Part shown: in pieces, positions 1 to 64,000 of the stretch | How positions within the stretch are numbered: position 1 is the stretch's first letter | Layout: every line of letters starts with the position of its first letter | Source of the DNA: a bacterium | Lineage (GTDB): Bacteria > 4484-113 > JAFGCY01 | Direction: 5' to 3' | DNA length: 64,000 bases | Assembly: GCA_020440645.1 (NCBI GenBank) | Contig: JAGRNR010000004.1 | Span: 12,762-76,761, forward strand | Program-made: the position numbers and the translations under genes | Notes under the pieces: generated by a model | Told to the model about the DNA's origin: nothing | The model's database searches: none | Seen by the model: the letters and a program-made list of their open reading frames with translations, nothing else

Positions 1-78
1 GGGGGCGAAGCTCCCGCCTACGAGTCGCAGCCGCGCCCTGAGCATGTCGAATTCGGCAACGGGGCGCGCAAGCCGGGG

Positions 79-1848
79 ATGGGCCGCGGACGTGGCCGAG
101 GCCGAGGAGCCCAGCCACACAAACCGGAGCATCTCGGCAACCGCCTGCCCCCCGAGGAACGGATGCTGCCGGATGACTATGGCAACCGGATAGACCAGCC
201 GGAGCGTCCGGCCCGTGGTGGCCAGCGCCGGGATGCCCAGGGCAGCGGCCGCACTGAGCGCCAGCCGCGCCAGGACCGTCCGGCCCGCGAGCAGCGTCCC
301 CCACGCGGGGATCGCGGACCGCGCCAGCGCAATGAGCGCGGCGGTGACTATGTGGACGAGCAGCCCGCGCCGCGTTTCGTGGACCGCGAGCATCAGCCTG
401 CCCCGCGATTCATCAACAGGAACGAACTGGGCCGTGAGGGCCTTGACGATGGCAACCGCCGCCGCCGCAGCCGTGGCCGGCGGGGCCGGGGCCGCTCCAG
501 TGAGGGCGGCACGCGGGGGGAGGACCGCCAGGGACCGGGGCAAGCCGGGCCTGAGCAGGCGGGAGCACCCGCGGCTCAGGCGTCGGAGCGACAGCAGGAT
601 GGAAGCAGGGGCCGCCGTCGCAGCGCGGCTGCCGGCAATCCGCCTGAAGTCCGCCGCCCTGCCATGCGCACTCGTCCCGAGCGCAGTGATGACAGCGGCC
701 AGACCCGCGTCGCCAACCGCCGCAGCCGTGCCAAGGAAGAGAAGCTCGAGCTGGACATCATCGCCTTCATCCGTGACAACCCCGTTGTGCATGAGATCGA
801 GGGCATCTTCGAGCCGACCCACATGTTCAGCGATTTCGGCCTGTCAGCCAGGCTGCTGGCCAACGTCGAGAAGCGTGGCTACGAAGCCCCGACACCGATC
901 CAGGATGTTGCCATCCCGCCGGTCAAGGAAGGCCGTGACGTGGTCGGGCTGGCCAATACCGGCACCGGCAAGACGGCAGCCTTCCTGCTGCCGCTGATCG
1001 ACCGGATGCTGGCTGACAAGTCACAGTACGCGCTTGTGCTGGCACCGACCCGCGAGCTGGCAATCCAGATCGAGGAGGAGCTGCAGAGCTTCACGATCGG
1101 GCTCGGCATGCGCTCAACGGTGATCGTCGGCGGTGTGGGCGAGGGTGCGCAGCTCAAGAGCCTGCGTGCTGACAACCGTTTCATCATCGCCACCCCGGGC
1201 CGCCTGATCGACTTCATCAAGCGCGGTGAACTGTCACTGGACCGCTTCAACAACGTGGTGCTGGATGAGGCCGACCGCATGCTGGACATGGGCTTCATCC
1301 GCGACATGCGCTTCGTGATCGGCAGGCTGCCGCGCCAGCGCCAGACCCTGTTCTTCTCGGCGACGATGTCCGAGGAGATCCGCTCCCTGATCGGCGAGTT
1401 CCTGCATGACCCGGTGACGGTCAGCGTGGTGCGCCACAAGACCGCTGCTAACGTGCAGCAGGAAGTGATCAGCATGGCCGGGCGCAAGCGCTTCGAGATG
1501 CTCGTGGATCTGCTGGGCCAGCCGGACATGACGCGTGTGCTGGTGTTTGGCCGCACGAAGCACGGCATGAACAAGCTGAGCAACATGCTCAACCGCGAGG
1601 GCCTGGAGACGGACGCGATCCATGGCAACAAGAGCCACAATGCCCGCCAGCTGGCGCTCAAGCGCTTCAAGGAAGGCAGTATCCAGGCACTGGTGGCGAC
1701 GGATGTGGCGGCGCGCGGGCTGGACATTGACGACGTCAGCCACGTGATCAACTTCGAGCTGCCGCAGACATATGACGACTACATCCACCGCATCGGCCGC
1801 ACGGGACGTGCCGGCCGGACGGGACATGCGATCACGTTCATCGAGTGA
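79..1848 (+). CDS. DEAD-box ATP-dependent RNA helicase (RhlE/DeaD-like) with ~220-aa N-terminal Arg/Gly-rich low-complexity extension
   Basis: Translation shows Q-motif (GYEAPTPIQ), motif I GLANTGTGKTAAFLLP, PTRELA, DEAD box VLDEADRMLDMGF, SAT, HRIGRTGRAG. N-terminal 220 aa are RGRGRG/RRRRSRGRRGRGR-rich with repeated QPAPRF(V/I)(D/N)R. Reading frame is open back to nt 1, so the true start may lie upstream of the window or at an internal Met. Confidence 0.9.
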   Translation: MGRGRGRGRGAQPHKPEHLGNRLPPEERMLPDDYGNRIDQPERPARGGQRRDAQGSGRTERQPRQDRPAREQRPPRGDRGPRQRNERGGDYVDEQPAPRFVDREHQPAPRFINRNELGREGLDDGNRRRRSRGRRGRGRSSEGGTRGEDRQGPGQAGPEQAGAPAAQASERQQDGSRGRRRSAAAGNPPEVRRPAMRTRPERSDDSGQTRVANRRSRAKEEKLELDIIAFIRDNPVVHEIEGIFEPTHMFSDFGLSARLLANVEKRGYEAPTPIQDVAIPPVKEGRDVVGLANTGTGKTAAFLLPLIDRMLADKSQYALVLAPTRELAIQIEEELQSFTIGLGMRSTVIVGGVGEGAQLKSLRADNRFIIATPGRLIDFIKRGELSLDRFNNVVLDEADRMLDMGFIRDMRFVIGRLPRQRQTLFFSATMSEEIRSLIGEFLHDPVTVSVVRHKTAANVQQEVISMAGRKRFEMLVDLLGQPDMTRVLVFGRTKHGMNKLSNMLNREGLETDAIHGNKSHNARQLALKRFKEGSIQALVATDVAARGLDIDDVSHVINFELPQTYDDYIHRIGRTGRAGRTGHAITFIE

Positions 1849-1855
1849 GGAGTGC

Positions 1856-1901
1856 GGAGTTTGGAGTGGGGAGTGACTCTCCACTCCAACCGCCAAACTC
1901 C
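1856..1901. terminator. Imperfect hairpin between convergent helicase and peptidase genes (candidate bidirectional terminator, no clear T-tract)
   Basis: GGAGTTTGGAGTGGGGAG ... CTCCACTCCAACCGCCAAACTCC; arms GGAGTTTGG/CCAAACTCC and GGAGTGG/CCACTCC pair. Located 8 nt after the helicase stop and abutting the peptidase stop. Confidence 0.35.
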
Positions 1902-4067
1902 CTACTCAAACCTGTCCAGCGCTGCCGGGATGTCAACGCCCATGTTGTGCAGGGCGAAGCACATCAGGTCGGAGAATTCCGCGATGCTCTTGGCCAGCGG
2001 CTTGCCCGCGCCATGCCCGGCCTGGGTCTCCACACGCACCAGCACCGGGTTGTCACAGGCCTGCACATGCTGGATCTGCGCCGTGAACTTGAAGGTGTGG
2101 CTCGGCACCACGCGGTCGTCCGTGTCGGCGGTGGTTGCCAGGGTCGGCGGGTAGCAGACTCCCTCGCGCAGGTTATGCAGCGGTGAGTAGGCGTACAGCG
2201 CCTTGAATTCCTCGGGGTCCTGCGGGCTGCCGAAGTCGCTTTCCCAGCCGCCGCCGGCGGTGAACTGGTTGAAGCGCAGCATGTCCATCACACCGACCTG
2301 CGGCAGGGCCGCCGCGAACAGTTCGGGACGCTGCGTCATCACCGCGCCGACCAGCAGGCCGCCATTGCTGCCACCCATCACCGCCAGTTTCCCGCGTGAG
2401 GTATAGCCGCTGTCAATCAGGAACTCGGCAGCCGCAATGAAGTCGTCAAACGCTACTTGCCGGTTTGTCTTGATAGCCGCCTGGTGCCAGGCCTCGCCGT
2501 ATTCGCCCCCACCACGGATGCAGGCGATCGCCCACACGCCGCCCATGTCCATCCAGACCGTGCGGCTGGTGGAGAAGTACGGGCCCTGGCTGGAATTGAA
2601 GCCGCCGTAGCCGTAGAGCACGGTCGGGTTGCTGCCATCCAGCTCTATGTCCTTGTGGTGCGCGAGGAACAGAGGCACGGCAGTGCCGTCCTTGCTGCGG
2701 TAGAAGCGGAACTCGCCGACGTAGCTGGACGGGTCGAAGCTCAGCTCGGGCTGGCGGTAGAGTTCGCTTTGCAGCGTTGCCAGGTTGAGGCGGTAGATTG
2801 TGCCCGGCGTCGTCATATCCGTGTAGGTGTAGAACACCTCGCTGGCATCCATCCGTCCGCCTAATCCGCCGGCACTGCCAACGCCTGGCAGCTGCAGGTC
2901 CTGTACGAAACTGCCATCCATGTCGTAGACCTTCACTGCGCTGCGCGCATCCTGCAGGTATTCGCAAAGCATGCGGCCGCCGGTCAGGCTGACGCCGGAC
3001 AGCGGAAAGCGGCTTTCCGGGACCAATTCCTGCCAGTTGGCGCGGTCCGGATTGCGGCGGTCGATCTCGACTATGCGCCCGCGCGGCGCATCGAGCGTGG
3101 TCTGGAACCACAGGCGGTCACCGTTGTTGCCAAGGAAGCCGAAGTCGGCGTCGTCAATGTCAATCAGCTTCTCGACCGTGCGCTGCGGGTCGGCGGGGTC
3201 CATCAGGTAGATCCGGTTTCCGGTGCTGCCGCGCTCGCTTAAGTAGATCACCAGCAGGTCGCGCTGCTCATTGGTGCCGGCGCTGATCCACCAGTCCGGA
3301 TGCTCGGGCAGTTCGTAAACCAGCTCATCTGCGGACTGCTCAGTGCCGATGGCATGGTACATGGTCTTCCTGTCAACGTTGGCTGCGGTGAACTCCTCAC
3401 CCTCGGCGGGGACCGGGAATGTCAGGTAGTAGAAGCCGGCATTGCCGGAGCCCCAACTGGCAACACCGAACTTGCCCCACTGTACGAGGTCCGGCAGGTC
3501 CTCACCCGTCGCCACGTCACGCACCTGCCACTCGCACCAGTCTGAACCGCTGACGCTCTTGGCATAGAGAAGCAACGTGCCGTCGTCACTGGGTTGCCAG
3601 CTGGCAAGCGAGACTGAGCTGTCATCAGAGAAGGCGTTCGGGTCAAGGATCACGCGGGCCTCACCGTCCAGGCCCTCGCTCACATAGAGCACACTCTGGT
3701 TCTGCAGGCCGTCATTGCGGGTGAAGAAGTAACGTCCACCGGCCTCGGCTGGTGCGCTGAAGCGCTCATAGTCAACGCGCTGCATCATGCGCTCGTAGAC
3801 AGCATCCCGTCCGGCGATGCCGTCGAGGTAGCTGAAGGTCAGCTCGTTCTCGGCATCGACCCACTGCTTCAGCTCATCGCTACCGAGCTCCTCCATCCAG
3901 CGGTAGGGGTCGGCTACCTGCGTGCCGTGGTAGTCGTCCACCACATCGCCGCGCCGGGCCTCGGGATAGTCGAGTCCCTGGGCAAGGACTGGTGTCAGGG
4001 CTGCCAGCGTTGCCAGCAGGGCAAAGGCCAGGATGCGGTACAGGCCGCGAGCGTGCGCGTTATTCAT
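1902..4067 (-). CDS. Prolyl oligopeptidase (S9A family serine peptidase), secreted
   Basis: Catalytic triad context GGSNGGLLVGAV (Ser), DDRVVPSHTFKF (Asp), GHGAGKP (His). N-terminal beta-propeller region. Signal peptide MNNAHARGLYRILAFALLATLAALTPVLAQG. Confidence 0.85.
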   Translation of the reverse strand: MNNAHARGLYRILAFALLATLAALTPVLAQGLDYPEARRGDVVDDYHGTQVADPYRWMEELGSDELKQWVDAENELTFSYLDGIAGRDAVYERMMQRVDYERFSAPAEAGGRYFFTRNDGLQNQSVLYVSEGLDGEARVILDPNAFSDDSSVSLASWQPSDDGTLLLYAKSVSGSDWCEWQVRDVATGEDLPDLVQWGKFGVASWGSGNAGFYYLTFPVPAEGEEFTAANVDRKTMYHAIGTEQSADELVYELPEHPDWWISAGTNEQRDLLVIYLSERGSTGNRIYLMDPADPQRTVEKLIDIDDADFGFLGNNGDRLWFQTTLDAPRGRIVEIDRRNPDRANWQELVPESRFPLSGVSLTGGRMLCEYLQDARSAVKVYDMDGSFVQDLQLPGVGSAGGLGGRMDASEVFYTYTDMTTPGTIYRLNLATLQSELYRQPELSFDPSSYVGEFRFYRSKDGTAVPLFLAHHKDIELDGSNPTVLYGYGGFNSSQGPYFSTSRTVWMDMGGVWAIACIRGGGEYGEAWHQAAIKTNRQVAFDDFIAAAEFLIDSGYTSRGKLAVMGGSNGGLLVGAVMTQRPELFAAALPQVGVMDMLRFNQFTAGGGWESDFGSPQDPEEFKALYAYSPLHNLREGVCYPPTLATTADTDDRVVPSHTFKFTAQIQHVQACDNPVLVRVETQAGHGAGKPLAKSIAEFSDLMCFALHNMGVDIPAALDRFE

Positions 4068-4118
4068 ATTGACTCCAGCTATCGAAGTGGGTTCTGAGTA
4101 TAGAAGAGGGAGCAGGGT

Positions 4119-4135
4119 GCAGGTTGCTGGTTGCA
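4119..4135 (-). promoter_or_regulatory. Conserved 17-22 nt upstream motif GCAGGTTGC(T/C)GGTTGCA (coding-strand TGCAACCrGCAACCTGCA), copy 1, ~55 nt upstream of the peptidase start
   Basis: Near-identical copy at 24662-24678 upstream of another secreted-protein gene on the same strand; contains a tandem GCAACC direct repeat. Confidence 0.35.
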
Positions 4136-4222
4136 GTAGGAAGCAGATTGTATCTTGATGGCGATCTTATGCGCTTGGCTTCTCCCTCTGCTGCATCCTA
4201 CAACCAGCACCCAGTAACCTGG

Positions 4223-6322
4223 TCACGGCGAAGCCGTGACTCCCATGTTGTGCAGCGCAAAGGCGTACATGTCCGCGAATTCGCGCATCTCCTGGGCGAT
4301 CGGCTTGCCCTGGCCATGTCCGGCGCGGGTGTCGATGCGGATAAGCGCAGGTCTATCGCAGGACTGCACCGCCTGCAGGCGCGCGGCGAACTTGTAGCTG
4401 TGGCTCGGCACCACACGGTCGTCTGTGTCACCAGTAGTGACCAGTGTGGCGGGATAGCATGTGCCCTCACGCAGGTTATGCAGTGGTGAGTAGGCGCGGA
4501 TCGCGCGGTATTCATCCTCGTTCTGCGGGCTGCCGTAGTCGCTCTCCCAGAAGGGGCCGGCGGTGAACTGGTTGAAGCGCAGCATGTCCATCACGCCGAC
4601 TTGCGGCAGGGCGACGGCGAACAGATCCGGGCGCTGGCACAGCACGGCACCGACCAGCAGGCCGCCGTTGCTGCGGCCCTGGATGGCGAGGCGTTCGCGC
4701 GTGGTCCAGCCTTCCCTGAGCAGGTATTCTGCAGCGGTAATGAAGTCCTCATAGGCCCGCTGGCGGTTCTGCTTGATTGCCGCGTGGTGCCAGGCCTTGC
4801 CATACTCACTGCCACCGCGGATGCCGGCGATCGCGAACAGCCCGCCCATTTCGATCCAGGCCGCACGCGCCGGGGTGAACTTCGGGATCTGCGCGATGTT
4901 GAAGCCACCGTATCCGTACAGAATGGTCGGCAGGTTGTTTCCCGGCTTCAGTCCCCTTCTGTGGGCGAGGTGCAGCGGAACGCGGGTGCCGTCGGCACTT
5001 TCGTAGAACACGGTGCTGGTTTCGTAGAGCGCCTGGTCCCAGCCGTTGTCAGGTGCTGGATCAATAGCCGTGACGCTCGCATTGCCGGACGGCAGCGCGG
5101 AAATGTCAACGCGCAGGGTGCAGTCCGGTGTGATCGCATCTGTGTAGTCGAGGAAGAACTCGCTGGAGCCAGCGCTGCCGTGCATGTTTTCAACGTTGCC
5201 ATTTCCCGGCAGGGATAGCCTGTCCAGCTCAGAACCATCAGTGGCGAACAAACGCATCACACTGGCGGCATGTTCAAGGTACTGGCAGGCGAAGCGACCG
5301 CCGTACAGGGCCGCCACTCGCAGGGCCTCCGGCTGCTCTGGCACCAGCTCGCGCCAGTCTGCGGGGCCCGGATTGCCGCGCTCGACCTCCACGATGCAGT
5401 AGTTCGGTGCGGAATGGTCAGTGCGGAACCACAGCCTGTTGCCATCGTTGCCCAGGAACTGCATGCCATGCTCATAGCTGTCAACCAGCAGCTCAGGCTG
5501 GGCACCATCCAGCAGGTCCAGCAGGATGATGCGGTTGCCGGGCATCCCGCGCCGGCTGTTGTAAATCACCAGCAGGTCACGGGCATGGTTAAGGCCAAAG
5601 AAGATTCCCTCGTCCTGCTTGCCAGGCAGGGCGAACAACTGTACGTCTACTGCCTGTTCCTGCCCAAGGATGTGCCGGTGGATGCTGGCGGCGTGGCTGC
5701 CGTCCATGTGTTCACGACCCGGGCGTGGTTCGGGGTAACGCTTGTAGATGAAGGAGCTGCCGTCCGCCTCCCATGCGGCGTTCGCATACTTGCCCCAGCG
5801 GATGGTGTCCGGCAGGTCTGTGCCCGTCGCCACGTCGCGCACGCGCCAGGTGGTCCAGTCGCTGCCGCTTTCGCTTGTGCCATACAGCAGCTTGGAACCG
5901 TCGCGGGACGGTGCCCACATTGCCAGCGAGACACTGCCGTTGTCAGAGAAGCTGTTCGGGTCCAGCAGCAGGCGCGGCTCGCCATCCAGTCCCTCGCTGA
6001 CGAACAGCTGGTCCTGGTCATGGCTGCCGTCATTGAGCATGCGGAAGTACAGGCCGCCGGCCTCATGCGGCAGGCCGCGGTGGCCGCCGGTCGCCAGCCT
6101 CATCAGGCGATCCAGGATGGCGCTGCGCTCATCGATGGCGGAGAGGTAACCCTCTGTCAGCTCGTTCTGGGCATCCACCCAGGCTTCGGTCTCAGCGCTG
6201 CGGATCTCCTCCAGCCAGCGGTAGGGATCGGCCACCTGCTCGCCGTGGTAGTCATCAACAGTGTCGTCACAGCGGGTGACAGGGTAGTTCAAAGCGGGGC
6301 GTGGAAGAGGGTTGTCATTCAT
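4223..6322 (-). CDS. Prolyl oligopeptidase (S9A) paralog, no obvious signal peptide
   Basis: GRSNGGLLVGAV, DDRVVPSHSYKF, GHGQGKP; same overall architecture and clearly alignable with the adjacent 1902-4067 product (tandem paralogs). Confidence 0.85.
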   Translation of the reverse strand: MNDNPLPRPALNYPVTRCDDTVDDYHGEQVADPYRWLEEIRSAETEAWVDAQNELTEGYLSAIDERSAILDRLMRLATGGHRGLPHEAGGLYFRMLNDGSHDQDQLFVSEGLDGEPRLLLDPNSFSDNGSVSLAMWAPSRDGSKLLYGTSESGSDWTTWRVRDVATGTDLPDTIRWGKYANAAWEADGSSFIYKRYPEPRPGREHMDGSHAASIHRHILGQEQAVDVQLFALPGKQDEGIFFGLNHARDLLVIYNSRRGMPGNRIILLDLLDGAQPELLVDSYEHGMQFLGNDGNRLWFRTDHSAPNYCIVEVERGNPGPADWRELVPEQPEALRVAALYGGRFACQYLEHAASVMRLFATDGSELDRLSLPGNGNVENMHGSAGSSEFFLDYTDAITPDCTLRVDISALPSGNASVTAIDPAPDNGWDQALYETSTVFYESADGTRVPLHLAHRRGLKPGNNLPTILYGYGGFNIAQIPKFTPARAAWIEMGGLFAIAGIRGGSEYGKAWHHAAIKQNRQRAYEDFITAAEYLLREGWTTRERLAIQGRSNGGLLVGAVLCQRPDLFAVALPQVGVMDMLRFNQFTAGPFWESDYGSPQNEDEYRAIRAYSPLHNLREGTCYPATLVTTGDTDDRVVPSHSYKFAARLQAVQSCDRPALIRIDTRAGHGQGKPIAQEMREFADMYAFALHNMGVTASP

Positions 6323-6338
6323 GGGAAGACCAGTTTAA

Positions 6339-6441
6339 CAGTGGTCAGTAGTCAGTGGTCAGTGGTCAGTGGTCAGTGGTCAGTAATGCTATCCGGTTCG
6401 ATTCATTTTCCTGACCACTGACTACTGATCACTGACTACTG
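6339..6441. repeat. Seven tandem heptamers (CAGTGGT/CAGTAGT/CAGTAAT, 6339-6387) followed by a 23-nt loop and an inverted copy (CTGACCACTGACTACTGATCACTGACTACTG, 6411-6441), able to form a long stem-loop
   Basis: Read directly from the sequence. The right arm overlaps the last codons and stop (6436-6438) of the BirA-like gene; the element lies just upstream of the peptidase-2 start (6322). Confidence 0.65.
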
Positions 6442-7389
6442 CGATTCCAGTTCCGAATAGCTTTCGATTTCATATTGATTGCCGGCCTCATCCTGCACAT
6501 ACAGATGGCCGCTGGCGAAGTCGACATGTGTGGCTGTCACCGGGATGGTTTTCCCCTCGCGATTCAGCAGCCAGCGCTGGCCAGCGCTGCGGTCCAGTTC
6601 CCGCCAGTCCGGCTCCAGTTCGCGGATCGCAGAGTCGTCCGCCGCGCTGAAGCCCTGCAAGATACCGTTGAATACCAGCTTGCCGTAGAGCCGCATCACG
6701 ATCCCGCTGAACAGGGCCTCGCGGTCCAGCTGCATCCCGCAACAGTCCCGCACTGTGGTCAGGCGATCATGCAGCTCCAGCGCGAATGCGCTAGCCGTCG
6801 AGTTCACGTTGAGACCGATTCCGATCACAAGCAGGCCCGGCAGGTGCTCTGTCAGGATCCCGCCGCACTTGCGGTACAACAGCTCACCATCGGAATCGCG
6901 GCGTGCCATCAGCAGGTCATTGGGCCATTTGATGGCGCAGATGCTGCTGGCCAGGCTGTCGCGGGCCTCATTGATTGCCCGAGTGACACGCTCACCCGTC
7001 GTGGCATTCCCATCCCCGCCCGGGTCGTCTTCCTGCTGGTAAATCCGGGCCGCGCGCCACTGTTCACGCACGAGGTTGGAAAGGCTCTGGCCCAGCAGCA
7101 CGGAAAGGGCCAGCGGCAGGCGGGGACTGGGCTCAAGCCCATTTGTGAGCGGCAGGCCAAGCGAGAACGCGATGTCCTGCCCGGGCTGCATGCTCCAGCT
7201 GCGGCCCCGGGTGCCACGGCCCTCTGGCTGGGCGTCAGTGCAGACCAGCAGCGGCTCGGTCAGCCCGCGCACGGCGAACTGCTCCTTAACGAGCTCGCTG
7301 GTGGAGGGGCAGCTTTCGACGTACTGCAGCAGCATCCGGCCATCAAGGCGGGCGGCAAGGGAGGCGGTTGCATCGAGAAGCTTATTCAC
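6436..7389 (-). CDS. birA: Biotin--[acetyl-CoA-carboxylase] ligase (group I BirA-like, no N-terminal HTH)
   Basis: Biotin-binding loop GRGTRGRSW (cf. GRGRRGRKW), KWPNDL, GGILTE, IGIGLN motifs as in E. coli BirA catalytic domain; short N-terminus lacks a DNA-binding domain. Confidence 0.75.
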   Translation of the reverse strand: MNKLLDATASLAARLDGRMLLQYVESCPSTSELVKEQFAVRGLTEPLLVCTDAQPEGRGTRGRSWSMQPGQDIAFSLGLPLTNGLEPSPRLPLALSVLLGQSLSNLVREQWRAARIYQQEDDPGGDGNATTGERVTRAINEARDSLASSICAIKWPNDLLMARRDSDGELLYRKCGGILTEHLPGLLVIGIGLNVNSTASAFALELHDRLTTVRDCCGMQLDREALFSGIVMRLYGKLVFNGILQGFSAADDSAIRELEPDWRELDRSAGQRWLLNREGKTIPVTATHVDFASGHLYVQDEAGNQYEIESYSELESQ

Positions 7390-7406
7390 AATTCATCAAT
7401 AGAACT

Positions 7407-7435
7407 TTGACCTGATGGGCTCGTCTACTTATAAT
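7407..7435 (+). promoter_or_regulatory. Near-consensus sigma70-type promoter TTGACC-N17-TATAAT
   Basis: TTGACC at 7407-7412, 17-nt spacer, TATAAT at 7430-7435; predicted TSS ~7442 upstream of the 7455/7476 start codons (SD GGGAG before ATG 7476). Confidence 0.5.
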
Positions 7436-7454
7436 AGGGTATTCCGCAGAAGGA

Positions 7455-8363
7455 ATGACCTTGCAGGGAGAACCGATGCGCAGTTCACTTATCACTTTGC
7501 TGGCTCTGGCGCTGCTGATCGCAGGCCATTCGGCCGCGCGCGCCGCGGAACTGACCGCGACGGATGCCAAGGTCAGCGAGAAGAAGATCACACTGAGCTT
7601 CAGCGTCAGTGAGATGCCCGAGATAGACAAGGTATTCGACTACGGCGCGAACATCGTCAAGATCAAGGTGCCCGGCCTCAACTTCGGTTCCGCCCAGCTC
7701 AAGGGCGACAAGCTGAAGGTGAGCGACGAACATGGCGAAAGCTTCTACCGCTTCACCCGCTTCTCGAAGATCGAGGGCGGCGGGATGATCTCGATTTACC
7801 TCGGCAAGCTCTGCTCACCGGCGGATGCGCTGGTGGTGCCCCGTGACGGCCGCATCGAGGTTGAGATCATCAAGCCGCTGTGGAAGCTGGACAGCAAGCC
7901 GGCAGACAACCCCGCAGCTGACAACCCGCCAGCCGACGATCCGCCGGCGAATGACAATCCGCCCGCAGACAACACGACGGAGCCCGTGCAGGCCACCCCG
8001 GCGACTGACCAGGGCGGTGACACCCAGGCCCAGCCGGTCAGCAACAACAGCAGCGCTCAGGATCCCCCGGTGCGCCCGGCCTTTGACAACAGTGGAGCCC
8101 AGAGCTACCGCAAGTTTGACCTGGACAAGGTGCCGGCCGCCAAGGTGGAGCTCAAGGGCATGCCCTTTGACGAGGCGATCCTGCGCATCGTGGCGGACAG
8201 CGGCTTCAACGTGGTTGTCGGCAACGGGATTGACGATACTGAAGTCAACCTCAACTTCACGCAGAAGGGCCTGTCGCTCAAGGCGGCACTGGACATCCTC
8301 TGCATGGCCTACGACCTGAAGTACGACGTCACGGATGACGCGATCGTGATCTCTCGCCGCTAG
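7455..8363 (+). CDS. Secreted protein with N-terminal AMIN-like beta domain, Pro/Asp-rich (P-A-D-N) linker and C-terminal STN/N0 (secretin-and-TonB N-terminus) domain
   Basis: Signal peptide MRSSLITLLALALLIAGHSAARA (likely true start ATG 7476). C-terminal VELKGMPFDEAILRIVADSGFNVVVGNGIDDTEVNLNFTQKGLSLKAALDILCMAYDLKYDVTDDAIVIS matches the STN/N0 pattern of PilQ/GspD and FecA-type receptors. Linker PADNPAADNPPADDPPANDNPPADN. No secretin C-domain. Confidence 0.6.
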   Translation: MTLQGEPMRSSLITLLALALLIAGHSAARAAELTATDAKVSEKKITLSFSVSEMPEIDKVFDYGANIVKIKVPGLNFGSAQLKGDKLKVSDEHGESFYRFTRFSKIEGGGMISIYLGKLCSPADALVVPRDGRIEVEIIKPLWKLDSKPADNPAADNPPADDPPANDNPPADNTTEPVQATPATDQGGDTQAQPVSNNSSAQDPPVRPAFDNSGAQSYRKFDLDKVPAAKVELKGMPFDEAILRIVADSGFNVVVGNGIDDTEVNLNFTQKGLSLKAALDILCMAYDLKYDVTDDAIVISRR

Positions 8364-8408
8364 GCAGCGGCAGCCAGGCATCCATGCCGGCCGACGACAG
8401 TCCGGCCG

Positions 8409-9143
8409 GTGCAGCATTCCGGGAGGAAGCACATGTCCCGACTGATCGTCATCCTGATCGCCATCGCCGCCATGTTCATGGCCGGCTCATGCGTGCCTTC
8501 GATCCACGGCATTGCCACGGAGAGCAACCTTGAGTTCCGCCCCGAGATGGTCGGGTCCTGGGTCAGCGATGACGGTGAGGCAGGCTGGGTATTCGACAGC
8601 TACGACGAGCAGCAGTACATCCTGTCGCTTTACACGCCGGACGGGCTGGATGGCAGCTTCCGTGCTGCCCTGGTGGACCTGGACGGCGAGCTGTTCCTCG
8701 ACCTGTTCCCGGATGACACCGATGAGAAATGGCCGATCAACAGCTTCTATGGCCTGCACTTCATTCCGGTGCATACCTTCCTGCATGTCGAACTGGGCGA
8801 GGGTACGCTTTCACTGCGGATGATGGACCCGTCCTGGCTGGATGCCAAGCTGCAGCAGGATCCGGAATTCGTCAGTGCCGTGAGTGAGAACATGACGGTG
8901 CTGACGGCATCAACCGGCGAGCTGCAGGCCCTGCTGCCGCAGTGGCTCAATGAAGCTCCAATCGTCGGTGGCGGCTTCATGGGCGGCGACGCCTCGCCTT
9001 TCACTGAAGCTGTGGTGCTGACACCCGGCGAGGTGATGGAACGCGAGGATATGGAGCCGGCGGAATTCATGGACATGGAAGGGCTTGATGAAATGGATGA
9101 GGTGGTGGACACGACGGAGGAGGCTCCGGTCACGGCACCCTGA
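8409..9143 (+). CDS. Acidic lipoprotein/secreted protein of unknown function (likely start ATG 8433 preceded by GGGAGGAAG)
   Basis: Signal peptide with lipobox-like MSRLIVILIAIAAMFMAGSC; acidic C-terminus (EDMEPAEFMDMEGLDEMDEVVDTTEE). No recognised catalytic motif. Confidence 0.5.
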   Translation: MQHSGRKHMSRLIVILIAIAAMFMAGSCVPSIHGIATESNLEFRPEMVGSWVSDDGEAGWVFDSYDEQQYILSLYTPDGLDGSFRAALVDLDGELFLDLFPDDTDEKWPINSFYGLHFIPVHTFLHVELGEGTLSLRMMDPSWLDAKLQQDPEFVSAVSENMTVLTASTGELQALLPQWLNEAPIVGGGFMGGDASPFTEAVVLTPGEVMEREDMEPAEFMDMEGLDEMDEVVDTTEEAPVTAP

Positions 9144-9235
9144 ACTTCAGCTGGCTTCAACAGCGGCCGATTGGCAGTCACGGTGATTTCCCGGCGCTAG
9201 AATAGGGCCGACAACACCCACGACTGAGGTATCAA

Positions 9236-10825
<1,590 letters not shown>

Positions 10826-10840
10826 CCAGCGTAGCCAGGC

Positions 10841-10981
10841 TTATTCTTCGACCGGTGGAATATGGATCAGCCTGCCACTGGCCTGGCAGCGATCACACTG
10901 CACGCCGTCGCTCGTGATCATGCCGGCGCCGTCACACACGGGGCAGCGGTATGACAGTCCAGGAGTGAATTGCAGGTGCAT
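10841..10981 (-). CDS. Small (46 aa) zinc-ribbon protein MHLQFTPGLSYRCPVCDGAGMITSDGVQCDRCQASGRLIHIPPVEE
   Basis: Hand translation of the minus strand: ATG at 10981, TAA at 10841-10843; two CxxC pairs (CPVC...CDRC). Not in the supplied ORF track (below size cutoff). Confidence 0.4.
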   Translation of the reverse strand: MHLQFTPGLSYRCPVCDGAGMITSDGVQCDRCQASGRLIHIPPVEE

Positions 10982-10996
10982 CAGGATGTACTGAAT

Positions 10997-11194
10997 TTAC
11001 TGCGATATATCTTCTGCCAGCACATTCAGCTTATGGGGCTCCGCCCATACTTCACGTCCGGAGACTCGGTATAGCTCCCTGCGCAGGCAGTCCCGGCAGT
11101 TGAGGGAGATCTGCTCGATGTCCGTTGCATTCAGGCGGGTGCCATTGCCCCGACCTGGCCCGTTTGATTTGCCATCCATGGTCCGTAATCCCAA
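10997..11194 (-). CDS. Small hypothetical protein (65 aa) immediately upstream of the zinc-ribbon ORF
   Basis: ORF-track entry only; no recognisable motif except a CRDC pair. Could be non-coding. Confidence 0.2.
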   Translation of the reverse strand: MGLRTMDGKSNGPGRGNGTRLNATDIEQISLNCRDCLRRELYRVSGREVWAEPHKLNVLAEDISQ

Positions 11195-11286
11195 TATTCC
11201 TTCTGGTCAATTCAGACAAATATGAGACGGCTTATCAATGAGGGCGTTACATTGAGAATGAGAAATTACTGAGATCAAGCTGATTT

Positions 11287-11784
11287 CTAAGAGAGTTCAA
11301 GAAGTGTATGGAGAGCTATGCATACAGTCGCGATCCGTACTGCTTCCCGGTCGCCCTCGAAGTGACATAGCTTAGTGGAAACACCATCCGGGCCCAGCCA
11401 GGCGATCCAGACCGTGCCGACCGGTTTGTCTGCCGTGCCACCGCCCGGCCCGGCGATGCCGCTGACAGCCACGACGTAGTCGGAATGGAAGCGCTCGCGC
11501 GCGCCTGTTGCCATTTCGATCACGGTCCGTTCGCTGACCGCGCCATGCTCGTCCAGCGTAGCCTGGCTGACTCCCAGCAGATCCACCTTTGCGCGGTTGG
11601 CATAGCTGACGATCCCGCCGGGGAACACTTCGCTGCTGCCGGACACGCTGGTGATCGCCTGCGCGATCCAGCCTCCGGTGCAGCTTTCCGCTGTTGCCAA
11701 AGTCTGGCCTCTGGCTGCGAGTTGAGCCACCAGCCGGGAGGCGAGCTCATCGGCAAGTGACTGGCTGGCGGGGATGCCGCTCAT
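11287..11784 (-). CDS. pncC: CinA C-terminal domain protein (nicotinamide-nucleotide amidohydrolase PncC-like)
   Basis: [44 protein letters not shown] and [12 protein letters not shown] are characteristic of CinA_C. Start overlaps the stop of the upstream ROK gene (ATGA, 11781-11784), implying translational coupling. Confidence 0.8.
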
Positions 11785-12686
11785 GCGGTCTGTCCTTCGG
11801 TGCTGCCGGCGAGGAAACGCACACTGCCCCAGGCGATGGCGGTGGCGTTGTCAGCCGGGAAGATGATTTCCGGAACTTCCGTGGTCTTCAGGCAGTGGCG
11901 GCGCAGGCGCTGGTAGGCAGCCGGCATGAAGTGCTCGCGTGCCCCGGCCAGCCCGCCGCCGATGTACATCCGCTGCGGGTAGAACACGTTGGCAAAGCTG
12001 CCCAGCCCGGCCCCGAGGCATTCGCCGTAGTGGAACCAGGCATCGCGTGCAGCCTGTTCGCCGTTGCTGGCTGCCGTGGCAATCATCTCCGGGCTGATGT
12101 TGCTGCCTCCGGCCTCGAGGTAGTAGCGCTGGATCGCGCTGATGCAGCACAGGCTTTCAAAGCTGCCGGGAATGCCTGTGTTGGCAGGTTCGCCGTGCAT
12201 GTCGAGCGAGATGTGGCCGCCCTCCGGGCTGGTGCCGCTCATCGTGCCAAGCAGGCGGTCGCCGAGCCAGATCGCTGTCCCGAGCCCGGTGCCGAGTGTG
12301 AAGCCGCAGGCGATGTTCTGTGTTTCAGCTTCATCCTGCATCACTCCGAGCAGGTAGGCATCGGCATCGTTAAGCACCTGCACCGGGCAGCCGAACTGCC
12401 CACGCAGGTAGTCGGTGAGCGGGACCTCGTCCCATGGCGTGTTTGGCGACATCAGGATCCGCCCCCGGTGCACCATCCCACAGGTGCCGACACCGATGCA
12501 GGCCGGCCGCGCATCAGGGGAAGGCAGGCATTCACGGATCAGTGCCGCGATGGCAGCGGCCACGGCAGTGCCGTCCGTATTCTGCGGGACCGGCAGGCCA
12601 TTGCGCCAGATCAGCGGGTCACCATGCTCCCAGCAACCGATCTTCACCGAGGTCCCGCCGATGTCAACTCCGACTGCGAAGCTCAT
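11781..12686 (-). CDS. ROK-family sugar kinase (glucokinase/N-acetylglucosamine kinase-like)
   Basis: N-terminal [16 protein letters not shown]-binding motif; ROK-like CGxxGC / HGEP region ([26 protein letters not shown]); CxC..C zinc motif region. Confidence 0.75.
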
Positions 12687-12710
12687 CGGGCTGAGTATAG
12701 CCGAAAGAGA

Positions 12711-14456
12711 CTAGCTGACATTTATGACCAGCCAGGCCGAACCCTCGCCACCTTCGTCACCGCTGATGAGCACCCGCACTCGATAGGTTCCGGGCTCATT
12801 GAAGGTATGTACATAGGTCGGGGAAGGACCACTGCTCCCCGGAATGGAGGCACCGCTCTCGCCGATGAATACCTCAAAGGCGTACGAGACGATGCTGCCT
12901 TCCTCGATCGTGCTGCCTGATGCATCGAAGCTGACTGTGAGCGGAGCCGGGCCGGATGTCGCACTCGCTTCCAGCATCGCATCAGGCTGGTGCACAAGGT
13001 AGCTCCATTCCACCTGCCCGATGTACAGGCGCTGGTTGTTTGCATATTCCAGCAGGCTGCCGGAAGCGAGGTTTGGCATGGTGGAGGGCCCCATTGCTAG
13101 TGAGCTGGAGCCGCAGTTTTCCGCTTCCCAGGCCGTGACAGCCTGCAGCTGGCCCGACGGGTAATAGACTGCGCTGCCATAGGGCAGGACCTCAACCTCA
13201 GACTCAGGGGCATCCTGCAGGATGCCTGCTACCCAGACCGTTTCAGAAGCTGTAGCGGCAACCGTACTGAGCTGGGCATCCTGGTACTTTGCGGAGTATT
13301 CCACCAGCAGGATGTCCTCCACGGGGTAATGGCCCCTGTAGTAGAGCAGCAAGGGATTGCTGACATGGTGCTCCGACCAGTCCGGGTCGAGCGGTACGGG
13401 CCAGCTGGCCGCGGCACCGCTGATCAGGAAATCCTGGCCAGCTGCACTGACATCCCAGGCGGTCAGGAAACTGCCGCCACCGCCGCTTACACCGGTGCCC
13501 AGCAGATAGGCGCCGGGGCCGTTGAACCACAGCAGCACGATGTCCCGCTGCTGTTCGCTGCCTCCGGAATATTCGGGCATGTCACAGGCTGCACACAGCA
13601 GGCCGCTGTCATCGAAGTCCAGGGACCGTGGGTACACGTCCCGGCCCGGCACGTTCCAGATACGGCTGTCCTGCAGGCTGCCGTCGGATGTGGAATACCA
13701 CAGCAGCAGCGGAGCGAAATAGTTTCCACTGAGCGGCCCGCCGTACTGAGCGAGCACTGCCAGCCTGCCGCCGTGGGTGGCAATGGACAGGCCGCTGTCA
13801 AAGTCGTAGGGATCTGCGCTCCAGCGCCTTGCCCACAGCATCTCGCCGCTGCCACTGAGCTTGAAGGTGAACACGAATCCACGCACCGCATGCCAGCCGC
13901 CGGGCTGCACGGCGTCGTCATACTTCCATGCCTGGCCCGTCGCATAGATGTTGCCGGCAGAGTCGGCGGTCACGGCTTCGAGGTGGATGGAGTGGTCGGA
14001 CCAGGTGACCTCGCGTTCCCAGGCCACATTGCCGGATGGGCTGATCCTGACAACCAATCCGGGCATGGCAACGAATTCCTCGTAGCTGCGTGAGCCATAG
14101 TCGCCAACGAAGACAGCATCACTGGAAATGGCAACGATGTCCTTGGGATAGACATCCACCACGCCGCCCCAGATGCGGCCCCAGTGGCCCTGCGGGCCGG
14201 CATGCACCAGCAGTGCATGCCTGATGCCTCCGGACTCGTAGTCATGCAGCATCCAGACAGTGGTCCCGTCAACGGAATCGAGCTGCGGCAGGGCAGCCTG
14301 GGTGGGGACAGACAGGGCCAGCAGCAGTAACAGAGTGGTAATGCACAGTCTCATATCATTCTCCCAGGACGGAGCGAATGCCCCTGATGCTCCTGCCAGG
14401 CGCTGTACCTTGGGCGGCAGGGTTGGACCAGCCTCCCTCGTCATCGCTGTTGTCAT
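12711..14456 (-). CDS. Secreted beta-propeller (SBBP-repeat-like) protein with C-terminal PKD domain; likely true start at 14354 (MRLCITTLLLLLALSVPTQA signal peptide, SD GGGAG)
   Basis: Repeated (S/A)GNIYATG-type beta-propeller blades; C-terminal PKD-like PLTVSFDASGS...YAF...PGTYRVRVLISGDEGGEG. The annotated ORF 5' end overlaps the next gene only if the upstream GTG/ATG is used. Confidence 0.6.
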   Translation of the reverse strand: MTTAMTREAGPTLPPKVQRLAGASGAFAPSWENDMRLCITTLLLLLALSVPTQAALPQLDSVDGTTVWMLHDYESGGIRHALLVHAGPQGHWGRIWGGVVDVYPKDIVAISSDAVFVGDYGSRSYEEFVAMPGLVVRISPSGNVAWEREVTWSDHSIHLEAVTADSAGNIYATGQAWKYDDAVQPGGWHAVRGFVFTFKLSGSGEMLWARRWSADPYDFDSGLSIATHGGRLAVLAQYGGPLSGNYFAPLLLWYSTSDGSLQDSRIWNVPGRDVYPRSLDFDDSGLLCAACDMPEYSGGSEQQRDIVLLWFNGPGAYLLGTGVSGGGGSFLTAWDVSAAGQDFLISGAAASWPVPLDPDWSEHHVSNPLLLYYRGHYPVEDILLVEYSAKYQDAQLSTVAATASETVWVAGILQDAPESEVEVLPYGSAVYYPSGQLQAVTAWEAENCGSSSLAMGPSTMPNLASGSLLEYANNQRLYIGQVEWSYLVHQPDAMLEASATSGPAPLTVSFDASGSTIEEGSIVSYAFEVFIGESGASIPGSSGPSPTYVHTFNEPGTYRVRVLISGDEGGEGSAWLVINVS

Positions 14457-15387
14457 ATGGCCAGAGTGCGTAACTGTTGAACTCCAGGCTGTCCAGCCTG
14501 ATTACGAAGCGCAACCTGTCGCTGTTCTTGTGCAGGTTCGTCGCCACGGTGGCGTTGCCCAGGTGTGTCCACTCGCCAGACATGTCGTTCGTGCCGTAAA
14601 CCGCATAGCCTGTGATGCTGCCGCCGAAGTTCTGGCCGATCACGGTCACGTCGGAGATGTTGACCTCGCCATTGCCGTCGCCGTCAGCATGCATCGCCGC
14701 GAACCACAGCGGGTCGGACTGCCGCCTGCCGAAGTGCTTGCCAACCGGGGTCAGGTCGCTGATGGTGACGGAGCCATTCAGGTCGTAGTCGCCGCTGTTG
14801 CGGTAGGTCCAGCTCAGCCGCCAGGGGCCGCTGCCACTCAGTCGCAGGTCGCGCACCATGTTCTGCGTTCCGTAGGGTGTGAATGATGCGCTGCGGCTAT
14901 CAAGAGCAAACAGGGCCGGCCCGGGGCTTGCCGGCGGAGCAGGCCTGTCGGCCACGGCATCCTGCAGGGCAGCGCAGAGCTGTTGCCAGAGTTCGTCGTC
15001 AATACCGTCGGGTACGGCGGTCGTCGCGATCTGCGTTGACAGTTCCTCCGCAATGGGACCTGTTTCCGGGAATGCGGGAACTTCGCGGCTGAGCTGATGA
15101 GAGGATGATGGAATGGCACGTTCCCGGTCGGGTGTGCGGGAGTTTCCTGCACATGCGCACAGGAGCATGAGAGGGACAAGGATTGCCAGACGTGACAGCA
15201 TGGCCTTCTCCTGCAAGGGGTTACACCATTTAGTACCACCTGTGGGAGGCCGGAATTGCTGCCTGTTTGTTAAATATGGATAAAACAGACCATTATTGTC
15301 TGTAATACTGAATAACAGCCCTGTACGGTTCAGTAGCCGGTGGTGTAGCTCAGCAGGGTATGGCTGCGCTGCTGGCCGTCGGTCCAC
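14356..15387 (-). CDS. Lipoprotein with a pair of dockerin-type-I-like Ca-binding repeats (likely start 15201, MLSRLAILVPLMLLCACAGNS)
   Basis: YRNSGDYDLNGSVTISDLTPVGKHFG and DGDGNGEVNISDVTVIGQNFG; module is homologous to that in the 20828-23170 product. Confidence 0.6.
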   Translation of the reverse strand: MDRRPAAQPYPAELHHRLLNRTGLLFSITDNNGLFYPYLTNRQQFRPPTGGTKWCNPLQEKAMLSRLAILVPLMLLCACAGNSRTPDRERAIPSSSHQLSREVPAFPETGPIAEELSTQIATTAVPDGIDDELWQQLCAALQDAVADRPAPPASPGPALFALDSRSASFTPYGTQNMVRDLRLSGSGPWRLSWTYRNSGDYDLNGSVTISDLTPVGKHFGRRQSDPLWFAAMHADGDGNGEVNISDVTVIGQNFGGSITGYAVYGTNDMSGEWTHLGNATVATNLHKNSDRLRFVIRLDSLEFNSYALWPYDNSDDEGGWSNPAAQGTAPGRSIRGIRSVLGE

Positions 15388-16454
15388 TTGATGATGCGGT
15401 GCGGCTCAAGGCGCTCGACCCACCACTGCCAGTTCTCGTTGCCGACATGCATCACCATTTCCCAGCAGCCGTAATCGCTCAGCTCCGCGCTCTTGATGCT
15501 CGTGCGCCGGGGCTGCTCGATGGAGATCGGGATGTTCTCGCGGCTGTCCGGGTCGAACACGACTGCCACCAGTGGCCAGTCAGCGTTGTCATAATCAAGG
15601 CTGCGCACAAGGCTGTCCAGCTGGTTGATGTCGAAGGAGAAGGGCAGCATGCGCTTGCGCTCCACGCCGGTGATGCCGCCGACATTCTGGCGGATCGTGA
15701 CCCGGTCGAACAGGTACTCCGCGCGCAGCGCTTCCTCCAGTCCGAGGTCCATCGCCTGCTGGCTGCGCCGCTCACCGAGAGGGATCAGCTGGGTGAGGAT
15801 CGGGCGCATGGTGCTGAGCTGCACCTGCAGCTCGATGCGCTGCTGCGGCTCGAACTCATACAGCCTGACGACGTTCAGCACCTGGCCGGCCAGCGGCTGG
15901 TCCTCCACTGAGCAGTGGATCGAGAGGAAGCCGAGCACACCGCCGGCCGGTTCCTGCACGATGAAGCGCGAGAGGTCCTGGAAGCCCTGCGGCAGCACGC
16001 TGTCACGCGGGTTGTAGCCGCTGTTGTCAATCCGCTCGTACTCGAGTGGCAGCAGCGGGTTGAGGAATGGGTCGTTACGGGTTGCCTGGCGCTTGAAGGC
16101 GCGCTCCTCCTCGTCAGTCGAGGGACGAAGGCGCGGCTTGATCTTGCGGTCCTCCTCCGTCTCCGGAGGCTCTTCCTCCAGCTGGCCGATGCCGCTGTCA
16201 TCCAGCTGCGGATCCTCGTCCTGCTGCGGATCCTCGTCCTGCTTCGGCGGATCGTCCTGCTGCTGGGGTGGCGGGTCATCCTGGTTCTGCGCACGCACCG
16301 GCAGAGCCGTGCTGCCAAGCAGCATCAGCATGATCGCCAACGCGAGGATTGCCAGTCTGTACCTGTCCATATCTGTTATGCGCCGCCGTACACTGCCAGG
16401 CGCAGGATCAGCATCACCAGTGCGGCCACGAACACCGCACCGCCGAAGCCACAT
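15330..16454 (-). CDS. Secreted acidic Gln/Asp/Pro-rich protein of unknown function (likely start 16370, MDRYRLAILALAIMLMLLGSTALPVRAQ)
   Basis: Signal peptide; QDDPPPQQQDDPPKQDEDPQQDEDPQLDD low-complexity region; no catalytic motif recognised. Confidence 0.45.
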   Translation of the reverse strand: MWLRRCGVRGRTGDADPAPGSVRRRITDMDRYRLAILALAIMLMLLGSTALPVRAQNQDDPPPQQQDDPPKQDEDPQQDEDPQLDDSGIGQLEEEPPETEEDRKIKPRLRPSTDEEERAFKRQATRNDPFLNPLLPLEYERIDNSGYNPRDSVLPQGFQDLSRFIVQEPAGGVLGFLSIHCSVEDQPLAGQVLNVVRLYEFEPQQRIELQVQLSTMRPILTQLIPLGERRSQQAMDLGLEEALRAEYLFDRVTIRQNVGGITGVERKRMLPFSFDINQLDSLVRSLDYDNADWPLVAVVFDPDSRENIPISIEQPRRTSIKSAELSDYGCWEMVMHVGNENWQWWVERLEPHRIIKWTDGQQRSHTLLSYTTGY

Positions 16455-17806
16455 ACCAGCCGGGCCCGGTGCTCGCCCTCCAGCAGTTTAAGCGAACCTT
16501 CGTGCGCACTGCAGAAATCGAACAGCACATGCCCGGTCACGCCCTCGGCCTGCAGGCCGGTGCTGCCCATCAGTGCCGCACTGAGGAACTGACTGCGCCC
16601 GGGCCACCATTGTTCGGCCTGCTTCACCCGCTGGCGGAACTGGCGGCCCTCCACGCTCAACCTGTCGCCATGTGGTGAAGGCACGCTTTCGCCCCGAGCC
16701 ACGGCGCTCTTGTATTCAGAGATGCGGTGCTCGTCCACCTTGCGCCTCAGCCAGCTCATCTCGCGCGGCTTCAGTGCAGCCACCGGGTCGCGGTGGATGT
16801 CGAGCTTGCTCACACGCTTCTCGTCGGTGAATTCGGAAGCGTCGGGGATGTACATCATATAAGGGTTGGCACGCGCCATGCGCTCCAGCTCCGCACCACC
16901 CATGTGCAGGGCTTCGGTCAACCAGCGCTCCTCGCGCTGCTGCTGGCTGCGGGCCACGGCGGGGGGCATCACATCCGCCGGCACCTCGCTGGAGACGGCC
17001 AGCGCCTCGAAAGGCATTTCACAGCGGTCATACAGCTCGGCCAGCAGCAGCTTGCAGCGGGCCTGCAGGTGCGGATTGACATTGCGGATGCTGCGCACGG
17101 CCTTGGTCAGCAGCATGGCGGCCTCGCGGTACTGCTCCTGCAGGCTGAGCGCATAGGCCAGGATCAGCGCGTGGTCCAGCGCTACGGCGTCCTCTTCCTC
17201 TGGATGCGCGCCACGCATGGCCTTGATCGCGCGGTCCACCTCGCCGCGCTGCACCAGCAGGTAGCCGCCCATCAGGCGCAGCTCGTCACGCATGCCGTGG
17301 CGGCTGATCAGGTCGCGCACTTCTTCCAGTGCTGCACCTGGCTGGCCGGATGCCCAGTGGGCAACGGCGAGCATCAGGCCCGCGCCGTATTCATTGGGAT
17401 GCACCGGAATCAGCACAGTCGGGGTGATGCGCACGAGGATGCGCAGGCCGGGGTAGATCCGGCGGATCGCCTCGCCACAGTCCGGGCTTTCGCGGCCGCA
17501 CTGCTCAAGCGCTCCGAGGGCATCGTCGAGCCTGCCCTGGGCCAGCGCGAAGGCCCCGGCCAGCAGGTGGGTGTCAGGCAGCAGGGAGCCGGCGCGGCTG
17601 GCATTGCTGATCACCCCGGCGGCCCCGCGGGAATCACCGCCGGCCAGGCGCTCGAGGCAGTACAGGAGCTGCTTCTCGTCATAGGGCATCAGGATTTCAA
17701 CCAGTTTGGTGACGTGGTAGCTCGAGCGGTTCTCGCCCAGTCCCCGTCCCACATCCAGAGTGACAAGCGAAAGCTCCGGATGGCTGAAAAGCCAGTTATC
17801 CCACAT
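16376..17806 (-). CDS. Hypothetical helical-repeat (TPR-like) protein with C-terminal hydrophobic anchor
   Basis: Long uninterrupted ORF with Ala/Leu-rich helical repeat character (…LAGAFALAQGRLDDALGALEQ…), C-terminal AVFVAALVMLILRLAVYGGA. The domain assignment is tentative. Confidence 0.4.
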   Translation of the reverse strand: MWDNWLFSHPELSLVTLDVGRGLGENRSSYHVTKLVEILMPYDEKQLLYCLERLAGGDSRGAAGVISNASRAGSLLPDTHLLAGAFALAQGRLDDALGALEQCGRESPDCGEAIRRIYPGLRILVRITPTVLIPVHPNEYGAGLMLAVAHWASGQPGAALEEVRDLISRHGMRDELRLMGGYLLVQRGEVDRAIKAMRGAHPEEEDAVALDHALILAYALSLQEQYREAAMLLTKAVRSIRNVNPHLQARCKLLLAELYDRCEMPFEALAVSSEVPADVMPPAVARSQQQREERWLTEALHMGGAELERMARANPYMMYIPDASEFTDEKRVSKLDIHRDPVAALKPREMSWLRRKVDEHRISEYKSAVARGESVPSPHGDRLSVEGRQFRQRVKQAEQWWPGRSQFLSAALMGSTGLQAEGVTGHVLFDFCSAHEGSLKLLEGEHRARLVCGFGGAVFVAALVMLILRLAVYGGA

Positions 17807-17865
17807 CCCTGAATTTTAACACCGCCGCTCCAGATCAGGGCTACCGCAGTGTTAAGCTTGCGTCG

Positions 17866-18492
17866 ATGGATTCAGCCGCTGAATCGTGCCGCAGGTATCC
17901 AATGCTGTTGCCGTTCCTTGTGTGCGTTGCATTGATGCTTGCGGGATGCCAGGATGCTGCGCAGAAAAACTGGAATGGCAGCGGATTGTCACCTGACCAG
18001 CTGAAGACCATCAAGCGTCATGCGGATGACAGCGGCCTGCAGAACCTGGCGCCATTTGACGGAACTTATCCCGACTCATGGCCTGCATTGATCAGTATCA
18101 AACAGGGCAGTTACATTGATTACTCGGGTTCGATCGTTGTAGATGAACAGGACAACCTGCCTGTAATTGTTGTGCAGGGAATGATGCCAGGCAGCTACAA
18201 GGACTGCTGTGATTTCTTCGAGAAGCAGTTTCAGAAGCAGGTACATCAAAGCAACGAGGACAAGGGAAAGTTCACGATTGCCACAAAGATCAATCCAGAT
18301 CCGCAGGGCAAGCTGCAATTCACTGTCGACCCGGGAAACATGCTTGTATCGCCGGACAGTAGCAGCTACCTGTTTGAAGTATATGTCTTGCAGGAAGGCG
18401 AAGGTATCAGCTTTGGCAAGCTGAGGAAAGACTTTCCTGGATGGTGCCGCTTCAGGGTATTCCTGAATTCTCCGCACTACATCAGGGATTGA
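17866..18492 (+). CDS. Lipoprotein of unknown function (probable start 17902, MLLPFLVCVALMLAGCQD); lower-GC gene
   Basis: Lipobox LAGC; ~48% GC versus ~65% in flanks. Confidence 0.5.
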   Translation: MDSAAESCRRYPMLLPFLVCVALMLAGCQDAAQKNWNGSGLSPDQLKTIKRHADDSGLQNLAPFDGTYPDSWPALISIKQGSYIDYSGSIVVDEQDNLPVIVVQGMMPGSYKDCCDFFEKQFQKQVHQSNEDKGKFTIATKINPDPQGKLQFTVDPGNMLVSPDSSSYLFEVYVLQEGEGISFGKLRKDFPGWCRFRVFLNSPHYIRD

Positions 18493-18543
18493 TTCCTTCG
18501 TAATTGGCTGTCCGGCCGGAACAGCGATGTTAAGCTTGCCTTA

Positions 18544-19281
18544 ATGGACAAGACGGGCGAATCTGTGGCACAGGGAACAGCGGGACCTGTCCGCAAGTGG
18601 ATAACCGCATTTCGCCAGGGACAGGCCACCCAGGTTGATGCCATGCTGATTGCTTCACTGCTGGCTTTCATGTTCCTCGGTCTCTCAATGATGCTGGCCT
18701 GGGTCTACCTGGTCGGGCCCGACTGGTATGACATTGTCAAGCCCGAGGAATTCTTCACCCTGTACATCGGCGCGCCAATAGTGTGGTACGCGGGGACGCT
18801 GGCCATGCGCAGGCTGGCGCTAAGTACATTGCGCCCCTGGCTGGCGGAAGGACTGCTCGAGCAGAACCTGCTGGGCAGCGAGCTGGGCCGGGAACTGATG
18901 GAAGGCGGGGATGGCGGCAGCTTCAAGCGCAGCCTGCAGCGGCTCAGCCGCAGGCTGCCCGGCTTCATCAGGCGCAGCGGGCTCGGTAGCTCAGGGCCCT
19001 GGAATGCGCTCGGCCTGGCCACGATCCTCAGTTGCGCGGCACTGGCCGGACTGATGCTCGTGCTGCATGCGCAGTTCGGCCGCTGGCTGGAGTACCCGAT
19101 ACTGTTCCTCGTGCTGGGCAGCATGCTGCTGCACTACCGATTGAGGCTTGATGCCTGCATCCGGCAGCTTGCACTGGCAGACTACCTGCTAGGCAGCTTC
19201 GGGCTGGATTCCAGTCCGTCCCAAACAGGGATTCCACAACCTCCACCCAAGGCTCCGCCACCTCCGAAAGTACCTGAGTAA
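18544..19281 (+). CDS. Integral membrane protein of unknown function with Pro-rich C-terminus
   Basis: Several hydrophobic helices (LIASLLAFMFLGLSMMLAWVYLV; LATILSCAALAGLMLVL; ILFLVLGSMLL); C-terminal PQPPPKAPPPPKVPE. Confidence 0.45.
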   Translation: MDKTGESVAQGTAGPVRKWITAFRQGQATQVDAMLIASLLAFMFLGLSMMLAWVYLVGPDWYDIVKPEEFFTLYIGAPIVWYAGTLAMRRLALSTLRPWLAEGLLEQNLLGSELGRELMEGGDGGSFKRSLQRLSRRLPGFIRRSGLGSSGPWNALGLATILSCAALAGLMLVLHAQFGRWLEYPILFLVLGSMLLHYRLRLDACIRQLALADYLLGSFGLDSSPSQTGIPQPPPKAPPPPKVPE

Positions 19282-19358
19282 CGCTTCATGCATACTGGCC
19301 GGAGATACCGCCTGGATCGATTCCGCTGCATATCCGTCTGGGATACTGCCCCGCTGCA

Positions 19359-20093
19359 ATGGGTAGAATGATGTGCCCGCGGGAGGGATTGATGAGACTT
19401 AGAAATACACTGACCAGCCTGCTTCTGCTTGTGTGCCTGTGCACGGCCGCCAGCGCGCACCCGAACCACGAGACTGCACCGGACTTTGACTACCCGGGCG
19501 CGGTGAAGCGCATGCTGGCCGTTGACCTGTCGAAGGCGCTGGACCTCGTGACCTACGTCGGTCCCGGCGACAAGGGCAGCACGGACTACGAGAAGGAATA
19601 CATCAAGGAGCTGGCCGCCAAGGGTGGCCCGCTCAAGGCGGACTGGAAACTGAGCGAGGGCGAACGCCGGCGCGTCTCGCTGTGGAAGCTGCCCGGCGGG
19701 CATGGTGTTGTCAGCCTGACGCAGCTGGTGCGCGAGGTGGAGAACTACTGGGACAAGTGGGGCCAGCTGCCGCACAGCGGGCCGGAGCTGTATTACGGCC
19801 TGATCAGCTGGGGCGGGCAGAAGAGCTGGCCGGAGCTGTCGCCGGAGGATGTGATCCTGCGCTACTACCACGCGATCAACCCGGTGACCGGGAAGTTCTA
19901 CACGGACTTCAACTCGGAGAAGTGGAGCCCGGGCGGGATCAGCATCAAGATCGTGGATGACGATGAGGAAGTCGGCAAGCACTTCGCGGGCCAGAAGATC
20001 AAGGGCAAGCCTGTGACGCGCTACATCCACGTGAGGATCTGGGGCGAGAAGCAGGGCACGCTGCTGTATGAGGAGCGGGTGCCGAGGAGTTAG
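19359..20093 (+). CDS. Secreted protein of unknown function (probable start 19392 after GGGAGGG SD)
   Basis: Signal peptide MRLRNTLTSLLLLVCLCTAASA. Confidence 0.5.
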   Translation: MGRMMCPREGLMRLRNTLTSLLLLVCLCTAASAHPNHETAPDFDYPGAVKRMLAVDLSKALDLVTYVGPGDKGSTDYEKEYIKELAAKGGPLKADWKLSEGERRRVSLWKLPGGHGVVSLTQLVREVENYWDKWGQLPHSGPELYYGLISWGGQKSWPELSPEDVILRYYHAINPVTGKFYTDFNSEKWSPGGISIKIVDDDEEVGKHFAGQKIKGKPVTRYIHVRIWGEKQGTLLYEERVPRS

Positions 20094-20198
20094 GAGGCGC
20101 GCAACTCGCTTGCGCGCAATGAGGAAGAAGAGCCCGCAGAGGGTCTAACCACAGAGAACACAGAGATCACTGAGAACAAGAAAAACCAGGGGAAACGG

Positions 20199-20702
20199 AT
20201 GAGACTAAGTCTACTCAAGATGTCGCCCTTATCATTCTTATTGCTGTTTGCCGCAATTGCAGAGTGCAATGCAGGTGATGTTACTGCAGCCGCTGTGACC
20301 GGAAAGGAAGCGGGAATTGTTGCACAATTCGTGAATGCAGATCCAAACAGCAGGACGCCTGCGGATCTGGAGACACGCTACTATCGCTATCTTACATATC
20401 CATACTTTGCATATGTGCACAATGACAACCTGTATATACTTTTCGATCCAGGTGGGGCATCGGCAAGTCCTCAACGAGTTTCATTCAGTGATCTGGCAAC
20501 AGGAGAATTGATCGGCGAGGTGTCCGTCACTCAGGATCCGGAGGGATACGAAGGTGAGCTGGAATGCGCAAGGGATCTGATCATCATGCCCGTATCCAAG
20601 ATCAGTGACTGGATTGACGGTGAGATCCCTTGGGATGCAATCAGTATGACTGTTGATTGTGTGCTGGGCAAACCTCAGATGCTTGTGCCCTTAATAGACT
20701 GA
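20199..20702 (+). CDS. Secreted protein of unknown function in a low-GC (~42-45%) island
   Basis: Signal peptide MRLSLLKMSPLSFLLLFAAIAECNA; gene GC content far below surrounding DNA; triple 9-mer repeat immediately upstream (20150-20178). Confidence 0.45.
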   Translation: MRLSLLKMSPLSFLLLFAAIAECNAGDVTAAAVTGKEAGIVAQFVNADPNSRTPADLETRYYRYLTYPYFAYVHNDNLYILFDPGGASASPQRVSFSDLATGELIGEVSVTQDPEGYEGELECARDLIIMPVSKISDWIDGEIPWDAISMTVDCVLGKPQMLVPLID

Positions 20703-20827
20703 CAACGGTATTTGTTGTATTGACATAACGTTGCGGTTTCCAGAATTCTCCGTGCTCACTGTGCTCTCTGTGGTTTATCTCTCCGCGTGCTCCTCTCCCT
20801 CCGTAGCCAGAATGAATTCTGACCTCC

Positions 20828-23170
20828 CTACTCAACCAGCACCGCATAGTGTGCCATCGCCGTCACGTCGTCAACATAGGCCACCGCCGGGAATCCGCCC
20901 ACGTCCGCCAGTGAGACCCAGCCGTCTTCCGCCGTCAGGTCCGTGATCTCCTGCACGGGGAACCAGCTTACGCCAGTGCCGTCCGTGCTGCGGCGGAACT
21001 TCAGCTTGCCTCCGTCAACGAACACGTAGCAGACCCGGTCACCGACCACCTTCGCGGAATACTCGCTGTGGCTGTCACCCGCCGTCGCCGAGAGCTGCTC
21101 CTGGGTGACGAAACCGTTGCCACGCAGGTTGACAAGCCCGTTGCCGGCGTAATCATGCAGCAGCAGCCACTGCCCGCCGGCCGGCAGGTCGAGCACTGCA
21201 TCGCCGATCTCAATCTGCGTCGGGTTGTAGACCGGGAAGGCCACATGCCAGACCACGTTGCCACTGTCGATATGCGAATCCTTGTAGATCACCTGCTTGT
21301 TCTGGGCATCCCAGTAGACCAGTGCAGGTGAACCGCTGACCACGCCGGCGCTGACATTCCAGCCAAGGTTCAGGCCGGAGTCGATCATCCCGGCCGTGTC
21401 CCAGTGGGAGCCGATGGCGTCGTCGCTGAGCGCGTACAGCACCTCGCTGGCATCCCGGTCGAAGATCGCCACGGAGGGCCGTCCATCCGCCATCACCGCC
21501 GAGATGTCACGCAGGTTATTGGCTGACAGCGCGATGTTGTAGGGCGTGGTGAACTGCTGGTCCTCCACATAGTTGTATTCCACCCGGTAACTGCCACCGC
21601 CACTCTGCAGCGAGACCACGCCCGGCACACCACCCACGTCGAGGATGTCCACCTGGCCCTGGGTACCGCCCATCAGTTCGTTGATGCGGCGTGTTGCCAG
21701 CGGCTGGTTCCACATGGCATCGTTGCCGTAGTTGAGTGTGACCACCGTCCTGTCCGTGCTCTCATAGACCGTTGAAATGTAAGGCCGGTTGTCAATGCCC
21801 AGCAATGAGATGTCCTCAATCTCCACCACTGGATTGCCTGATGCGACGATGTCCAGGTCCGTGACCTGCCAGCCCGCATTGGCGGCCACGCTGAACTGCT
21901 TCGAGGCGAAACCAGTTGCGCCATCCTGGTCGCGCACGTACAGGGCGACAGACCAGTTGCCGGGGCCGACATGTTGAGTAAGCGTGACCTTGCCGGGATC
22001 AGTGAATTCAGCCTGGAAGATGCCGTCCACGATGAACCAGAAGTATTCCAGTGCTCCGCCCTCCGGGTCAGTGCTGGCTGAGGCGTCGGCCTTGAGCTGG
22101 AATGGATCCACCCCGGCGTTCTTCTCGATAGTGAAGCTGGCTGACGGGGCCTGGTTGCCAAGCCCGGCGATCTCTGAGGGGATGCCTTCCGTGCCACTGT
22201 CAACCGGGCGCAGCCAGTAGGCGAAGGTGTTGTCACTGGCGGCATCGCTGTGCACTTCGTAGTACAGGCGGCCCTGCGCCGGTGTGTTGAGTGCGTCTGC
22301 GAGTGCTGCGGACTGCAGCTCGGGGATGCTTGATGCCGCTGTGGACGAGGCGGGGTAATCGCCCTGTGTGCCCTGGTAGATGTTGAAGGAGGCCACCCGG
22401 CTGCCGAAGCCGACCCCAATCGGAGAGATGTCGGCGATGTTGATTTCTCCGTTACCATCCCCGTCCACCACTGACTCAACGCTGGCAACGGGGAAGCCGC
22501 CTGTGGATGTCTTGCCGAAGTGCACGGCGATCGGGGTCAGGTCGGAGACATTGACCTCTCCGTTCTGGTCGTAGTCGCCCTGGTTGCGGTAGTACCAGTA
22601 GAAGAAGTTGCGGTTGGGGTCGTAGTCAAGGTCAATGCGTGAACCTGCACTGACCGGCGGCGCACTGGCAGTGCGGGTGCTGGCGACCTCGGCTTCGCCA
22701 TTGAAGCTGATCGTGGCCAGCGTAGTGCTGCCGCTGAAACCGGCTGTGATATCCGGATGCAGCATGCAGACACCGATGTCGACTGTGTTGTCAGCAGAGG
22801 GGACAGCGATGCTCAGTGCATCCTCGCCTGCCCATGGGCCGGGGCTGACACTCGCGCTGCCAGTGGCAGTGCCGGGGATGGCAATGCGCAGGTAGGCTGC
22901 GCGCAGGTTCATTGCCTCAGTTGTGCTGATCGTGGCAAGCGGCTGGCCATCCTGCTCAGTCCAGTCGATGCTCAGGGAACCGGGATCGAGAGATTCGAAT
23001 ATGCCGCCGGGGAGGATCTCAATTGCACCAGTCTGCTTCTGGTCAGCTGTACTGAGCGCTGCCGGTCCGTCAAGCGTGGGACTGGCATTGCCTTGGTCCC
23101 TGCCGGAGCTGCACGAACAGCATGCAGTGGTCATCAGCACGAATATCAGTTGTTGCCAGTGAATGCGCAT
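20828..23170 (-). CDS. Large secreted lipoprotein (780 aa) with dockerin-type-I-like repeat pair and PKD/Ig-like and beta-propeller-like regions
   Basis: Lipobox TTACCSCSS; YRNQGDYDQNGEVNVSDLTPIAVHFG + DGDGNGEINIADISPIGVGFG; PKD-like FTIEKNAGVDPFQLKADASASTDPEGGALEYFW...ALYVRDQDGATGFASKQFSV. Confidence 0.6.
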   Translation of the reverse strand: MRIHWQQLIFVLMTTACCSCSSGRDQGNASPTLDGPAALSTADQKQTGAIEILPGGIFESLDPGSLSIDWTEQDGQPLATISTTEAMNLRAAYLRIAIPGTATGSASVSPGPWAGEDALSIAVPSADNTVDIGVCMLHPDITAGFSGSTTLATISFNGEAEVASTRTASAPPVSAGSRIDLDYDPNRNFFYWYYRNQGDYDQNGEVNVSDLTPIAVHFGKTSTGGFPVASVESVVDGDGNGEINIADISPIGVGFGSRVASFNIYQGTQGDYPASSTAASSIPELQSAALADALNTPAQGRLYYEVHSDAASDNTFAYWLRPVDSGTEGIPSEIAGLGNQAPSASFTIEKNAGVDPFQLKADASASTDPEGGALEYFWFIVDGIFQAEFTDPGKVTLTQHVGPGNWSVALYVRDQDGATGFASKQFSVAANAGWQVTDLDIVASGNPVVEIEDISLLGIDNRPYISTVYESTDRTVVTLNYGNDAMWNQPLATRRINELMGGTQGQVDILDVGGVPGVVSLQSGGGSYRVEYNYVEDQQFTTPYNIALSANNLRDISAVMADGRPSVAIFDRDASEVLYALSDDAIGSHWDTAGMIDSGLNLGWNVSAGVVSGSPALVYWDAQNKQVIYKDSHIDSGNVVWHVAFPVYNPTQIEIGDAVLDLPAGGQWLLLHDYAGNGLVNLRGNGFVTQEQLSATAGDSHSEYSAKVVGDRVCYVFVDGGKLKFRRSTDGTGVSWFPVQEITDLTAEDGWVSLADVGGFPAVAYVDDVTAMAHYAVLVE

Positions 23171-23233
23171 TGCGAATGGCCTCCCGGACCGTATCCGCGC
23201 ATTATACCCGGATTTAACTTTTTGGGCTGATCC

Positions 23234-24679
23234 CTATCTTGCAGGCTGTACTACGGGCAAAGCAGTCCAGTCCCAGGCGTCAATGGCATCAACAACGTCC
23301 AAATCGTAAGAAGCCAGTTCCTTGCCAGTGTAGAGTTGTCTTTGCTGTTGCCAGATTTCCTCGAAAACCCTGAACCCCATGCCACCGGATATCCACAGGT
23401 CCAGTGTCTCGCGAGCGCCTGGCTGGTTCTCTGCCATCCGGATTGCGGCAGGGAGCAGTTTTTTCTGCGCTACGTACTCCTCATATCGCTGTGGATTGTT
23501 CAATGCCGTGAATATCTCCTCCCTTTCCATCTGCAGCACTCTCAATTCATCAATCAGGAAGGGCAGGTCCTTGCGTTGTTGTACGTCAAGGTAATCCGGG
23601 TAATCTCTGGTGCAGGCCTTCAAGGTGCCTATGATAACCTGCAGCAGGAATGTGTCACCAGAATCCCTCATCCGATAGTAGGCACGGTTATGCAGCATTG
23701 CTCTGTGCAGTGTCTGCAATTCGTTGAATCGCCCCTCCTCCAGCAGCTTCAGCGAAACCCAGTAGGCAAGCTGGAGGCTGGCAGAGGCGGATATCCAGTT
23801 GCGAGAGTTGTAATCGGTAAGGTTTGGTCCGATCAGCATGCCTGCCAGGATCTCATTCCCGGGAACCTGTCCATCCTTGAAACTGTCAATCACGGAACTA
23901 ACCGGGAATTCCGGAATCGGGCCATTGAATGGCGCAGCCAGCGACTGGTCCAGGTCTTCCAGCGCCTCAGCTTCGTTGCCATTGCTGAACTGCAGGAGCG
24001 CACGCTCCAGGTACGCCCAGGCGTGTTCAGGATACAGTGAAGTGTATACGTCGAGGAGTAGCAGCAGCTCCGCGCTGGATTCCCCTTCCCACATGAACTG
24101 CGGCAAGCCGCTGTCCCGCGGAGTTCTAATGCGATTCTTGAGTTGCTTTTCCGAAATCAAGCGCATCATAAGCGCAGGGCTGCGGATGCCACGCTCATAA
24201 GCTTCCTCAAGAATTGCCATCCCGTCCACGATGTCCATGAATACTCCACTGCTGCCAGCCTGCCTGCAGTAGATACGCAGCTCCCACCAGCGCGGGTCAT
24301 CCCCGAACTCATCCTCCCAATCCAGCAGCACGCTATCAGGCAACAGGGCTGGCTCCGCGATGGCGGCATCATTGTGCGAAATGTAGACAAATGCTTCTGG
24401 CGCAGAGTATTCCCAGATTGCGGCTGCATAGCTGTCAAACAGAGCATCGCCGCTTGGCTTTGGTCTCGCGCCCTCAATGCGCGTCTGCACATCCTCGCGA
24501 TGTAGGAGCTGATGGGCAGTTTCCTCGAAGTCAGAGTCGTCATCCTGTGCGTTGGCAGGATAGGCGTTGAAAGTCACCGCCAACAGCAGCATTGCTGCCA
24601 TTACCCAAGGCAGTTTCATTGAGTGTCCTCCCCGACTATCGTAGGACATGGAAACAAGGTTGCAGGTTGCCGGTTGCAC
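23234..24679 (-). CDS. Secreted protein of unknown function (probable start 24619 after GGAGGA SD; MKLPWVMAAMLLLAVTFNAYPANA)
   Basis: Signal peptide; moderate-GC gene; conserved upstream motif at 24662-24678. Confidence 0.5.
   Translation of the reverse strand: MQPATCNLVSMSYDSRGGHSMKLPWVMAAMLLLAVTFNAYPANAQDDDSDFEETAHQLLHREDVQTRIEGARPKPSGDALFDSYAAAIWEYSAPEAFVYISHNDAAIAEPALLPDSVLLDWEDEFGDDPRWWELRIYCRQAGSSGVFMDIVDGMAILEEAYERGIRSPALMMRLISEKQLKNRIRTPRDSGLPQFMWEGESSAELLLLLDVYTSLYPEHAWAYLERALLQFSNGNEAEALEDLDQSLAAPFNGPIPEFPVSSVIDSFKDGQVPGNEILAGMLIGPNLTDYNSRNWISASASLQLAYWVSLKLLEEGRFNELQTLHRAMLHNRAYYRMRDSGDTFLLQVIIGTLKACTRDYPDYLDVQQRKDLPFLIDELRVLQMEREEIFTALNNPQRYEEYVAQKKLLPAAIRMAENQPGARETLDLWISGGMGFRVFEEIWQQQRQLYTGKELASYDLDVVDAIDAWDWTALPVVQPAR
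24662..24678 (-). promoter_or_regulatory. Second copy of upstream motif GCAGGTTGCCGGTTGCA (coding strand TGCAACCGGCAACCTGCAACC), ~45-60 nt upstream of the predicted ATG 24619
   Basis: 16/17 identity with 4119-4135, same orientation relative to the downstream gene. Confidence 0.35.
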
Positions 24680-24808
24680 GTTTCAGGGAAGTCAATGAGT
24701 CAAGAAGTCAACGAGTTAATGGCCTCAATGCTTCTAAGCATTGATGTGACTTATTGCCTGATTGACTCAGTGACTCCGGTCACAATGATTACGGCGAGCT
24801 GAATCCTC

Positions 24809-26968
24809 ATGCTCCCGCTTAACAAACGTCCACCATTCGCCGGGTATCATCCTACTGTGATGGAGTATCCCGAGCAGGTCCACCGCAAGCTGCGCCAGTT
24901 GCCGGATTCACCGGGCGTGTACCAGATGAAGGACGCGCGCGGCAAGATCCTGTACATCGGCAAGGCGCTTGTGTTGAAGAACCGAGTCTCGAGCTACTTC
25001 ACCGCCGCTGCCGAGAGCGACCCGCGCATCGCCCAGCTGGTTACGGAGATCCGCGATCTGGACTGGATCGTGGTGCCGACCGAGATCGACGCGCTGATGC
25101 TGGAAAGCTCGCTGATCCGCACCTTCAAGCCGCGCTACAACACGATGCTCAAGGACGACAAGTCCTACCCCTACGTCAAGATCAGCACCAATGAGAAGTT
25201 CCCGCGCGTGATGCTGACGCGGCAGTACCTTGACGACGGCGCGCGCTACTGGGGGCCGATGACGAGCGTCGGGCAGGTCAGGAGCGCGATGAAGTTCATC
25301 GCCGGAATGTTCCAGCTCAGGACCTGCAAGCTGGAGATTGACGACGAGCACAAGTACCACAAGCCCTGCCTGGACTTCCACCTGAAGCTGTGCAGCGCGC
25401 CCTGTGTCGGCTACATCGACGAGAAGAAGTACGGCGCGCTGGTGCAGTACGCCGTGGACTTCTTCAATGGCAACTACGGCACCGTGATTGACGAGATGAA
25501 GAAGCGGATGTGGGAGGCGGCGGAGAACCGCGACTATGAAAGTGCGGCACGCTACCGCGACCTGATCGAGGCCGCCGAGAAGAGCTTCCAGCGCACGCGC
25601 ATGATCGGGCGGCCGGGAGAGAACTACGACGTGCTCGGGCTGGCGCGCAGCCGGGACAAGGCCTGCGTGCTGGTGATGCCGGTACGTGACGGGCGCCTGA
25701 TCGGCGACCGCAAGTTCGTGCTGGACCATCGCCTGGAGGACAGCGCTGACAACGACGTGCTATCCGGCTTCCTCAAGCTGCACTATGCCAACCCGCAGAA
25801 CGTGCCGCCTGAGCTTGTGCTGCCGCACCAGCCGCAGGATGCGGAGGTGATCCGCCAGTGGCTCGGCCGGCTGCGCTTCCAGGCGCTGGAGCACCGCGGT
25901 GAGGCTGAGGAGGTGGCGATCCTCGCCGGCAGCTTCGCGGAGAACGGCGAGGCCGGTGTGGTGCCGGAGCTGGTCTCCGGAGATGGCAATGTGGCGATCA
26001 CCGACACCGCCGGGATGCCGATCCGCCGCGTGCTGCTGACGACGCCGAAGCGCGGCAAGAAGCTGGAGCTCCTGGGGATTGCCAATCGCAATGCGCAGGA
26101 GCGCCTGCACACGGTGCTCTTGGGGGGTGGCGGAGACTACGTCGTCACGCCGGGGCAGAAGGCGCTCAAGGAGCACCTCTCGCTGCCGGACTACCCGCGC
26201 CGCATCGAGGGCTACGACATTGCCAACCTGCAGGGCCAGCAGGCCACGGGGGCGATGGTGGTGTTCACCGGCGGGCGCAAGGATGCCCCGGAGTACCGCC
26301 TGTTCAACATCCGCCTGAAGCAGACCCCGGATGACTACGCTATGCTGATGGAGACCCTGCACCGGCGGCTCAGGCGCCTGCTGACCGACCCGAAATGGAA
26401 GAAGCAGGTGGACCTCGTGATGATCGACGGCGGCAAGGGGCAGCTCAACAGCGTGCGCCGCGTGTTCGACCAGATGATGGACGACCCGGACCTGTCAACG
26501 GAGCAGCGCGAGGTGCTCGACGGCATCAAGCTGTGCAGCCTCGCCAAGCAGGAGGAGCTGGTCTACCACTACAACGACATTGACCAGCTGGAGGAGATCC
26601 GCCTGCCGCATACCGACCCCGGCCTGCGGCTGCTGGTGGAGCTGCGCAATGAGGCGCACCGCTTTGGCAACTCGCAGCACTCGAGGATGAAGGAGAAGGC
26701 GATGCGCATCTCGGTCCTGGACACCGTGCCGGGCCTGGGGGAGACGCGCAAGCGGGAGCTTTTGCGGCACTTCGGCAGCGTCAAGCGCCTGCGGGAAGCC
26801 ACGGTGGAGGAGCTGCTGGAGGTGAAGGGTATCGGCCGAGCATTCGCCGAGCACATCCGCAAGTACCTCGAGCGTGACAACGAGCTGGAGGAGGCCAAGA
26901 TGGAAAAAAAGCGCGAGATGCGCATCCGCCGCATCCGCCGCGAAGGCGACCCGGACCGGCCTGGGTAG
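24809..26968 (+). CDS. uvrC: Excinuclease ABC subunit C (UvrC) with short basic C-terminal tail
   Basis: GIY-YIG motif GVYQMKDARGKILYIGKA...YF, UvrBC-interaction and RNaseH-like regions, C-terminal HhH (LLRHFGSVKRLREATVEELLEVKGIGRAFAEHI). Likely start at MEYPEQV (24860). Tail MEKKREMRIRRIRREGDPDRPG. Confidence 0.9.
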   Translation: MLPLNKRPPFAGYHPTVMEYPEQVHRKLRQLPDSPGVYQMKDARGKILYIGKALVLKNRVSSYFTAAAESDPRIAQLVTEIRDLDWIVVPTEIDALMLESSLIRTFKPRYNTMLKDDKSYPYVKISTNEKFPRVMLTRQYLDDGARYWGPMTSVGQVRSAMKFIAGMFQLRTCKLEIDDEHKYHKPCLDFHLKLCSAPCVGYIDEKKYGALVQYAVDFFNGNYGTVIDEMKKRMWEAAENRDYESAARYRDLIEAAEKSFQRTRMIGRPGENYDVLGLARSRDKACVLVMPVRDGRLIGDRKFVLDHRLEDSADNDVLSGFLKLHYANPQNVPPELVLPHQPQDAEVIRQWLGRLRFQALEHRGEAEEVAILAGSFAENGEAGVVPELVSGDGNVAITDTAGMPIRRVLLTTPKRGKKLELLGIANRNAQERLHTVLLGGGGDYVVTPGQKALKEHLSLPDYPRRIEGYDIANLQGQQATGAMVVFTGGRKDAPEYRLFNIRLKQTPDDYAMLMETLHRRLRRLLTDPKWKKQVDLVMIDGGKGQLNSVRRVFDQMMDDPDLSTEQREVLDGIKLCSLAKQEELVYHYNDIDQLEEIRLPHTDPGLRLLVELRNEAHRFGNSQHSRMKEKAMRISVLDTVPGLGETRKRELLRHFGSVKRLREATVEELLEVKGIGRAFAEHIRKYLERDNELEEAKMEKKREMRIRRIRREGDPDRPG

Positions 26969-26977
26969 GAAGCAGTA

Positions 26978-29794
26978 TCATTGTTTTTCCAAGGATCGTT
27001 CAAATCTCATTTCTGCCAATCTAAGGTCCTTCAAGATACACATTTCTTCATGCGGTATCAACTTCTGATTTATTTCTAGAATTGCAGCGATAATCTCTTT
27101 TCCGCAATTCTGAAGATCCTGTATTGAATTCGAGCTATCACAACGACAGATTTCTAATAGAATTTCATTTGCGGAATCGTTATTGAATCCTCCGCTGATT
27201 AATTTGGTACATGTATCAAGTCTGAGCAATTGATATATTGCATAATCCATGTTGTCAGTTATTGAAGTTTCACTTATTAATTTATGCATTTCTTCCAAAT
27301 CCAGATAAACGTCCTGAATAATGTTGCAACGACACAAATACATTGCAGCACTTATTTTATCCTCCCATTGCCTGTCTTCTAATACAGCATACGCAACATC
27401 CCGGAAATAATCTGTGGCTTTACTGATTTTATTATTTTCAAAATACATAGAACCTATAGCCGCTTTTGCAAAGAGCTCTGCATGCTTATTGTATACATCT
27501 TCAGAAAGTCTGGCTGAAGTTTGGAGATATGATATACCGCTCAGAAAATCACTTTCACTTATGAAAATTCCAAGATTATTCAATGCAAAGATTTGTCCAA
27601 ATAGGTCATCATTTCCCCTGGCATGTTCAATAGCCTTCTCCAGTTTGTCAAGAACACCATCTTGGTTTCCGCACTTCAACCGACAGATAGCATGATGTGT
27701 CAGAAGCTCTGTTAAGCCACTGTATTCATTAAGTTCATTACATTGATCGAGGATCTCACAATACATCTTTTCAGCCTCGCGAACATCTCCCATTCGAGAT
27801 GTAAGTACAGCAATTCTTGTTTTGATCCTCAACAAAAGATCCTTGTCGATTGGATTGCAAGCATCAAGTGCTATTTTGAGCAATTCCATAGCTTCTGGCA
27901 GTTCTGAAGGTTTTATGTACTTCGATGCAAAGTGAAGCAAGAACTTGGGTGAACGTGGCGGTGATTCTGGCGATAGTTTCCTGGCTTCATTCCAAAAAAC
28001 TGTGGCGGTCTGCGAAATTTTTTCGAACTCCTCATAGTTCCTTTGATGTGAGTATCGAGACATCAAACTACAAGCAATCCAGTGGGCTGCATGATAATTC
28101 CCATCTAGTGCATATAGCTCCATTGCCTTCAAAGACATCATATCAGCATAGGAACTCGACGCTTGAATTGGTAGAGTCTCATAATATGCAAGAAAACTAT
28201 TGATCATGACTGATTGCCATTTCTCATCTGACACGGTCCCCGCCCGCTTCTCCGCATGCTCGCTCAGCCACTTCAGGGCATTGCGGCGTTCGTCGAACGG
28301 CCATTCATCGAGTTGGCCACCCTCGAACTGCAGGCGCAGCACGTTACCGAGGTATTCCTCCACCAATGTGTGTTCCTCGTTGTCAGCGCCGAAGCTCTGC
28401 CGCACACGCTCGAAGATCAGGCGGTGGCGGAAGCTGTACAGATGCGAAGTCGCAAGCTTCTGCTCACGGGTTACGAGCTGGTGGATGCGTCCGAGGTCGC
28501 CCAGCATCACACTGGCACGGCCGCGCTGCATCCCAAGATGTTCCGCGGTGTATGTGATCAGTTCATCGAGGAACTTCTGCCCCATCACACTGCCCCACTG
28601 CAGCACCCGCAGGCGGTCGCCATCCAGCAGGCGCAGGCGGCGGTCGATCACCTCGCCCACGCGCAGCGGGATCCGTGACAGCTCGGCGTCACCAACTTTC
28701 AGTGCACCGTTGCCATCCAGCCAGCCCTCCTCCTCGACGAGCTTTGCATAGTTGACGGCGTAGAACGGATGCTCGCCGGCGCGCTGCACGATCCGCGAGA
28801 TCGTCTCATCGCTGGCACCGGGCAGGTGGTCTGAGATGATCCCCGCCATTGATTCGCGGGTGAGGTCCTGTCCCAGCTCGATGCGAGTCACGCACTGGCC
28901 ATCGGCATGCCGCAGCAGTCCGTGCTCCAGTTCCGCAGCCGTGCTTGACAACCTGCCGGGGTCATCCTGGCGGGCCGCCAGCTGGGCTGCCAGCTCATTG
29001 GAACGGATCGTGGAGATGCACAGAAGTTTCCAGCCGCGCCGCAGGCCGAGGTCCAGCATGCGCTGCAGGAAGCCGAGGCTGCGTGCATCGGCCCATTGCG
29101 CGTCGTCAACCACAAGCACCAGCGGCACTGTGGGCAGCTTACTGTCCGCCTCGTCGTTGAGGGTTGCCAGCATGCGGCTGATCATGTCCTCGGGCTTCTG
29201 GCCGTTGTAGATGTCCGTCGCGCCGGCCACGCTCGTGACGTCGCGCGCGCTCTTCAGCTCGCGCTGCCGGCGGCCCAGTTGCCAGATCGAGCGCAGCGCG
29301 GCATATACATCAATCAGCGGTCCGGCCGGGGAGAAACCGAGCCCGGCCTCCATCACGGAGCGGCCGGTCTCCAGCCAGGCATCCTTCACGAGCTTGGCGC
29401 GCATGATGCCGTCCAGATGCAGCACGAGCTGGTCCATTGCGTCGAGGAAGGGGGAGAATCCCTCCCTGTCATGTTCATTGCCGGGAGGGCATGTGATTGC
29501 CCACCACATGAAGGGCAGTGCGCCACGTGGCGGCCGGCCCTTCGGGAACTCGGGCCGCAGGCTGTCAATCGTGTTCGCTCCGAGGGCGAGGTCGGGCCAG
29601 TAGCCCTCACGCCCCATGTCCAGCTGCGGGTCGTAACGGGTTGTCAGGATCTGGTAGAGTTCCTGCACCAGCCGCGTCTTACCCATGCCGGGCTCACCAG
29701 ACACCCGGACATACTGGACGTTGCCCTGGCGTGATTTCTCCCACGCGGAAACCAGCAGCTCAAGCTCAGCATCTCGGCCCCGTAACGGATACAT
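26978..29794 (-). CDS. STAND-type NTPase (N-terminal AAA_16-like ATPase) with C-terminal TPR-like sensor repeats; C-terminal ~530 aa encoded by AT-rich DNA
   Basis: N-terminus LRGRDAELELLVSAWEKSRQGNVQYVRVSGEPGMGKTRLVQELYQIL (Walker A GEPGMGKT); Walker B-like LVLVVDDAQWAD; no HTH at C-terminus. Coordinates 26978-~28200 are ~35-40% GC, 28200-29794 ~65% GC. Confidence 0.75.
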   Translation of the reverse strand: MYPLRGRDAELELLVSAWEKSRQGNVQYVRVSGEPGMGKTRLVQELYQILTTRYDPQLDMGREGYWPDLALGANTIDSLRPEFPKGRPPRGALPFMWWAITCPPGNEHDREGFSPFLDAMDQLVLHLDGIMRAKLVKDAWLETGRSVMEAGLGFSPAGPLIDVYAALRSIWQLGRRQRELKSARDVTSVAGATDIYNGQKPEDMISRMLATLNDEADSKLPTVPLVLVVDDAQWADARSLGFLQRMLDLGLRRGWKLLCISTIRSNELAAQLAARQDDPGRLSSTAAELEHGLLRHADGQCVTRIELGQDLTRESMAGIISDHLPGASDETISRIVQRAGEHPFYAVNYAKLVEEEGWLDGNGALKVGDAELSRIPLRVGEVIDRRLRLLDGDRLRVLQWGSVMGQKFLDELITYTAEHLGMQRGRASVMLGDLGRIHQLVTREQKLATSHLYSFRHRLIFERVRQSFGADNEEHTLVEEYLGNVLRLQFEGGQLDEWPFDERRNALKWLSEHAEKRAGTVSDEKWQSVMINSFLAYYETLPIQASSSYADMMSLKAMELYALDGNYHAAHWIACSLMSRYSHQRNYEEFEKISQTATVFWNEARKLSPESPPRSPKFLLHFASKYIKPSELPEAMELLKIALDACNPIDKDLLLRIKTRIAVLTSRMGDVREAEKMYCEILDQCNELNEYSGLTELLTHHAICRLKCGNQDGVLDKLEKAIEHARGNDDLFGQIFALNNLGIFISESDFLSGISYLQTSARLSEDVYNKHAELFAKAAIGSMYFENNKISKATDYFRDVAYAVLEDRQWEDKISAAMYLCRCNIIQDVYLDLEEMHKLISETSITDNMDYAIYQLLRLDTCTKLISGGFNNDSANEILLEICRCDSSNSIQDLQNCGKEIIAAILEINQKLIPHEEMCILKDLRLAEMRFERSLEKQ

Positions 29795-29840
29795 CCGTCA
29801 ATTATATGTAATCACCAACGCAGGAACCGGGAACCGGCAC

Positions 29841-30690
29841 TCAGTACCCCCGGATGTACCGCAGTTCCCCGGGGATTGCCCCCTCGATGCTCGTGATCAC
29901 CACCGGCAGTCCGCCCTGCAGGGCCATTGCGTTTGCCATGCCATGCTCAACGTCCATGACCGGCAGCCAGCTGGCGAACCATTCCTGCACGCCGGAGCGT
30001 GCCGGCAGCCAGGCCGGTCCGACGAGGAACAGTTCATTCGCATCCTCGCTGTAGCAGCAGATCTGCGGCAGTCCGCCATACTCCAGCACGGTGATGTAGC
30101 TGCCATACTGCAGGCTGAAACCATGGCTGACAATGCTCCAGTCCGTCGGCCCTGCCGGATCGTCTACCTTTGCGTAGCCATAGACGACATCGTCCCGCTT
30201 GGCTGCGAAAGCGGGCCGGCCGTCAATCACGGCACCGCGCATGAAGTTCATGAAGCCATCCGTTTCGCTGATGCGGTGGTGGCTGAAGTCAGCAACGGAA
30301 GCCGGGTTGCCATCGGTGCGATGTTGAATGCCATCTGCGCGCCGTCGAAGGAGAAGAACGCTGGCCTGCCGTCGTAGTCGAACAGCGAATAGCCGTGACC
30401 GTTGGGCTGCTCGGTGGCGCTTGCCACAGTCCAGTCCGAAGTTGCGGCCGGTATGGACTTTGTGCTGCGCAGCAGGAAACTGTCGTTGTCATCCAGCTCA
30501 GTCTCATTGCCGCGCGCGGATTGTCAGCAGCAGGCGGAAAAGCTGGCAGTGCAGTGCCAGGCAGCAGTGGTACAGTCTCTACGGACGGTCCGGCAGCATT
30601 GCCGTTGTCACCAGCCGGTGTGGTTCGGGCAGGCTGTTATGACCAGGAAACAAGCAGTGCAAGCAGCATCAGTAACGGTAATCGCAGCAT
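29841..30690 (-). pseudogene. Decayed gene for a secreted repeat protein (signal peptide MLRLPLLMLLALLVSWS followed by in-frame TAA and at least two frameshifts)
   Basis: Hand translation: ATG at 30690 gives a signal peptide followed directly by TAA; protein-like segments continue in two other frames (…SLFDYDGRPAFFSFDGAQMAFNIAP… then …FMRGAVIDGRPAFAAKRDDVVYGYAKVDD…GELRYIRGY*), sharing a DGRPAF repeat. Could alternatively reflect sequencing/assembly errors. Confidence 0.4.
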
Positions 30691-30757
30691 GGATGCACCT
30701 CCGCAAAGGCTGCACCAATACTAACACGCTGCCTGTTTGCGTGGCCAGGCCCGCAGC

Positions 30758-33586
30758 TCAGGTTCCTTCGGCATTCCCCTGCTGTTCAGCAATCCGCCGC
30801 TGCAGGTCCTGCACTTCGCCCGGCAGTTCCTGCAGCAGCACGGCTGTCGGGTCCTGCATCCGCTCACGGCACTCTTCAAGCAGCCCGGAGCAGAAGCTGA
30901 GGATGTCCGGATCGCCAGCATCATTCCTTCCAATGAACCGCTCCAGCTGCGATGCCTGCTGCGCGTCATGTGAGCCGCCATGCAGCAGCAGCGAAGCCTC
31001 GATCCTGGCGATATCCATCTTGGCGAGGCTGCCTGGGTTGTCAACATCCAGACCGCGGAACCAGCCCGCCAGCTCTACGGCTCGGGAGTAGTTGCCAATG
31101 CTGAGCTGTGCGCGCATCAGGGTGATGAAGAAGCGCATCAGTCGCAGGTGCGCATTGCGCTCGATGGCAATTGTGTATGCCGTCTCCAGCCGCGAGCAGG
31201 CCTGTTCGTAGTCACCCTCTGAGAAGTCAATCGATCCGAGCGAGCAGAGGCTGAACAGCCTTGAGCTTTCATCTCCGACTTCCTCCGCCATGTGCAGGGC
31301 CCGTTGCGTGTACTCATATGCCTGCGGGATGTCATCGTGCTTGGAGTAATAGACGCCGATGTTTGACGTGATCTGCGTAGCGTGCAGCTGGTCGCCGCTG
31401 GCCCTCGCGCAGTCCAGTGCCTGCAGCAGCAGGCTGATGCCCTGCTCATCGCGCTTCTGCAGCAGGTTGCACAGCGCCAGGTACTGCAGCAGCGATGTCC
31501 GGCTGATGTTCGTGCGCTCGCTGAAACCCTCGCTGTCCAGCCGCAGGAGGATCTCCTCAGCCTCCTGCAAGCGCCCTAGCTGCATCAGATAGCTTGCCAG
31601 CAGCAGGTCGCACTTGGCTAGCTGCGGCTCGTCCTCCGTTTCCACGGCGAGCTCGATCGCCTGTTCCGCCAGTTCCACCGCACGTGGCAGGTCGCCGTCC
31701 AGCAGTGCCACGGCCGAGCGTGAGATCTGCAGGTATGTCGACTGTTCCGGCAGGCTGGGGTCCTGCTCCCGGGCCAGTTGCCAGAGTGCTTCAGCCTGTG
31801 ATTCAAGCGTATCCAGTTGGTCAGTATGCTGGCGCTGGCGCTGGATCTTCACGGATTCAGCTGCCAGCTCATGCGCCTTCCTGTACAGCCCGGCTTCCTT
31901 CATCAGCCGGGTCGCCCTGTCCGCAAGGTCCATACGTTCGCGATTGCCGATTGGAATGGTGCTGAAGTAGAGCAGGAAACTCTCTATCTCAGTACGTTTC
32001 CAGCCTGCAGTGTCCTGCTCGCGGCGGCGCTTCTGCCTGTCCGCCGCGTAGTCGCTGAGCCAGCGCAGGGCGCTGCGCTGCTCGTCCTGCGGCAGCTCCC
32101 CCAGCAGCTTCTCCTCCATGTACTCCCGCAGCAGCTCGCCGAGGCAGTCCCGTACAAGTCCGTGCTCCGGGTTGTCATCTCCGAAGCCCTCCGCCACCCG
32201 CTCGAACAGCAGGCGATGGGTGAAGCCATACAACGACCAGTCCAGCTGCCGCTGCTGTCGGTTCACCAGCTGGTGCACTTCCGTCAATTCAGTCAGCCAG
32301 GCGCTGGCCCGGATCGGCTTGATGTCCATCTCACGCGATACGAGGGCGATCAGCTCATCGAGGAAGCGCTGGCCCTGCACGCTGGCCCATTCCAGCACCC
32401 GGCGACGGTTGCCATCCAGCAGGCGCAGGCGGCGGTCGATCAGCTCCCGGATGCCCGCCGGAATGCGGGACAGTTCATCGCTGCCAACCGTCAGTGCCCC
32501 GTTGCTGTCAACCCAGCCTTCCTCCCGGACCAGCAGCGCATAGTTCACGGCATAGAAGGGATGGTTGCCGGCGCGGCTTGCGATGGCCTGAATTGTCTCG
32601 TCAGACGCATGCGGGATGTGGTCGGAGATGATGCTGTTGATGGCTGCCTGGTCCAGGTCCTGCGTGAGGTCAATCCGGCGCACGTTGGCTTCACCGGTAT
32701 GCCGGATCAAGCCCGTCTCCAGCTCGGCGGCCGTGGCAGCCAGCCGGTTCTCCCCGTCCTCTGCTGCCCGCAGCTGGCTGGCCAGTTCGTTGGAGCGGAT
32801 CGTGCTGATGCACAACAGGCTCCACTCCCGCTCCACCCCGAGTTCCAGCATCCGCTGCACGAAGCCGAGGCTGCGCGCGTCCGCCCACTGCGCATCGTCC
32901 AGCACCAGCACCAGCGGGACGGTCGGCAGCTTGTTGTCCGCCGGGTCATTCAGCGTGGACAGCAGGCGGCTGATCATGTCTTCGGGCTTCTGCCCATGGT
33001 AGATGTCCTTCCCGCCTGAAAGTTCCGTGATGCTGCGGCCTCCCTTCAGTTCACGCTGGCGCTTGCCGAGTTGCCAGACCGAGCGAAGCGCGGCGTACAC
33101 GTCCACCAGCGGACCGACGGGTGTGAAGCCCAGCCCGGCCTCGAGGAAACTGCGTCCGGCATCCAACCAGGCATCCTTCACAAGCTTGGCACGCATGATG
33201 CCGTCGAGGTGCAGTGAAAGCTGCTCCATCGCATCAAGGAAGGGGGCGAAACTGTCCGGCACATGCTCATTGCCCTGGCGGCAGACCACCGCCCACCACA
33301 TGAATGGCAATGGGATCTTCGGCGGACCTTCCACGGGGAAGCGCGGCCGCACGCTATCGAGCACACGTGCGCCGAGGAACAGGTCGGGCCAGTAGCCGTT
33401 GCCGCTTTCAACTGCCGCCGGGTCGTACTGCGTTGTCAGGATGCGGTACAGCTCCTGCACCAGCCGGGTTTTGCCCAGCCCAGGCTCGCCCGCAATCCGC
33501 ACGTAACGCACCTGGCCCTGGCGTGCCTCTTCCCATGCCTCAACCAGTAGGGCGAGCTCGGCGTCCCGTCCGTGCAGTGCGTGCAT
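30758..33586 (-). CDS. STAND-type NTPase (AAA_16-like) with TPR-like repeats; paralog of 26978-29794
   Basis: MHALHGRDAELALLVEAWEEARQGQVRYVRIAGEPGLGKTRLVQELYRIL; LVLVLDDAQWAD; alignable with the neighbour over the N-terminal ~530 aa; uniformly GC-rich; C-terminus lacks HTH. Confidence 0.75.
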   Translation of the reverse strand: MHALHGRDAELALLVEAWEEARQGQVRYVRIAGEPGLGKTRLVQELYRILTTQYDPAAVESGNGYWPDLFLGARVLDSVRPRFPVEGPPKIPLPFMWWAVVCRQGNEHVPDSFAPFLDAMEQLSLHLDGIMRAKLVKDAWLDAGRSFLEAGLGFTPVGPLVDVYAALRSVWQLGKRQRELKGGRSITELSGGKDIYHGQKPEDMISRLLSTLNDPADNKLPTVPLVLVLDDAQWADARSLGFVQRMLELGVEREWSLLCISTIRSNELASQLRAAEDGENRLAATAAELETGLIRHTGEANVRRIDLTQDLDQAAINSIISDHIPHASDETIQAIASRAGNHPFYAVNYALLVREEGWVDSNGALTVGSDELSRIPAGIRELIDRRLRLLDGNRRRVLEWASVQGQRFLDELIALVSREMDIKPIRASAWLTELTEVHQLVNRQQRQLDWSLYGFTHRLLFERVAEGFGDDNPEHGLVRDCLGELLREYMEEKLLGELPQDEQRSALRWLSDYAADRQKRRREQDTAGWKRTEIESFLLYFSTIPIGNRERMDLADRATRLMKEAGLYRKAHELAAESVKIQRQRQHTDQLDTLESQAEALWQLAREQDPSLPEQSTYLQISRSAVALLDGDLPRAVELAEQAIELAVETEDEPQLAKCDLLLASYLMQLGRLQEAEEILLRLDSEGFSERTNISRTSLLQYLALCNLLQKRDEQGISLLLQALDCARASGDQLHATQITSNIGVYYSKHDDIPQAYEYTQRALHMAEEVGDESSRLFSLCSLGSIDFSEGDYEQACSRLETAYTIAIERNAHLRLMRFFITLMRAQLSIGNYSRAVELAGWFRGLDVDNPGSLAKMDIARIEASLLLHGGSHDAQQASQLERFIGRNDAGDPDILSFCSGLLEECRERMQDPTAVLLQELPGEVQDLQRRIAEQQGNAEGT

Positions 33587-33710
33587 CCGTCGATTATATC
33601 CAGCAACCGGAAAGCGTCGAGACCTTGTGGAGGAAGTGAACTTTGCTGGAATTTCAGACGAAGGCTAAATGCTTTTCCGCTGCGAACGATTATTGATATA
33701 GGGAGTCTTA

Positions 33711-33932
33711 ATGGCCATGAGCACGAATCGGTCAACAATCGGCCTGGTGGCGGCACTGTCGGTGCTGCTGATCGTGCTCGCCTTCATCACCCGTGAGGTG
33801 CTGGACATCGGCACCGGCGAGCGGCCCGTGCGTGCGCGCATCACCGTCGGCGGCATGGAGCAGCCGGGGGATGAGGCAGGCCTTGAAGCCGAGCAGCCGG
33901 ACATCCGGATCCCGCAACCCGACGAAGACTGA
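33711..33932 (+). CDS. Small (73 aa) single-pass membrane protein, hypothetical
   Basis: One hydrophobic helix IGLVAALSVLLIVLAFI followed by acidic tail; ORF-track only. Confidence 0.25.
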   Translation: MAMSTNRSTIGLVAALSVLLIVLAFITREVLDIGTGERPVRARITVGGMEQPGDEAGLEAEQPDIRIPQPDED

Positions 33933-33998
33933 TTCCGGTGTTTCCAGCAGGTGGCAACCAGCTGGCCTGTCCTCCCGCTCATTCCGGATGCTTCTACA

Positions 33999-34856
33999 TC
34001 ACTTCGTGACTGTCTTCCCGTCTGCATACATTTCGTCAAGCATCGCCAGCAGCAGCTCATGGCGGCGGTTGGTGAACTGCCTGGGGTCGTTTGTCAGCAT
34101 GATGTTGATCAGCAGAAGGGGCATGGCGGCGATTGGCAGTATGGCCAGCAGCAGGCCACTCGCCATCGCGGTGCCGCGCAGGACGGAAAGCACGCGCTCC
34201 GCCATCAACCGCCGGCGGACGGCGGAACCGCCCATCCCGAGGAACAGCTCAAGATTGTCAGCCATCAGCCGGCCATTCACAAGCTCCGTTTCTGTATGCT
34301 GGCCGCGTGCCAGGGGAGGCAGGCGCACCAGGTCGTATTCCGAAACCGGGCTGCCGTATACATTTGAGACAAGCTCCAGGATATCCAGTTCATGCAGCCG
34401 CTTGCCGAGTTGCTTCCTCAGGCCTGTTGAGGATTGGGCTCCAAGCGTGCATCCAACCGTAACTGTGGCCATCACTGCGATGGCAATGATTTCGGGTACG
34501 CTCCAGCCAACCTGCCCAAATGAGGGAAACAGGCTGTAACTGCCAATGGCGAAGAACAACAGCAGGACGACGATTCCAATCAGGAAAATGAACGAGATGG
34601 ACATGAAACTCCTGCCCACCCCGGCGAACAGTTGTTCGACGGAGCCATGTCCGCGTGTTGAGAGATACCAGTCCAGCACTTCCAGCAACTGCCAGTCGTC
34701 AGGTTCGTCCTCGTTGGTGACGACCGGTGACCACAGCTCCCAAAGAATCCTGCGCAGCTGCTTCGGGATGCGCCGGCCCTCGTGGAAGCGCTCCTTATTG
34801 GTCATGCCCCCGAGCTGCTGCCGCGTGATGTCCCCACTTGATTCCTGTTGGTCCAT
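33999..34856 (-). CDS. Integral membrane protein of unknown function
   Basis: Cytoplasmic N-terminal region then multiple TM helices (SISFIFLIGIVVLLLFFAIGSYSLF; IIAIAVMATVTVGCTLGA; LLLAILPIAAMPLLLINIML). Divergent from the ArsR-family gene. Confidence 0.5.
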   Translation of the reverse strand: MDQQESSGDITRQQLGGMTNKERFHEGRRIPKQLRRILWELWSPVVTNEDEPDDWQLLEVLDWYLSTRGHGSVEQLFAGVGRSFMSISFIFLIGIVVLLLFFAIGSYSLFPSFGQVGWSVPEIIAIAVMATVTVGCTLGAQSSTGLRKQLGKRLHELDILELVSNVYGSPVSEYDLVRLPPLARGQHTETELVNGRLMADNLELFLGMGGSAVRRRLMAERVLSVLRGTAMASGLLLAILPIAAMPLLLINIMLTNDPRQFTNRRHELLLAMLDEMYADGKTVTK

Positions 34857-34937
34857 TCAGGTTGCTGGTATCTCCTGAACCCAGTATAGATCAGGGTCCA
34901 GCCGTCGTCGTGTACATGATTTTCGCGAATTTACAGG

Positions 34938-34985
34938 AAAATTTGTAAAATCACTTGCTTTCTACAAATAAATTTGTATAATCAC
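34938..34985 (+). promoter_or_regulatory. Candidate promoter/operator of the ArsR-family gene: direct repeats AAATTTGTA(A/T)AATCAC x2 (32 bp apart), 16-bp palindrome TACAAATAAATTTGTA, -35 TTGCTT (34955-60), 16-nt spacer, -10 TATAAT (34977-82)
   Basis: Read from the sequence in the AT-rich 34857-35014 divergent intergenic region. Repeats overlap the -35 and -10 elements, as in autoregulated repressor operators. GTG start 35015 preceded by GAGGAG. Confidence 0.45.
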
Positions 34986-35014
34986 AGTATCAGCTTCGAG
35001 GAGCGAGCGAAACG

Positions 35015-35617
35015 GTGAAGAAGGAACAGGTAGTCGGGAGCCTCGGTGAGGCAAGGGTACTGCTCAAGCCGCTGCGCATGGACATCATGCACCTGCTGGC
35101 GGAGCCGCACTCCTGCACCGAGATTGCAGGCAACCTGGGGCTGACGCCGCAGAAGGTGCACTACCACGTCAAGGTGCTGGAGAAGGCCGGGTTCGTGGAG
35201 CAGGTGGATGAGCGGCAGGCCCGTGGCCTGAAGGAAGCGATCTACCGGGTCACCGCCCAGAGCGTGTCCTTCGCGCCGGCGCTCGTGGCAGCCCTCGGAG
35301 GAAGGGAGAAGCTCAGGGACAACCTGAGCGTCGGATACATGATGGGTCTCGCGGATGAACTGGCACGTGATTCAAATCGCCTCGCGATGATGCGGGACGA
35401 GACCCCGACGCTCAACCTGAGTGCCCAGATCGAGCTGGCTGATGCCTCGCAGCGAGGTGAGTTCATGGCGGAATTGCAGCAGCTGATCCAGTTCCTCGCG
35501 GAGAAGTACGGAGCTGACGACGGAGTGCCGCGCGACGGTGCGGACATCTTCAAGCTGGTGCTGGCCTGCTACCGCAATCCGGACAGCACCGACGAGGGCG
35601 GGCCCTCGCCCAACTAA
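35015..35617 (+). CDS. ArsR/SmtB-family winged-helix transcriptional regulator with C-terminal extension
   Basis: HTH region LKPLRMDIMHLLAEPHSCTEIAGNLGLTPQKVHYHVKVLEKAGFV; typically found next to AHSA1/SRPBCC genes. Confidence 0.7.
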   Translation: MKKEQVVGSLGEARVLLKPLRMDIMHLLAEPHSCTEIAGNLGLTPQKVHYHVKVLEKAGFVEQVDERQARGLKEAIYRVTAQSVSFAPALVAALGGREKLRDNLSVGYMMGLADELARDSNRLAMMRDETPTLNLSAQIELADASQRGEFMAELQQLIQFLAEKYGADDGVPRDGADIFKLVLACYRNPDSTDEGGPSPN

Positions 35618-35678
35618 GCGGCCCGCAACCCGTGACTGCGATGCAGCTTCGGCTGCCGCTGGCGCGCGGATACAGGAA

Positions 35679-36197
35679 ATGAACGAGAGGTGTGACATGC
35701 AGGGATTCAAGCGGTGCGCCGGAATGCTGCGTACGAACATGGTTGTCAGGGCAGGCAAGCCACAGGTATATGCCGCGCTGACAGAACCAGCCAGGCTCAG
35801 GCAGTGGCTGTGCGAGGGAGCGGATGTGGAGCTCGATCGCGGGATCTACCGCCTGTGGGGGCGCGGCCTGGCGGGCAGCCCCGGTCAGTGGGCTGATGCC
35901 GTGGGACTCGTTGCCAGCCGCGCGCCTGAGCTGCTGGTACTGGGCCAGCGGTACGCAGGGGTGGAAGTTGAGCTCGAGTTCATCCTCAGCTCGACGATCG
36001 GCGGACTGAACATCCAGTTCAGCATGCGCGGGCTGGAAGAACTGCCGGATGCTGAACGAATCCGCCTGGCGGAAAGCTGGAGTGCGGCGCTGCTGAACCT
36101 GAGGGGCCAGCTCGAGAATGCCCGGCCGCTAGCGATGCCCCCGCTGGTGTCGGCGGCACTTGAGCAGGGAGGACGGACCCTGCTACGAAGCGTATAG
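35679..36197 (+). CDS. SRPBCC-superfamily protein (AHSA1/Activator-of-Hsp90-ATPase homolog-like, single domain)
   Basis: VVRAGKPQVYAALTEPARLRQWL…; start chosen at internal ATG (35679); upstream part of the ORF-track entry looks non-coding. Confidence 0.55.
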   Translation: MNERCDMQGFKRCAGMLRTNMVVRAGKPQVYAALTEPARLRQWLCEGADVELDRGIYRLWGRGLAGSPGQWADAVGLVASRAPELLVLGQRYAGVEVELEFILSSTIGGLNIQFSMRGLEELPDAERIRLAESWSAALLNLRGQLENARPLAMPPLVSAALEQGGRTLLRSV

Positions 36198-36258
36198 TTG
36201 CTGCAGGGGCGGCAAAGTGAAAAGCGCCGGGAACGCCGGCGGGCAATACTGACAACAT

Positions 36259-37170
36259 TTGGGAGAAGACATGAGCGGAATGGAACAGGAACGGTTAGAG
36301 GTCAGGCTGGCAATCGATATCAGGTCCAGCCGGGAGAAGGTCTGGCGGGCGCTGACGGACTGGCAGCAGCTAAACGGCTGGCTCAGTGACAAGGCGGACG
36401 TGGACCTGCCGGCGGGCCGCTTCAAGCTGTGTGGCAACAGGCTGCCGGACAGTCCATGTGATGGCACTGACAAGTTCAGCCTGGCCGGCTATGAGGATCG
36501 CAGCAGGCTGGAGCTCAACTGGCAGTTCCGTGCTGGCAACACCGGGCTGTCTTTCCAGCTCAGTGGCGACGGTGATGCCTGCCGCGTCGAGCTGGCACAT
36601 ACGGATGTGCCTCGCCGGGGCGAGACCGAAGTGACGATGATCGAATACTGGCAGTGGGTGCTGCTGGCCCTGCGAGGCTATTGCGAGACCGGCAGCCGGC
36701 CGGGCATCTTCGAGTTCGGGGCTGAGCAGCGGACTGGGCAGCTTGAGGTCGGGATTGACATTGCCGCGGAGCGCGAGACCGTCTACAACATCCTTGCCAG
36801 CAGTGATGGCCTGAAGGGCATCTTCGGAGGCGAGGGGCCGGAAGTTGAGCTCAGGGATGGTGGCAAGTACAGCTACGGCTGGGGACCGAACGAGGGCCCG
36901 ACGAAGGTGATCAGCTTCAAGCCCAATGAACTGATCCACACCGACTGGTACCACGGCACTGATCCCGAAACCTTCATCACCTGGAAGCTCAGCGGCAGCG
37001 GGGGGCGCACCCGGCTGACGCTGGTGCACAGCGGCTTCCCGAACGAGGCGCAGAAGCACGACTACGAAGCCGGCTGGTTCCACTTCCTCGTCGAGCTGCG
37101 TGAGCTTGCCGAAGGCAACAGCGATCGCAAGGTGGAAGTACTGGCCAGGCCGGACGGCTGGGCCATCTGA
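36259..37170 (+). CDS. Tandem-AHSA1/SRPBCC-domain protein
   Basis: Two repeats: VRLAIDIRSSREKVWRALTDWQQLNGWL… and EVGIDIAAERETVYNILASSDGLKGIFG…; each ~140 aa. Confidence 0.6.
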   Translation: MGEDMSGMEQERLEVRLAIDIRSSREKVWRALTDWQQLNGWLSDKADVDLPAGRFKLCGNRLPDSPCDGTDKFSLAGYEDRSRLELNWQFRAGNTGLSFQLSGDGDACRVELAHTDVPRRGETEVTMIEYWQWVLLALRGYCETGSRPGIFEFGAEQRTGQLEVGIDIAAERETVYNILASSDGLKGIFGGEGPEVELRDGGKYSYGWGPNEGPTKVISFKPNELIHTDWYHGTDPETFITWKLSGSGGRTRLTLVHSGFPNEAQKHDYEAGWFHFLVELRELAEGNSDRKVEVLARPDGWAI

Positions 37171-37202
37171 CCAACACATGAAACTGACAACGGAGCACTG
37201 AA

Positions 37203-38069
37203 ATGAGCAAGACTATCAACACGACCGTGAGGATCAACCGGCCGGCAGCGGAGATCTTCCGCCTGCTGACAACGACCAGTGAACTGGAGCAGTGGTTCGC
37301 TGAGCATGCCAAGGTGGACCTGGCAGGGGGGAGCTACGGATTCTGGGGACGTTACACCCCGGGGCTGCCATCCGAAGCACAGCAGCAGCTGAAGGGATTT
37401 CAGCAGGACCGCAGCCTTAGCTATGTCTGGCTCGTGAATGGCAACGATACTGAAGTGGAATTCACGCTGGATCCCGATGGCGATTCCACTGTGGTGAAGC
37501 TTGTGACCCATGGCAACCGCGAGTGGGAGGAGGGCAGCGGATCGATGACGGACTTCTGGGTGGCCGCACTGGAGAACCTGCGCCTGCATGCCCATGGGCA
37601 TGCGCAGATCCTCAGGTGTGACTACAACCATGTGCGCGGCCCGGTGGACTGCGCAGTGGAAGTTGCCAGCGGGGCCTCGGCAGTCTGGGAAGGCCTCACA
37701 GATCCCGGGCAGCTGGACCGCTTCTTCGCCAGCGGGGCACGTGTCGTGCTGGAGCCGGGCGGAGAGTTCAGTTACGGCTGGGAGAACGGCGGGCCCCAGA
37801 GCGTTGTCAGCCTCGAACCCGGCCGCAGCCTCGAGGTGCGCTGGCTGTGGGGTACTGAGGACGACACTGTGGTGCGCTGGGAGCTCAAGGAAAGCAGTGG
37901 ACGGACGCGGATCAGCCTGCTTCACAGCGGCTTCGGCGAGCGCAAGACCCAGGACTACCACGCCGGCTGGACGAGCTTCCTCGTCTCGCTGAAGGCAATG
38001 CTCGAGCTGGGCAGCGACTGGAGCAAGGTGCAGACCGACGGCTATGTGCCGGAAGGCGCAACTGCCTGA
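37203..38069 (+). CDS. Tandem-AHSA1/SRPBCC-domain protein (paralog)
   Basis: TTVRINRPAAEIFRLLTTTSELEQWF… and DCAVEVASGASAVWEGLTDPGQLDRFF…; the C-terminal half is similar to the previous gene (HSGFPNEAQKHDYEAGWFHFLVELRELAE vs HSGFGERKTQDYHAGWTSFLVSLKAMLE). Confidence 0.6.
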   Translation: MSKTINTTVRINRPAAEIFRLLTTTSELEQWFAEHAKVDLAGGSYGFWGRYTPGLPSEAQQQLKGFQQDRSLSYVWLVNGNDTEVEFTLDPDGDSTVVKLVTHGNREWEEGSGSMTDFWVAALENLRLHAHGHAQILRCDYNHVRGPVDCAVEVASGASAVWEGLTDPGQLDRFFASGARVVLEPGGEFSYGWENGGPQSVVSLEPGRSLEVRWLWGTEDDTVVRWELKESSGRTRISLLHSGFGERKTQDYHAGWTSFLVSLKAMLELGSDWSKVQTDGYVPEGATA

Positions 38070-38165
38070 TACTTGGACAATGCAGCGGCTGGCTTGTGGA
38101 GATCACGGGCCAGCCGCTATCCTCATACTGCTTCGGGGGAAGCCAGGAATAACGGGAGGCGGGAA

Positions 38166-38954
38166 ATGTCAGATGCAACGGGCGGCGCACCGCAGGCGCC
38201 GCGTGGTAGTGGGGAGCACCCGATCTGCTGGGTGGAGATCCGCTCAACGGATCTCCAGAAGGCACATGATTTCTATGGCACTGTGTTCGGCTGGGAGCTG
38301 TCCGACTTTGGCGACACGTTCAAGGTGCACTATGCACCGGGACATCTCGGGATGGGCTTCAGCAAGGGCTGGCGCGATGAACTGCCAAACTCGCTGTTCT
38401 ACATCGCGGTGCCCGACATTGACGATGTTGTGGCGAAGGTCGTGGCGCGCGGCGGCGAACTGGTTGAGCCAAAGCAGCCGATCGGTCCAGACATGCCGAA
38501 CTCTGCGATTGTCAGGAATGCCCAGGGGGTGCACCTCGGGCTGTTTGACGGGGCCAAATCGCCCCAGCCCTATGTGCCGGCACCGTGGACGGCACCTGAA
38601 CCGGTTGAGCCGAACACCGTCTGCAGTGTGGAGATCCACGGAGGCACGGACCTCTCCGACGCTGAGAACTTCTACGGCGGGCTGTTCGGCTGGGGCACGG
38701 CGTCAATGGGACCGCAGTACATGATGTACGACCCCGGAGCCGGTGTCGGCGGAGTGTTCCAGGGACATACGCCGCAGGCCCCGGTGATGATCTACATCTA
38801 CGTGACGGACGTGATGGCGGCACTTGAGAAGATCGTTGCCAGCGGCGGCAAGCAGATCGGCGAGGCGGCGGCCATGCCCGGCATGGGGATGTTCGGCTAC
38901 TTCTCCGATCCAAATGGAGTGGTGCTGGGCCTGATCGGCCCGGCCGGAAACTGA
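38166..38954 (+). CDS. Tandem VOC-family (glyoxalase/bleomycin-resistance/dioxygenase fold) protein, cytoplasmic
   Basis: Two VOC modules: ICWVEIRSTDLQKAHDFYGTVFGWEL… and VCSVEIHGGTDLSDAENFYGGLFGWGT…; likely start at MSDATGG (38166). Confidence 0.65.
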   Translation: MSDATGGAPQAPRGSGEHPICWVEIRSTDLQKAHDFYGTVFGWELSDFGDTFKVHYAPGHLGMGFSKGWRDELPNSLFYIAVPDIDDVVAKVVARGGELVEPKQPIGPDMPNSAIVRNAQGVHLGLFDGAKSPQPYVPAPWTAPEPVEPNTVCSVEIHGGTDLSDAENFYGGLFGWGTASMGPQYMMYDPGAGVGGVFQGHTPQAPVMIYIYVTDVMAALEKIVASGGKQIGEAAAMPGMGMFGYFSDPNGVVLGLIGPAGN

Positions 38955-39011
38955 TATCATTTCGCCTTCGCGCCACAAGCGCGGGATGGTTCATAAAAGG
39001 AGTAATCAGTC

Positions 39012-39941
39012 ATGCGCAGGATTGCAACAGCGCTTATCACAGCAACTGCCGCCACAATGGCGATGCTTGGCAATGCCGAGGCCCGCGGCTTCGGTGACAA
39101 CGACACCGCGAAGTACTTCGGCAGTGGTGAGCAGGTCGTCGCCGGGATGCAGATGGAGATGGAAATGACCAAGGGCACAGCACAGATGCCGGTCGGCACC
39201 GGTGAGCACTGGGTCGCCTGGCTGGAGTTCACCACTGCTGACATTGATGCCACCAGTGCATTCATGTCTACGGTGTTCGGCTGGCAGGTGATGCCTTTCA
39301 TGGATGGCTACAGCATCTGGATGCCGGACATGGAGAAGGGTGTGCTGGGTTGCGGCCTGAGCCAGAATCCGGAGATGCCGCAGCAGACGGCCTACTACCT
39401 CTATACGCCGGACATCGACGCCAAGCTGGCTGATGTGGAGGCGATGGGCGGCAGCACCTTCATGGAGAAGATGCCGATCGCACCGGACATGCCGAACATC
39501 GCGATGTTCATGGATGCCAGCGGCGTGATCGTCGGCCTGATCGACCAGGCCCTACCGGCTGAGGACGTTGCCAACCCGGTTGGGCCCGGTGCCAGCGGCG
39601 TGCCCGGCCAGTTCTGCGGCCTCGAGATCTACAGTGGCGATGCCTCAGTGACAACGAAGTTCTACGGCAAGCTGTTCGGCTGGGGCATCAAGCCCGGCAT
39701 GGAGGGCTACCTCGACTTCCACCCCGGCAGCGGAATTTCCGGCGTGTTCCAGGGCCATACGCCGGATGCAAAGGTGATGGCTTACATCTGGAGCGATGAC
39801 GTGCAGGCCACGCTGGATGCAGTCACCGCTGCCGGCGGGACCACCTTCGGCGATGCGATGGGGATGGAGGACATTGCCACCTTCGGCTACTTCGTGGCCC
39901 CCGGTGGCCTGATGCTCGGCATCATGGGGCCAGCCAGCTAG
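39012..39941 (+). CDS. Tandem VOC-family protein with signal peptide (secreted paralog of 38166-38954)
   Basis: Signal peptide MRRIATALITATAATMAMLGNAEA; HWVAWLEFTTADIDATSAFMSTVFGWQV… and FCGLEIYSGDASVTTKFYGKLFGWGI…; C-terminal GVFQGHTPDAKVMAYIW parallels GVFQGHTPQAPVMIYIY in the paralog. Confidence 0.65.
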   Translation: MRRIATALITATAATMAMLGNAEARGFGDNDTAKYFGSGEQVVAGMQMEMEMTKGTAQMPVGTGEHWVAWLEFTTADIDATSAFMSTVFGWQVMPFMDGYSIWMPDMEKGVLGCGLSQNPEMPQQTAYYLYTPDIDAKLADVEAMGGSTFMEKMPIAPDMPNIAMFMDASGVIVGLIDQALPAEDVANPVGPGASGVPGQFCGLEIYSGDASVTTKFYGKLFGWGIKPGMEGYLDFHPGSGISGVFQGHTPDAKVMAYIWSDDVQATLDAVTAAGGTTFGDAMGMEDIATFGYFVAPGGLMLGIMGPAS

Positions 39942-40564
39942 TCCACACCCCGCTCCAGTTCAGAGATCATCCAGTCCGCCAGGTCAGTGTTGCCAAGTGC
40001 AGCCTGCCTGGCGGCTACGTTTCTGATGTCCTCTGCATTCTTATTCTGGTTGAGCTTGAGCTTGCCGTCCAGCCTGTCAACGAGCATCCTGAAGGCCACG
40101 ATGCCACGCAGCAGGCCATCGCGTTTACGCTCATCCAGCATTGCCATCCGCCAGCCGCTGTCGCCCGGTTCCATGGCTTCAACAAGTCGCTCGATTGCCA
40201 GCGCGCTGTCTGCCCCATCCGCATACTTCACCGGCTTGCCGGCGGCATGCACTGCGATGTAGTTCCAGGTCGGCACCTGGCCCTCACTGGCATAGTCGGA
40301 AGGTGAGACATAGCCATGCGGGCCACTGAAAACGACCAGTGCTTCCCGCTCACCATCAAACGAATCATGCAATGGGTTAGCACGGGCCAGGTGTGCCACG
40401 AATTCGATGGATCCGTCGGGCAGTTCATCGACGAGGAAGGGTAGGTGTACGCCCTGCATCCGGCCGTCACGGTCGCTCATGCTGAGCACGCCGAAGGGAT
40501 ATTCGCGGATCAGCGCGATGATGCGCTGCCTGTCGGAGAGCCTGTAGTAGTCGGGCGACCACAT
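39938..40564 (-). CDS. PaiB-family FMN-binding negative transcriptional regulator-like protein (PNPOx-like fold)
   Basis: N-terminus MWSPDYYRLSDRQRIIALIREYPFGVLS…VHLPFLVDE…GPHGYVSPSDY…VPTWNYIAVHAAG matches the PaiB pattern. Its stop overlaps the stop of the convergent VOC gene (shared CTAG at 39938-39941). Confidence 0.65.
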   Translation of the reverse strand: MWSPDYYRLSDRQRIIALIREYPFGVLSMSDRDGRMQGVHLPFLVDELPDGSIEFVAHLARANPLHDSFDGEREALVVFSGPHGYVSPSDYASEGQVPTWNYIAVHAAGKPVKYADGADSALAIERLVEAMEPGDSGWRMAMLDERKRDGLLRGIVAFRMLVDRLDGKLKLNQNKNAEDIRNVAARQAALGNTDLADWMISELERGVD

Positions 40565-40573
40565 CGCCCGGTC

Positions 40574-41098
40574 CTAGTTGATCGCCCAGATGTCGGGCAG
40601 CTGGCGCCACTTCTGCTCGAAGTCCAGACCGTAGCCCACAACGAACTTGTCCGGGATCTCGAAGCCGGTGTAGTCGATCTTCATCTCAACCTTGCGGCTG
40701 TGCGGCCGGTTCAGGAAGGCGCAGACATGCACACTTGCCGGCTTGCGATGCTGCAGCTGCTCGAGGATGTAGTTCAGGGTCAGGCCACTGTCGATGATGT
40801 CCTCGACCACGATCACATGCTCGCTTTCGATGCTCTCGTCCAGGTCCTTGATCAGGCGCACGACGCCGGTGCTGGAGGTGCCGGAATAGCTCGATACCGC
40901 GAGGAAGTCGTAGCTCAGCGGGACCTCGATGCGACGCACCAGGTCTGACAGGAAGATGTTGGCCCCGCGCAGCACGCCGACCAGATGCACCTTGCGACCG
41001 GCGAAGTCCTCGGTGATCTGCGCGGCGATCTCGTCCACGCGCTTGTCGATTTCAGCAGCCGTGTAAAGCCGCGTGAAGTAGCTGGGGATTTCGAGCAT
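40574..41098 (-). CDS. hpt: Hypoxanthine-guanine phosphoribosyltransferase
   Basis: PRPP-binding motif HVIVVEDIIDSGLTL; overall length and order typical of Hpt. Confidence 0.85.
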   Translation of the reverse strand: MLEIPSYFTRLYTAAEIDKRVDEIAAQITEDFAGRKVHLVGVLRGANIFLSDLVRRIEVPLSYDFLAVSSYSGTSSTGVVRLIKDLDESIESEHVIVVEDIIDSGLTLNYILEQLQHRKPASVHVCAFLNRPHSRKVEMKIDYTGFEIPDKFVVGYGLDFEQKWRQLPDIWAIN

Positions 41099-41256
41099 AG
41101 CGCACTAGGATAACACAGCAATACTAGTAATGTATCGCGCCTGCGGAACCGGGTTCCCCGCCCGAAAGTCAGACTGTGACGTAACCCCGCGCGGATCTCG
41201 ACGTCTTAGTCTGTGCGGGCGGCCACCGGAGGGCCATTCCGCGCGGTGGCGTGGAA

Positions 41257-41285
41257 TTGACTACCGAATGGGTACAATGTAACAT
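41257..41285 (+). promoter_or_regulatory. Candidate sigma70-type promoter TTGACT-N17-TAACAT upstream of the first prepilin-like gene
   Basis: TTGACT 41257-62, 17-nt spacer, TAACAT 41280-85 preceded by TG; SD AAGGA 41299-303; ATG 41313. Confidence 0.4.
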
Positions 41286-41312
41286 TGCCCGTTGAATGCA
41301 AGGACGGACCAT

Positions 41313-42743
41313 ATGAATAACTGGGGTCGAAAATCAGATGGAACACGGGGTTTCTCGCTCATCGAGCTCCTCGTTGTGCTGCTCATTTTCGCGATCCTGA
41401 TCGCGATAACTGTTCCGAGCTTCATCTCCTCACGGCCGGAGCGCAACCTCGCAAGTGCGGTGGACATCTTCGCCACCGACTTCGGCTATGCGCGTGCCAA
41501 GGCCGAGCAGACCGGCAGCCGGGTGTTCATGGCATTCGACATGTCGCCGGATGCGCGCCAGTGTGAGGGCTGGTGGGACACCACCAGTGACACCGCGAGC
41601 AATGCCGCCCCGAGCGGGACCCCCAGCGGCAGCTACATCAACCCGAACAACCCGGGCATCAGCCGTTCGGCGAACACCTACTTCATCGTGGAGGAACGTC
41701 CGCGCTGGATCGAGGTGGATTCCAACGGCTTCAAGCCCTATGACAGCGGCTTCAACCCGAGCCTCGTGACCGGCCAGGCGCCGTTCACCTACCTCGACTG
41801 GCTGAACCAGTACGACGCGTGGAACGCCGGCATCGCCGACTACCCCGTCGAGCCGCTCTATCCCTACGACGCTGCAGAGACCTTCAGCGCGGCGGGCCCG
41901 GAGGATGGCGCCTTCATGGACATCTCAACCCCGCTGATCTTCTATCCGCAGAACCTCGGCCTCGGTGGCAGTGACACCCAGGACTATGTGGACCGCTGGA
42001 TCGACGGCCCGACCGCCCCGACCTGGGACACCGGCGACCGCAACGACCAGGCGATGAAGGTGTTCTGCGCAGCGGACGAGCAGGAGATCCTCAGCTTCGA
42101 CCGCACAATCGACTTCGACGTGAACGGCCTGCGCATCTACACCCATGGTGTGGACAGCCAGCGTATGAAGGACCAGGTCCTTGACTACATCATCCTGAAG
42201 AAGGTTGAGCTGCCCGAGGAAGTCTTCTTCCTGAACCCCTGGAAGAACACCTACCCGGCCGGCTGGGAGGATGTGAACAACGACGGCACGATCGACGAGT
42301 TCAAGTACAAGGACATGCAGTTCCTGCAGTACCTGATCACCTTCTCCCCCGACGGTGAGGTGTACAAGTCCGAGTGGACCTTCGACCCCGAGCCCTTCCC
42401 GGACGGCAACTACTACGGCCAGTCCCATGGCCGGATCCAGGACCGCCTGGAGGCCAGTGGCGTGCATGCGGTCTACATGGTGATCGCGGAGACCGTCGAC
42501 TTCGGTTCAACCTCTCCGATCGCGAAGACCATGGTGCAGGACAACAAGAAGGCCAACAGCCAGAGTGCCGGCAGGGTGTTCACGTACTGGAACAACAGCG
42601 GCAAGTACTTCGTGGATGACTACACCCCGAACGATAAGGCGCATTTCATCGACCGTGATGACCCGCGCCTGGACCTCGGTAACGTCTCCCCCCAGGTGGC
42701 ACGCGAGTTCGTGTACCGCCAGGACTTCCTCTCGAAGATCTGA
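41313..42743 (+). CDS. Large (477 aa) prepilin-type N-terminal cleavage/methylation domain protein (pseudopilin-like 1)
   Basis: Class-III signal MNNWGRKSDGTRG|FSLIELLVVLLIFAILIAI with Glu+5. The ORF track starts at an upstream TTG (41292). Body rich in aromatic/acidic residues, no other domain recognised. Confidence 0.75.
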   Translation: MNNWGRKSDGTRGFSLIELLVVLLIFAILIAITVPSFISSRPERNLASAVDIFATDFGYARAKAEQTGSRVFMAFDMSPDARQCEGWWDTTSDTASNAAPSGTPSGSYINPNNPGISRSANTYFIVEERPRWIEVDSNGFKPYDSGFNPSLVTGQAPFTYLDWLNQYDAWNAGIADYPVEPLYPYDAAETFSAAGPEDGAFMDISTPLIFYPQNLGLGGSDTQDYVDRWIDGPTAPTWDTGDRNDQAMKVFCAADEQEILSFDRTIDFDVNGLRIYTHGVDSQRMKDQVLDYIILKKVELPEEVFFLNPWKNTYPAGWEDVNNDGTIDEFKYKDMQFLQYLITFSPDGEVYKSEWTFDPEPFPDGNYYGQSHGRIQDRLEASGVHAVYMVIAETVDFGSTSPIAKTMVQDNKKANSQSAGRVFTYWNNSGKYFVDDYTPNDKAHFIDRDDPRLDLGNVSPQVAREFVYRQDFLSKI

Positions 42744-42812
42744 TTACTGTAATTCAAAGTTCCCTGATGGGTAACATAAGGTATGCGACAGGTGGATGAA
42801 TTGAGGCACAAC

Positions 42813-43898
42813 ATGCGTATCAGGATGGCAGGCAGGCGGGGTTTCTCCCTGCTGGAGCTGATGATCGCGCTTACGATCCTTGCGATCGCACTGGTTCCCG
42901 TGGCCTACTTCTACAGCAAGTCACTGCAGATGGTGGAACAGTCCACCGTCCGTACCCGTGCCCTGATGCTGGCCCAGGAGCGCCTGGCGGAACTGCGCCA
43001 GATGCCCTATGACCAGATCTACTCGAACGTCACCCCGAGCCCCGTGCAGGTGCGTGTCTACCAGGCGGAGAGCGCCATCGACACCGCGACTGCAGACTGG
43101 TTCGGTTACGATTACGAGAGTGCCGGTGACTGGCAGGCGATGTGGCACTACCCGCTGCCGCTGGACTACAACCCGTATGACCCGGCGACCCAGGGTTACA
43201 ACAACGCCGTCGGCGTGAACCGCAATACGCCGTCCAACCCGATCGGCGGCATGTTCACAGGGCATGTGAACTTCAACACGCCCAACAGCTTTGATTACGA
43301 GTACGAGCCGATCGGTTTCTACCGCTTCCGCATCAACCGCCAGAACGCCCTGCTTGAGCAGGCCGGCCCAGGTGTGGACCCGGTCAATGTCCCGGACATC
43401 GCCGACGTGCGCATGATCGACCGGCGCAGCCTGCCCCAGGTGGAGCAGCGCCTGGACAACCTCAACAACATGGACAATTTCCGCACGGGCTACGACCAGC
43501 TCGTGGAGCAGTTCGGTGAGTTCGGCCGTCGCACCATCGTGCTTGACGTGGTGACCAATGTCGGCGGTGAGAACAACCCGCTGGACACTGACGGAGACAA
43601 CTTCGACCCGAATGACGACCGCGACGGCGGTGCCACGGCACTTGACCCGTACCCGATCACCAAGGGACCGGACAACAAGTTCCAGGTGCTGACCCGCGGC
43701 GGCGGCCCCGGCAAGCTGATCATCGTGCAGGTGTTCTGGCTGCCGCGCAACGCCCCGGAGGGCTACATCCCGTTCAGCGACCTGAATGTGATCGACCTGC
43801 GCACCTTCGTCTCCCCGACGAATGAGTGGACCACGCTGGGCGAAGGCACGGGTCCGCTGACCAACAACAAGAGCCTGATCATCACCCCGACCAACTGA
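42813..43898 (+). CDS. Prepilin-type N-terminal domain protein (pseudopilin-like 2, ~361 aa)
   Basis: MRIRMAGRRG|FSLLELMIALTILAIALVPVAYFY; likely start 42813 (ORF track 42783). Confidence 0.7.
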   Translation: MRIRMAGRRGFSLLELMIALTILAIALVPVAYFYSKSLQMVEQSTVRTRALMLAQERLAELRQMPYDQIYSNVTPSPVQVRVYQAESAIDTATADWFGYDYESAGDWQAMWHYPLPLDYNPYDPATQGYNNAVGVNRNTPSNPIGGMFTGHVNFNTPNSFDYEYEPIGFYRFRINRQNALLEQAGPGVDPVNVPDIADVRMIDRRSLPQVEQRLDNLNNMDNFRTGYDQLVEQFGEFGRRTIVLDVVTNVGGENNPLDTDGDNFDPNDDRDGGATALDPYPITKGPDNKFQVLTRGGGPGKLIIVQVFWLPRNAPEGYIPFSDLNVIDLRTFVSPTNEWTTLGEGTGPLTNNKSLIITPTN

Positions 43899-44154
43899 TC
43901 GGACCGGAACATAGTCCGCTGGCCATGGTCAGACAGGCCGGCCGGAATCGCAGGGCAGGGAGAATACGGGTGGAAAAACCGAATTCTTGTCGGAATTCCC
44001 AGCTTGATGGCTTGCGCGGATTGCGTGCGGCCTTGTTTGGAAGCGGCCTCAGGCCGGTGCAGGAGCTTCCGGGGCTTTTAGGTATTGGAAGTAACCTGTT
44101 CTATAATAAAACGTCTACATACTCGACGCTACACCTAGCACTGAGGCGTATCTC

Positions 44155-45177
44155 GTGGTGAAAACTATGCACAGAGACACAAAGGCTTTTACCCTGGTTG
44201 AGTTGCTGGTGGTAATGGGCATCATCCTGATTCTGGTGTCCATCGCCCTGCCGGCGACCAATTCCGCTCGGTCAAAGGCCAAGGACATGGAAGTCAAGAA
44301 GGGCTGCAATGACATCCAGGCGGCACTGGAGAAGTACGGGGTGGCCAAGGGTGGCTATCCCGGCGTCCAGTGGATCCAGGACTCAAACGGCGATTACTTC
44401 GCCGGCCCGGGACTGATCGGCGGCCTGCCGACCTACAACGGCGCTGAGCCCCAGAAGGACTTCTACGTCCCGAAGGATGACAGCGATGCGCGTGGTCCCG
44501 GCAACCAGGCTCCCTACTTCCCGGACGAGACCCCCAACCCGTCCGTGCTGGATGCCCTGATCGTCAGCGGAGAGCTGACGGATTACCCGGCAAACCCCTT
44601 CGTGAGGACCAACGGTGGCCTGAAGGCGCAGATGTCCAACCTGTTCCTGTTCAGCCCGCAGGGCGTGAACGGTGACACCCAGCCGGACGTGAGCGACCCG
44701 AACACCATCAACTGGAACCGCTACCTCGGCAGCAGCCAGTCGATGCGTGCCAACTACGCCGACTACGGCCGTGGCCACTTCACCTACATCCCGCTCAACC
44801 CGCAGAATCTCAGTGGCACGGACTTCGCCGGTAACTGGGGCGCACTGAGTGGCCAGGACCGCAGCGAGTACTACGCCAAGTGCAAGGGCTACATCCTGAT
44901 CGGCTGGGGCGGAAGCCGCGCCGATGACAGCCAGGCCAAGGGCCTGAGCGAGAAGTACTGGAGCAACAGCGCCAGTGCTTTCGACTTTGACAACAGCCTC
45001 GTGGCGGACCCGCTGGAGCAGGTGCTCTCGAATGTCACCCCGGCGGGCATCCTGCGCGGTGACGTAACGGACAGCGACGGCGGCATCGGCACCTTCGGCC
45101 AGACCCTGCCGGGCGGCGGTCCCGACATTGACAACGCCTTCTACGGCGCTACCTTCATCAAAATTACCGGGAGCTGA
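44155..45177 (+). CDS. Type IV pilin/GspG-like pseudopilin (candidate major subunit; 336-340 aa)
   Basis: (MVKT)MHRDTKA|FTLVELLVVMGIILILVSIALPATNSARSKAKDMEVKKGCNDIQAALEKYGVAKGGYP resembles GspG/PilA N-terminal helix and alpha-beta loop. Ala rather than Gly at -1. A 257-nt upstream intergenic region contains a perfect TATAAT (44102-44107). Alternative start ATG 44167. Confidence 0.75.
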   Translation: MVKTMHRDTKAFTLVELLVVMGIILILVSIALPATNSARSKAKDMEVKKGCNDIQAALEKYGVAKGGYPGVQWIQDSNGDYFAGPGLIGGLPTYNGAEPQKDFYVPKDDSDARGPGNQAPYFPDETPNPSVLDALIVSGELTDYPANPFVRTNGGLKAQMSNLFLFSPQGVNGDTQPDVSDPNTINWNRYLGSSQSMRANYADYGRGHFTYIPLNPQNLSGTDFAGNWGALSGQDRSEYYAKCKGYILIGWGGSRADDSQAKGLSEKYWSNSASAFDFDNSLVADPLEQVLSNVTPAGILRGDVTDSDGGIGTFGQTLPGGGPDIDNAFYGATFIKITGS

Positions 45178-45180
45178 TTG

Positions 45181-46212
45181 ATGCAGAGCAGATACATCAA
45201 GCCTGACTGGGGCACACAGCTGCGGGGCTTCACCCTGATCGAGCTGCTGGTCGTGATCGTGGTGATCTCCATCCTCGTGGCGATCGCCCTGCCGAACCTG
45301 CAGAAGGTCAAGCGCAAGCAGATGGAAGCCCAGACCGCGACCCAGGTCAATGAGATCCAGAAGGCGCTCGAGGCATTCGGTACCGACCATAACGGCCAGT
45401 ACCCCTTCCGCGTGACCTGGTATGACAACGCCACGGTCAGCGACCCGAACTTCGACCCATACGTCGCCCGTGACACGGGCAGCGGCCTGACCAGCGACCC
45501 GGGCGACCGCTTCTCGCTGGGCATCTGGGGTGGCGCGGAGCGCGTCACCCGCGAGGGCTACAACATCAACACGGTGCAGGACATCGAGCGTCCTGACCTG
45601 CTGCCCCAGCCCTACGCCGCAAACTGGAACTACAACAACTTCTACAACCGCTTCAACCAGTACAGCGACCCGCTGGTGGCGATGGGCTACATCGGCGAGT
45701 ATCCGCCGAACCCCTTCATGAAGCGCCAGATGGGCAACGTGCTCTGGGAGTACGGCGATGCCAACTGGAAGAACGGTGGCCCGGCGCGCCTGGATCCCTC
45801 GATCCCCGGCGAGAACGTGGTGCCGACCCCCGGCGACTTCACCTACACGCACTTCTACGGTGTTGACAACGCCAACGACTACACCTACCCGAAGGGCGTG
45901 GTGGCCGGCAAGGCCGGTTACAACGTGACCTACCCGAGCGGCGCGGTGCAGGACGGCAAGTACTACATCGACGTCGTTGACAGCTACCAGATCTGGGGCT
46001 ACGGCGACATGCGCCTCAACGGCAGCTGGTACGTGAACTACCCAAACAACTCACTCGGCCTTGCGGTGCGCGGCAATGAAGCCGCCGGCAAGGACTGGAA
46101 TGGCAACGGTACGAAGGACATGTTCGAGCGTGGTCTGGTGACCTACGCCAAGCGCAGCGGTCAGGGGTCGACTACGGCAACTGACAACAGCGGCAACAAG
46201 GTTGAATTCTAA
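45181..46212 (+). CDS. Prepilin-type N-terminal domain protein (pseudopilin-like 4, 343 aa)
   Basis: MQSRYIKPDWGTQLRG|FTLIELLVVIVVISILVAIALPNL; start 4 nt after the preceding stop (coupled). Confidence 0.7.
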   Translation: MQSRYIKPDWGTQLRGFTLIELLVVIVVISILVAIALPNLQKVKRKQMEAQTATQVNEIQKALEAFGTDHNGQYPFRVTWYDNATVSDPNFDPYVARDTGSGLTSDPGDRFSLGIWGGAERVTREGYNINTVQDIERPDLLPQPYAANWNYNNFYNRFNQYSDPLVAMGYIGEYPPNPFMKRQMGNVLWEYGDANWKNGGPARLDPSIPGENVVPTPGDFTYTHFYGVDNANDYTYPKGVVAGKAGYNVTYPSGAVQDGKYYIDVVDSYQIWGYGDMRLNGSWYVNYPNNSLGLAVRGNEAAGKDWNGNGTKDMFERGLVTYAKRSGQGSTTATDNSGNKVEF

Positions 46213-46247
46213 TCGCAATGGCAATGGCATTGACAGGAGCAGAAACG

Positions 46248-47312
46248 ATGCGCAGTCGCAGGGGTTTTACACTGGTGGAGATGCTGGTCGTGATCGGCAT
46301 CATCGGACTGCTGGTGGTGACACTCGTCCCACTGGTCAAGGGTGCACAGGTCAAGGCCAAGGAAGCGGCCATCAAGGCCCAGATGTCCGGCATCGAGACA
46401 GGGCTTGCCAACTATGCCCAGAACCACAATGGCAACTACCCCGGCGTGGCACTGGATGCGATGGCGACCTACCAGGACCATGCGCTCGGTGATCCGCAGT
46501 TCTATGCGGGTGGCGGCGCCGGTTCACTGGCCCCTCAGGCCAACCAGATGGTCAACGGCATCCTCGGTGGCGTTGGCCACTACAACGGCTCCAGCACAAA
46601 CGTGTTCGAGCAGATCAAGAACGTCAAGGACACCCCGTTCAGCGGCAATGAGGACACCGCCCGCCTGTTCGACTCCCTGATCCTGACGGACAGCATGCCG
46701 GAGTACCCGGCCAACCCATTCGTCACGAACGTGAACACCGCCAGGCGTGACCAGATGCGCAACGTGTTCCGCTTCAACATCAACATCGGCGGCGGTTTCG
46801 ACCCGGCTGATGTGTTCGAGCCGGGCAACCCCTCTCCCGGCGGTTATGACGTCTCCTTCTACTGCTCGATCAAGGGTGATGGCAGCCAGCCGAACGTAAC
46901 CACTGCCACGGACCCGTTTGACAGTGCCCGTACGCTGGTCTCCCAGGACCCGACCGGCCTGCCGCTGGCGAGCTTCACCCCGGACGACTACGTCTTCGGC
47001 CCGAATGATGGCCGTTACTTCGCCCCCGGTGATTTCGCTTACGTGCCCGTACTGAGCGCGAGCGCAAATCCCTTCGGTGACAGCGCGGCCACTCTCGAGA
47101 ACGAGACCTGGAAGTGGGGCACCAATGTGAGCGGGTACCTGCTTTTCGCCTACGGTGATGCAAAGCACGAGACCAAGGAATACGAGGACGAGCAGCGCGA
47201 GTTCTTCGACACCGGCCTGCCCGGTTACGGCAGCCCCGGCGTGGATACCCTTTATGAGTGGTACGTGCTGCAGCTGTTCGAAGGCGCAATCTTCTACAGC
47301 AAGAAGGTCTGA
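46248..47312 (+). CDS. Prepilin-type N-terminal domain protein (pseudopilin-like 5, ~354 aa)
   Basis: MRSRRG|FTLVEMLVVIGIIGLLVVTLVPLV; AGGAG SD 8 nt upstream of ATG 46248 (ORF track starts 46218). Confidence 0.7.
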   Translation: MRSRRGFTLVEMLVVIGIIGLLVVTLVPLVKGAQVKAKEAAIKAQMSGIETGLANYAQNHNGNYPGVALDAMATYQDHALGDPQFYAGGGAGSLAPQANQMVNGILGGVGHYNGSSTNVFEQIKNVKDTPFSGNEDTARLFDSLILTDSMPEYPANPFVTNVNTARRDQMRNVFRFNINIGGGFDPADVFEPGNPSPGGYDVSFYCSIKGDGSQPNVTTATDPFDSARTLVSQDPTGLPLASFTPDDYVFGPNDGRYFAPGDFAYVPVLSASANPFGDSAATLENETWKWGTNVSGYLLFAYGDAKHETKEYEDEQREFFDTGLPGYGSPGVDTLYEWYVLQLFEGAIFYSKKV

Positions 47313-47318
47313 TGCCGC

Positions 47319-47337
47319 GCGCCGGCTTATCCGGCGC
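47319..47337 (+). terminator. GC-rich hairpin GCGCCGG-cttat-CCGGCGC just after the stop of pseudopilin-like 5 (no T-tract)
   Basis: Perfect 7-bp stem read from sequence; lacks U-tract, so its function as a terminator is uncertain. Confidence 0.3.
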
Positions 47338-47473
47338 TGGCCAAGGGCAATTTCCGGCGGGGGCTTTTGAGTGCCGCCGCAGCTGGGAATAACAGGTATA
47401 GGCACCCCGTCTGCTTACAGATTGGCGGGGGCACTCTCAGGCCGGCTGGCGACAGGCCGGCCCAGGTGAGCGG

Positions 47474-49330
47474 ATGATCAAGAACAGATACAGACGCAAC
47501 GGTTTCACCCTGATCGAGGTGCTGGTGGTGGTACTCATCGCCGCCATCGTCTTCTCGGTGATGTTCACCGTGCTCGGCACATCCTTTGAGGTGCTGCGCG
47601 TTGGTGAGAGCCGTGCCCAGCTGAACAACAACACACGAGCGGCCCTGGATTACGTGGTGAATGACATCAGCACCGCGACCTCCATTCCGCTGGAGTATGA
47701 CCGCGACATCAACGGTTACCCCGATGACCTGCCGTACACCAATGGCGAAGGTTATGACGAGGATGCCGTCTGGCGCGTGGCCTGGCGGGTCAACAACCTG
47801 CCGGTGATCTCCGCGGGTTACTTCCTGAGCTGTGCCTGGAGTGACAGGCTGCGCCTGACCCACCAGTCTCTTGTGGCCGACACCCCCCGGGGCAGCAACC
47901 AGACCTTCGCCGTGCCGAAGGCGATCCGCCGCGACGGCTCCCGCGAGCTGGTCTACTACGACAGCCTGCTGCGCCTCGTGACCCCGGCCAACGATGAAAT
48001 GCCTTACTACCTGTCCGGTGAGTGGGATCGCAACGGAGACGGTGTTTTCGACGGTGCTGACCTGCAGAACTCCGGCCCCGGTGCCGGCCGTGGCGTGCTG
48101 GACGGCTACCCGGATGTGGTGGTCTCCGGTGCCCAGAAGGAAAGCTCCGTGCTGGTGCAGGACCTGTTCTACGCCTTCGCTGACAGCCCGGACATCGTGC
48201 GCCGTGAGCGCCAGATCCCGATCAGCGGCAACATCACCCGCGTGAAGTACGAGTACCTGCACGAGGTGCCGGTCTACCTCTCGCGCGTGAACGGCGGCAA
48301 CGTCGAGATCTGCTACCAGAGCCTGCTTGACGGCAGCATCAACTGGATTGCCGCCAATGATGAGCGTGACAATTCGATGGTTGGCATGGAGCCCCTGGTG
48401 GACCACTGGGAGATGCGCCAGATCGACGTGGCCTTCAACGGCACCGACGGGTTCTACGTGGATCCGGACACCGGCGCGCAGTACGGCGGCTTCAGCTGGA
48501 AGCTGCAGGACAGCTACCCCGAGGGCTTCGACCCGCTGAAGCTGACCGGTGACCACGTGGCCCCGCCGACCGGAGTCGGCCTCGGTGAGGTGACCGGCGG
48601 CACACTGACCAGCGGCTGGAACTGTGCCGTGTTCGACAACATCGATTCCAACGGCGACGGTCGCAACGATAACTCCCCGATCGACCGCTTTGCCTATGTG
48701 ACCACCAGCGTGAGCGGTGGTGAAGTGATTGACGGTGGCATCGCACAGTTGCGTCCCGACATGGAGCGCCTTCACGGTACCGGCTATTACCAGCGCAGCC
48801 TGAACCCGACCGGCGTCGGTGACCTTGGCGATGCGGACGGCATCCCTGACGGCGATGGCATCCCGGATGACCCGGTGCCCGGCTGGTGGCTGCCCTACAT
48901 GCGCGCCGTGCGTGTGACCGTGGTGTCCACACCGAACGATGTGATCGAGGAGCGCCGCAACAAGAGCGGTAAGGCTGGCAAGACCGGTTCCACCGTGTAC
49001 TACCGCCTCGACAGCCCGATCCCCTTCTCGGATCCTTCCCGCACCCAGCCGCTGTACAACCAGCAGGCTGACTACATCGGCGTCAACAAGGACCTGGTGA
49101 TGACCCGCACGGTCCCGGTCAACAGCCCCCTGGTGGAGAGCGGAGCCTATCCGTACTACCTCGAGCTGATGACCAGCCCGCGTGACAGCCGGATCCAGGA
49201 GCGCCGCGTGGACCAGAACGTGTTCGACGCGGTACGCACCCTGTTCCGCGATCCGCTGGATCCGAGTGCGACCATCCGGGCCAGCACTCCCTCGGAGAAG
49301 CTGCAGGAAAAGGACCCGGTCTCGAACTGA
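47474..49330 (+). CDS. Large (618 aa) prepilin-type N-terminal domain protein (minor-pilin-like 6)
   Basis: MIKNRYRRNG|FTLIEVLVVVLIAAIVFSVMFTVLG; long body with no other recognised domain. Confidence 0.7.
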   Translation: MIKNRYRRNGFTLIEVLVVVLIAAIVFSVMFTVLGTSFEVLRVGESRAQLNNNTRAALDYVVNDISTATSIPLEYDRDINGYPDDLPYTNGEGYDEDAVWRVAWRVNNLPVISAGYFLSCAWSDRLRLTHQSLVADTPRGSNQTFAVPKAIRRDGSRELVYYDSLLRLVTPANDEMPYYLSGEWDRNGDGVFDGADLQNSGPGAGRGVLDGYPDVVVSGAQKESSVLVQDLFYAFADSPDIVRRERQIPISGNITRVKYEYLHEVPVYLSRVNGGNVEICYQSLLDGSINWIAANDERDNSMVGMEPLVDHWEMRQIDVAFNGTDGFYVDPDTGAQYGGFSWKLQDSYPEGFDPLKLTGDHVAPPTGVGLGEVTGGTLTSGWNCAVFDNIDSNGDGRNDNSPIDRFAYVTTSVSGGEVIDGGIAQLRPDMERLHGTGYYQRSLNPTGVGDLGDADGIPDGDGIPDDPVPGWWLPYMRAVRVTVVSTPNDVIEERRNKSGKAGKTGSTVYYRLDSPIPFSDPSRTQPLYNQQADYIGVNKDLVMTRTVPVNSPLVESGAYPYYLELMTSPRDSRIQERRVDQNVFDAVRTLFRDPLDPSATIRASTPSEKLQEKDPVSN

Positions 49331-49344
49331 CCTGAAGCAAGAGA

Positions 49345-49379
49345 ATGGCCCGGCAACGTCCGGGCCATTTTTGCTTTTA
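49345..49379 (+). terminator. Canonical intrinsic terminator ATGGCCCGG-caacgt-CCGGGCCAT + TTTTGCTTTT
   Basis: 9-bp GC-rich stem, 6-nt loop, downstream T-tract; 15 nt after the stop of gene 47474-49330. Confidence 0.7.
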
Positions 49380-49458
49380 CTGCACGGATGTGAAGGCTCA
49401 ATTTTCTATATATATGGTGTAGATTCCCAGCTCTTGGGAATAATAAACTGCGAGGCTT

Positions 49459-52400
49459 ATGCGCACTTACACAAATCTCGTTGGTGGGTCCCCGGAAAGC
49501 GGCAGTGCTTCCACGGCTGACCTCACCCCTGGAACTGATATGACTGGAATATCCAATGGCGGAAACACCCCTCAGCACGCCCCTTGCGGGCAGCTCCGCG
49601 GACGCGCTGTGAAGCGCGGCCACCGGGGCGTCGTGCTGCTGGCCGTGATCATCTTCGTGGCGCTCCTGCTCCCGCTGGTGACGCTGGTCCTGACCAGCCT
49701 CAACACGGAAGCGGTCAGCACCGCAGAGGCGATCAAGGGCCACAAGCTGGACCTCGCGAGCCAGAAGGCGCTTAATGACGCCATCTCGCTCGTGGTGCAG
49801 CAGAAGTCCCTGCCGGACTATTACAGCTCGGCCAACCAGCCGGCCACGGCGATCGTCGTGCTCGACCCGGTCAGCGGCTTCCGCCGTGACCAGGTGCCGG
49901 ACAGCGGCGTGGTCGGTGCTGCGGGCCTCGACGACATCCTCGGCACGGGAGACGACTACTGGACCAGTCCCCGTGGCGACCGTTCCGTGCTGCCGACGGA
50001 TGTCTACGACCACACCCGCAACTATGAGTTCGACTTCAGCTTCAGCCAGATGCATTCGCCGACCTACCTCGGCCAGCCCTCGCTGCTGTCGTCAACCAAC
50101 CGCTACAACGGCACGAGCCCGAACACCGGCGAGACCATCTGGCTGTTCAACCCCTACCTGGCGGTGGCGGTTGACGATGATGCCGACGGAATTGACGACG
50201 GTTACGACCCGAACGACGCCGGTGGCGACCCGTTTGACGGCAAGGAGGCCCAGCTGCATGGCAACGGTGGTTTCCCGAATGCTGACGAGCCCCGTCTGAA
50301 CGGGCCCGGAAGTGCCGTCGAACGCAGCCTTGACAACGGAAACAACATCCGGGACTACATGCTCAACTCGCGCATCGCGATCTACGAGAGCGTGTTCACC
50401 GACCTCGACCGCGGCCCCGTGCCGACGGACCTGCTGAAGAGCTATGCCGACGTGACCGATGAGGCCGGCCGCATCAACCTGAACATCTTCTGCAAGAAGG
50501 TGCGCGTGCTGATGCCGGAGGCCGCCGACGTCGACTACAACCTCGAGGGCCTGGCAACCAACGACTTCAACTACAACGAGCAGCTCAACGAGCTCGGCTT
50601 CAAGTGGATTGACAACCCGCTGTTCCCGGACCGCCTGACCAACCAGCGCTGGAACTGGAACATCCCGGCCGGCACGCTGTCCAATGACGGCGATATCGAC
50701 TTCGGTACGCTTGACCCGTCCACCGGCATCCCGGACCCGACCCCGGACGGCTACTCCTGGCCTGACCTGGGCGAGAACGTGCAGCACTTCTACCTCGGCG
50801 ACACCGATGGCGACGGCATTTCCCAGGGCAACGAGGCCGCGCGCCACAGTGTCGAGATGCTGACCAGCCTGCCTGGCGTCGACCTGGAGCTGGCACTCAA
50901 CATCCTCGAGTACCTCAACCCGAGCCAGGACACGCTCAACGCGATCGACCCGGGCTACGCTGATGGCAGCGTCGAGCCCAACATCGACCCGACCATCGGC
51001 GCCGCGGGCTACCGCTATGACGTGGCCAACGTCACCCCGCCGCTGACCGCGCTCGGCATCAACCTCGCGGGCGGCACCGTCGGCAGCATCTTCTGGGACT
51101 TCGCCGCCAGCGATGAGGACGACATGCCGCTGCCGCAGCCCTTCGCGCTTTCGAGCCTGGACCAGCTGCTCAACGTGCCCGGCATGACCCGCGCCAAGTT
51201 CAACAGGCTGAAGGACTACCTGACGATCCACAGCTATGACACCAACGTGATCGGCACCTACATCACCGACGTCGGCCCGGATGCCGACCTGGTGAACGCC
51301 TACGAGGCCGGTGACCCGTTCTTCTTCGGCCAGGTGCGCCGCACCGTGCCGGATGACATGCGCGACACTGACAATGTCAACGACCTGCGCTACGACGTCA
51401 CCGCCACCGCCGGCGGTTTCTCGCTCGAGGACTACCGCGACCGCGCGGAGGAGATGTACGCCTACATCCGCGAGCACCTGCCGAGCACCAACTTCCGCAA
51501 GATCACCCTGCCGGCGGTCGACCGCACCGGCCGCAGTGGCGCGTCAGACCACATGACGCCCAATGACGACCCGCGCTACGACCCGACCGGTGGTGGCCTG
51601 CTTGTGCCGCACCGCGACAGCGAGGCCAACCCCTACAACGTCGGCGCCTTCGGCCACCAGTTCCCGACCAGCGACGAGGCCTTCACGAACTTCGCCGGCT
51701 ACCCGGCGCTGAACCCCGAGTTCAGCCTGGACAGCTGCCTTTCAATCGTGCTCTACCGCAACGGTACGCCGTTCACCGCCGATGACTACACCTACGACTG
51801 GAACGGCGTGAACATGGCTGCCCACCCGGCCAGCCCGGGCATCGGCAACCTGTTCGGCGGCGGTGCGTTCTTCTTCATCGAGCGCATCTTCGGCATCTTC
51901 GGCGGCGGCTTCGACTTCGGTCCGAACAACAACCCGCCGGACGGCTTCGACTTCGCCACGCTGGCCAACACGAACAATGCCAACCCGGTCGTCACTCCGC
52001 ACGGCCCCGGCGTGTTCACCGCTGCCAACCTGCTCAACCCGGGCACCTTCGACAGCGCGGCTGACCTGCTGCAGGTCCCGCTCTACGAGTTCAGCAGCAT
52101 GAGTGTCAGCCTGATGTCCGACCCGCCGTCAGACTACCGTGACCCGATTGTCAACCAGAACGGCATCGTGAGCTACTACGCCACCTTCAGTGACGTGGTG
52201 CCGGTCAGCTGGTACTTCGACAACGTGACCGGCCCCGACGGCAACCTCGGCACGGCAGATGACCCGGCGCAGGACGTGGTGCTGTACATGCTGTACTTCA
52301 ACTACGCCAACCGCACCGGTGTGTTCCCCTCCGCGGGTGGCCCGTATGACGCTCCCTCGCTCAGCGCTGACACGGTGCAGATTCCGCTCACCGCGCAGCA

Positions 52401-55400
52401 GATCCGCTCGGTCAGCCCGGTGTTCCCCGGCATGACCGGCAATGTCACGATCCAGGCCTATGACAACTTCAACAACCTGGACGTGCTCGGCCCCGACTTC
52501 ACCAACAGCCCGGCATTCGCCAGCACGCTGGCCCCGCTCGGCGGCGTCGGCAGCCTCGGCCGCAACTTCAGCTACCAGCAGGTCCCGTACCCGCTGGGTG
52601 GCGGCGTGACGGATGATGGCAACTGGCGCCCGAACGAGGGCAATGCCTGGGACACCGGTGTGGCCCCGGTGCAGTGGCCCGGCTGGGCCTGGACCGGTGA
52701 AGGCGACCCCTACGCCACCGGCCGCATCCTGGCCTACCGCTGGGATGACAATGCCAATGAGCCGGAGGACCCGGAACTGCGCGCGGATGACATCACCAAG
52801 GTCTTCCTGCAGAACAACACCGAGGCCGCGATCCCGTTCGCGGTCAACATCCTGCCGGTGCGCACCGGTGGCGACACATATGACATCTACTCCAGCTACG
52901 GCGGCGCGGACACCTCCGGCGGCGGCAGCTACCTGCTGTTCGACTGGGAGTACCGCGACACGCTCGGCCCGGATGACGACCCGGATGACTTCGACGGCAC
53001 CTGGCCGACGGAGCAGCCCGGGCAGCTGATCAACAACCCGATCCAGATCCGCGTCAACCCGGAGGGCAACACGGTCACGCTGCACATGTATGACCTGCGC
53101 AGCTTCGTTGACTCCAGTGGCCTGCCGATCGCCAGCGGCACGCCTGCGCTGCCCGGCAACATCTATGCCGGCGGCCGCGTGCAGACCACCCCGTCTGACG
53201 GCGGCACCTTCCCGGTGGACTACGGCGGTGGCTACCCGCCGGTGCCGACTGCTGGCTATGCCTTCGACAGCGCCGTGATCTCCCCGATCGAGACCGCCGC
53301 CGGCTTCCAGGCCCAGCTTGCCAGCCATGAGGTCTCCGTGTTTGACAACGACACCAGTGTCGAGGTCGAGATGAGTGCCGCCGGTGGCGACCTGAACTAC
53401 AACTGGGAACTGCGCGTGCTTGACGCGACGCTTGGCAACGGTGCCGGCGGCCCCTACCAGGGTCCCGACGGTGCCGGCCCGATCGCCAGCTTCCCCGGCC
53501 TCGGCAGCCCGCCGCGTCCGTCCCGCGTCACTCCCCCGGGATTCGACTATGCAGCCGCCGAGCTCGTGCCCGGCACCCTGCTGGTCGTGGCCGGCAGCAG
53601 CAGCAGCCCCGAGTGGAACACATTCTTCGACCCGAGCGGCCTGCCGAACAACACCGAGTACTGGCTGCGCCTGCGTGTCACCGAGAACGGCGGCACGACG
53701 GACACCGTGTTCAGCAAGCTCGTGAAGGACGACGAGTCCTCCAGCAGCACCGGCACCGCCATCCCGCCGGAGATGAACGCCAGCATCACCCTGCGTGAGC
53801 TCGGTGACAGCCGCCTCGGCTTCACCGCGAGCGCTTCCGTGGACGGCGGCCGTGACGGCTACGGCTACTACTGGGTCCTGACCCGCCCGAAGTACAACGG
53901 CACCGGCAACCACGTGCTGGACAGCGCAATCCCGATGGAGACCGTCGACGCGGCGGCCCCGATCGTGAACCTCGACAGCCTGACGACCGGCGGCGGTGCG
54001 GTCAGCACCACGGTGCAGATGCGCTCCAACGACGCCAGCCCGAGCTTCGAGTTCAGCCAGCTTGACAACTATGACAACGAGACCGGCGCGGCCGGCGCGG
54101 ACGGCATCCCGGATGCGCAGGGTGTGTACTTCGTGCACTGCTTCGTGCTCGACCGCAACAACCTGCTGCCCTCCAGCGGCCAGTCTTTCATCGCGCATGA
54201 CGTGGCGCAGGTGACCCTGAGCAACCTCGGCACCGGCGGCAGCGGAGTGCCCGACACCTCCGGCATCGCCCGCACCCCGATGGCGGTGCTGGCGGCGAAC
54301 CCGCCGGGCAATGCCAGCATCTCAGCCGGCACCAACAACAGCGCCGCCGGTGGTGCGAACCCGCCCTACATCGGCAGTGCGACCATCGACCCGGCAATTG
54401 AGCCCGACGTGGCCGCCAACGGCCAGGCGATCGTGATCCGCGGTTTCAACTTCGACCCGGTTGCCAGCAACAACACCGTGCACTTCGCCGGTGGCGTGAG
54501 CGCGACCGGCGCCGGTGTGACGGCCCCGAGCGGAGTTGACATCCTCAACATCGGCGGCTCGCCCTACGGCCAGCAGGAGCTGACCGTGCGCGTGCCGGAC
54601 GGCGCCCGCACCGGCTTCATCACCGTGCAGACCCCGGGTGGCACCAGTGATCGCCGCTACATCTTCCAGACCGGCTTCAACGTGACCTTCGACCTGATCG
54701 GCAGCCTGTCCGTGAATGATGCGGCCTACCTGCAGTACGACCTGGACTTCCAGGGCGACGGCAAGATCGACTACAGCTACAGCTCACTGAGCAACCCGTC
54801 CGGTGGACGCCAGCTGATCGGCAGCAACCTCGGCATCACCCATGACTACGCCGGCGACGGCATCGGCAACTACAACGCCACCCTGACGGTCAAGGACCTC
54901 GTCAGCGGGCGCACCGCCGTCAGCCACCAGCTGGTGATGATCCATGACCTTGCCAACGTGAGCGGCACGAACCTCGTGCTTGCCAGCGGCTTCATCGGCA
55001 ACATCTTCCTGGCCGGCACGCCGTCCTTCACGGATGGTGCAGCGAGCTTCATCAGCGCCGGCGTGCTGCCGGGCGACCTGGTGACCAACCTGAACACCGG
55101 AGCCACCACCAGCGTTGTCAGCGTGATCTCGCAGAACGAGGTTGGCTGCGGCAGCCTGAGCGCCCCGCAGTGGAACATCGGCGATGCCTACAGCATCAGC
55201 CGCTTCGTTGACAGCAACGGCGCCTACGGCATCCTGGCCGACATCTGGCCGGACATCGACACCCGCGGTGCCAGCTTCAACCCGCAGCCCGGCAGTGGCC
55301 TGGCCTTCCGCAGCGCGGTCGGCGGCATCAACACCGCCCTGGCCCGCCGCAAGTGGCAGATCGACCTGAACGGCACCAGTGGCACCCGTGGCGGTGAGCA

Positions 55401-58400
55401 GGTGACCTCCGGCAACTCCACCAGCAACGAGCCCTCCGGTACGGTGCTGCGTGACACGAACAACAACTTCGCCCAGGCTGGCAGCCGTGGCGTGAGCGTC
55501 GGCGACCTGGTGCTGAACATCACGGATGGCTCCACGGCCAACGTGCTTGACGTCGTCAGCGGATCCGAGCTGCGCCTGAGCAACCCGGGCGACCCGAGCT
55601 TCGGCACGGGCCTCGTGAACGGCACCGGCGTGAACCGCACCGGCGTGGTTGATGGCAATTCCGTCAACCAGGTGATCGACCAGCTGGCGGCCCCCTACGA
55701 CTTCGTCGGTGACATCAACGGCCCGGCGCAGGGTGGCATCATGGTGGGCGACACCGTGCTGCAGACCCGTGACGGCGTGCAGATCGGCACCTGGACGGTG
55801 AGCAGCACCGCCAACAGCCCGGGCATCCTCGACGTGGTGAACAACACCTTCACCGGTACGCAGACCGCGACCGTGAATGCCTTCACCGACAACGGCGGCG
55901 GCAACTGGGACATCACCCTCAACCGCTTTGCCAACAACAGCCTGATCGGCCTGGTCCTCACCAACGTGACGGATGGCAACTCCACCTGGACCATCACCGC
56001 CTTCAACGGCGGCAATGACCTGACGGTGCAGCTGATTGCTCCCGGCGCGGGCCTCGGTGTGTTCAACATCGGTGACCTGGTGAGCATCAACGCGGTGCCC
56101 GCCGAGTGGGTGGTCGATGACATCTGGACGGTCAACATCCCGGCCAACCAGTTCCGCATCGGCTACGAGTACGAGATCTTCACGGAGAACGGCTTCAGTG
56201 GCAACGCCTGGGCGGATGCCACCTTCGCCGACTTCAACACGCCGATCGAGTTCCACATCGAGATGAACTACCCGTTCGACCTGAGTGCCGCCGGCGCAGC
56301 CGCCAGCTTCATCGAGGTTGACTGGGACAACGACAGCGTGGTCGACGACATCTTCTTCGTCGCCGACACTACCCGTGGCGATGGTACGCAAAACGGCATC
56401 GAGGTCGAGAACGCGGTGATCACCCACAGCTTCGGGGCTGGTCCCGAGCTCAATGGCGCCGGCTACACAGTCGGCCGCTACTGGGTGAACTCCTTCGCCG
56501 CTGGCCAGACCGGCAGCGAGCGCTACGGCGGTGGTGCGGGCTTCGCCCTGCCGGTGGTGCGCGTGGGACGTGACGATTACGACACGGACCTCAGCACCCT
56601 GAACGTGGCGCAGTGGAACAACAGCCGTGACCACAAGGTGACGATGACGGCGCTGTACCAGACCTTCGCCACCCTGACTGACAACCCGCTGCCGGGCAGC
56701 ACCAAAAATGCCGTCCGCCAGTACGAGACCGTCGACCAGCTCTACGTGCCGCGCGGTGACAGCCAGTTCGCCACGAGCCTGACCAACTGGGTCAGCTACA
56801 GCTCGCCCTTCATGACGAGCAACGTGCCGGGCATCACCCAGATGCTGCACCAGTCGGTGCATGGCGAGGGCAGCAGCTTCAACTGGCTGTCCGATGCCAA
56901 CGCCAACACGCTGTGGAACAACGACGGCAGCGAGAGCCCGCAGGATGGCAACCCGTCCTCGACCTACGAGTACGCAGTCAACAACGGCTTCAACAACTGG
57001 GCCGAGGTCCCGCTGAACGTGCGTGGCGCCAGCTTCCCGCAGGCCGCCCCGAACGTCGGCCGCCCGCAGCCCAACGGCATCTTCGACTACTACACCGCCC
57101 GTCGCGGCGTGTACAACGGCTGGGCCTGGAGCAGCGACGTGCTGCCCTCCAGCCAGCGCAGCTTCAGCTTCGACAGCCAGGCCGTGTTCGTCGGCGACCG
57201 CAACGGCTCGTCCAGCCCTGAGCGCCGTGCACTCGGTGTGGACATCTACATCGATTCCATCGTCGCCAGCAACAGTGACCCGATCCGCTTCACGGCCTTC
57301 CCGAGCGGCGGTGCCAACGAGTTCAACTCCTACAGCTACCGCTGGTTCGTCGAGTACGACAACGGCGGCGGCTTCCAGCCGGTCGACATGGACAACAACA
57401 CGACCACCAACCCGCCGGTCTCCGCCAGCATCTCCGGGCCGATCCTCGTGCCCTACGAGGACATCCAGGACGAGGCGTTCTGGGTGCCCGCTGACAGCGG
57501 TGCCGGCGCATGGCGCGTCTGGTGCGAGGTCAGCGACGGCAGCGGCGTGGTCAACTCCGCGATGAAGACCTTCACGGTCGTCGAGCCGCCGCACAGCGTG
57601 CACGTGATGGCCACCCCGCCGAGCGGCAGCACCGGTGAGTTCATTGAGTTCTGGGTCTCCGCGGACGGCGGCACCCCGGGCTACGACCTCGAGATCGACT
57701 ACGACGGCGACGCCGTGTATGACGATGTGGTGACGGTCGGCGACGGCAGCATCCACATCTTCGGCAACGTCTACAACACGCCGGGCACCTACAACGTCGA
57801 GGTGCGCTCGACCGATGACAGCGGCAACGTCGCGACTGACACCACGGTGGTCCGTGTCGCGGAGAGCATCCCGCTGTGGGGCGACCTGATCGTCAACCCG
57901 CCGAGCGGCGTGGCTCCGTTCATCGCCCAGGTGCACTACGCCGTCAGCGGTGGTCGCAGGCTGGCCGACGGCGGTTACAACGTGAACCTCGCCCTGCTTG
58001 ACAGCAGCGGTTCCAGCCAGGGCAGCGTCAGCCGCACCGATGCCGACAGCTTCGGCGGCGACGGCCCGGATGACCCGCGCCTGCCGGGCGGCAACGATGA
58101 GCCCGTGACCTTCGTGGTCCCGAGTGCCGGCACCTACACCGTGCAGATGACCGTCAGTGACAACAGCGGCGGCGTGGTCACCGTGAACGACACGATCTTC
58201 GCGGACGGCTACATGACCCCGATCGAGTACGGCAACACCGCGCCGCGCGTGGTGACCGACCGTGAGGGCCGCCCGATGCACGCGGTGCGCATCTGGACCG
58301 ACCCGCACCTGACGCTCAGCGATGACACCACCCAGGTGTTCGGCAACAAGCCGGACTCCGAGGGACGTGGCGGCCGCCTGATGGAGGCCGACCTGCAGGT

Positions 58401-59982
58401 GTTCGGTGACATCGTCGGTGTGGACACCAACCAGGCCTTCCGCTCGATCGGCAACTACGCCTCCAAGGACCCGCTGGACGTGCCGCAGTGGCAGGTCAGT
58501 TACAGCCAGGGCTTCTTCGGCAATGCGAACATCGAGGACTACTACGACACCTACACCGAGGGCCGTGTGAACATCAATACCGCCTCGGAGGAAGTGCTGA
58601 CCGCGCTGTTCCGCAAGATCATCACAAACCGTGCCTATGACTATGACGTGGTGGATGACATCGATAACAACGGTGTGAACGAGACCTACCACTTCGTACG
58701 TGACCAGGTGAACGACAGCCACATGTCCGAGGCTGCCGCCCGCGTGCTGGCCCGCAAGGTGATCCGCTACCGCACCCTGTACTACGACCAGAACAAGCCG
58801 ACGCCGGCTGATGCCGACGGCAACTTCGGTTACACCCAGAGTGCGAATGCGGCTGCTGCCTCCCTCAACCTGGGTAACTTCCGCGTGGACCACCTGCCGA
58901 TGATCGGCCCGTTTGACGGTACCAACCCGCACCAGTACGGCATCGCCAACCGCGATGGCGCGCTGGGCCAGGCCAACACCCAGATGCTCAACACCTGGGA
59001 CAACATGGCCGGCAGCTACTACAACCTGAACAACGGCGATGCCGCGAACATGTTCTACTCCACGAGTGACATCGCGGTGGTGCGTGAGCCGCTTGCCATC
59101 AACATCGGCATCGATGTGGACGGCGACGGCGTGCCGGAGCCGGGCTTCAGCTTCAACGTGAACGAGAGCAAGGAGAACTACGCCAAGTACCTCAACGACG
59201 TGGCGAGCAACAGCAACTGGGAGAACAACCGCTACGCCGGCGGTGGCGGATTCGGTACCTGGGCGGCCACCGGCCAGTACCCGTCCGACAACAGCGGCAA
59301 CAACTACTCCCGCTGGTCCTTCGACGCCCGCCACTACTTCACCTACAGCAGCGGCAACCAGGGTCTGACCGTCGGTACGGATGGCAGCTTCAGCCTGGGT
59401 GCCCTGACCGGTGTTGAGGACGTGGTGGACGGCCGCAACAGGGTCGGCGTGTTCGAGTCCAACGGCGTGACCGCGGGTACCTACATCCCGAACCCGCCGT
59501 TCCAGAACATCTTCGACCTCTACAAGGTGATCGACGACTCGGCCGGCAACCAGAGCTTCCCGCTCACCGGTACGCTGGATGCGACCATCACGCTCAACGG
59601 CAATGACCGCTCGTCCGGCCTGCGCCGCTACTCCGGCCCGTCCGCCTTCCGTTACGAAGAGTACTGGGATGCTGGCGCAGGTGAGTTCGTGGTCCGCTCC
59701 AACTGGCTGGACGACATCGCCCCGTTCATCACCTGCCGCAGTTACGTCTACCGTGTGGACTCCAGCGCGGCGATCACCGCCAGCGGCGGAACCTCCAGCG
59801 CCCTGCTGGATACCTCCACCCTGGCCCGTGACCGCTCGAAGACCGTCATCCTTGATGCCGGCCCGCTGGCGAACAACCGTGGCGTGGACCAGATTTCCGA
59901 CCTTGACGCCTCCAGGGGTCTGATCAGCCCGGCACGCAGTGCCAGCTACAAGATCCTCTGGTTCTCGGATAACTCCGAGTAG
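49459..59982 (+). CDS. Giant (3507 aa) GspK-like minor pseudopilin fused to adhesin-type repeats (IPT/TIG, PKD/Ig-like, Asn/Gly/Thr-rich beta regions)
   Basis: N-terminal KRGHRGVVLLAVIIFVALLLPLVTLVL hydrophobic segment lacking Glu+5 (as in GspK, QRGVALLIVLL…). HhH-like motifs GRINLNIF (50464-50500), LDQLLNVPGMTRAKFNRLKDYL (51159-51225) and C-terminal GRVNINTASEEVLTALF (58561-58620). IPT-like domain ~54361-54660; PKD-like ~57630-57870 and ~57880-58200. GAGG SD before ATG 49459; alternative in-frame GTG 49609. 10.5-kb uninterrupted ORF flanked by terminators. Confidence 0.8.
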   Translation: MRTYTNLVGGSPESGSASTADLTPGTDMTGISNGGNTPQHAPCGQLRGRAVKRGHRGVVLLAVIIFVALLLPLVTLVLTSLNTEAVSTAEAIKGHKLDLASQKALNDAISLVVQQKSLPDYYSSANQPATAIVVLDPVSGFRRDQVPDSGVVGAAGLDDILGTGDDYWTSPRGDRSVLPTDVYDHTRNYEFDFSFSQMHSPTYLGQPSLLSSTNRYNGTSPNTGETIWLFNPYLAVAVDDDADGIDDGYDPNDAGGDPFDGKEAQLHGNGGFPNADEPRLNGPGSAVERSLDNGNNIRDYMLNSRIAIYESVFTDLDRGPVPTDLLKSYADVTDEAGRINLNIFCKKVRVLMPEAADVDYNLEGLATNDFNYNEQLNELGFKWIDNPLFPDRLTNQRWNWNIPAGTLSNDGDIDFGTLDPSTGIPDPTPDGYSWPDLGENVQHFYLGDTDGDGISQGNEAARHSVEMLTSLPGVDLELALNILEYLNPSQDTLNAIDPGYADGSVEPNIDPTIGAAGYRYDVANVTPPLTALGINLAGGTVGSIFWDFAASDEDDMPLPQPFALSSLDQLLNVPGMTRAKFNRLKDYLTIHSYDTNVIGTYITDVGPDADLVNAYEAGDPFFFGQVRRTVPDDMRDTDNVNDLRYDVTATAGGFSLEDYRDRAEEMYAYIREHLPSTNFRKITLPAVDRTGRSGASDHMTPNDDPRYDPTGGGLLVPHRDSEANPYNVGAFGHQFPTSDEAFTNFAGYPALNPEFSLDSCLSIVLYRNGTPFTADDYTYDWNGVNMAAHPASPGIGNLFGGGAFFFIERIFGIFGGGFDFGPNNNPPDGFDFATLANTNNANPVVTPHGPGVFTAANLLNPGTFDSAADLLQVPLYEFSSMSVSLMSDPPSDYRDPIVNQNGIVSYYATFSDVVPVSWYFDNVTGPDGNLGTADDPAQDVVLYMLYFNYANRTGVFPSAGGPYDAPSLSADTVQIPLTAQQIRSVSPVFPGMTGNVTIQAYDNFNNLDVLGPDFTNSPAFASTLAPLGGVGSLGRNFSYQQVPYPLGGGVTDDGNWRPNEGNAWDTGVAPVQWPGWAWTGEGDPYATGRILAYRWDDNANEPEDPELRADDITKVFLQNNTEAAIPFAVNILPVRTGGDTYDIYSSYGGADTSGGGSYLLFDWEYRDTLGPDDDPDDFDGTWPTEQPGQLINNPIQIRVNPEGNTVTLHMYDLRSFVDSSGLPIASGTPALPGNIYAGGRVQTTPSDGGTFPVDYGGGYPPVPTAGYAFDSAVISPIETAAGFQAQLASHEVSVFDNDTSVEVEMSAAGGDLNYNWELRVLDATLGNGAGGPYQGPDGAGPIASFPGLGSPPRPSRVTPPGFDYAAAELVPGTLLVVAGSSSSPEWNTFFDPSGLPNNTEYWLRLRVTENGGTTDTVFSKLVKDDESSSSTGTAIPPEMNASITLRELGDSRLGFTASASVDGGRDGYGYYWVLTRPKYNGTGNHVLDSAIPMETVDAAAPIVNLDSLTTGGGAVSTTVQMRSNDASPSFEFSQLDNYDNETGAAGADGIPDAQGVYFVHCFVLDRNNLLPSSGQSFIAHDVAQVTLSNLGTGGSGVPDTSGIARTPMAVLAANPPGNASISAGTNNSAAGGANPPYIGSATIDPAIEPDVAANGQAIVIRGFNFDPVASNNTVHFAGGVSATGAGVTAPSGVDILNIGGSPYGQQELTVRVPDGARTGFITVQTPGGTSDRRYIFQTGFNVTFDLIGSLSVNDAAYLQYDLDFQGDGKIDYSYSSLSNPSGGRQLIGSNLGITHDYAGDGIGNYNATLTVKDLVSGRTAVSHQLVMIHDLANVSGTNLVLASGFIGNIFLAGTPSFTDGAASFISAGVLPGDLVTNLNTGATTSVVSVISQNEVGCGSLSAPQWNIGDAYSISRFVDSNGAYGILADIWPDIDTRGASFNPQPGSGLAFRSAVGGINTALARRKWQIDLNGTSGTRGGEQVTSGNSTSNEPSGTVLRDTNNNFAQAGSRGVSVGDLVLNITDGSTANVLDVVSGSELRLSNPGDPSFGTGLVNGTGVNRTGVVDGNSVNQVIDQLAAPYDFVGDINGPAQGGIMVGDTVLQTRDGVQIGTWTVSSTANSPGILDVVNNTFTGTQTATVNAFTDNGGGNWDITLNRFANNSLIGLVLTNVTDGNSTWTITAFNGGNDLTVQLIAPGAGLGVFNIGDLVSINAVPAEWVVDDIWTVNIPANQFRIGYEYEIFTENGFSGNAWADATFADFNTPIEFHIEMNYPFDLSAAGAAASFIEVDWDNDSVVDDIFFVADTTRGDGTQNGIEVENAVITHSFGAGPELNGAGYTVGRYWVNSFAAGQTGSERYGGGAGFALPVVRVGRDDYDTDLSTLNVAQWNNSRDHKVTMTALYQTFATLTDNPLPGSTKNAVRQYETVDQLYVPRGDSQFATSLTNWVSYSSPFMTSNVPGITQMLHQSVHGEGSSFNWLSDANANTLWNNDGSESPQDGNPSSTYEYAVNNGFNNWAEVPLNVRGASFPQAAPNVGRPQPNGIFDYYTARRGVYNGWAWSSDVLPSSQRSFSFDSQAVFVGDRNGSSSPERRALGVDIYIDSIVASNSDPIRFTAFPSGGANEFNSYSYRWFVEYDNGGGFQPVDMDNNTTTNPPVSASISGPILVPYEDIQDEAFWVPADSGAGAWRVWCEVSDGSGVVNSAMKTFTVVEPPHSVHVMATPPSGSTGEFIEFWVSADGGTPGYDLEIDYDGDAVYDDVVTVGDGSIHIFGNVYNTPGTYNVEVRSTDDSGNVATDTTVVRVAESIPLWGDLIVNPPSGVAPFIAQVHYAVSGGRRLADGGYNVNLALLDSSGSSQGSVSRTDADSFGGDGPDDPRLPGGNDEPVTFVVPSAGTYTVQMTVSDNSGGVVTVNDTIFADGYMTPIEYGNTAPRVVTDREGRPMHAVRIWTDPHLTLSDDTTQVFGNKPDSEGRGGRLMEADLQVFGDIVGVDTNQAFRSIGNYASKDPLDVPQWQVSYSQGFFGNANIEDYYDTYTEGRVNINTASEEVLTALFRKIITNRAYDYDVVDDIDNNGVNETYHFVRDQVNDSHMSEAAARVLARKVIRYRTLYYDQNKPTPADADGNFGYTQSANAAAASLNLGNFRVDHLPMIGPFDGTNPHQYGIANRDGALGQANTQMLNTWDNMAGSYYNLNNGDAANMFYSTSDIAVVREPLAINIGIDVDGDGVPEPGFSFNVNESKENYAKYLNDVASNSNWENNRYAGGGGFGTWAATGQYPSDNSGNNYSRWSFDARHYFTYSSGNQGLTVGTDGSFSLGALTGVEDVVDGRNRVGVFESNGVTAGTYIPNPPFQNIFDLYKVIDDSAGNQSFPLTGTLDATITLNGNDRSSGLRRYSGPSAFRYEEYWDAGAGEFVVRSNWLDDIAPFITCRSYVYRVDSSAAITASGGTSSALLDTSTLARDRSKTVILDAGPLANNRGVDQISDLDASRGLISPARSASYKILWFSDNSE

Positions 59983-60027
59983 TGACAAAGACTGGTATCA
60001 CCCAGTCCTGCAATTGAGACGATTTAT

Positions 60028-60062
60028 GGACCCCCGGAGCTAATCCGGGGGTCTGTTTTTTC
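60028..60062 (+). terminator. Canonical intrinsic terminator GGACCCCCGG-agctaat-CCGGGGGTC + TGTTTTTTCC
   Basis: 10/9-bp GC stem, 7-nt loop, T-tract; 46 nt after the giant gene stop. Confidence 0.75.
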
Positions 60063-60083
60063 CGAATAACTTCCGAATAACTT
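60062..60083. repeat. Perfect tandem direct repeat CCGAATAACTT x2
   Basis: 60062-60072 and 60073-60083; lies between the terminator and the secretin promoter (-79 to -58 relative to predicted TSS). Confidence 0.6.
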
Positions 60084-60105
60084 AAAAGATAGGTACTCAG
60101 GTTCA

Positions 60106-60134
60106 TTGACAAGAGATTTTTCCTAGCTTAAAAT
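60106..60134 (+). promoter_or_regulatory. Near-consensus sigma70-type promoter TTGACA-N17-TAAAAT for the secretin/pilM unit
   Basis: TTGACA 60106-60111, 17-nt spacer, TAAAAT 60129-60134; predicted TSS ~60141; ~110-nt leader to ATG 60250 (SD GAGGAG). Confidence 0.55.
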
Positions 60135-60249
60135 ATCCAAATTGCACCGTAGCCCCGTGCTACTGTTAGCGCTGCACAGTTGGATACTGCCCTGTTGGTA
60201 TGGGCAGGAAATTACACGGATTGTTAATCTGTCCGTGAGGAGCGATTGG

Positions 60250-63021
<2,772 letters not shown>

Positions 63022-63034
63022 AACCTGAAACCGA

Positions 63035-63120
63035 GGGGTCAGGCCTGGACTGTTTATGTTCATGCCTGACCCCGCGGAACATTTAGTGGGGCGCCCGTGT
63101 CTCTAAGTACGGGTTTCTTC
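63035..63120 (+). terminator. Two hairpins between secretin and pilM: GGGGTCAGGC-19 nt-GCCTGACCCC and CCCGT-gtctctaagt-ACGGG + TTTCTTC
   Basis: Read from sequence; the second has a short stem followed by a T-rich tract. May act as a partial terminator/attenuator; pilM has its own SD (GGAGG). Confidence 0.35.
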
Positions 63121-63133
63121 GGTGGAGGTTAGA

Positions 63134-64000
63134 ATGGCTCAAGGAGCTGCAAAGAAATACGATGTAGGCCTTGATCTGACGTCGAACGAGCTGCGTTGTA
63201 CCGCAATCAGCCGCAAGGGCAAGGAAATGATCCTGGAGCGCTTCGCGGTTGGTGAGATCCCGTCCTCGGTATTCGCCGCCGGACGTGTGGCGGAACCCGG
63301 ACAGCTCGGGAACCGGATCAAGGAGATCCTCAAGGAAAACGGCATCGTGGCGCGTCGCGCCATCATCTCGCTTTCCGGCAAGGCTGCAATCACCCGCATC
63401 ATTGAACTTCCCAAGATGGGCGCTGCCCAGACCAGGCAGGCCATCTCCCTGCAGATCAACCAGTACGTACCCTTCCCCCCGGGTGACACCGTGTATGACT
63501 ACAAGGTGCTCCCGGCCCGTGAGGGTGCGAACCCGGCGATGCAGGAAGTGCTGCTGGTGGCCACCCGTGCCACCACCGTCGATTCACTGATCGCAACCAT
63601 GCGCTCAGCGGGCATCGAGTGCGAAGGTATCAAGATCACCTCGCTGGCGGCCTGGAACCTGATCGAAAGCAGCATGGAGGGTTACACCTCCGCAGTCGGC
63701 CTGATCGACATGCGTGACACGGTGACTGACCTGTCCTTCTTCCTGAAGGGCCAGTTCCGCCTGTCCCGTCCGGTCGAGCTTGGCTACAACAACATCCTGG
63801 CCAAGGTCGGGCAGCTGCTCGGCGTCAGTGCCCAGGAGGCTGAGGAATACCTCAAGGCCGACCCCGTCGACCTGACCATCCCCGAGGATGAGATCGACCC
63901 GACCGAGGATAACCGCCTGCGCGAGGCCCTGCTCTCCGTGTTCAGCGGCTTCGTGTCGGAGCTGATCCGCTCCATCCGTTACTACGAGAGCCAGGCGCAG
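63134..64000 (+). CDS. pilM: Type IV pilus assembly protein PilM (actin-like ATPase fold), 3'-truncated by window end
   Basis: Hand translation from ATG 63134: MAQGAAKKYDVGLDLTSNELRCTAISRKGKEMILERFAVGEIPSSVFAAGRVAEPGQLGNRIKEILKENGIVARRAIISLSGKAAITRIIELPKMGAAQTRQAISLQINQYVPFPPGDTVYDYKVL… shows typical PilM N-terminal organisation; open to nt 64000 (289 codons). Confidence 0.8.
   Translation, partial: MAQGAAKKYDVGLDLTSNELRCTAISRKGKEMILERFAVGEIPSSVFAAGRVAEPGQLGNRIKEILKENGIVARRAIISLSGKAAITRIIELPKMGAAQTRQAISLQINQYVPFPPGDTVYDYKVLPAREGANPAMQEVLLVATRATTVDSLIATMRSAGIECEGIKITSLAAWNLIESSMEGYTSAVGLIDMRDTVTDLSFFLKGQFRLSRPVELGYNNILAKVGQLLGVSAQEAEEYLKADPVDLTIPEDEIDPTEDNRLREALLSVFSGFVSELIRSIRYYESQAQ

Follow-up and report, generated by a model that had tools for sequence, protein, structure and literature searches.

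The 64-kb stretch of DNA analysed here (64,000 nucleotides, referred to below as the window) contains the gene of a 200-residue ArsR-like regulator with, further downstream in the same orientation, three genes of the AHSA1/SRPBCC type and two genes of the VOC/glyoxalase fold; an AT-rich intergenic region (34857–35014) separates the regulator gene from a divergently oriented membrane-protein gene. The features of the locus are collected in Table 1. The GC content is 34% at 34900–34999 as compared to 62% for the whole window. Within the row of genes downstream of the regulator, the first VOC gene probably has its true start at the ATG at 38166, which would give a protein of 262 residues like its orthologues, and the unit probably ends with the second VOC gene, whose product is 40% identical to that of the first. 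Since a consensus scan found neither a terminator nor a promoter on the plus strand between 35500 and 39941, the regulator, AHSA1 and VOC genes are plausibly co-transcribed, and the arrangement regulator–AHSA1(×3)–VOC(×2) may plausibly be regarded as one transcription unit of six genes. A preliminary description of this DNA had tentatively placed the AHSA1 and VOC genes under common control with the regulator, which fits such a unit; it had also counted in the PaiB-like gene, which lies outside the unit because it is encoded on the minus strand and convergent. A complete MAG chromosome from the candidate phylum UBP7 that is labelled Planctomycetales (CP060262.1) contains sequence that is the same as, or about 96% identical to, the window.

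Table 1. Genes and predicted regulatory features of the regulator locus (positions are those of the window)
Feature	Position	Strand	Basis or remark
Membrane-protein gene, 285 aa	33999–34856	minus	no Pfam or NCBIfam match
Two 23-nt direct-repeat units	34932–34954 and 34963–34985	plus	repeat finder
O1, auxiliary operator (predicted)	34932–34947	none	TACAGG-AAAA-TTTGTA
-35 hexamer TTGCTT	34955–34960	plus	3/6 agreement with TTGACA; 16-nt spacer to -10
O2, main operator (predicted)	34963–34978	none	TACAAATAAATTTGTA = TACAAA-TAAA-TTTGTA
-10 hexamer TATAAT	34977–34982	plus	read from sequence
Predicted transcription start site, an A	34989	plus	position rule, 7 nt past the -10; inferred
Shine-Dalgarno sequence GAGGAG	34998–35003	plus	11 nt before the GTG start
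Regulator gene, 200 aa, GTG start	35015–35617	plus	N-terminal ArsR-type winged helix, Pfam HTH_20
Single-domain AHSA1/SRPBCC gene	35697–36197	plus	window/L007 lineage only
Two-domain AHSA1/SRPBCC gene, 303 aa	36259–37170	plus	domain search
Two-domain AHSA1/SRPBCC gene, 288 aa	37203–38069	plus	nearest solved relative CalU16
VOC/glyoxalase-fold gene	38073–38954	plus	nearest solved relative Rv0577
Second VOC-fold gene	39012–39941	plus	40% identical to first VOC gene
PaiB-like gene	39938–40564	minus	convergent

What kind of protein is the regulator? Its N-terminal part exceeds the curated cut-offs of two Pfam models, PF12840 HTH_20 (50.9 bits, cut-off 27) and PF01022 HTH_5 (28.4 bits, cut-off 22), which identifies an ArsR/SmtB-type winged-helix domain, and the C-terminal part of about 110 residues matches no Pfam model. 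The N-terminus agrees with that of the homologues. The recognition helix, TPQK(V/I)(H/Y)YH(V/I)K, hardly varies across the family, and its residues Q46, Y50 and H51 never change; Cys185 in an LACY motif of the C-terminal region is nearly invariant as well. The NCBIfam models for metalloregulators (NF033788, HTH_metalloreg; 32.5 bits, cut-off 55) and for Phr (NF053602; 18.2 bits, cut-off 320) both stay below their cut-offs. A search of the regulator for the metal-ligand motifs of helix alpha3, ELCV(C/G)D, and helix alpha5, DxHx10HxxE, found neither: the alpha3 equivalent reads PHSCTEI with a single cysteine (residue 34) that is missing in several homologues, and an alpha5 site is absent because no histidine follows residue 51. 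With 200 residues the protein is also outside the range of about 100–125 residues of the canonical proteins that dimerize through alpha1 and alpha5. An AlphaFold model places long helices beyond the wing (residues 96–125 and 146–165); its mean pLDDT is 77, the model being confident for residues 1–90 and at about 60–67 over most of the C-terminal half. Among solved structures, PH1932 (1uly) and Phr (2p4w) come nearest by sequence, the match being confined to the winged helix (residues 2–82, E = 1.9e-4). Foldseek ranks PH1932, Kfla_6221 and Phr at the top, with 170–190 aligned columns and TM-scores of 0.33–0.47 that have to be read with the C-terminal pLDDT of only about 60–67, and canonical ArsR, CzrA, SmtB, HlyU and CadC match the fold over the winged helix only. 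The best reading is that of a PH1932/Phr-like ArsR-type protein without metal-binding sites. The family to which it belongs comprises at least 850 clusters at 90% identity and comes almost wholly from uncultured Chloroflexota, Acidobacteriota and candidate phyla. The best 120 members are all about 190–220 residues long, carry generic names only and, in a profile search, include no fusion of regulator and AHSA1 domain; no studied member of the family was found, and no paralogue of the regulator in the window.

In front of the regulator gene the pattern AAATTTGTA(A/T)AATCAC occurs twice and nowhere else in the 64 kb, as compared to 0.04 matches expected by chance and to 100 shuffles of which none reached two matches. 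These 16-nt repeats are those of the preliminary description, which had the second copy right (34970–34985); since the pattern matches at 34939–34954 and 34970–34985, the first copy lies one base to the right of the 34938–34953 given there and the spacing is 31 bp instead of exactly 32 bp. The repeat as described is moreover too short, as a repeat finder returns units of 23 nt, TACAGGAAAATTTGTAAAATCAC and TACAAATAAATTTGTATAATCAC, with 83% identity and the same spacing of 31, so that the whole unit is duplicated, including a -10-like TAAAAT in the upstream copy. Each unit contains an inverted repeat of the form TACA-N8-TGTA, called O1 in the upstream and O2 in the downstream unit, and no further inverted repeat of this form exists in the window (2 found, 0.07 expected). 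The direct repeat is seen because the right arm is common to both inverted repeats. O2 had been recognised in the preliminary description at its proper position as a palindrome of 16 bp; it is imperfect, consisting of two 6-nt arms, TACAAA and TTTGTA, around an asymmetric centre TAAA (6-N4-6). O1, which had been overlooked, is less regular, its left arm agreeing with the half-site of the family described below in TACA alone (2 mismatches). The distance of 31 bp by which O1 lies upstream of O2 corresponds to about three helical turns and would put O1 at about -57 to -42 relative to the predicted transcription start.

Both hexamers of the core promoter, TTGCTT and TATAAT, are found where they had been described, separated by 16 nt. 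O2 fills this spacer and its final two bases are at the same time the first two bases of the -10 hexamer. The 16-nt repeats had been said to overlap the -35 and the -10 element; the second copy does contain TATAAT, but the first copy ends at 34954 and abuts the -35 hexamer without overlapping it. In the consensus promoter scan the promoter of the regulator gene was not called because TTGCTT agrees with TTGACA at three of six positions only. An extended -10 element was rejected, as TG directly abuts TATAAT without the spacer base that such an element requires. A second promoter starting from the TAAAAT of O1 was not adopted either; its candidate -35 elements, TCGCGA and TTCGCG, each agree with TTGACA at three of six positions and are not conserved in L003, L008 and L009. 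An RNA element in this region is unlikely because an Rfam search of 34700–35200 with E-values up to 1 gave no match. No further sites of the O1/O2 type were detected in the window, which covers 64 kb of a 4.1-Mb genome.

The conservation of the region was analysed in an alignment of the window with six further loci of the UBP7 clade, the regulators of which are 80–91% identical, and four-fold degenerate sites of the adjacent gene, invariant at 22 of 74 positions, served as near-neutral benchmark. In the seven sequences the arms of O1 (TACA and TGTA) are invariant at 8/8 and those of O2 (TACAAA and TTTGTA) at 12/12 positions, 20/20 taken together, whereas the centres are invariant at 2/8 and 1/4 positions, respectively, which makes 3/12 and is about the neutral rate. 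The arms are thus under purifying selection, and the combination of invariant arms with a drifting centre is the signature to be expected of a site that is read by a symmetric dimer. Also invariant are the complete -10 hexamer (6/6), the TTGC of the -35 hexamer, TATC at 34988–34991 and, at O1, the stretch TGTAAAA. The ATCAC that follows the right arm in both 16-nt repeats is not conserved even inside the clade, and the DNA upstream of 34919 has not one invariant column out of 62 and cannot be aligned across the clade. The distance between O1 and O2 is 31 bp in all seven sequences, and the UBP7 clade is the only one in which the auxiliary site upstream at -31 is found.

The preliminary description had also suggested that the same elements may control the divergent membrane-protein gene. 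This gene lies beside the regulator gene in window/L007, L003/L004, L008 and L009 only; it is absent from L001/L010 and L005/L006, in which O1 and O2 are unchanged. Where the gene is present it has a conserved block of its own, CTCCTGAACCCAGTATAGATCAGGG (34873–34897), which on the minus strand reads as a -10-like element TATACT followed by a GGAG ribosome-binding site. No promoter on the minus strand was detected that overlaps with either of the two sites, TATACT at 34886–34891 being the sole conserved candidate and lying outside both; O1 is situated about 40 bp beyond it without overlap. Since loci without the gene keep O1 and O2, and since TATACT is clear of O1, co-control of the membrane-protein gene by O1 and O2 finds no support.

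How far does the operator extend beyond the UBP7 clade? A scan with the family alignment, restricted to one genome per species, yielded 80 loci with regulators 38–48% identical to the query, originating from several classes of Chloroflexota, from Acidobacteriota, Ca. Eisenbacteria, Dormiibacterota, Fraserbacteria, Acetothermia and Binatia and from some Actinomycetota. A palindrome TACAAA-N(3-5)-TTTGTA with at most two mismatches is present within 150 nt upstream of the regulator gene in 65 of 82 non-redundant loci, as compared to 4.5 on average and at most 10 in dinucleotide-preserving shuffles of the same upstream segments and to 0.01 matches per 150 nt in the flanks of the loci (31 matches in 462 kb). 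The consensus for the family is a 20-bp palindrome, TGTACAAA-N4-TTTGTACA. When 58 promoters were anchored on the palindrome, a common architecture became apparent, consisting of TTGACA, a spacer of 16–18 nt that is occupied by the palindrome, and TA(T/C)AAT. A perfect TTGACA at a spacing of 16–18 nt exists in 31 of these 58 promoters and aligns with the TTGCTT of the window, and a -10-like hexamer TAnnnT starts at the final two bases of the palindrome in 53. In L023 and L025 this hexamer precedes the ATG by exactly 7 nt; such a leaderless arrangement makes sense only if the hexamer is a real -10 element. Furthermore, the arms change as mirror images, with TGTAAAAA...TTTTTACA in many Anaerolineae in place of TGTACAAA...TTTGTACA (arm states CG 30, AT 12, CT 12, AG 3), and such symmetric changes fit a two-fold symmetric dimer. 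A third half-site, TTT(G/T)TAC, is found in 27 of the 58 loci exactly 12 nt past the palindrome, over the expected transcription start, in direct orientation and 18 nt start-to-start from the right arm. The auxiliary site thus varies by lineage, being a half-site downstream of the palindrome in these 27 loci and the site upstream at -31 in the UBP7 clade. In three actinobacterial loci (L062, L069 and L070) the half-site reads TTCAA/TTGAA and the start of the recognition helix changes from QK to QR or PR, a link that is based on three related sequences; residue 45 of the recognition helix, which is P or A, tends to co-vary with the arms, which are C/G or A/T, but this is a trend only and is confounded by phylogeny. 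The gene that comes next after the regulator on the same strand encodes an AHSA1/SRPBCC protein in 72 of 86 loci, so that palindrome, regulator and AHSA1 gene are linked family-wide. Searching the literature for the operator sequence brought up nothing but Gateway attB primers and papers on other subjects, and for HTH_20/PF12840 together with autoregulation there was no result; the operator of the family appears to be undescribed in the searchable literature.

The reverse question, which genes follow the motif irrespective of the regulator, was addressed by scanning a metagenome collection with the 19-base pattern TTGACA-N(1-3)-GTACAAA-N4-TTTGTA. There are 94 matches in 92 contigs, of which 15 lie directly upstream of a member of the regulator family, with the start codon 26–40 nt past the palindrome. 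Because the other 79 lie elsewhere, most of them in two AT-rich high-copy repeats, the core palindrome is not unique to the regulator family. Grouping by flanking sequence gave 33 families: the two high-copy repeats (32 and 11 members, 35–41% GC), which have no regulator homologue behind them and of which ten copies gave no Rfam match, two families with the regulator gene, a further six small ones and 23 singletons. In contigs with at least 50% GC 15 of 23 matches are promoters of the regulator family, as compared to none among the 69 in AT-rich contigs. Apart from a 111-residue open reading frame in two contigs, the motif is not found repeatedly in front of any other bacterial gene family. 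In GC-rich bacterial contexts the core palindrome therefore mostly marks the regulator family.

Taken together, these data argue for an operator-promoter through which the regulator controls its own gene, as the preliminary description had proposed, the clade footprint and the family-wide palindrome being strong comparative support. We consider it likely that the locus contains a sigma-70-type promoter with two sites for the unit's own regulator and that the six-gene unit is autorepressed. According to this model, the promoter (TTGCTT, 16 nt, TATAAT) would drive the unit from a start near 34989, and a dimer of the ArsR-type winged-helix protein would recognise O2. A site that extends across the spacer and the -10 element, in a promoter otherwise close to consensus, has the classical geometry of repression by occlusion of RNA polymerase, and from this geometry of O2 we infer that a dimer of the regulator occupies O2 and represses its own unit. 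Because O2 fills the spacer between the -35 and -10 elements and overlaps the latter, the repressor bound to it should exclude RNA polymerase, and the unit would thus repress itself. O1, a weaker copy (TACAgg-N4-TTTGTA) on the same face of the helix 31 bp upstream, probably takes up a second dimer that would stabilise the dimer on O2. In addition, O1 may block an upstream contact of the polymerase, which would matter because the -35 element of the clade is weak. Release from O2 would be expected upon a signal other than a metal, because the protein has no metal ligands, because of the precedent of Rv2034 (see below) and because of the nature of the regulated genes. The presence of genes for ligand-binding SRPBCC proteins related to CalU16 and for VOC proteins related to Rv0577 suggests a hydrophobic or electrophilic compound as inducer.

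Several other explanations have to be weighed. Since only TACA and TTTGTA of O1 agree with the family consensus, O1 might be an AT-rich UP-like element or the decaying relic of a tandem duplication of the O2/-10 segment, with O2 as the sole operator. A duplication origin is suggested by the fact that the whole 23-nt unit with its -10-like TAAAAT is repeated, and loci outside the UBP7 clade lack an upstream site, a downstream half-site being found in its place in 27 of 58 loci. On the other hand, TACA and TGTAAAA are invariant in the seven clade sequences, the centre varies although an UP element would depend on its A/T-richness, and the 31-bp register never changes, so that a single operator seems unlikely to us. 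A reading that starts from the direct repeats of the preliminary description, with head-to-tail recognition of the 16-nt repeats and the palindrome being incidental, we regard as very unlikely. Statistically the repeat is real, and the third half-site (TTTGTAC) in 27 of 58 loci of other phyla has direct orientation, but it is the inverted repeat that is the unit conserved family-wide and its arms change symmetrically, the core of the direct repeat is mostly the shared right arm, and the ATCAC tail drifts even between close relatives. Moreover, all structures of ArsR-type winged-helix proteins solved so far are, to our knowledge, two-fold symmetric dimers.

Could the regulator be an activator, or activator and repressor at once, acting from the spacer like MerR or recruiting polymerase from O1? 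The weak -35 element of the UBP7 clade (3/6) and the position of O1, where class I activators bind, would allow for this, and Rv2034 was reported to activate some of its targets (PMC3338718). The spacer, however, is optimal at 16–17 nt unlike that of MerR-type promoters, and most of the homologous promoters have a perfect TTGACA and TAYAAT and need no activator. With the operator placed on the spacer and the -10 element, classically a site of polymerase occlusion, activation is highly unlikely. That the palindrome belongs to a different, shared global regulator is most improbable: GTACAAA-N4-TTTGTA does occur in other contexts in metagenomes, but the site tracks one gene family across phyla at a fixed promoter position, the window has no further copies and the 462 kb of flanks only 31 matches, the 111-residue open reading frame of two contigs is the only other bacterial family that recurs behind the motif, and in L062, L069 and L070 half-site and start of the recognition helix are altered together. 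Finally, the conserved block includes the -35 and -10 elements, and one could suppose that it reflects the promoter alone and that there is no operator; this is extremely unlikely, as the TACAAA arm is invariant although it lies in the spacer, for which sigma-70 promoters do not demand any particular sequence, the arms co-vary symmetrically, and the conservation includes O1, which is not part of the core promoter.

The preferred model of autorepression from O2 and O1 has counterparts among known systems. The locus has an inverted repeat over its own core promoter that is conserved among orthologues, as expected of an autorepressed operator-promoter. Canonical metalloregulators of the ArsR/SmtB type (CadC, CzrA, SmtB) bind 12-2-12 operators, AT-rich imperfect palindromes over their own promoters; the regulator described here shares with them the winged-helix fold and an AT-rich imperfect palindrome at its own promoter and differs in lacking the alpha3 CxC and the alpha5 site and in being twice as long. 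The best matches in sequence and fold are PH1932 (1uly, 2cwe), Kfla_6221 (4g6q) and Phr (2p4w), each about 170–200 residues long, in which an ArsR-type winged helix at the N-terminus precedes a C-terminal domain; sequence similarity is limited to the winged helix. The heat-shock regulator Phr of Pyrococcus furiosus binds to a palindrome at its own promoter; like PH1932 it is an archaeal protein, and we know of no report of an AHSA1 partner for Phr, PH1932 or Kfla_6221.

Closer in genetic context is Rv2034 of M. tuberculosis, the only analogue found that has been studied by experiment. This ArsR-like protein acts as an autorepressor at the site CCGTAAGT-N4-ACTTACGG, it does not respond to any of seven metals, and its gene shares a transcript with that of the START protein Rv2035 (PMC3338718). 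Going by its description, the Rv2034-Rv2035-Rv2036 operon resembles the window locus in that an ArsR-like regulator comes first, followed by a START/AHSA1-type gene, and in that a palindrome with a 4-bp centre is located at the regulator's own promoter (PMC3338718). Rv2034 is, however, short and canonical, whereas the regulator of the window has 200 residues and an extra C-terminal region; the half-site sequence is another one, and the window has two sites 31 bp apart and VOC genes in addition. More generally, Makarova, Wolf and Koonin (2009) predicted that ArsR-COG3832 (Aha1) gene pairs, which lack metal-binding motifs, form a widespread module of two genes, and they favoured a mobile module for stress or resistance to antibiotics over a toxin-antitoxin system (PMC2701414). 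Adjacent genes on the same strand, by which this module is defined, are found in the window and in 72 of 86 related loci, and the regulator of the window is likewise free of metal-binding motifs; the module was presented as a gene pair without operator or promoter (PMC2701414), whereas the unit in the window has six genes. A further parallel is Rv0576, in which a DNA-binding domain, a four-helix bundle and a START domain are combined, and which is located beside TB27.3/CFP32 (Rv0577) (review, PMC13525633). Because Rv0577 is the nearest solved relative of a VOC gene product of the window, the same trio of DNA-binding, START and VOC functions appears to be linked in both cases, as far as can be judged from the description of Rv0576, with the difference that DNA-binding and START domains are fused there and encoded by separate genes in the window. 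By analogy, the window locus would work like the systems named, with a regulator of a different, longer and apparently PH1932-like subfamily.

A more far-reaching interpretation, which we regard as quite unlikely, is that of a self-contained cassette, made up of promoter, operator, regulator and AHSA1 gene, which is mobile between phyla and in which the AHSA1/SRPBCC protein or Cys185 of the regulator senses a toxin, the signal being passed on by protein-protein contact. If this were true, an AT-rich 20-bp operator would have been kept even in hosts with more than 60% GC, the toxin sensed would be hydrophobic or electrophilic, and the circuit would be of a partner-switch or antitoxin-like kind, unlike the direct ligand binding of classical ArsR proteins.

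What does the autorepression model mean for the biology of this family? The feature is real and, as judged from its sequence, well supported as an operator-promoter; the predicted switch is a conceptually ordinary one of autorepression, and the operon is a small unit of the stress type. The ArsR-AHSA1 (COG3832) pair has been known since 2009 and is among the commonest two-gene modules of bacteria, albeit one without established function. The most useful product of the analysis is the predicted operator of 20 bp, which is common to a widespread family of regulators and which provides an experimental handle, for binding assays, for reporters in inducer screens and for regulon searches in any genome with a member of the family. 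For the candidate phylum UBP7 it adds one well-supported example of a sigma-70-type promoter.

The locus on the deposited chromosome CP060262.1 (L007) and the window are not identical: over 6.6 kb, ungapped mismatches number 260, or about 4%, with the regulator protein being the same in both. Within the 120 nt 5' of the regulator start codon at least three substitutions separate the two sequences, for example C to A at 34962, and none of the substitutions in this stretch falls into the operator arms, the conserved half-sites of the two palindromes in the promoter. The regulator contains a cysteine in its C-terminal LACY motif, Cys185, that is kept in at least 90% of the family members, and Cys34 in the helix preceding the recognition helix is also common in the family. 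It is conceivable that the protein works by thiol-based sensing.

On the divergent side of the promoter, conservation of the block CTCCTGAACCCAGTATAGATCAGGG is limited to loci that retain the divergent membrane-protein gene. Since a -10-like TATACT and, behind it, a GGAG ribosome-binding site can be read on its minus strand, the block is probably the promoter and leader of the membrane-protein gene itself. Two loci of the UBP7 clade, L001 and L005, are without this gene, and in both a 55-aa open reading frame is predicted 5' of the promoter.

Downstream of the regulator, the single-domain AHSA1 gene that precedes the first double-domain AHSA1 gene is found only in the lineage of the window and L007; in six other loci (L001, L002, L003, L005, L008 and L009) the 299-303-aa AHSA1 gene comes directly after the regulator. 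The first VOC gene as listed begins with TTG and encodes 293 aa, its orthologues have 261-262 aa, and its true start is probably an internal ATG.

Coordinates of the features (window positions unless another locus is named)
Feature	Position	Strand
Locus L007 in CP060262.1	641625-648224	
Block CTCCTGAACCCAGTATAGATCAGGG	34873-34897	
Predicted 55-aa ORF, L001	2627-2794	+
Predicted 55-aa ORF, L005	661-828	+
Cys34 codon of the regulator	35114-35116	
Cys185 codon of the regulator	35567-35569	
Single-domain AHSA1 gene	35697-36197	
First VOC gene, start as listed (TTG)	38073	
First VOC gene, probable true start (ATG)	38166	
938-aa AAA_16+TPR gene	26978-29794	-
Low-GC 3' part of the 938-aa gene	especially 27000-28200	
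942-aa paralogue of the 938-aa gene	30758-33586	

Elsewhere in the window, an AAA_16+TPR gene encoding 938 aa and a gene encoding 942 aa are tandem paralogues with 49% identity over residues 1-810. The 3' 1.2 kb of the 938-aa gene has a GC content of 34-43% as compared to 62% for the window, yet no stop codon interrupts the reading frame where the composition changes. This looks like a compositional chimera within a single gene.

The core palindrome also occurs in two families of AT-rich repeats among the metagenome contigs matched by the pattern scan. The larger family, a high-copy repeat present in 32 contigs (L088, L090, L093, L094, L101, L108, L111, L141 and others) with 35-41% GC, is mostly of the form TTGTTGACAGCAGTACAAAATATTTTGTAGCTCAACA...CCATGGCAAC and is followed by short open reading frames or none; no regulator homologue was found downstream, and tested copies had no match in Rfam. 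Here the palindrome is apparently a chance likeness. Several of the sample identifiers are presumably those of termite-gut metagenomes, in which case the repeat may derive from the DNA of the host or of eukaryotes. The second family reads TACTTGACATTTGTACAAAGTTATTTGTAAATCCCACCAGGGGTTCAAAAGATATAGAGCGGACA and comprises 11 copies, mostly from sample Ga0224511 (L091, L098, L099, L103, L105, L113, L114, L130, L140 and L160, the last with two copies 314 bp apart). Its neighboring open reading frames are of low complexity, and Rfam gave no match for the tested copies.

In the homologues L023 and L025, inspection of the last 30 nt before the ATG revealed a -10-like TATAAT exactly 7 nt 5' of the start codon and no ribosome-binding site; their mRNA is probably leaderless and translated as such. 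In the upstream 110 nt of three loci from Gaiellales/Actinomycetes (L062, L069 and L070) the half-sites TTCAA/TTGAA replace TACAA/TTGTA, as in TCCAAATCTGTTTGAA, and the recognition helix of the encoded proteins has QR or PR at its start in place of QK. Together, the altered half-sites and helix start in these three related sequences may represent a switch of specificity.

Follow-up and report, generated by a model that had tools for sequence, protein, structure and literature searches.

Background

The described systems closest to the locus reported here are the type IVa pilus (T4aP), the type II secretion system (T2SS), the cyanobacterial Hps/PilX_EPS system, the modular minor pilins, the Verru_Chthon cassette and the Akkermansia Amuc_1098-1102 cluster. 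In a survey of T4aP major pilins, the mature proteins averaged 141 ± 25 aa and none exceeded 297 aa (PMC11046646). Larger subunits have precedents in the modular tip pilins, the largest modular pilin surveyed being 860 aa (PMC8179133), and in HpsA of cyanobacteria, an expanded PilX-type minor pilin (bioRxiv 10.64898/2026.02.12.705559).

The locus lies at positions 41,257 to 64,000 of the window, the 64,000-nt stretch of bacterial DNA that was analysed; the window shares 98% identity with CP060262.1, a complete genome from activated sludge (candidate phylum UBP7). A sequence-only reading had called it a type IV filament (T4F) locus, and this is supported; pilin signals, a secretin, and PilM and PilN domains are all present. 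It looks like a variant of the known type IV filament machine, not a new kind of system.

Six oversized pilin genes

The six oversized pilins of 336-618 aa in that reading correspond to six plus-strand ORFs, P1-P6, of 340-618 aa (336 aa for P3 from an internal Met), and their size is indeed far above that of the surveyed T4aP major pilins. All six exceed the gathering score of Pfam N_methyl (26-31 bits against 21.2) and also pass TIGR02532, with N-termini of the form [G/A]-F-[S/T]-L-[I/V/L]-E, i.e. G/A at -1, F at +1 and E at +5, followed by a hydrophobic helix. The top N-terminal family matches follow the order H, I/V, G, G, G, J along the operon; types H, I and J were assigned from only ~50-90 N-terminal residues with scores far under cutoffs, and every equivalog match of the pilins is confined to the N-terminal helix, far below its cutoff. 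Beyond that helix no curated T2SS, T4P, Hps or Verru_Chthon threshold was reached by the cassette proteins, and with no curated T2SS or T4aP family matched, the gene order and content are as atypical as had been proposed.

P1 (41292..42743, +) is GspH/FimU-like, with 483 aa from a TTG or 476 aa from Met8 (N_methyl 26.3 bits). Its top NCBIfam match, GspH (E = 3.8e-10), spans residues 19-83 only, at 40 bits against a cutoff of 80; its orthologues of 454-617 aa keep the same position in loci L008, L011 and L009. Directly 5' of P1 lies a sigma-70-like promoter match, TTGACT-17-TAACAT (41257..41285, +; 9/12 positions), suggestive only, such sites being no commoner in the region than in shuffled sequence. 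P2 (42783..43898, +; 371 aa; N_methyl 31.5 bits) is PilV/GspI-like, by matches to PilV (E = 6.9e-7) and GspI (E = 1.5e-5) over the N-terminal ~55 residues only.

The next three genes encode G-like pilins of paralogue groups a, b and c. P3 (44155..45177, +; 340 aa) has Ala at position -1 in the source species and Gly in distant orthologues, and its orthologous group is kept in L008, L011, L009 and L007. P4 (45178..46212, +; 344 aa) has a GspG N-terminal match (E = 6.7e-12, 45.6 bits against a cutoff of 88.85), is ~30% identical to P3 and P5, and has a conserved orthologous group of its own. P5 (46218..47312, +; 364 aa) probably starts at 46248, giving 354 aa as in the NCBI call; its extra mass matched no solved fold and no Pfam family. 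The three fall into three separate orthologous groups in fixed order and are ancient, non-redundant paralogues. P6 (47474..49330, +; 618 aa; N_methyl 30.2 bits) is GspJ/PilW/HpsC-like, its top NCBIfam matches, N-terminal only, being HpsC (29 bits against 200), Verru_Chthon protein C (28 against 256) and T2SS protein J.

A giant protein at the K position

The 3507-aa giant announced after the pilins is P7 (49459..59982, +), an acidic, Cys-poor, pilin-like protein of 3,507 aa, 373.5 kDa and pI 4.2 that we consider a putative tip protein or adhesin. The sequence-only reading had counted seven class III N-termini, which stands for P1-P6 and fails for P7: its N-terminal segment RG/VVLLAVIIFVALLLP (RG/VVLLAV...) has no Glu at +5 and is pilin-like without being a canonical class III signal. 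The leader measures 7-55 residues, varying with the choice of start codon. AlphaFold gave the N-terminal 656 residues a pLDDT of 37.5, and a PKD domain lies at residues 2715-2798. Relatives are rare, only 17 among 1.84 billion representative proteins, the full-length ones having 2,562-3,747 aa, and conservation spans the whole length, with peaks in the N- and C-terminal ~700 residues.

The earlier label of P7 as GspK-like finds weak support. GspK matches below threshold occur locally in P7, at residues 556-592 and 3037-3053, and three divergent family members match the GspK helix-hairpin-helix (E = 4e-5, 5e-7 and 1.7e-7), these family matches reaching 23-31 bits against a cutoff of 130. GspK was not found when the P7-family profile was searched against PDB sequences, nor was hhalign against E. 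coli GspK significant. By position after a J-like gene, the Glu5-less N-terminus and the sub-threshold helix-hairpin-helix match, the label is weakly supported. Homology of P7 to GspK or PilX is not established, a point against the T4F reading set out below.

P7 is flanked by hairpins. A strong one between the P6 and P7 genes (49341..49372, +; 13-pair stem, 7 GC pairs) has its T-run inside the 3' end of the scanned stem (CCATTTTT) and the tail GCTTTTACTG, and is a possible terminator or attenuator. The other, 3' of P7, resembles an intrinsic terminator (60026..60056, +; 13 pairs, 8 GC, then TTTTTCC) and is followed by a promoter-like site 5' of the secretin operon, TTGACA-17-TAAAAT (60106..60134, +; 11/12 positions). 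Because of these terminator-like hairpins, the sequence suggests three transcription units, i.e. the pilins, the P7 gene, and secretin-pilMN onward, an arrangement that would permit lower expression of P7 than of the pilins. The same hairpin and strong promoter-like site between the P7 and secretin genes might be taken to mean that the pilin cassette and the secretin-pilMN operon are mere neighbours belonging to separate systems. We find this most improbable: secretin-pilMN lies directly 3' of the giant or K-position gene in every lineage examined, even where PilMN identity falls to 34-35%, and the outer flanks vary between lineages while the cassette-secretin junction stays.

The secretin and a PilM-PilN fusion

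The predicted Gly-rich secretin was found as a divergent member of 923 aa (60250..63021, +; Pfam Secretin 98.7 bits), with two Gly-rich tracts (residues 555-588 and 623-650) within a Secretin_N-like domain. Its start is most likely ATG 60250, not TTG 60142; a database record holds the identical 923-aa protein with the same start. L004, L016, L018 and L019 have the Gly-rich inserts at the equivalent position, and L015 lacks them. Against the PilQ, GspD, SctC, MshL and Amuc_1098 models the secretin scores far under all cutoffs.

The gene first read as pilM (63134..64000, +; start approximate) runs past the window end, and its product, 640 aa in full on the source contig, is not PilM alone but a PilM-PilN fusion. 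The PilM part of the claim holds, as the full-length fusion (on L001) scores above the TIGR01175 pilM cutoff (157.9 bits against 133), with 116.6 bits for Pfam PilM_2 and 35 bits for PilN; it also aligns with positions 9-480 of the 608-position Amuc_1101 profile. In the PilO and PilP positions, 3' of pilMN, come genes for a coiled-coil protein with a membrane anchor and for a lipoprotein.

A T2SS-like machine, in which a short periplasmic pseudopilus (endopilus) expels substrates or P7 through the secretin and no long surface fibre is made, would account for several of these features. T2SS pseudopilins lead for five of the six pilins (GspH, GspG three times and, behind HpsC, T2SS protein J for P6), P2 being the exception with T4P PilV on top; P7 matches GspK as described, public annotations name the G-like proteins 'type II secretion system protein', and several conserved non-redundant G-like subunits suit a defined short assembly. 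The PilM-PilN fusion, too, has the same topology as GspL, but it scores as PilM above the curated cutoff, and as PilN, and no GspC, GspL or GspM family was matched. The secretin reaches 74 bits against a GspD cutoff of 351, and a 374-kDa, PKD-bearing tip protein fits poorly with a piston confined to the periplasm; we regard such a machine as unlikely, if conceivable.

Conservation and gene neighbourhood

Proteins of the locus are 83-92% identical in three other MAGs and 34-61% identical in more distant ones, and we take the ORFs, on this comparative evidence, to be real genes, not chance ORFs. In the synteny check proposed for related genomes, the cassette order (H-like, I-like, three G-like, J-like, and a giant of 2,562-4,098 aa) recurs in at least four more distant lineages, one being a "Candidatus Riflebacteria" MAG. 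Because of this recurrence we consider the cassette a real, selected system.

No ATPase, platform protein or prepilin peptidase gene was found inside the window, as the sequence-only reading had noted. Its suggestion that they sit just beyond pilM did not hold on the source genome, where none occurs in the ~20 kb downstream of the secretin or within 41 kb upstream; this lack of motor genes counts against the T4F reading.

What does follow pilMN and the two PilO/PilP-position genes, in all lineages examined (PilMN identities of 100%, ~90%, 53%, 48%, 35% and 34%), is an orphan NuoN-like (Proton_antipo_M) gene with no other nuo genes adjacent. Its product keeps the conserved Glu and Lys residues of E. 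coli NuoN and NuoM. Together with the absence of an ATPase gene near the locus, this raises the idea that the proton-motive force partly energises or gates the machine via this NuoN/MrpD-like subunit of the secretin-pilMN operon, which would set it apart mechanistically from ATPase-only T4F machines. We give it little credence: synteny alone is no proof of a physical or functional link, the protein is nearly at the NuoN curated cutoff (329.5 against 332.6), and the gene would be a displaced complex I subunit if these genomes have a nuo operon without nuoN. A T4F machine that works without a PilB-family ATPase is not known.

A Wzy_C gene lies 3' of the NuoN-like gene in most lineages, and glycosyltransferase or DegT genes stand beside some related loci. 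With HpsC the top NCBIfam match of P6, and HpsA, a PilX-type minor pilin of greatly increased size, built on the same idea as P7, the locus might specify an Hps-analogous filament associated with exopolysaccharide export or motility, P7 and the pilins cooperating with polysaccharide synthesis. This too is improbable, as the HpsC match reaches 29 bits where the cutoff is 200, HpsA gave no match at E <= 0.01, the locus has no glycosyltransferase genes, and the sugar genes flanking L016, L018 and L019 lie on the other strand and are not conserved between lineages.

A proposed filament machine

On balance, we consider it slightly more likely than not that the locus encodes the subunits of the filament together with non-motor parts that span the envelope, all belonging to a T4F machine with very bulky subunits and a giant tip adhesin, a machine typical of candidate phylum UBP7 and related uncultured lineages. 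The whole arrangement being kept across lineages to 34-35% identity counts for the T4F reading. The six prepilins bear canonical class III signals, and a prepilin peptidase whose gene lies elsewhere would cleave them. Together with the Glu5-less P7, the H-, I- and J-like pilins may form a priming or tip complex, as GspHIJK and FimU-PilVWX suggest by analogy; this complex would assemble beneath the secretin on a platform of the PilMN fusion and the PilO-like and PilP-like proteins. A PilB/GspE-type ATPase encoded elsewhere would then insert ~36-39 kDa G-like subunits from below, giving a fibre that, by a volume estimate with a rise of ~10 Å per subunit, would be unusually thick (~9-10 nm). The growing fibre would drive P7 out via the secretin, and the acidic, Cys-poor P7 middle (~2,400 residues that include one or more PKD domains) could serve as a surface adhesin or ligand binder. 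Perhaps the neighbouring Wzy_C protein O-glycosylates the pilins, as do PglL and TfpO. A 374-kDa tip protein and a ~9-10 nm fibre must fit through the secretin pore, which speaks against the T4F reading.

Comparison with known systems

The Akkermansia Amuc_1098-1102 cluster shares a PilM-PilN-type fusion (Amuc_1101 profile, E = 5e-34) and a divergent secretin (Amuc_1098 family, E = 3.5e-11), but the scores here are far under the equivalog cutoffs (118 against 650 and 42 against 750); we know of no giant protein or oversized pilin cassette described there. The Verru_Chthon cassette (TIGR02596-TIGR02600) and the planctomycete DUF1559/H-X9-DG proteins are likewise large, uncharacterised N_methyl proteins of PVC-type bacteria, and Verru_Chthon proteins C and D are among the weak N-terminal matches here, at 15-31 bits against cutoffs of 70-256; protein A (TIGR02600), TIGR04294 and Pfam DUF1559 had no match in the locus proteins at the thresholds used.

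The Hps/PilX_EPS system has a greatly expanded K/PilX-type protein (HpsA, >1,280 aa) beside the oversized pseudopilins HpsB-D, and HpsC tops the NCBIfam matches of P6. The likeness does not extend to sequence membership and the phylum is another; the hpsE-G glycosyltransferases are missing here, and a secretin-PilMN operon is attached to the cassette. Extra mass on a pilin module for filament display is also a feature of modular or large minor pilins (S. sanguinis PilB/PilC, ETEC CofB, Thermus ComZ; PMC8179133), where one or two minor pilins carry it, whereas here all seven subunits are enlarged.

With the T2SS the locus shares subunits whose N-terminal helices mostly fit the GspH, GspG and T2SS protein J models best, and a K-position protein without Glu5 and with a sub-threshold GspK-like helix-hairpin-helix motif. 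It differs in order (H-I-G-G-G-J-K against G-H-I-J-K), in scores far under cutoffs and restricted to alpha1, in lacking GspC, GspL, GspM, GspE, GspF and GspO, and in a K-position protein ~10 times the length of GspK (328 aa in E. coli).

The T4aP (fimU-pilVWXY1E and pilMNOPQ of P. aeruginosa; minor pilins and PilY1 of M. xanthus) likewise has an H-, I-, J- and K-type set with major-pilin-like subunits, a large putative adhesin at the K/PilY1 position, and PilM, PilN, PilO-position and PilP-position proteins with a secretin; motor genes would be elsewhere, as in Pseudomonas. In the present locus, however, the subunits are all 2-4 times larger, a single polypeptide combines the pilin-like N-terminus with the giant adhesin-like body (with no PilY1 family match), three G-like paralogues are conserved, PilM is fused to PilN, the secretin gene opens its operon instead of closing it, and NuoN-like and Wzy_C genes are attached; PilM alone reaches a curated T4aP equivalog threshold.

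The pilin cassette

The locus is a type IV filament (T4F) system in an uncultured phylum, unusual in its subunit size and accessory genes. ORF calls and HMM searches confirmed the content that an earlier, sequence-only reading had given to positions 41257-64000: six pilin genes, a giant gene, a secretin and PilM. The six pilin-like genes lie on the plus strand and were delimited by ORF listing and translation: P1 (41292-42743, 483 aa), P2 (42783-43898, 371 aa), P3 (44155-45177, 340 aa), P4 (45178-46212, 344 aa), P5 (46218-47312, 364 aa, or 354 aa with the start that public annotations give) and P6 (47474-49330, 618 aa). All six pass the cutoffs of Pfam N_methyl (21.2 bits; scores of 26-31) and TIGR02532 (16.3 bits; scores of 21-31). 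Direct reading of each sequence shows the motif [G/A]-F-[S/T]-L-[I/V/L]-E ahead of a hydrophobic helix. Each carries a class III prepilin signal, whose defining features are a short, basic leader with Gly (or Ala) as its last residue, Phe and Glu at +1 and +5, and a stretch of some 20 hydrophobic residues forming the start of a long alpha1 helix. Residue -1 of P3 is Ala in this species, whereas distant orthologues have Gly there; in the predicted model of P5 the helix spans residues 9-59.

The N-terminal helices fall among several subunit types in NCBIfam: GspH for P1, PilV/GspI for P2, GspG/ComGC for P3-P5, and HpsC, Verru_Chthon protein C and T2SS (type II secretion system) protein J for P6. 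All these matches are limited to the ~50-90 N-terminal residues and score far under the curated cutoffs; past alpha1, no NCBIfam or Pfam family was matched, and none of the six has a second Pfam domain. The extra ~200 residues of P5 are predicted by its model to be an elaboration of the globular domain, for which a fold search returned no known fold. The P5 family has 220 members, all of about 330-390 aa with N_methyl as sole Pfam domain. P3, P4 and P5 are only ~30% identical to one another, and each has its own orthologue in every lineage, in unchanged order; they are ancient, non-redundant paralogues.

The K-position protein

P7 (49459-59982, plus strand) is a K-position, pilin-anchored giant protein of 3,507 aa, 373.5 kDa and pI 4.2, with 7 Cys. 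Its pilin-like segment, RG/VVLLAVIIFVALLLP (RG/VVLLAVII), has Ala at +5 and no Glu, and there is no Pfam N_methyl match. A Glu5-less N-terminus is typical of GspK/PilX-type subunits, which makes P7 a non-canonical but pilin-like protein. The leader is about 55 residues long, or 7 from an alternative GTG start. The sole curated domain of P7 is a PKD domain (37.8 bits; Pfam cutoff 23.5) that matches the PKD of ColH collagenase; it is located behind the pilin-like N-terminus. Modular pilins in the sense of Raynaud et al. 2021 combine a pilin module with a recognisable non-T4P domain, a definition that P7 may fit. Self-BLAST found no internal repeats at E < 0.01.

A word search with the N-terminal 800 aa returned one homologue only, and exhaustive phmmer with the first 800 residues found only 17 relatives among 1.84 billion representative proteins, showing that the P7 family is truly rare. 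Full-length relatives have 2,562-3,747 aa, with a 4,098-aa member at one distant locus (L019). The family is conserved end to end, most highly in the N- and C-terminal ~700 residues and least at ~1,800-2,300.

The sequence-only reading had called this protein GspK-like. Four points favour the label: (i) the gene comes after the J-like gene P6; (ii) its Glu5-less N-terminus resembles that of E. coli GspK (QRGVALLIVLMLLAL); (iii) positions 172-214 of the T2SS_GspK model match three divergent family members, P7, P0132 and P0133 (E = 4.3e-5, 5e-7 and 1.7e-7; 23-31 bits vs cutoff 130); and (iv) positions 1-17 of Pfam T2SSK match P7 residues 3037-3053 weakly (E = 0.004), on the motif GRVNINTASEEVLTALF near the C-terminus. 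Other comparisons speak against it. In sequence searches of the PDB, the termini of P7 hit nothing and the whole-family profile hit ColH-type PKD domains only, without GspK; hhalign of P7-family profiles against E. coli K-12 GspK gave a probability below 4%, which is not significant; and AlphaFold2 on residues 45-700, with a 10-sequence alignment, reached a pLDDT of 37.5, with moderate confidence for the long N-terminal helix only. P7 may plausibly be a homologue of GspK or PilX, but this is unproven. A version in which P7 is a GspK with a single ~2,400-residue insertion between two SAM-like domains was dropped as conceivable but unsupported, the hhalign comparison with GspK being not significant.

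The most distant related locus (L016) encodes a K-position protein of only 1,594 aa (L016:1652-6436), with a Glu5-less N-terminus of the P7 type (ERGVVLIAVLMF) and weak, sub-threshold matches to PD40/TolB beta-propellers. This brings to mind a fusion between a pilin and a PilY1-like propeller.

Secretin and PilMN

The secretin gene is preceded on the plus strand by a terminator-like hairpin (60026-60056) and a promoter-like site (60106-60134, an 11/12 match), both consensus matches only. The hairpins after P6 and P7, which are likewise consensus matches only, suggest separate dosing of pilins, P7 and envelope components. The secretin itself (60250-63021, plus strand) most likely starts at ATG 60250, giving 923 aa; an identical protein with that start is on record. 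It passes the Pfam Secretin threshold and scores 79.7 bits vs the PilQ cutoff of 284 and 74.3 bits vs the GspD cutoff of 351. Its low-complexity inserts of poly-Gly/Asn/Arg, which form Gly-rich tracts at residues 555-588 and 623-650, sit within the Secretin_N-like domain. The position of the inserts is kept in several lineages while their sequence is not, and one distant locus (L015) has none. The next protein has a comparable Gly/Ser tract in its periplasmic part, within the C-terminal region (gene at L001:12885-14807 of the source contig).

That next gene, of which the 5' pilM part begins at ~63134 on the plus strand and runs past the window end, encodes in full a 640-aa PilM-PilN fusion (PilMN). 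It scores 157.9 bits with TIGR01175 (cutoff 133), 116.6 bits with Pfam PilM_2 and 35 bits with Pfam PilN (cutoff 22.8), and it covers positions 9-480 of the 608-position Amuc_1101 profile; it qualifies as both the PilM and the PilN of a type IVa pilus (T4aP) machine. The PilO position 3' of it is taken by a 278-aa protein with a membrane anchor and a coiled coil, and the PilP position, directly after, by a 352-aa lipoprotein. Neither of these two proteins matched any family.

Genes beyond the PilP position

The PilP-position gene is followed by genes for an orphan NuoN-like protein, for a Wzy_C/TPR protein of 637 aa and for a protein of 499 aa, which the gene calls of CP060262.1, a complete UBP7 genome, give as 449 aa. 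A fourth G-like pilin (P0072, 355 aa, 42% identical to P5) lies at L013:10001-11068, ~9 kb 3' of the secretin. After it come two ~145-aa proteins (L013:11076-11507 and 11580-12020), each with one membrane helix and a pilin-like segment, G(R/K)Y(G/A)TLEEL, and without a class III signal; beyond these lie YbaB, RecR, an ECF sigma factor and others.

The walk past the fourth G-like pilin, to ~20 kb 3' of the secretin, found no T4P genes. Neither this stretch nor the 41 kb upstream encodes a PilB/PilT/GspE ATPase, a PilC/GspF platform or a PilD/GspO prepilin peptidase, and a peptidase gene is likewise absent from the rest of the 64-kb window. The sequence-only reading had suggested that the motor genes may lie just beyond pilM; this is not supported. 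Its interpretation as a whole is partly supported.

The NuoN-like gene (L001:16769-18397, Proton_antipo_M, at about window-equivalent 67018-68646) is directly 3' of the PilP-position gene in all lineages examined, even where PilMN identity falls to 34% (L013:4778-6406, L015:13930-15543, L016:14451-16193, L018:10196-11941, L019:14068-15744), and no other nuo genes adjoin it at these loci. The protein scores 329.5 bits with TIGR01770 (cutoff 332.6) and retains Glu and Lys at the invariant positions where E. coli NuoN and NuoM also have them. It also has an N-terminal extension and a WGGLETIDP insert, both missing from E. coli NuoN. It may be either a dedicated component of this machine or a complex I subunit that has been displaced. 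That the machine uses it for coupling to the proton-motive force would suit its constant place beside pilMN and its retained residues, and its near-threshold likeness to complex I NuoN would suit displacement; we consider such coupling improbable.

The Wzy_C gene, of the O-antigen-ligase/PglL type, follows the NuoN-like gene in most lineages (L001:18397-20310, L015:15550-17436, L019:15753-17684) and not at L016 or L018. Its 630-640-aa product has a TPR-like C-terminus and weak NCBIfam matches to IctB and to an exosortase-associated O-glycosylation ligase. Judging from its family membership alone, it could be a PglL/TfpO-like pilin O-oligosaccharyltransferase. We know of no described T4F system with a NuoN-like antiporter and, usually, Wzy_C linked to pilMN, and one narrow full-text search returned no papers joining a NuoN-like or antiporter term to pilMNOPQ.

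Several other genes lie upstream in the window. Two large PKD-domain proteins of 581 and 780 aa (12711-14456 and 20828-23170, minus strand), otherwise without family assignment, are encoded 20-30 kb upstream of the pilin cassette. Two ~940-aa signalling-type proteins follow (26978-29794 and 30758-33586, minus strand), one with a weak TOMM kinase/cyclase-fusion match and the other with AAA_16 and TPR in a MalT-like STAND architecture. Directly upstream of the locus, a plus-strand run at 35015-39941 encodes an ArsR-type HTH regulator, three AHSA1/SRPBCC-domain proteins and two tandem proteins of the glyoxalase/bleomycin-resistance fold; this run of small-molecule-binding paralogues appears unrelated to the locus.

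Conservation and distribution

A scan of genome collections with P7 found the locus at 98% identity in CP060262.1 ('HK-STAS-UBP7_A-1', 4.11 Mb) and at ~85% identity in three further MAGs, which carry the labels UBP7, Planctomycetales or 'bacterium'; at the close loci L003-L005, protein identity is 83-92%. The cassette is also shared by distant contexts of the P5 family, at 61% (L008), 44% (L011/L012), 41% (L007, 'Candidatus Riflebacteria bacterium RBG_13_59_9') and 34% identity (L009/L010). Their order is an H-like gene (454-617 aa), an I-like gene (~330-390 aa), three or four G-like genes (310-392 aa), a J-like gene (577-611 aa) and a giant gene (2,877 to over 3,600 aa). This gene conservation and shared cassette mark the locus as a real, selected system. 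The possibility that the ORFs are high-GC artefacts was ruled out by conservation of the proteins in many genomes.

The PilMN family, of 68 members, gives the corresponding view of the downstream part. At L015, L019, L016 and L018 (PilMN identity 53%, 48%, 35% and 34%) the order is a giant or K-position gene, secretin, PilMN, a ~300-aa gene, a ~340-aa gene and Proton_antipo_M, then Wzy_C in L015 and L019. The outer flanks of these four loci vary by lineage. Since pilin cassette and secretin operon are linked in conserved order across lineages while the outer flanks vary, they belong together. Two unrelated systems that are merely neighbours would not be expected to keep this synteny, and we regard that explanation as very improbable.

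Proposed mechanism and significance

On balance, and by a modest margin over even, we take the locus to encode a T4F machine of the T4aP/T2SS lineage; class III signals, PilM/PilN, a secretin and conserved linkage of all parts are observed. By analogy with GspHIJK and FimU-PilVWX, the H-, I-, J- and K-type subunits would prime assembly on a PilMN/O/P platform. The G-like subunits would then be polymerised beneath them by an ATPase encoded elsewhere, and the acidic giant P7, with its PKD domain(s), would be carried to the surface as a tip adhesin. Pilins of ~36-39 kDa at the usual ~10 A rise would give a fibre roughly 9-10 nm wide, a figure that is our own subunit-volume estimate and not a computed model. 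No mechanism outside the T4F framework is demonstrated.

A bolder combination, which we offer as a long shot, is that the NuoN/MrpD-like protein is integral to the filament machine and couples assembly, gating or retraction to proton-motive force, while the three G-like pilins, each of ~36-39 kDa, polymerise together into a type IV filament bulkier than any other known, with a ~374-kDa pilin-anchored adhesin at its tip. If this joint reading were true, the locus would be a mechanistically distinct branch of the T4F superfamily. The linkage of NuoN-like and Wzy_C genes to pilMN makes for a concrete, testable hypothesis.

Almost all T4F research has dealt with cultured Proteobacteria, Firmicutes, Myxococcota and Cyanobacteria, in which major pilins have about 110-210 aa and extra modules are borne by single minor pilins only. 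Here a whole conserved seven-subunit set is enlarged (36-68 kDa, plus a K-position protein of 280-440 kDa), and three G-like paralogues are kept in fixed order over deep divergence. This raises the questions of what upper pilin size is still compatible with polymerisation, how bulky subunits and a 374-kDa tip pass via the secretin, and by what route a defined heteromeric fibre is assembled. The organisms are uncultured but plentiful in activated sludge and sediment communities, and a giant surface adhesin system may therefore have a role in building flocs or biofilms there.

Comparison with known systems

Measured against curated families, the locus passes thresholds only for PilM/PilN, the generic pilin domain and the generic secretin domain. 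Public annotations of the G-like pilins and PilMN are unspecific ('type II secretion system protein', 'prepilin-type N-terminal cleavage/methylation domain-containing protein', 'type IV pilus assembly protein PilM', 'hypothetical protein'), and literature searches on UBP7 or Riflebacteria pili, 'Verru_Chthon cassette' and this system found nothing relevant. A T2SS-like short pseudopilus is one alternative. The best scores fall short for GspG (45.6 vs cutoff 88.85), GspH (40 vs 80), GspI (25.4 vs 44.35) and GspJ (20-23 vs 65-295), all within alpha1, and for GspK (23-31 vs 130), within one helix-hairpin-helix motif; GspC, GspL, GspM, GspE and GspF have no matches at the locus. We judge this reading unlikely. 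An Hps-like system tied to polysaccharide export, suggested by the HpsC match of P6, is more doubtful still: that match has 29.4 bits vs a cutoff of 200, and P7 has no HpsA match at E <= 0.01. Of the Verru_Chthon families, TIGR02596 (D) reaches at most 30.6 bits vs cutoff 70 and TIGR02599 (C) at most 28.1 vs 256.5, and TIGR02600 (A) has no match.

Overall, the logic of the locus is like that of T4aP minor-pilin/PilY1 modules and T2SS pseudopili. Large pilins are on record elsewhere: among 1,955 T4aP major pilins the mature length has a mean of 141 +/- 25 aa and does not exceed 297 aa (PMC11046646), modular pilins in an InterPro survey reach 860 aa (PMC8179133), and cyanobacterial HpsA, with over 1,280 aa, has been described as a PilX-type minor pilin that is greatly expanded (bioRxiv 10.64898/2026.02.12.705559). 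Compared with such large or modular pilins, the present system differs in that all seven subunits are enlarged together, in its three G-like paralogues in fixed order, and in the extreme size of its K-position protein.

Follow-up and report, generated by a model that had tools for sequence, protein, structure and literature searches.

GspK caps the GspIJK tip, and the domain inserted in GspK is thought to confine it to that position (PMC7248040). Subunits of the PilK family are completed by a terminal β-strand, which is provided either in cis (GspK, CpaL, and ComZ) or in trans (PilC/PilY1), and the members that provide the strand in cis tolerate large insertions (PMC13533445). For the type IVa subunits PilX/PilK, the tip adhesin PilY1/PilC is attached in trans by β-strand addition (PMC13533445), and PilX-type subunits are without an α-domain (PMC7248040). 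Insertions of the CpaL/TadG/ComZ type comprise a few hundred residues (~470 aa for the middle region of CpaL) and are located either inside the pilin sheet or between it and the terminal donor strand (PMC13533445, PMC7248040). Modular pilins displaying functional modules occur widely (PMC8179133), and the binding modules of Streptococcus sanguinis PilB/PilC, ETEC CofB, and Saccharibacteria PilX1/PilX2 are of the vWA, lectin, β-propeller, and Ig-like types (PMC8179133, PMC11623550). In these proteins, which are <~900 aa long, the module is C-terminal to a complete pilin module; the extreme named is a protein of 860 aa (PMC8179133). Omnitrophota encode very long attachment-domain-rich proteins beside gspD/E/F-like and small class III signal-peptide genes; many transmembrane regions as well as SecA-DEAD domains were described in these giants, which were not reported to be pilin-like (10.1101/2023.11.21.568195).

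The window analyzed here, a 64,000-nucleotide stretch of DNA from a UBP7 bacterium, contains a giant ORF whose product is likely a GspK/PilK-family protein serving as the apical subunit of a type IV filament, either T2SS-like or type IV pilus-like. On the sequence evidence, ~2,430 family-conserved residues interrupt the α-domain of GspK in this protein, precisely at the junction between its two helix-hairpin-helix subdomains. The features of the gene and its surroundings are collected in Table 1.

Table 1. Positions, in the window, of the giant gene, the parts of its product, and the neighboring genes and signals.
Feature	Position	Strand	Evidence or remark
GspH/FimU-like minor pseudopilin gene, 483 aa	41292..42743	+	G/FSLIE, Glu+5; N_methyl E 5e-6; best NCBIfam match GspH E 4e-10, sub-threshold
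PilV/GspI-like minor pseudopilin gene, 371 aa	42783..43898	+	Glu+5; N_methyl E 1e-7; PilV 7e-7, GspI 1.5e-5, sub-threshold
Three tandem GspG-like (major pseudopilin-like) genes, 340-364 aa	44155-45177, 45178-46212, 46218-47312	+	All Glu+5; N_methyl
GspJ/PilW/HpsC-like minor pseudopilin gene, 618 aa	47474..49330	+	Glu+5; N_methyl E 3e-7
Terminator-like GC-rich hairpin and T-run between GspJ-like and giant genes	49341..49380	+	-22 kcal/mol
Giant ORF, likely GspK-family tip pseudopilin	49459..59982	+	3507 aa from first ATG
Probable true start M28 and ~30-aa positively charged leader to putative prepilin-peptidase site ...KRGHRG57/V58	49540..49629	+	Start position kept family-wide
Hydrophobic α1-N helix (VVLLAVIIFVALLLPLVTLVL, no Glu+5) and amphipathic α1-C helix, aa 51-127	49609..49839	+	hhalign, GspK HMM
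D334-E-A-G-R-I-N-L-N342 strand motif, = GspK D99-x5-N105-x-N107	50458..50484	+	Family-invariant; colinear with GspK 100-112
First helix-hairpin-helix-like element of α-domain (EMLTSLPGVDLELALNILEYLNP, aa 465-487)	50851..50919	+	Alternative hhalign match, GspK ~131 onward
End of T2SSK_1st-equivalent subdomain (…LSSLDQLLNVPGMTRAKFNRLKDYLTIHSYDTN, aa 557-596), last GspK-like piece before insertion	51127..51246	+	HMM, hhalign
Insertion, aa ~600-3025 (~2,430 aa)	51256..58533	+	Asp/Asn/Gly/Thr-rich, Lys- and Cys-poor
Marginal IPT/TIG-like segment, aa ~1652-1712	54412..54594	+	Pfam TIG E 0.76
Variable, indel-rich center of insertion, aa ~1850-2250	55006..56208	+	Occupancy 0.49-0.82, identity 0.13-0.31
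Two Ig-like β-sandwich domains, PKD (aa 2715-2798) and PPC/PKD-like (aa 2837-2905)	57601..58173	+	Pfam
α-Domain resumption, GRVNINTASEEVLTALF… (aa 3035-~3100), = start of Pfam T2SSK (GspK I-N217-x-N219)	58561..58758	+	Pfam, hhalign, HMM
Family-specific C-terminal region, aa ~3101-3408	58759..59682	+	Invariant NYAKYLND, FDARxYF, NPPF, SGPSxFRY (family alignments)
Putative closing β-strands of pilin domain (…NWLDDIAPFITCRSYVYRVDSSAAITASGG…RDRSKTVILDAG…SYKILWFSD)	59683..59979	+	Weak colinear match, GspK 263-307
Terminator-like hairpin and T-run, 44 nt past giant stop	60026..60062	+	-24 kcal/mol
σ70-like promoter match, TTGACA-17-TAAAAT (11/12), ahead of secretin gene	60106..60134	+	Consensus match only
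Secretin gene, outer-membrane channel, 959 aa as called from TTG	60142..63021	+	Pfam Secretin E 3.5e-28, Secretin_N E 3e-6

Gene Neighborhood

The gene order is H-I-G-G-G-J-giant-secretin-PilM-PilN fusion, which places the giant gene at the gspK position, and this synteny is conserved in >20 loci. Six prepilin genes with Glu+5 precede the giant gene, the only pilin-like gene of the cluster without Glu+5. A pilin-type helix that lacks Glu+5 is the hallmark of the one subunit with none above it, and no other GspK candidate was found by the GspK HMM among the 504 ORFs of the window. The three GspG-like proteins are mutually 28–32% identical, with GspG as the top NCBIfam match for each (E 1e-7 to 7e-12, sub-threshold). 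The GspJ-like gene has its top NCBIfam matches in HpsC, Verru_Chthon cassette protein C, and T2SS protein J, none of which reaches its threshold. A gene of ~560–580 aa is located directly 5' of the giant gene in distant loci (L012–L014, L024, and L026), and the GspJ-like product is predicted to be the partner of the giant protein in the tip complex. The secretin gene follows the giant gene in every locus reaching far enough, and in one of these (L002) it is followed by the PilM-PilN (GspL-like) fusion. Neither an ATPase nor a platform protein nor a prepilin peptidase was found in the neighborhood covered, which comprised 41 kb upstream and ~10 kb downstream.

Verru_Chthon cassettes of Verrucomicrobia encode, beside the three prepilin-type proteins B–D, a large protein A (TIGR02600); no literature on it was found, and the giant protein gives no NCBIfam match to TIGR02600 at E≤1. 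The upstream GspJ-, GspG-, and GspH-like genes match Verru_Chthon cassette proteins C and D weakly, suggesting that the cluster is a related pseudopilin cassette of the PVC type in which one member is very large.

The two terminator-like hairpins with T-tails that bracket the giant gene were found at 49341–49372 and 60026–60056, within a few nucleotides of where the first-pass annotation had placed them. From the presence of these hairpins, the giant gene may be transcribed by itself, as had been proposed. The 5' hairpin is conserved in close relatives (L003/L004 and L009) and not clearly in more distant loci, and a 3' GC-rich hairpin occurs at the same distance, with other stem sequences, in L003/4, L006, L009, L012, and L026. 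The number of σ70-like matches in the region, including the one ahead of the secretin gene, equals the expectation from shuffled sequence.

Reading Frame, Start Site, and Conservation

The giant ORF is a single uninterrupted frame of 3507 codons plus stop, as had been claimed. In the distant orthologs just one in-frame start is possible, 29–30 codons ahead of the Gly and after a conserved CCAGGA/CCTGGA, and the ATG of M28 (nt 49540) is found at the same place in the window. Because the distant orthologs share this one start position and M28 matches it, the true start is probably 49540, giving a protein of 3480 aa. The GAGG Shine-Dalgarno sequence reported earlier is indeed present 5' of the ATG at 49459, but its spacing to that ATG is just 3 nt. 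The N terminus, ...KRGHRG/VVLLAVIIFVALLL, comprises a basic leader ending in Gly, a putative cleavage site, and a hydrophobic helix, with RGHRG/VVLLAVIIF at aa 53–67. Ala occupies position +5 after the putative cleavage at Gly-57, in agreement with the reported absence of Glu+5, and the family motif RG/V(A/V/I)LL lines up with the GspK N terminus QRG/VALL. Pfam N_methyl gives no match on the giant protein, as expected for K-type subunits.

The protein is conserved end to end in >20 independently assembled genomes or contigs of the candidate phylum UBP7 and its relatives, as colinear, uninterrupted orthologous ORFs of 2,562–3,807 codons; the colinear full-length orthologs measure 2562–3747 aa. 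Intact ORFs were found at 11 genome loci and at 7 further metagenome loci that partly overlap the former. An assembly chimera, or separate genes or pseudogene fragments joined by chance read-through, is thereby effectively refuted. The one observation that points that way is an ortholog on a 339-kb contig (L001) split by ~10 frame shifts, yet even this copy is colinear over aa 56–3460. Uninterrupted N-to-C colinear orthologs are present in CP060262.1, a closed chromosome whose copy is 98% identical over the C module, as well as in ~20 further independent assemblies from different studies.

GspK Landmarks and the Position of the Break

The family profile of the giant protein was compared by hhalign with an alignment of 32 bona fide GspKs, with reversed profiles as nulls. 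GspK/XcpX is represented by PDB 3CI0 (chain K) and 5VTM, Pfam PF21687 and PF03934, and NCBIfam NF037980. Five GspK landmarks were found in GspK order. Among the 10 full-length orthologs that were examined, four landmarks show no variation. The N half matches GspK 8–89 and 181–213, and the C half matches 214–234 and, weakly, 267–307; taken by themselves, the N half scores 44.5 against 181–213 and the C half 45.8 against 214–234. The joined N+C profile aligns across the junction with a score of 77.4 (probability 95.9%, E 6.4e-9). Null scores from reversed profiles are ≤19, compared with 45–77 in the real comparisons. The N half thus stops at GspK position ~213, where the C half picks up at ~214, and the N-terminal helix, the NLN strand, the first helix-hairpin-helix, and the terminal strands give further colinear matches. 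With the GspK HMM, the giant ORF is the sole match among the window ORFs (E 2e-5 at Z=4000), and 20/20 orthologs match in the same colinear pattern. The window protein breaks at HMM 209–216/212–215, as do the 17 orthologs with both flanks matched; the N-side flank was not detected in the other 3. In Escherichia coli GspK this position is the boundary between Pfam T2SSK_1st (103–211) and T2SSK (216–274). Gene context, profile comparisons, the HMM, and the shared break point support the earlier reading, in which an insertion of ~2400 aa interrupts a GspK-like tip pseudopilin.

The N-terminal helix aligns with GspK 7–90 (hhalign score 48, probability 69–79%), and GspK HMM 4–80 corresponds to aa 52–128. 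It is modeled as one long helix, with pLDDT of 72–85 over the first ~30 residues and <60 beyond. All the motifs quoted in the first-pass annotation are present, including GRINLNIF (aa 337), LNVPGMTRAKFNRLKDYL (aa 571), and GRVNINTASEEVLTALF (aa 3035). GRINLNIF, however, is not a helix-hairpin-helix as had been proposed; its counterpart in GspK is the conserved D-x5-N-x-N strand motif, in which N107 is invariant and D99 and N105 nearly so. The α-domain of two consecutive helix-hairpin-helix-like subdomains is present, but split. Before the break, the NCBIfam GspK model 172–208 matches aa 556–592 (E 4e-5), Pfam HHH_3 matches aa 565–589, and GspK HMM 177–211 is matched in orthologs. After the break, Pfam T2SSK positions 1–17 match aa 3037–3053 and GspK HMM 212–273 matches aa 3033–3096; in the GspK alignment N217 is invariant and N219 nearly so. 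The family-specific region that follows has no counterpart in canonical GspK and no Pfam or PDB match. The closing strands give an hhalign score of 23 against the null of ≤19, and their HMM domain by itself is not significant; S3428-x-x-Y3431 (family consensus F) has the spacing of the nearly invariant GspK S286/F289, and the terminal strands are kept in all orthologs. The D-x5-N-x-N and S-x-x-F motifs are both at colinear GspK positions, and each alignment is weak taken singly. The N and C modules are themselves ~3x larger than canonical GspK, with family-specific regions.

Two partial GspK-like modules, arisen by duplication around an adhesin, would be a very unlikely explanation for this arrangement. 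An NLN-type motif does occur twice (GRINLN at aa 337 and GRVNINTA at aa 3035), but canonical GspK has both motifs as well (N105/N107 and N217/N219). An alternative hhalign register places positions 408–535 of the concatenate (aa ~458–585) of the N half against GspK 130–280, whereas in the main matches the two halves do not overlap and complement each other exactly (N half, 8–213; C half, 214–307), and the C half lacks its own hydrophobic helix.

The segment that matches GspK most strongly is helix-hairpin-helix-like, and ComEA has this motif too; the first such element gives a weak match to ComEA (2duy), with pLDDT of 66–74 in the 24-row-alignment model. Pfam HHH_3 (ComEA-type) is detected in 11/24 family rows (best E 3.5e-7), and DNA-binding tip pilins with large insertions are known (ComZ; PMC7248040). 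A GspK-type tip that captures DNA through a ComEA-like helix-hairpin-helix, in a competence-type filament as for ComZ of Thermus and with the insertion as a spacer or scaffold, nevertheless seems quite unlikely. Helix-hairpin-helix-like elements are structural in every GspK α-domain, with no known DNA binding there, and comEC and dprA were not found in the neighborhood seen. With D+E at 11.9% and K+R at 5.0%, the giant protein is poor in Lys and strongly acidic, which is unfavorable for DNA binding.

The curated GspK models score below cut-off on the window protein (NF037980, 23.2 bits versus 130; PF03934, T2SSK, 15.2 versus 24.2), and PF21687 (T2SSK_1st) gives no match on it, with PF21687 and PF03934 each matching weakly in 3–4 orthologs. 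AlphaFold2 models of the N+C concatenation, a test proposed beforehand, are of low confidence, with pLDDT of 33.4 from the single sequence and 43.8 from a 24-row alignment, and the best Foldseek match of these models in the PDB is to an unrelated protein (E 0.22). The shortfall against the curated models, the absence of fold support from AlphaFold2, and a top-scoring helix-hairpin-helix-like segment on which Pfam HHH_3 scores equal those of the T2SSK families would all fit a very large surface or secreted adhesin that is not a filament subunit, acting as a secretion-system substrate or accessory, PilY1-like in function, with an uncleaved signal-anchor and a ComEA-like helix-hairpin-helix. The Omnitrophota giant proteins, which adjoin T2SS-like loci and are not described as pilins, could be cited in its favor as well (10.1101/2023.11.21.568195). 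We regard such an adhesin as unlikely, since the five landmarks occur in GspK order, including the RG/V..LL helix without Glu+5, D-x5-N-x-N, and S-x-x-F, and the two helix-hairpin-helix halves adjoin to the residue in GspK coordinates. The cluster, moreover, has H, I, G, and J, but no other K, and the PilY1/PilC propeller was not detected.

The Insertion

Across the family the insertion is 1,700–2,700 aa long and conserved at 25–50% identity. Its Asn/Gly/Thr/Asp-rich composition, as first described, was confirmed. Self-BLAST revealed no internal repeats, Pfam gave no matches in aa 601–1400 and 1801–2600, and the family profile found no PDB relatives of the insertion besides PKD domains. The PKD-like domains of the first-pass annotation are clearly present, with Pfam PKD at aa 2715–2798 (E 2e-9) and a second, PPC/PKD-like domain at aa 2837–2905; PKD_4 (E 8e-8) and PPC (E 4e-6) also match in the region of the pair. 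The family profile matches the clostridial collagenase PKD domain 4jgu (E 5e-5), and PKD is detected in 7/24 family rows. The IPT/TIG-like domains claimed alongside them are marginal in the window protein (E 0.76), with E 1e-4 in one ortholog, and the segment is located in a well-conserved stretch (aa 1601–1800, 43–49% identity). Outside the variable center, family identity is 0.3–0.5, and BLAST alignments to several orthologs break at the center. An adhesin-type insertion with an adhesive role may be inferred only from the domain types, that is, the two PKD domains and the marginal TIG signal. The proposal of a PilY1-like adhesin fused to GspK holds as a functional analogy only, because no homology to PilY1/PilC was detected; the PilC/PilY1 β-propeller (PF05567/IPR008707) gives no Pfam or NCBIfam match at E≤1 with the whole protein or with pieces.

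Proposed Assembly and Comparison with Known Systems

In the assembly that we envisage, the N-terminal helix would anchor the giant protein in the inner membrane, and the ~2,400-residue loop would be exported and folded first, after which the C-terminal module would come back, complete the α-domain, and give the last β-strands of the pilin sheet in cis. The finished K module would then be bound by the adjacent GspI-like and GspJ-like pseudopilins and prime polymerization of the three GspG-like subunits. The α-domain would cap the GspI-J-K tip, and the insertion would therefore be displayed at the filament apex, as an out-and-back loop of β-rich, partly Ig-like domains (PKD and possibly IPT/TIG). 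The variable center, aa ~1850–2250, would be farthest from the cell and could form the ligand- or surface-binding end. The tip adhesin, which is supplied in trans as PilY1/PilC in type IVa pili, would here be part of the K subunit. We tentatively propose that the UBP7 filament cap might be one ~370-kDa polypeptide, in which the α-domain tolerates insertions and serves as the platform for a stalk of ~250 kDa that runs out and back and is variable at its distal end, and that the tip might be threaded through an unusually long secretin. To our knowledge, the passage of a ~370-kDa tip through a secretin would be unprecedented.

If this proposal is true, the GspK α-domain, so far without clear function, would have a role as a display platform, and the solutions of an adhesin in trans (PilY1) and in cis would have evolved at a third, previously unseen K-subunit site. 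With a filament that is also extensible or retractile, harpoon-like attachment would be conceivable, for example cell-cell attachment or predation in activated sludge or sediments. If the reading as a GspK cap is right, the protein would be by far the largest pilin-like protein that we found described and a natural adhesin-like module within a filament tip.

The giant protein resembles the Omnitrophota giants in being very long, with attachment-type domains and a T2SS-like locus, although the Omnitrophota proteins are much larger; an exhaustive search found no sequence kinship to them. In concept it is like the modular type IV pilins, a pilin module showing binding modules at the filament tip, but a modular type IV pilin as defined by Raynaud et al. 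2021 (PMC8179133) was rejected, as the N_methyl match is missing and the modules are inserted, not appended. Like the Tad-pilus proteins CpaL/TadG, Thermus thermophilus ComZ, and the K homolog of the Vibrio cholerae competence pilus, it would be a pilin-like tip subunit that has an internal functional or adhesin domain and donates its own closing strand. Its insertion, however, is 5x larger and inside the α-domain at GspK ~213/214, a site that rules out membership in the CpaL/TadG/ComZ type. As in PilX/PilK with PilY1/PilC, a large adhesin-type mass is predicted to be put on the K subunit at the tip, with completion of K licensing assembly; in contrast to that system the giant is one polypeptide instead of two, with no PilY1/PilC β-propeller signature, and unlike PilX-type subunits it has an α-domain. 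Compared with GspK itself, the giant protein is 10x longer, with ~2,430 aa between the α-domain subdomains, expansions in both halves, a leader of ~30 aa versus <10, and scores below the curated HMM thresholds. Like GspK/XcpX, it has the RG/V..LL helix without Glu+5, the D-x5-N-x-N strand, the S-x-x-F closing strands, and an α-domain of two helix-hairpin-helix-like subdomains with colinear profile matches, and its gene follows a GspJ-like gene and adjoins secretin and GspL-like genes.

The giant reading frame and its family

The giant gene is one uninterrupted frame of 3507 codons, as the first-pass annotation had held, and all the motifs quoted there were found in the product at the positions given. 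The two intrinsic terminators proposed to bracket the gene correspond to GC-rich hairpins with T-runs on either side of it, the downstream one recurring in relatives at the same distance from the gene with other stem sequences. We infer that the upstream hairpin could reduce read-through from the abundant pilin genes and, likewise, that the one after the gene may have a role. The GAGG reported before the gene is present, only 3 nt 5' of the first ATG. In distant orthologs the sole in-frame start is an ATG 29-30 codons 5' of the cleavage-type Gly, after a conserved CCAGGA, and the window has an ATG at the equivalent place, M28 (nt 49540). Judged from these sequences, the true product is probably 3480 aa long with a ~30-aa leader. 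The protein is acidic and rich in Asn, Gly, Thr, and Asp, with very little Lys (0.9%) or Cys. Along its coding strand the GC skew stays negative (-0.05 to -0.14) and the AT skew is positive, unlike the flanks in both respects, which probably reflects the Asp/Asn/Thr/Pro-rich composition.

With the N-terminal 617 aa as query, an exhaustive HMMER search matched only 17 proteins, 10 of which are full-length giants (2562-3747 aa) that are colinear with the window protein end to end at 30-45% identity. When the C-terminal module was used to scan collections of genomes and metagenomes, 29 loci were recovered. The ORF is intact, at 2,845-3,807 codons from stop to stop, in 11 genome loci and in another 7 from metagenomes, of which some duplicate loci already counted among the genomes. 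One of the genome loci is on the closed chromosome CP060262.1 ('HK-STAS-UBP7_A-1'); its C module is 98% identical to that of the window, and it evidently comes from the strain that yielded the window or from a sister strain. The landmarks DExGRxNLN, [IV]xSYDTN, and GRxNINTA do not vary among the ten full-length orthologs examined, and T[CT]R[ST]Y was found in nine of them. An assembly chimera as the origin of the giant is ruled out, because intact colinear orthologs from independent assemblies are too numerous. One ortholog (10001-21218 of a 339-kb contig, ERZ25039462 contig_28238) contains ~10 frame shifts and is split into about nine called genes, yet is still colinear over aa 56-3460, and the six pilin genes just upstream of it are intact; its breaks could represent long-read indel error concentrated in that gene, strain heterogeneity, or a real pseudogene. 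Family members are annotated only as 'hypothetical protein' in all sources, and our literature search found no paper describing the family.

Coordinates of the giant gene, its neighbors, and the segments aligned with GspK (window positions in nt; giant segments in joined N+C numbering)
Feature	Position	GspK profile	Length (aa)	Method
Six cluster pseudopilins	window 41292-49330			
GspH-like			483	
GspI-like			371	
GspG-like			340-364	
GspJ-like			618	
Upstream hairpin	window 49341-49372			
Giant gene	window 49459-59982 (+)			
Downstream hairpin	window 60026-60056			
Secretin gene	window 60142-63021		959	
Helix	giant 1-77	7-90		hhalign
NLN strand	giant 273-285	100-112		hhalign
First HhH	giant from 409	from 131		hhalign
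Junction	giant 501-578	178-235		hhalign
Closing strands	giant 940-973	269-302		hhalign

Relationship of the giant to GspK

The giant fails the curated GspK models, and direct scans gave only sub-threshold hints, namely NCBIfam GspK positions 172-208 at aa 556-592 (E 4e-5), Pfam T2SSK positions 1-17 at aa 3037-3053, and Pfam HHH_3 at aa 565-589. Profiles were therefore built from two alignments, one of 15 family rows in which the N module (aa 51-602) is joined to the C module (aa 3023-3507), and one of 32 diverse annotated GspKs seeded with E. coli K-12 GspK. Comparison of the two by hhalign resulted in a probability of 95.9% (E 6.4e-9), with an alignment that crosses the artificial junction: '…ELLNVPGMTxxKFxRLKDxVTIxSYDTN // GRxNINTASEEVL' of the giant (double slash, junction) aligns with the contiguous GspK '…SELRxVxGMTxxxYxxLxPYVCVLP-xxINVNT'. 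All alternative alignments are colinear. The joined query scored 77.4, and reversed-profile controls reached 19 at most. The N half alone matches GspK positions 8-89 (score 47.6) and 181-213 (44.5) and the C half alone 214-234 (45.8) and, weakly, 267-307 (23.1), so that the matched segments adjoin to the residue. A duplicated GspK was rejected, because the two halves are complementary and without overlap. Single E. coli GspG, GspH, GspI, GspJ, and GspK sequences were too weak as hhalign targets (all probabilities <10%), the 32-sequence GspK profile being the only informative one.

An HMM of the same 32 GspKs was searched, with a genome-sized Z, against a set made up of 20 orthologs and every stop-to-stop ORF in the window (504). 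The giant was the only match in the window (E 2.3e-5), the upstream pilins coming next with E > 1, and all 20 orthologs matched (E 1.9e-9 to 0.014). In the window protein, as in 17 of the 20 orthologs, both flanks of the insertion were detected; the model match stops at 209-216 and resumes at 212-215, with 1,700-2,700 aa between the flanks. This break is the boundary of Pfam T2SSK_1st (103-211) and T2SSK (216-274) in E. coli GspK, and both of these GspK-specific families match weakly in three or four orthologs. The reading already offered by the first-pass annotation, that of a GspK-like tip pseudopilin split by an insertion, is supported by sequence profiles, by synteny, and by conservation in the family. 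The giant very probably descended from a GspK.

AlphaFold2 models of the concatenated N and C modules had a mean pLDDT of 33 with no alignment and of 44 (pTM 0.34) with a 24-row alignment; in the latter, values of ~70-80 are confined to the N-terminal helix and to the HhH-like segments flanking the junction. Foldseek of this poor model against the PDB returned unrelated matches only (E 0.2 or worse), phmmer searches of PDB sequences with the N and C modules gave no relevant matches, and a family-profile hmmsearch against the PDB gave only a weak ComEA HhH match and collagenase PKD matches.

The insertion

The insertion occupies aa ~600-3025, and self-BLAST detected no internal repeats in it. 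Its conservation across the family is only moderately below that of the termini, so it is an ancient, built-in component of the protein instead of a late addition. Of the domains previously claimed for it, the PKD domain is clear (aa 2715-2798, E 2e-9) and is accompanied by a PPC/PKD-like sandwich at aa 2837-2905, whereas the IPT/TIG signal at aa ~1652-1712 is marginal (E 0.76 in the giant, 1e-4 in one ortholog). The only solved relatives of the insertion are clostridial collagenase PKD domains. Its center, aa ~1850-2250, is the most variable and most indel-rich part of the giant. The suggested fusion with a PilY1-like adhesin was rejected in the literal sense, as PilY1 homology was looked for in the giant and not found. 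Two more PKD-domain proteins of 581 and 780 aa, encoded on the minus strand at 12711-14456 and 20828-23170, are unrelated to the pilus cluster.

The surrounding gene cluster

The six genes upstream of the giant carry the prepilin N_methyl signature, and each has Glu+5, within G↓F(S/T)L(I/V)E. Their best NCBIfam assignments, all sub-threshold, are GspH, PilV/GspI, GspG (three genes), and GspJ/HpsC/'Verru_Chthon cassette C'; no papers on the Verru_Chthon cassette were found. These pseudopilins are 2.5-3 times the canonical length, with matches to known families confined to the N-terminal ~60-90 residues, and the three GspG-like paralogs share only 28-32% identity with one another. Because the subunits are oversized, the filament body may be unusually thick or decorated. 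The giant, in the gspK position, is alone among the pilin-like products of the cluster in lacking Glu+5 (RG57↓VVLLA), as its N-terminal helix had been described.

Directly downstream lies a secretin gene, whose product has Secretin_N and Secretin domains spanning only residues 554-957 and no Pfam domain in the first ~550 residues; in more distant relatives the secretin is 1,070-1,160 aa long. Its length may be related to the passage of a very large tip. In L002, a near-identical locus extending past the end of the window, the secretin gene is followed by a PilM-PilN fusion of 644 aa, an arrangement like that of GspL, and by two ORFs of 278 and 352 aa that are unannotated and for which no family assignment was found (14724-18549 for the fusion and these ORFs), and then by an Mrp/Nuo-type antiporter gene. 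The fusion weakly matches the Akkermansia Amuc_1101 family and the secretin Amuc_1098, which hints at kinship with PVC-type pilus clusters. The order giant-secretin-PilMN is kept in every locus of sufficient length, and no ATPase, platform protein, or prepilin peptidase gene was found within the locus stretch seen.

Other features of the window

The G+C content dips to 51.5% at 26001-28000, compared with ~62% in the rest of the window, over the end of uvrC and the C-terminal part of an AAA_16/TPR (STAND-like) gene (26978-29794) that has a paralog at 30758-33586. Two adjoining prolyl-oligopeptidase (S9) genes lie on the minus strand (1902-4067 and 4223-6322). At 35015-39941 an ArsR-type regulator precedes a row of three AHSA1/SRPBCC-domain genes and two glyoxalase/bleomycin-resistance-type genes, which has the look of a small cluster for stress response or detoxification.

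Proposed mechanism and significance

Every type IV filament has a GspK/PilK-family protein as its licensing cap, and the known forms of these proteins include GspK of ~300 aa, the smaller PilX, and CpaL and ComZ, which are a few hundred residues larger. A conserved family of K subunits of 2,500-3,800 aa would widen this size range about tenfold. In the GspI-J-K tip complex, GspK forms the apical cap, and an inserted domain that PilX-type subunits lack appears to confine it to the tip (PMC7248040). The last β-strand of PilK-family proteins is supplied in cis in GspK, CpaL, and ComZ and in trans via PilC/PilY1; strand completion licenses recognition by the I-J dimer and filament assembly, and cis suppliers can accommodate large insertions (PMC13533445).

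The helix lacking Glu+5 would anchor the giant in the inner membrane, and the 2,400-aa loop would be exported and then fold. The C module would next close the α-domain and the pilin sheet, whereupon the I-like and J-like neighbors would dock and the G-like subunits polymerize underneath. The insertion would exit and re-enter at one point atop the cap, so that its display at the apex would have to be as an out-and-back structure; the variable middle would then lie farthest out and is plausibly the binding end.

For research on type IV filaments the giant is of real interest. Insertion appears to be permitted where the two α-domain subdomains meet. The family is a natural experiment on the purpose of the GspK α-domain, and the protein raises the concrete question of how much folded mass a secretin can pass. 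It also bears on the idea that the timing of tip assembly is set when the C-terminus of a K subunit completes that subunit, since ~2,400 residues need synthesis and export before the closing module emerges.

Comparison with known systems

The giant proteins of Omnitrophota are near T2SS-like loci and are not described as pilins (10.1101/2023.11.21.568195); we found no sequence relation between them and the giant. The concept of modular pilins fits the giant, but the N_methyl signature is absent from it, and searches relying on that signature would miss such genes. A global modular-pilin survey of this kind named 860 aa as its most extreme case (PMC8179133). The pairing of PilX with PilY1 is similar in outcome, but the giant lacks PilY1 homology. 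CpaL/TadG and ComZ also have an insertion in cis, from which that of the giant differs in site and scale. The closest family is GspK, and we propose that the giant functions likewise, although it is 10 times longer and beyond the reach of the curated models.
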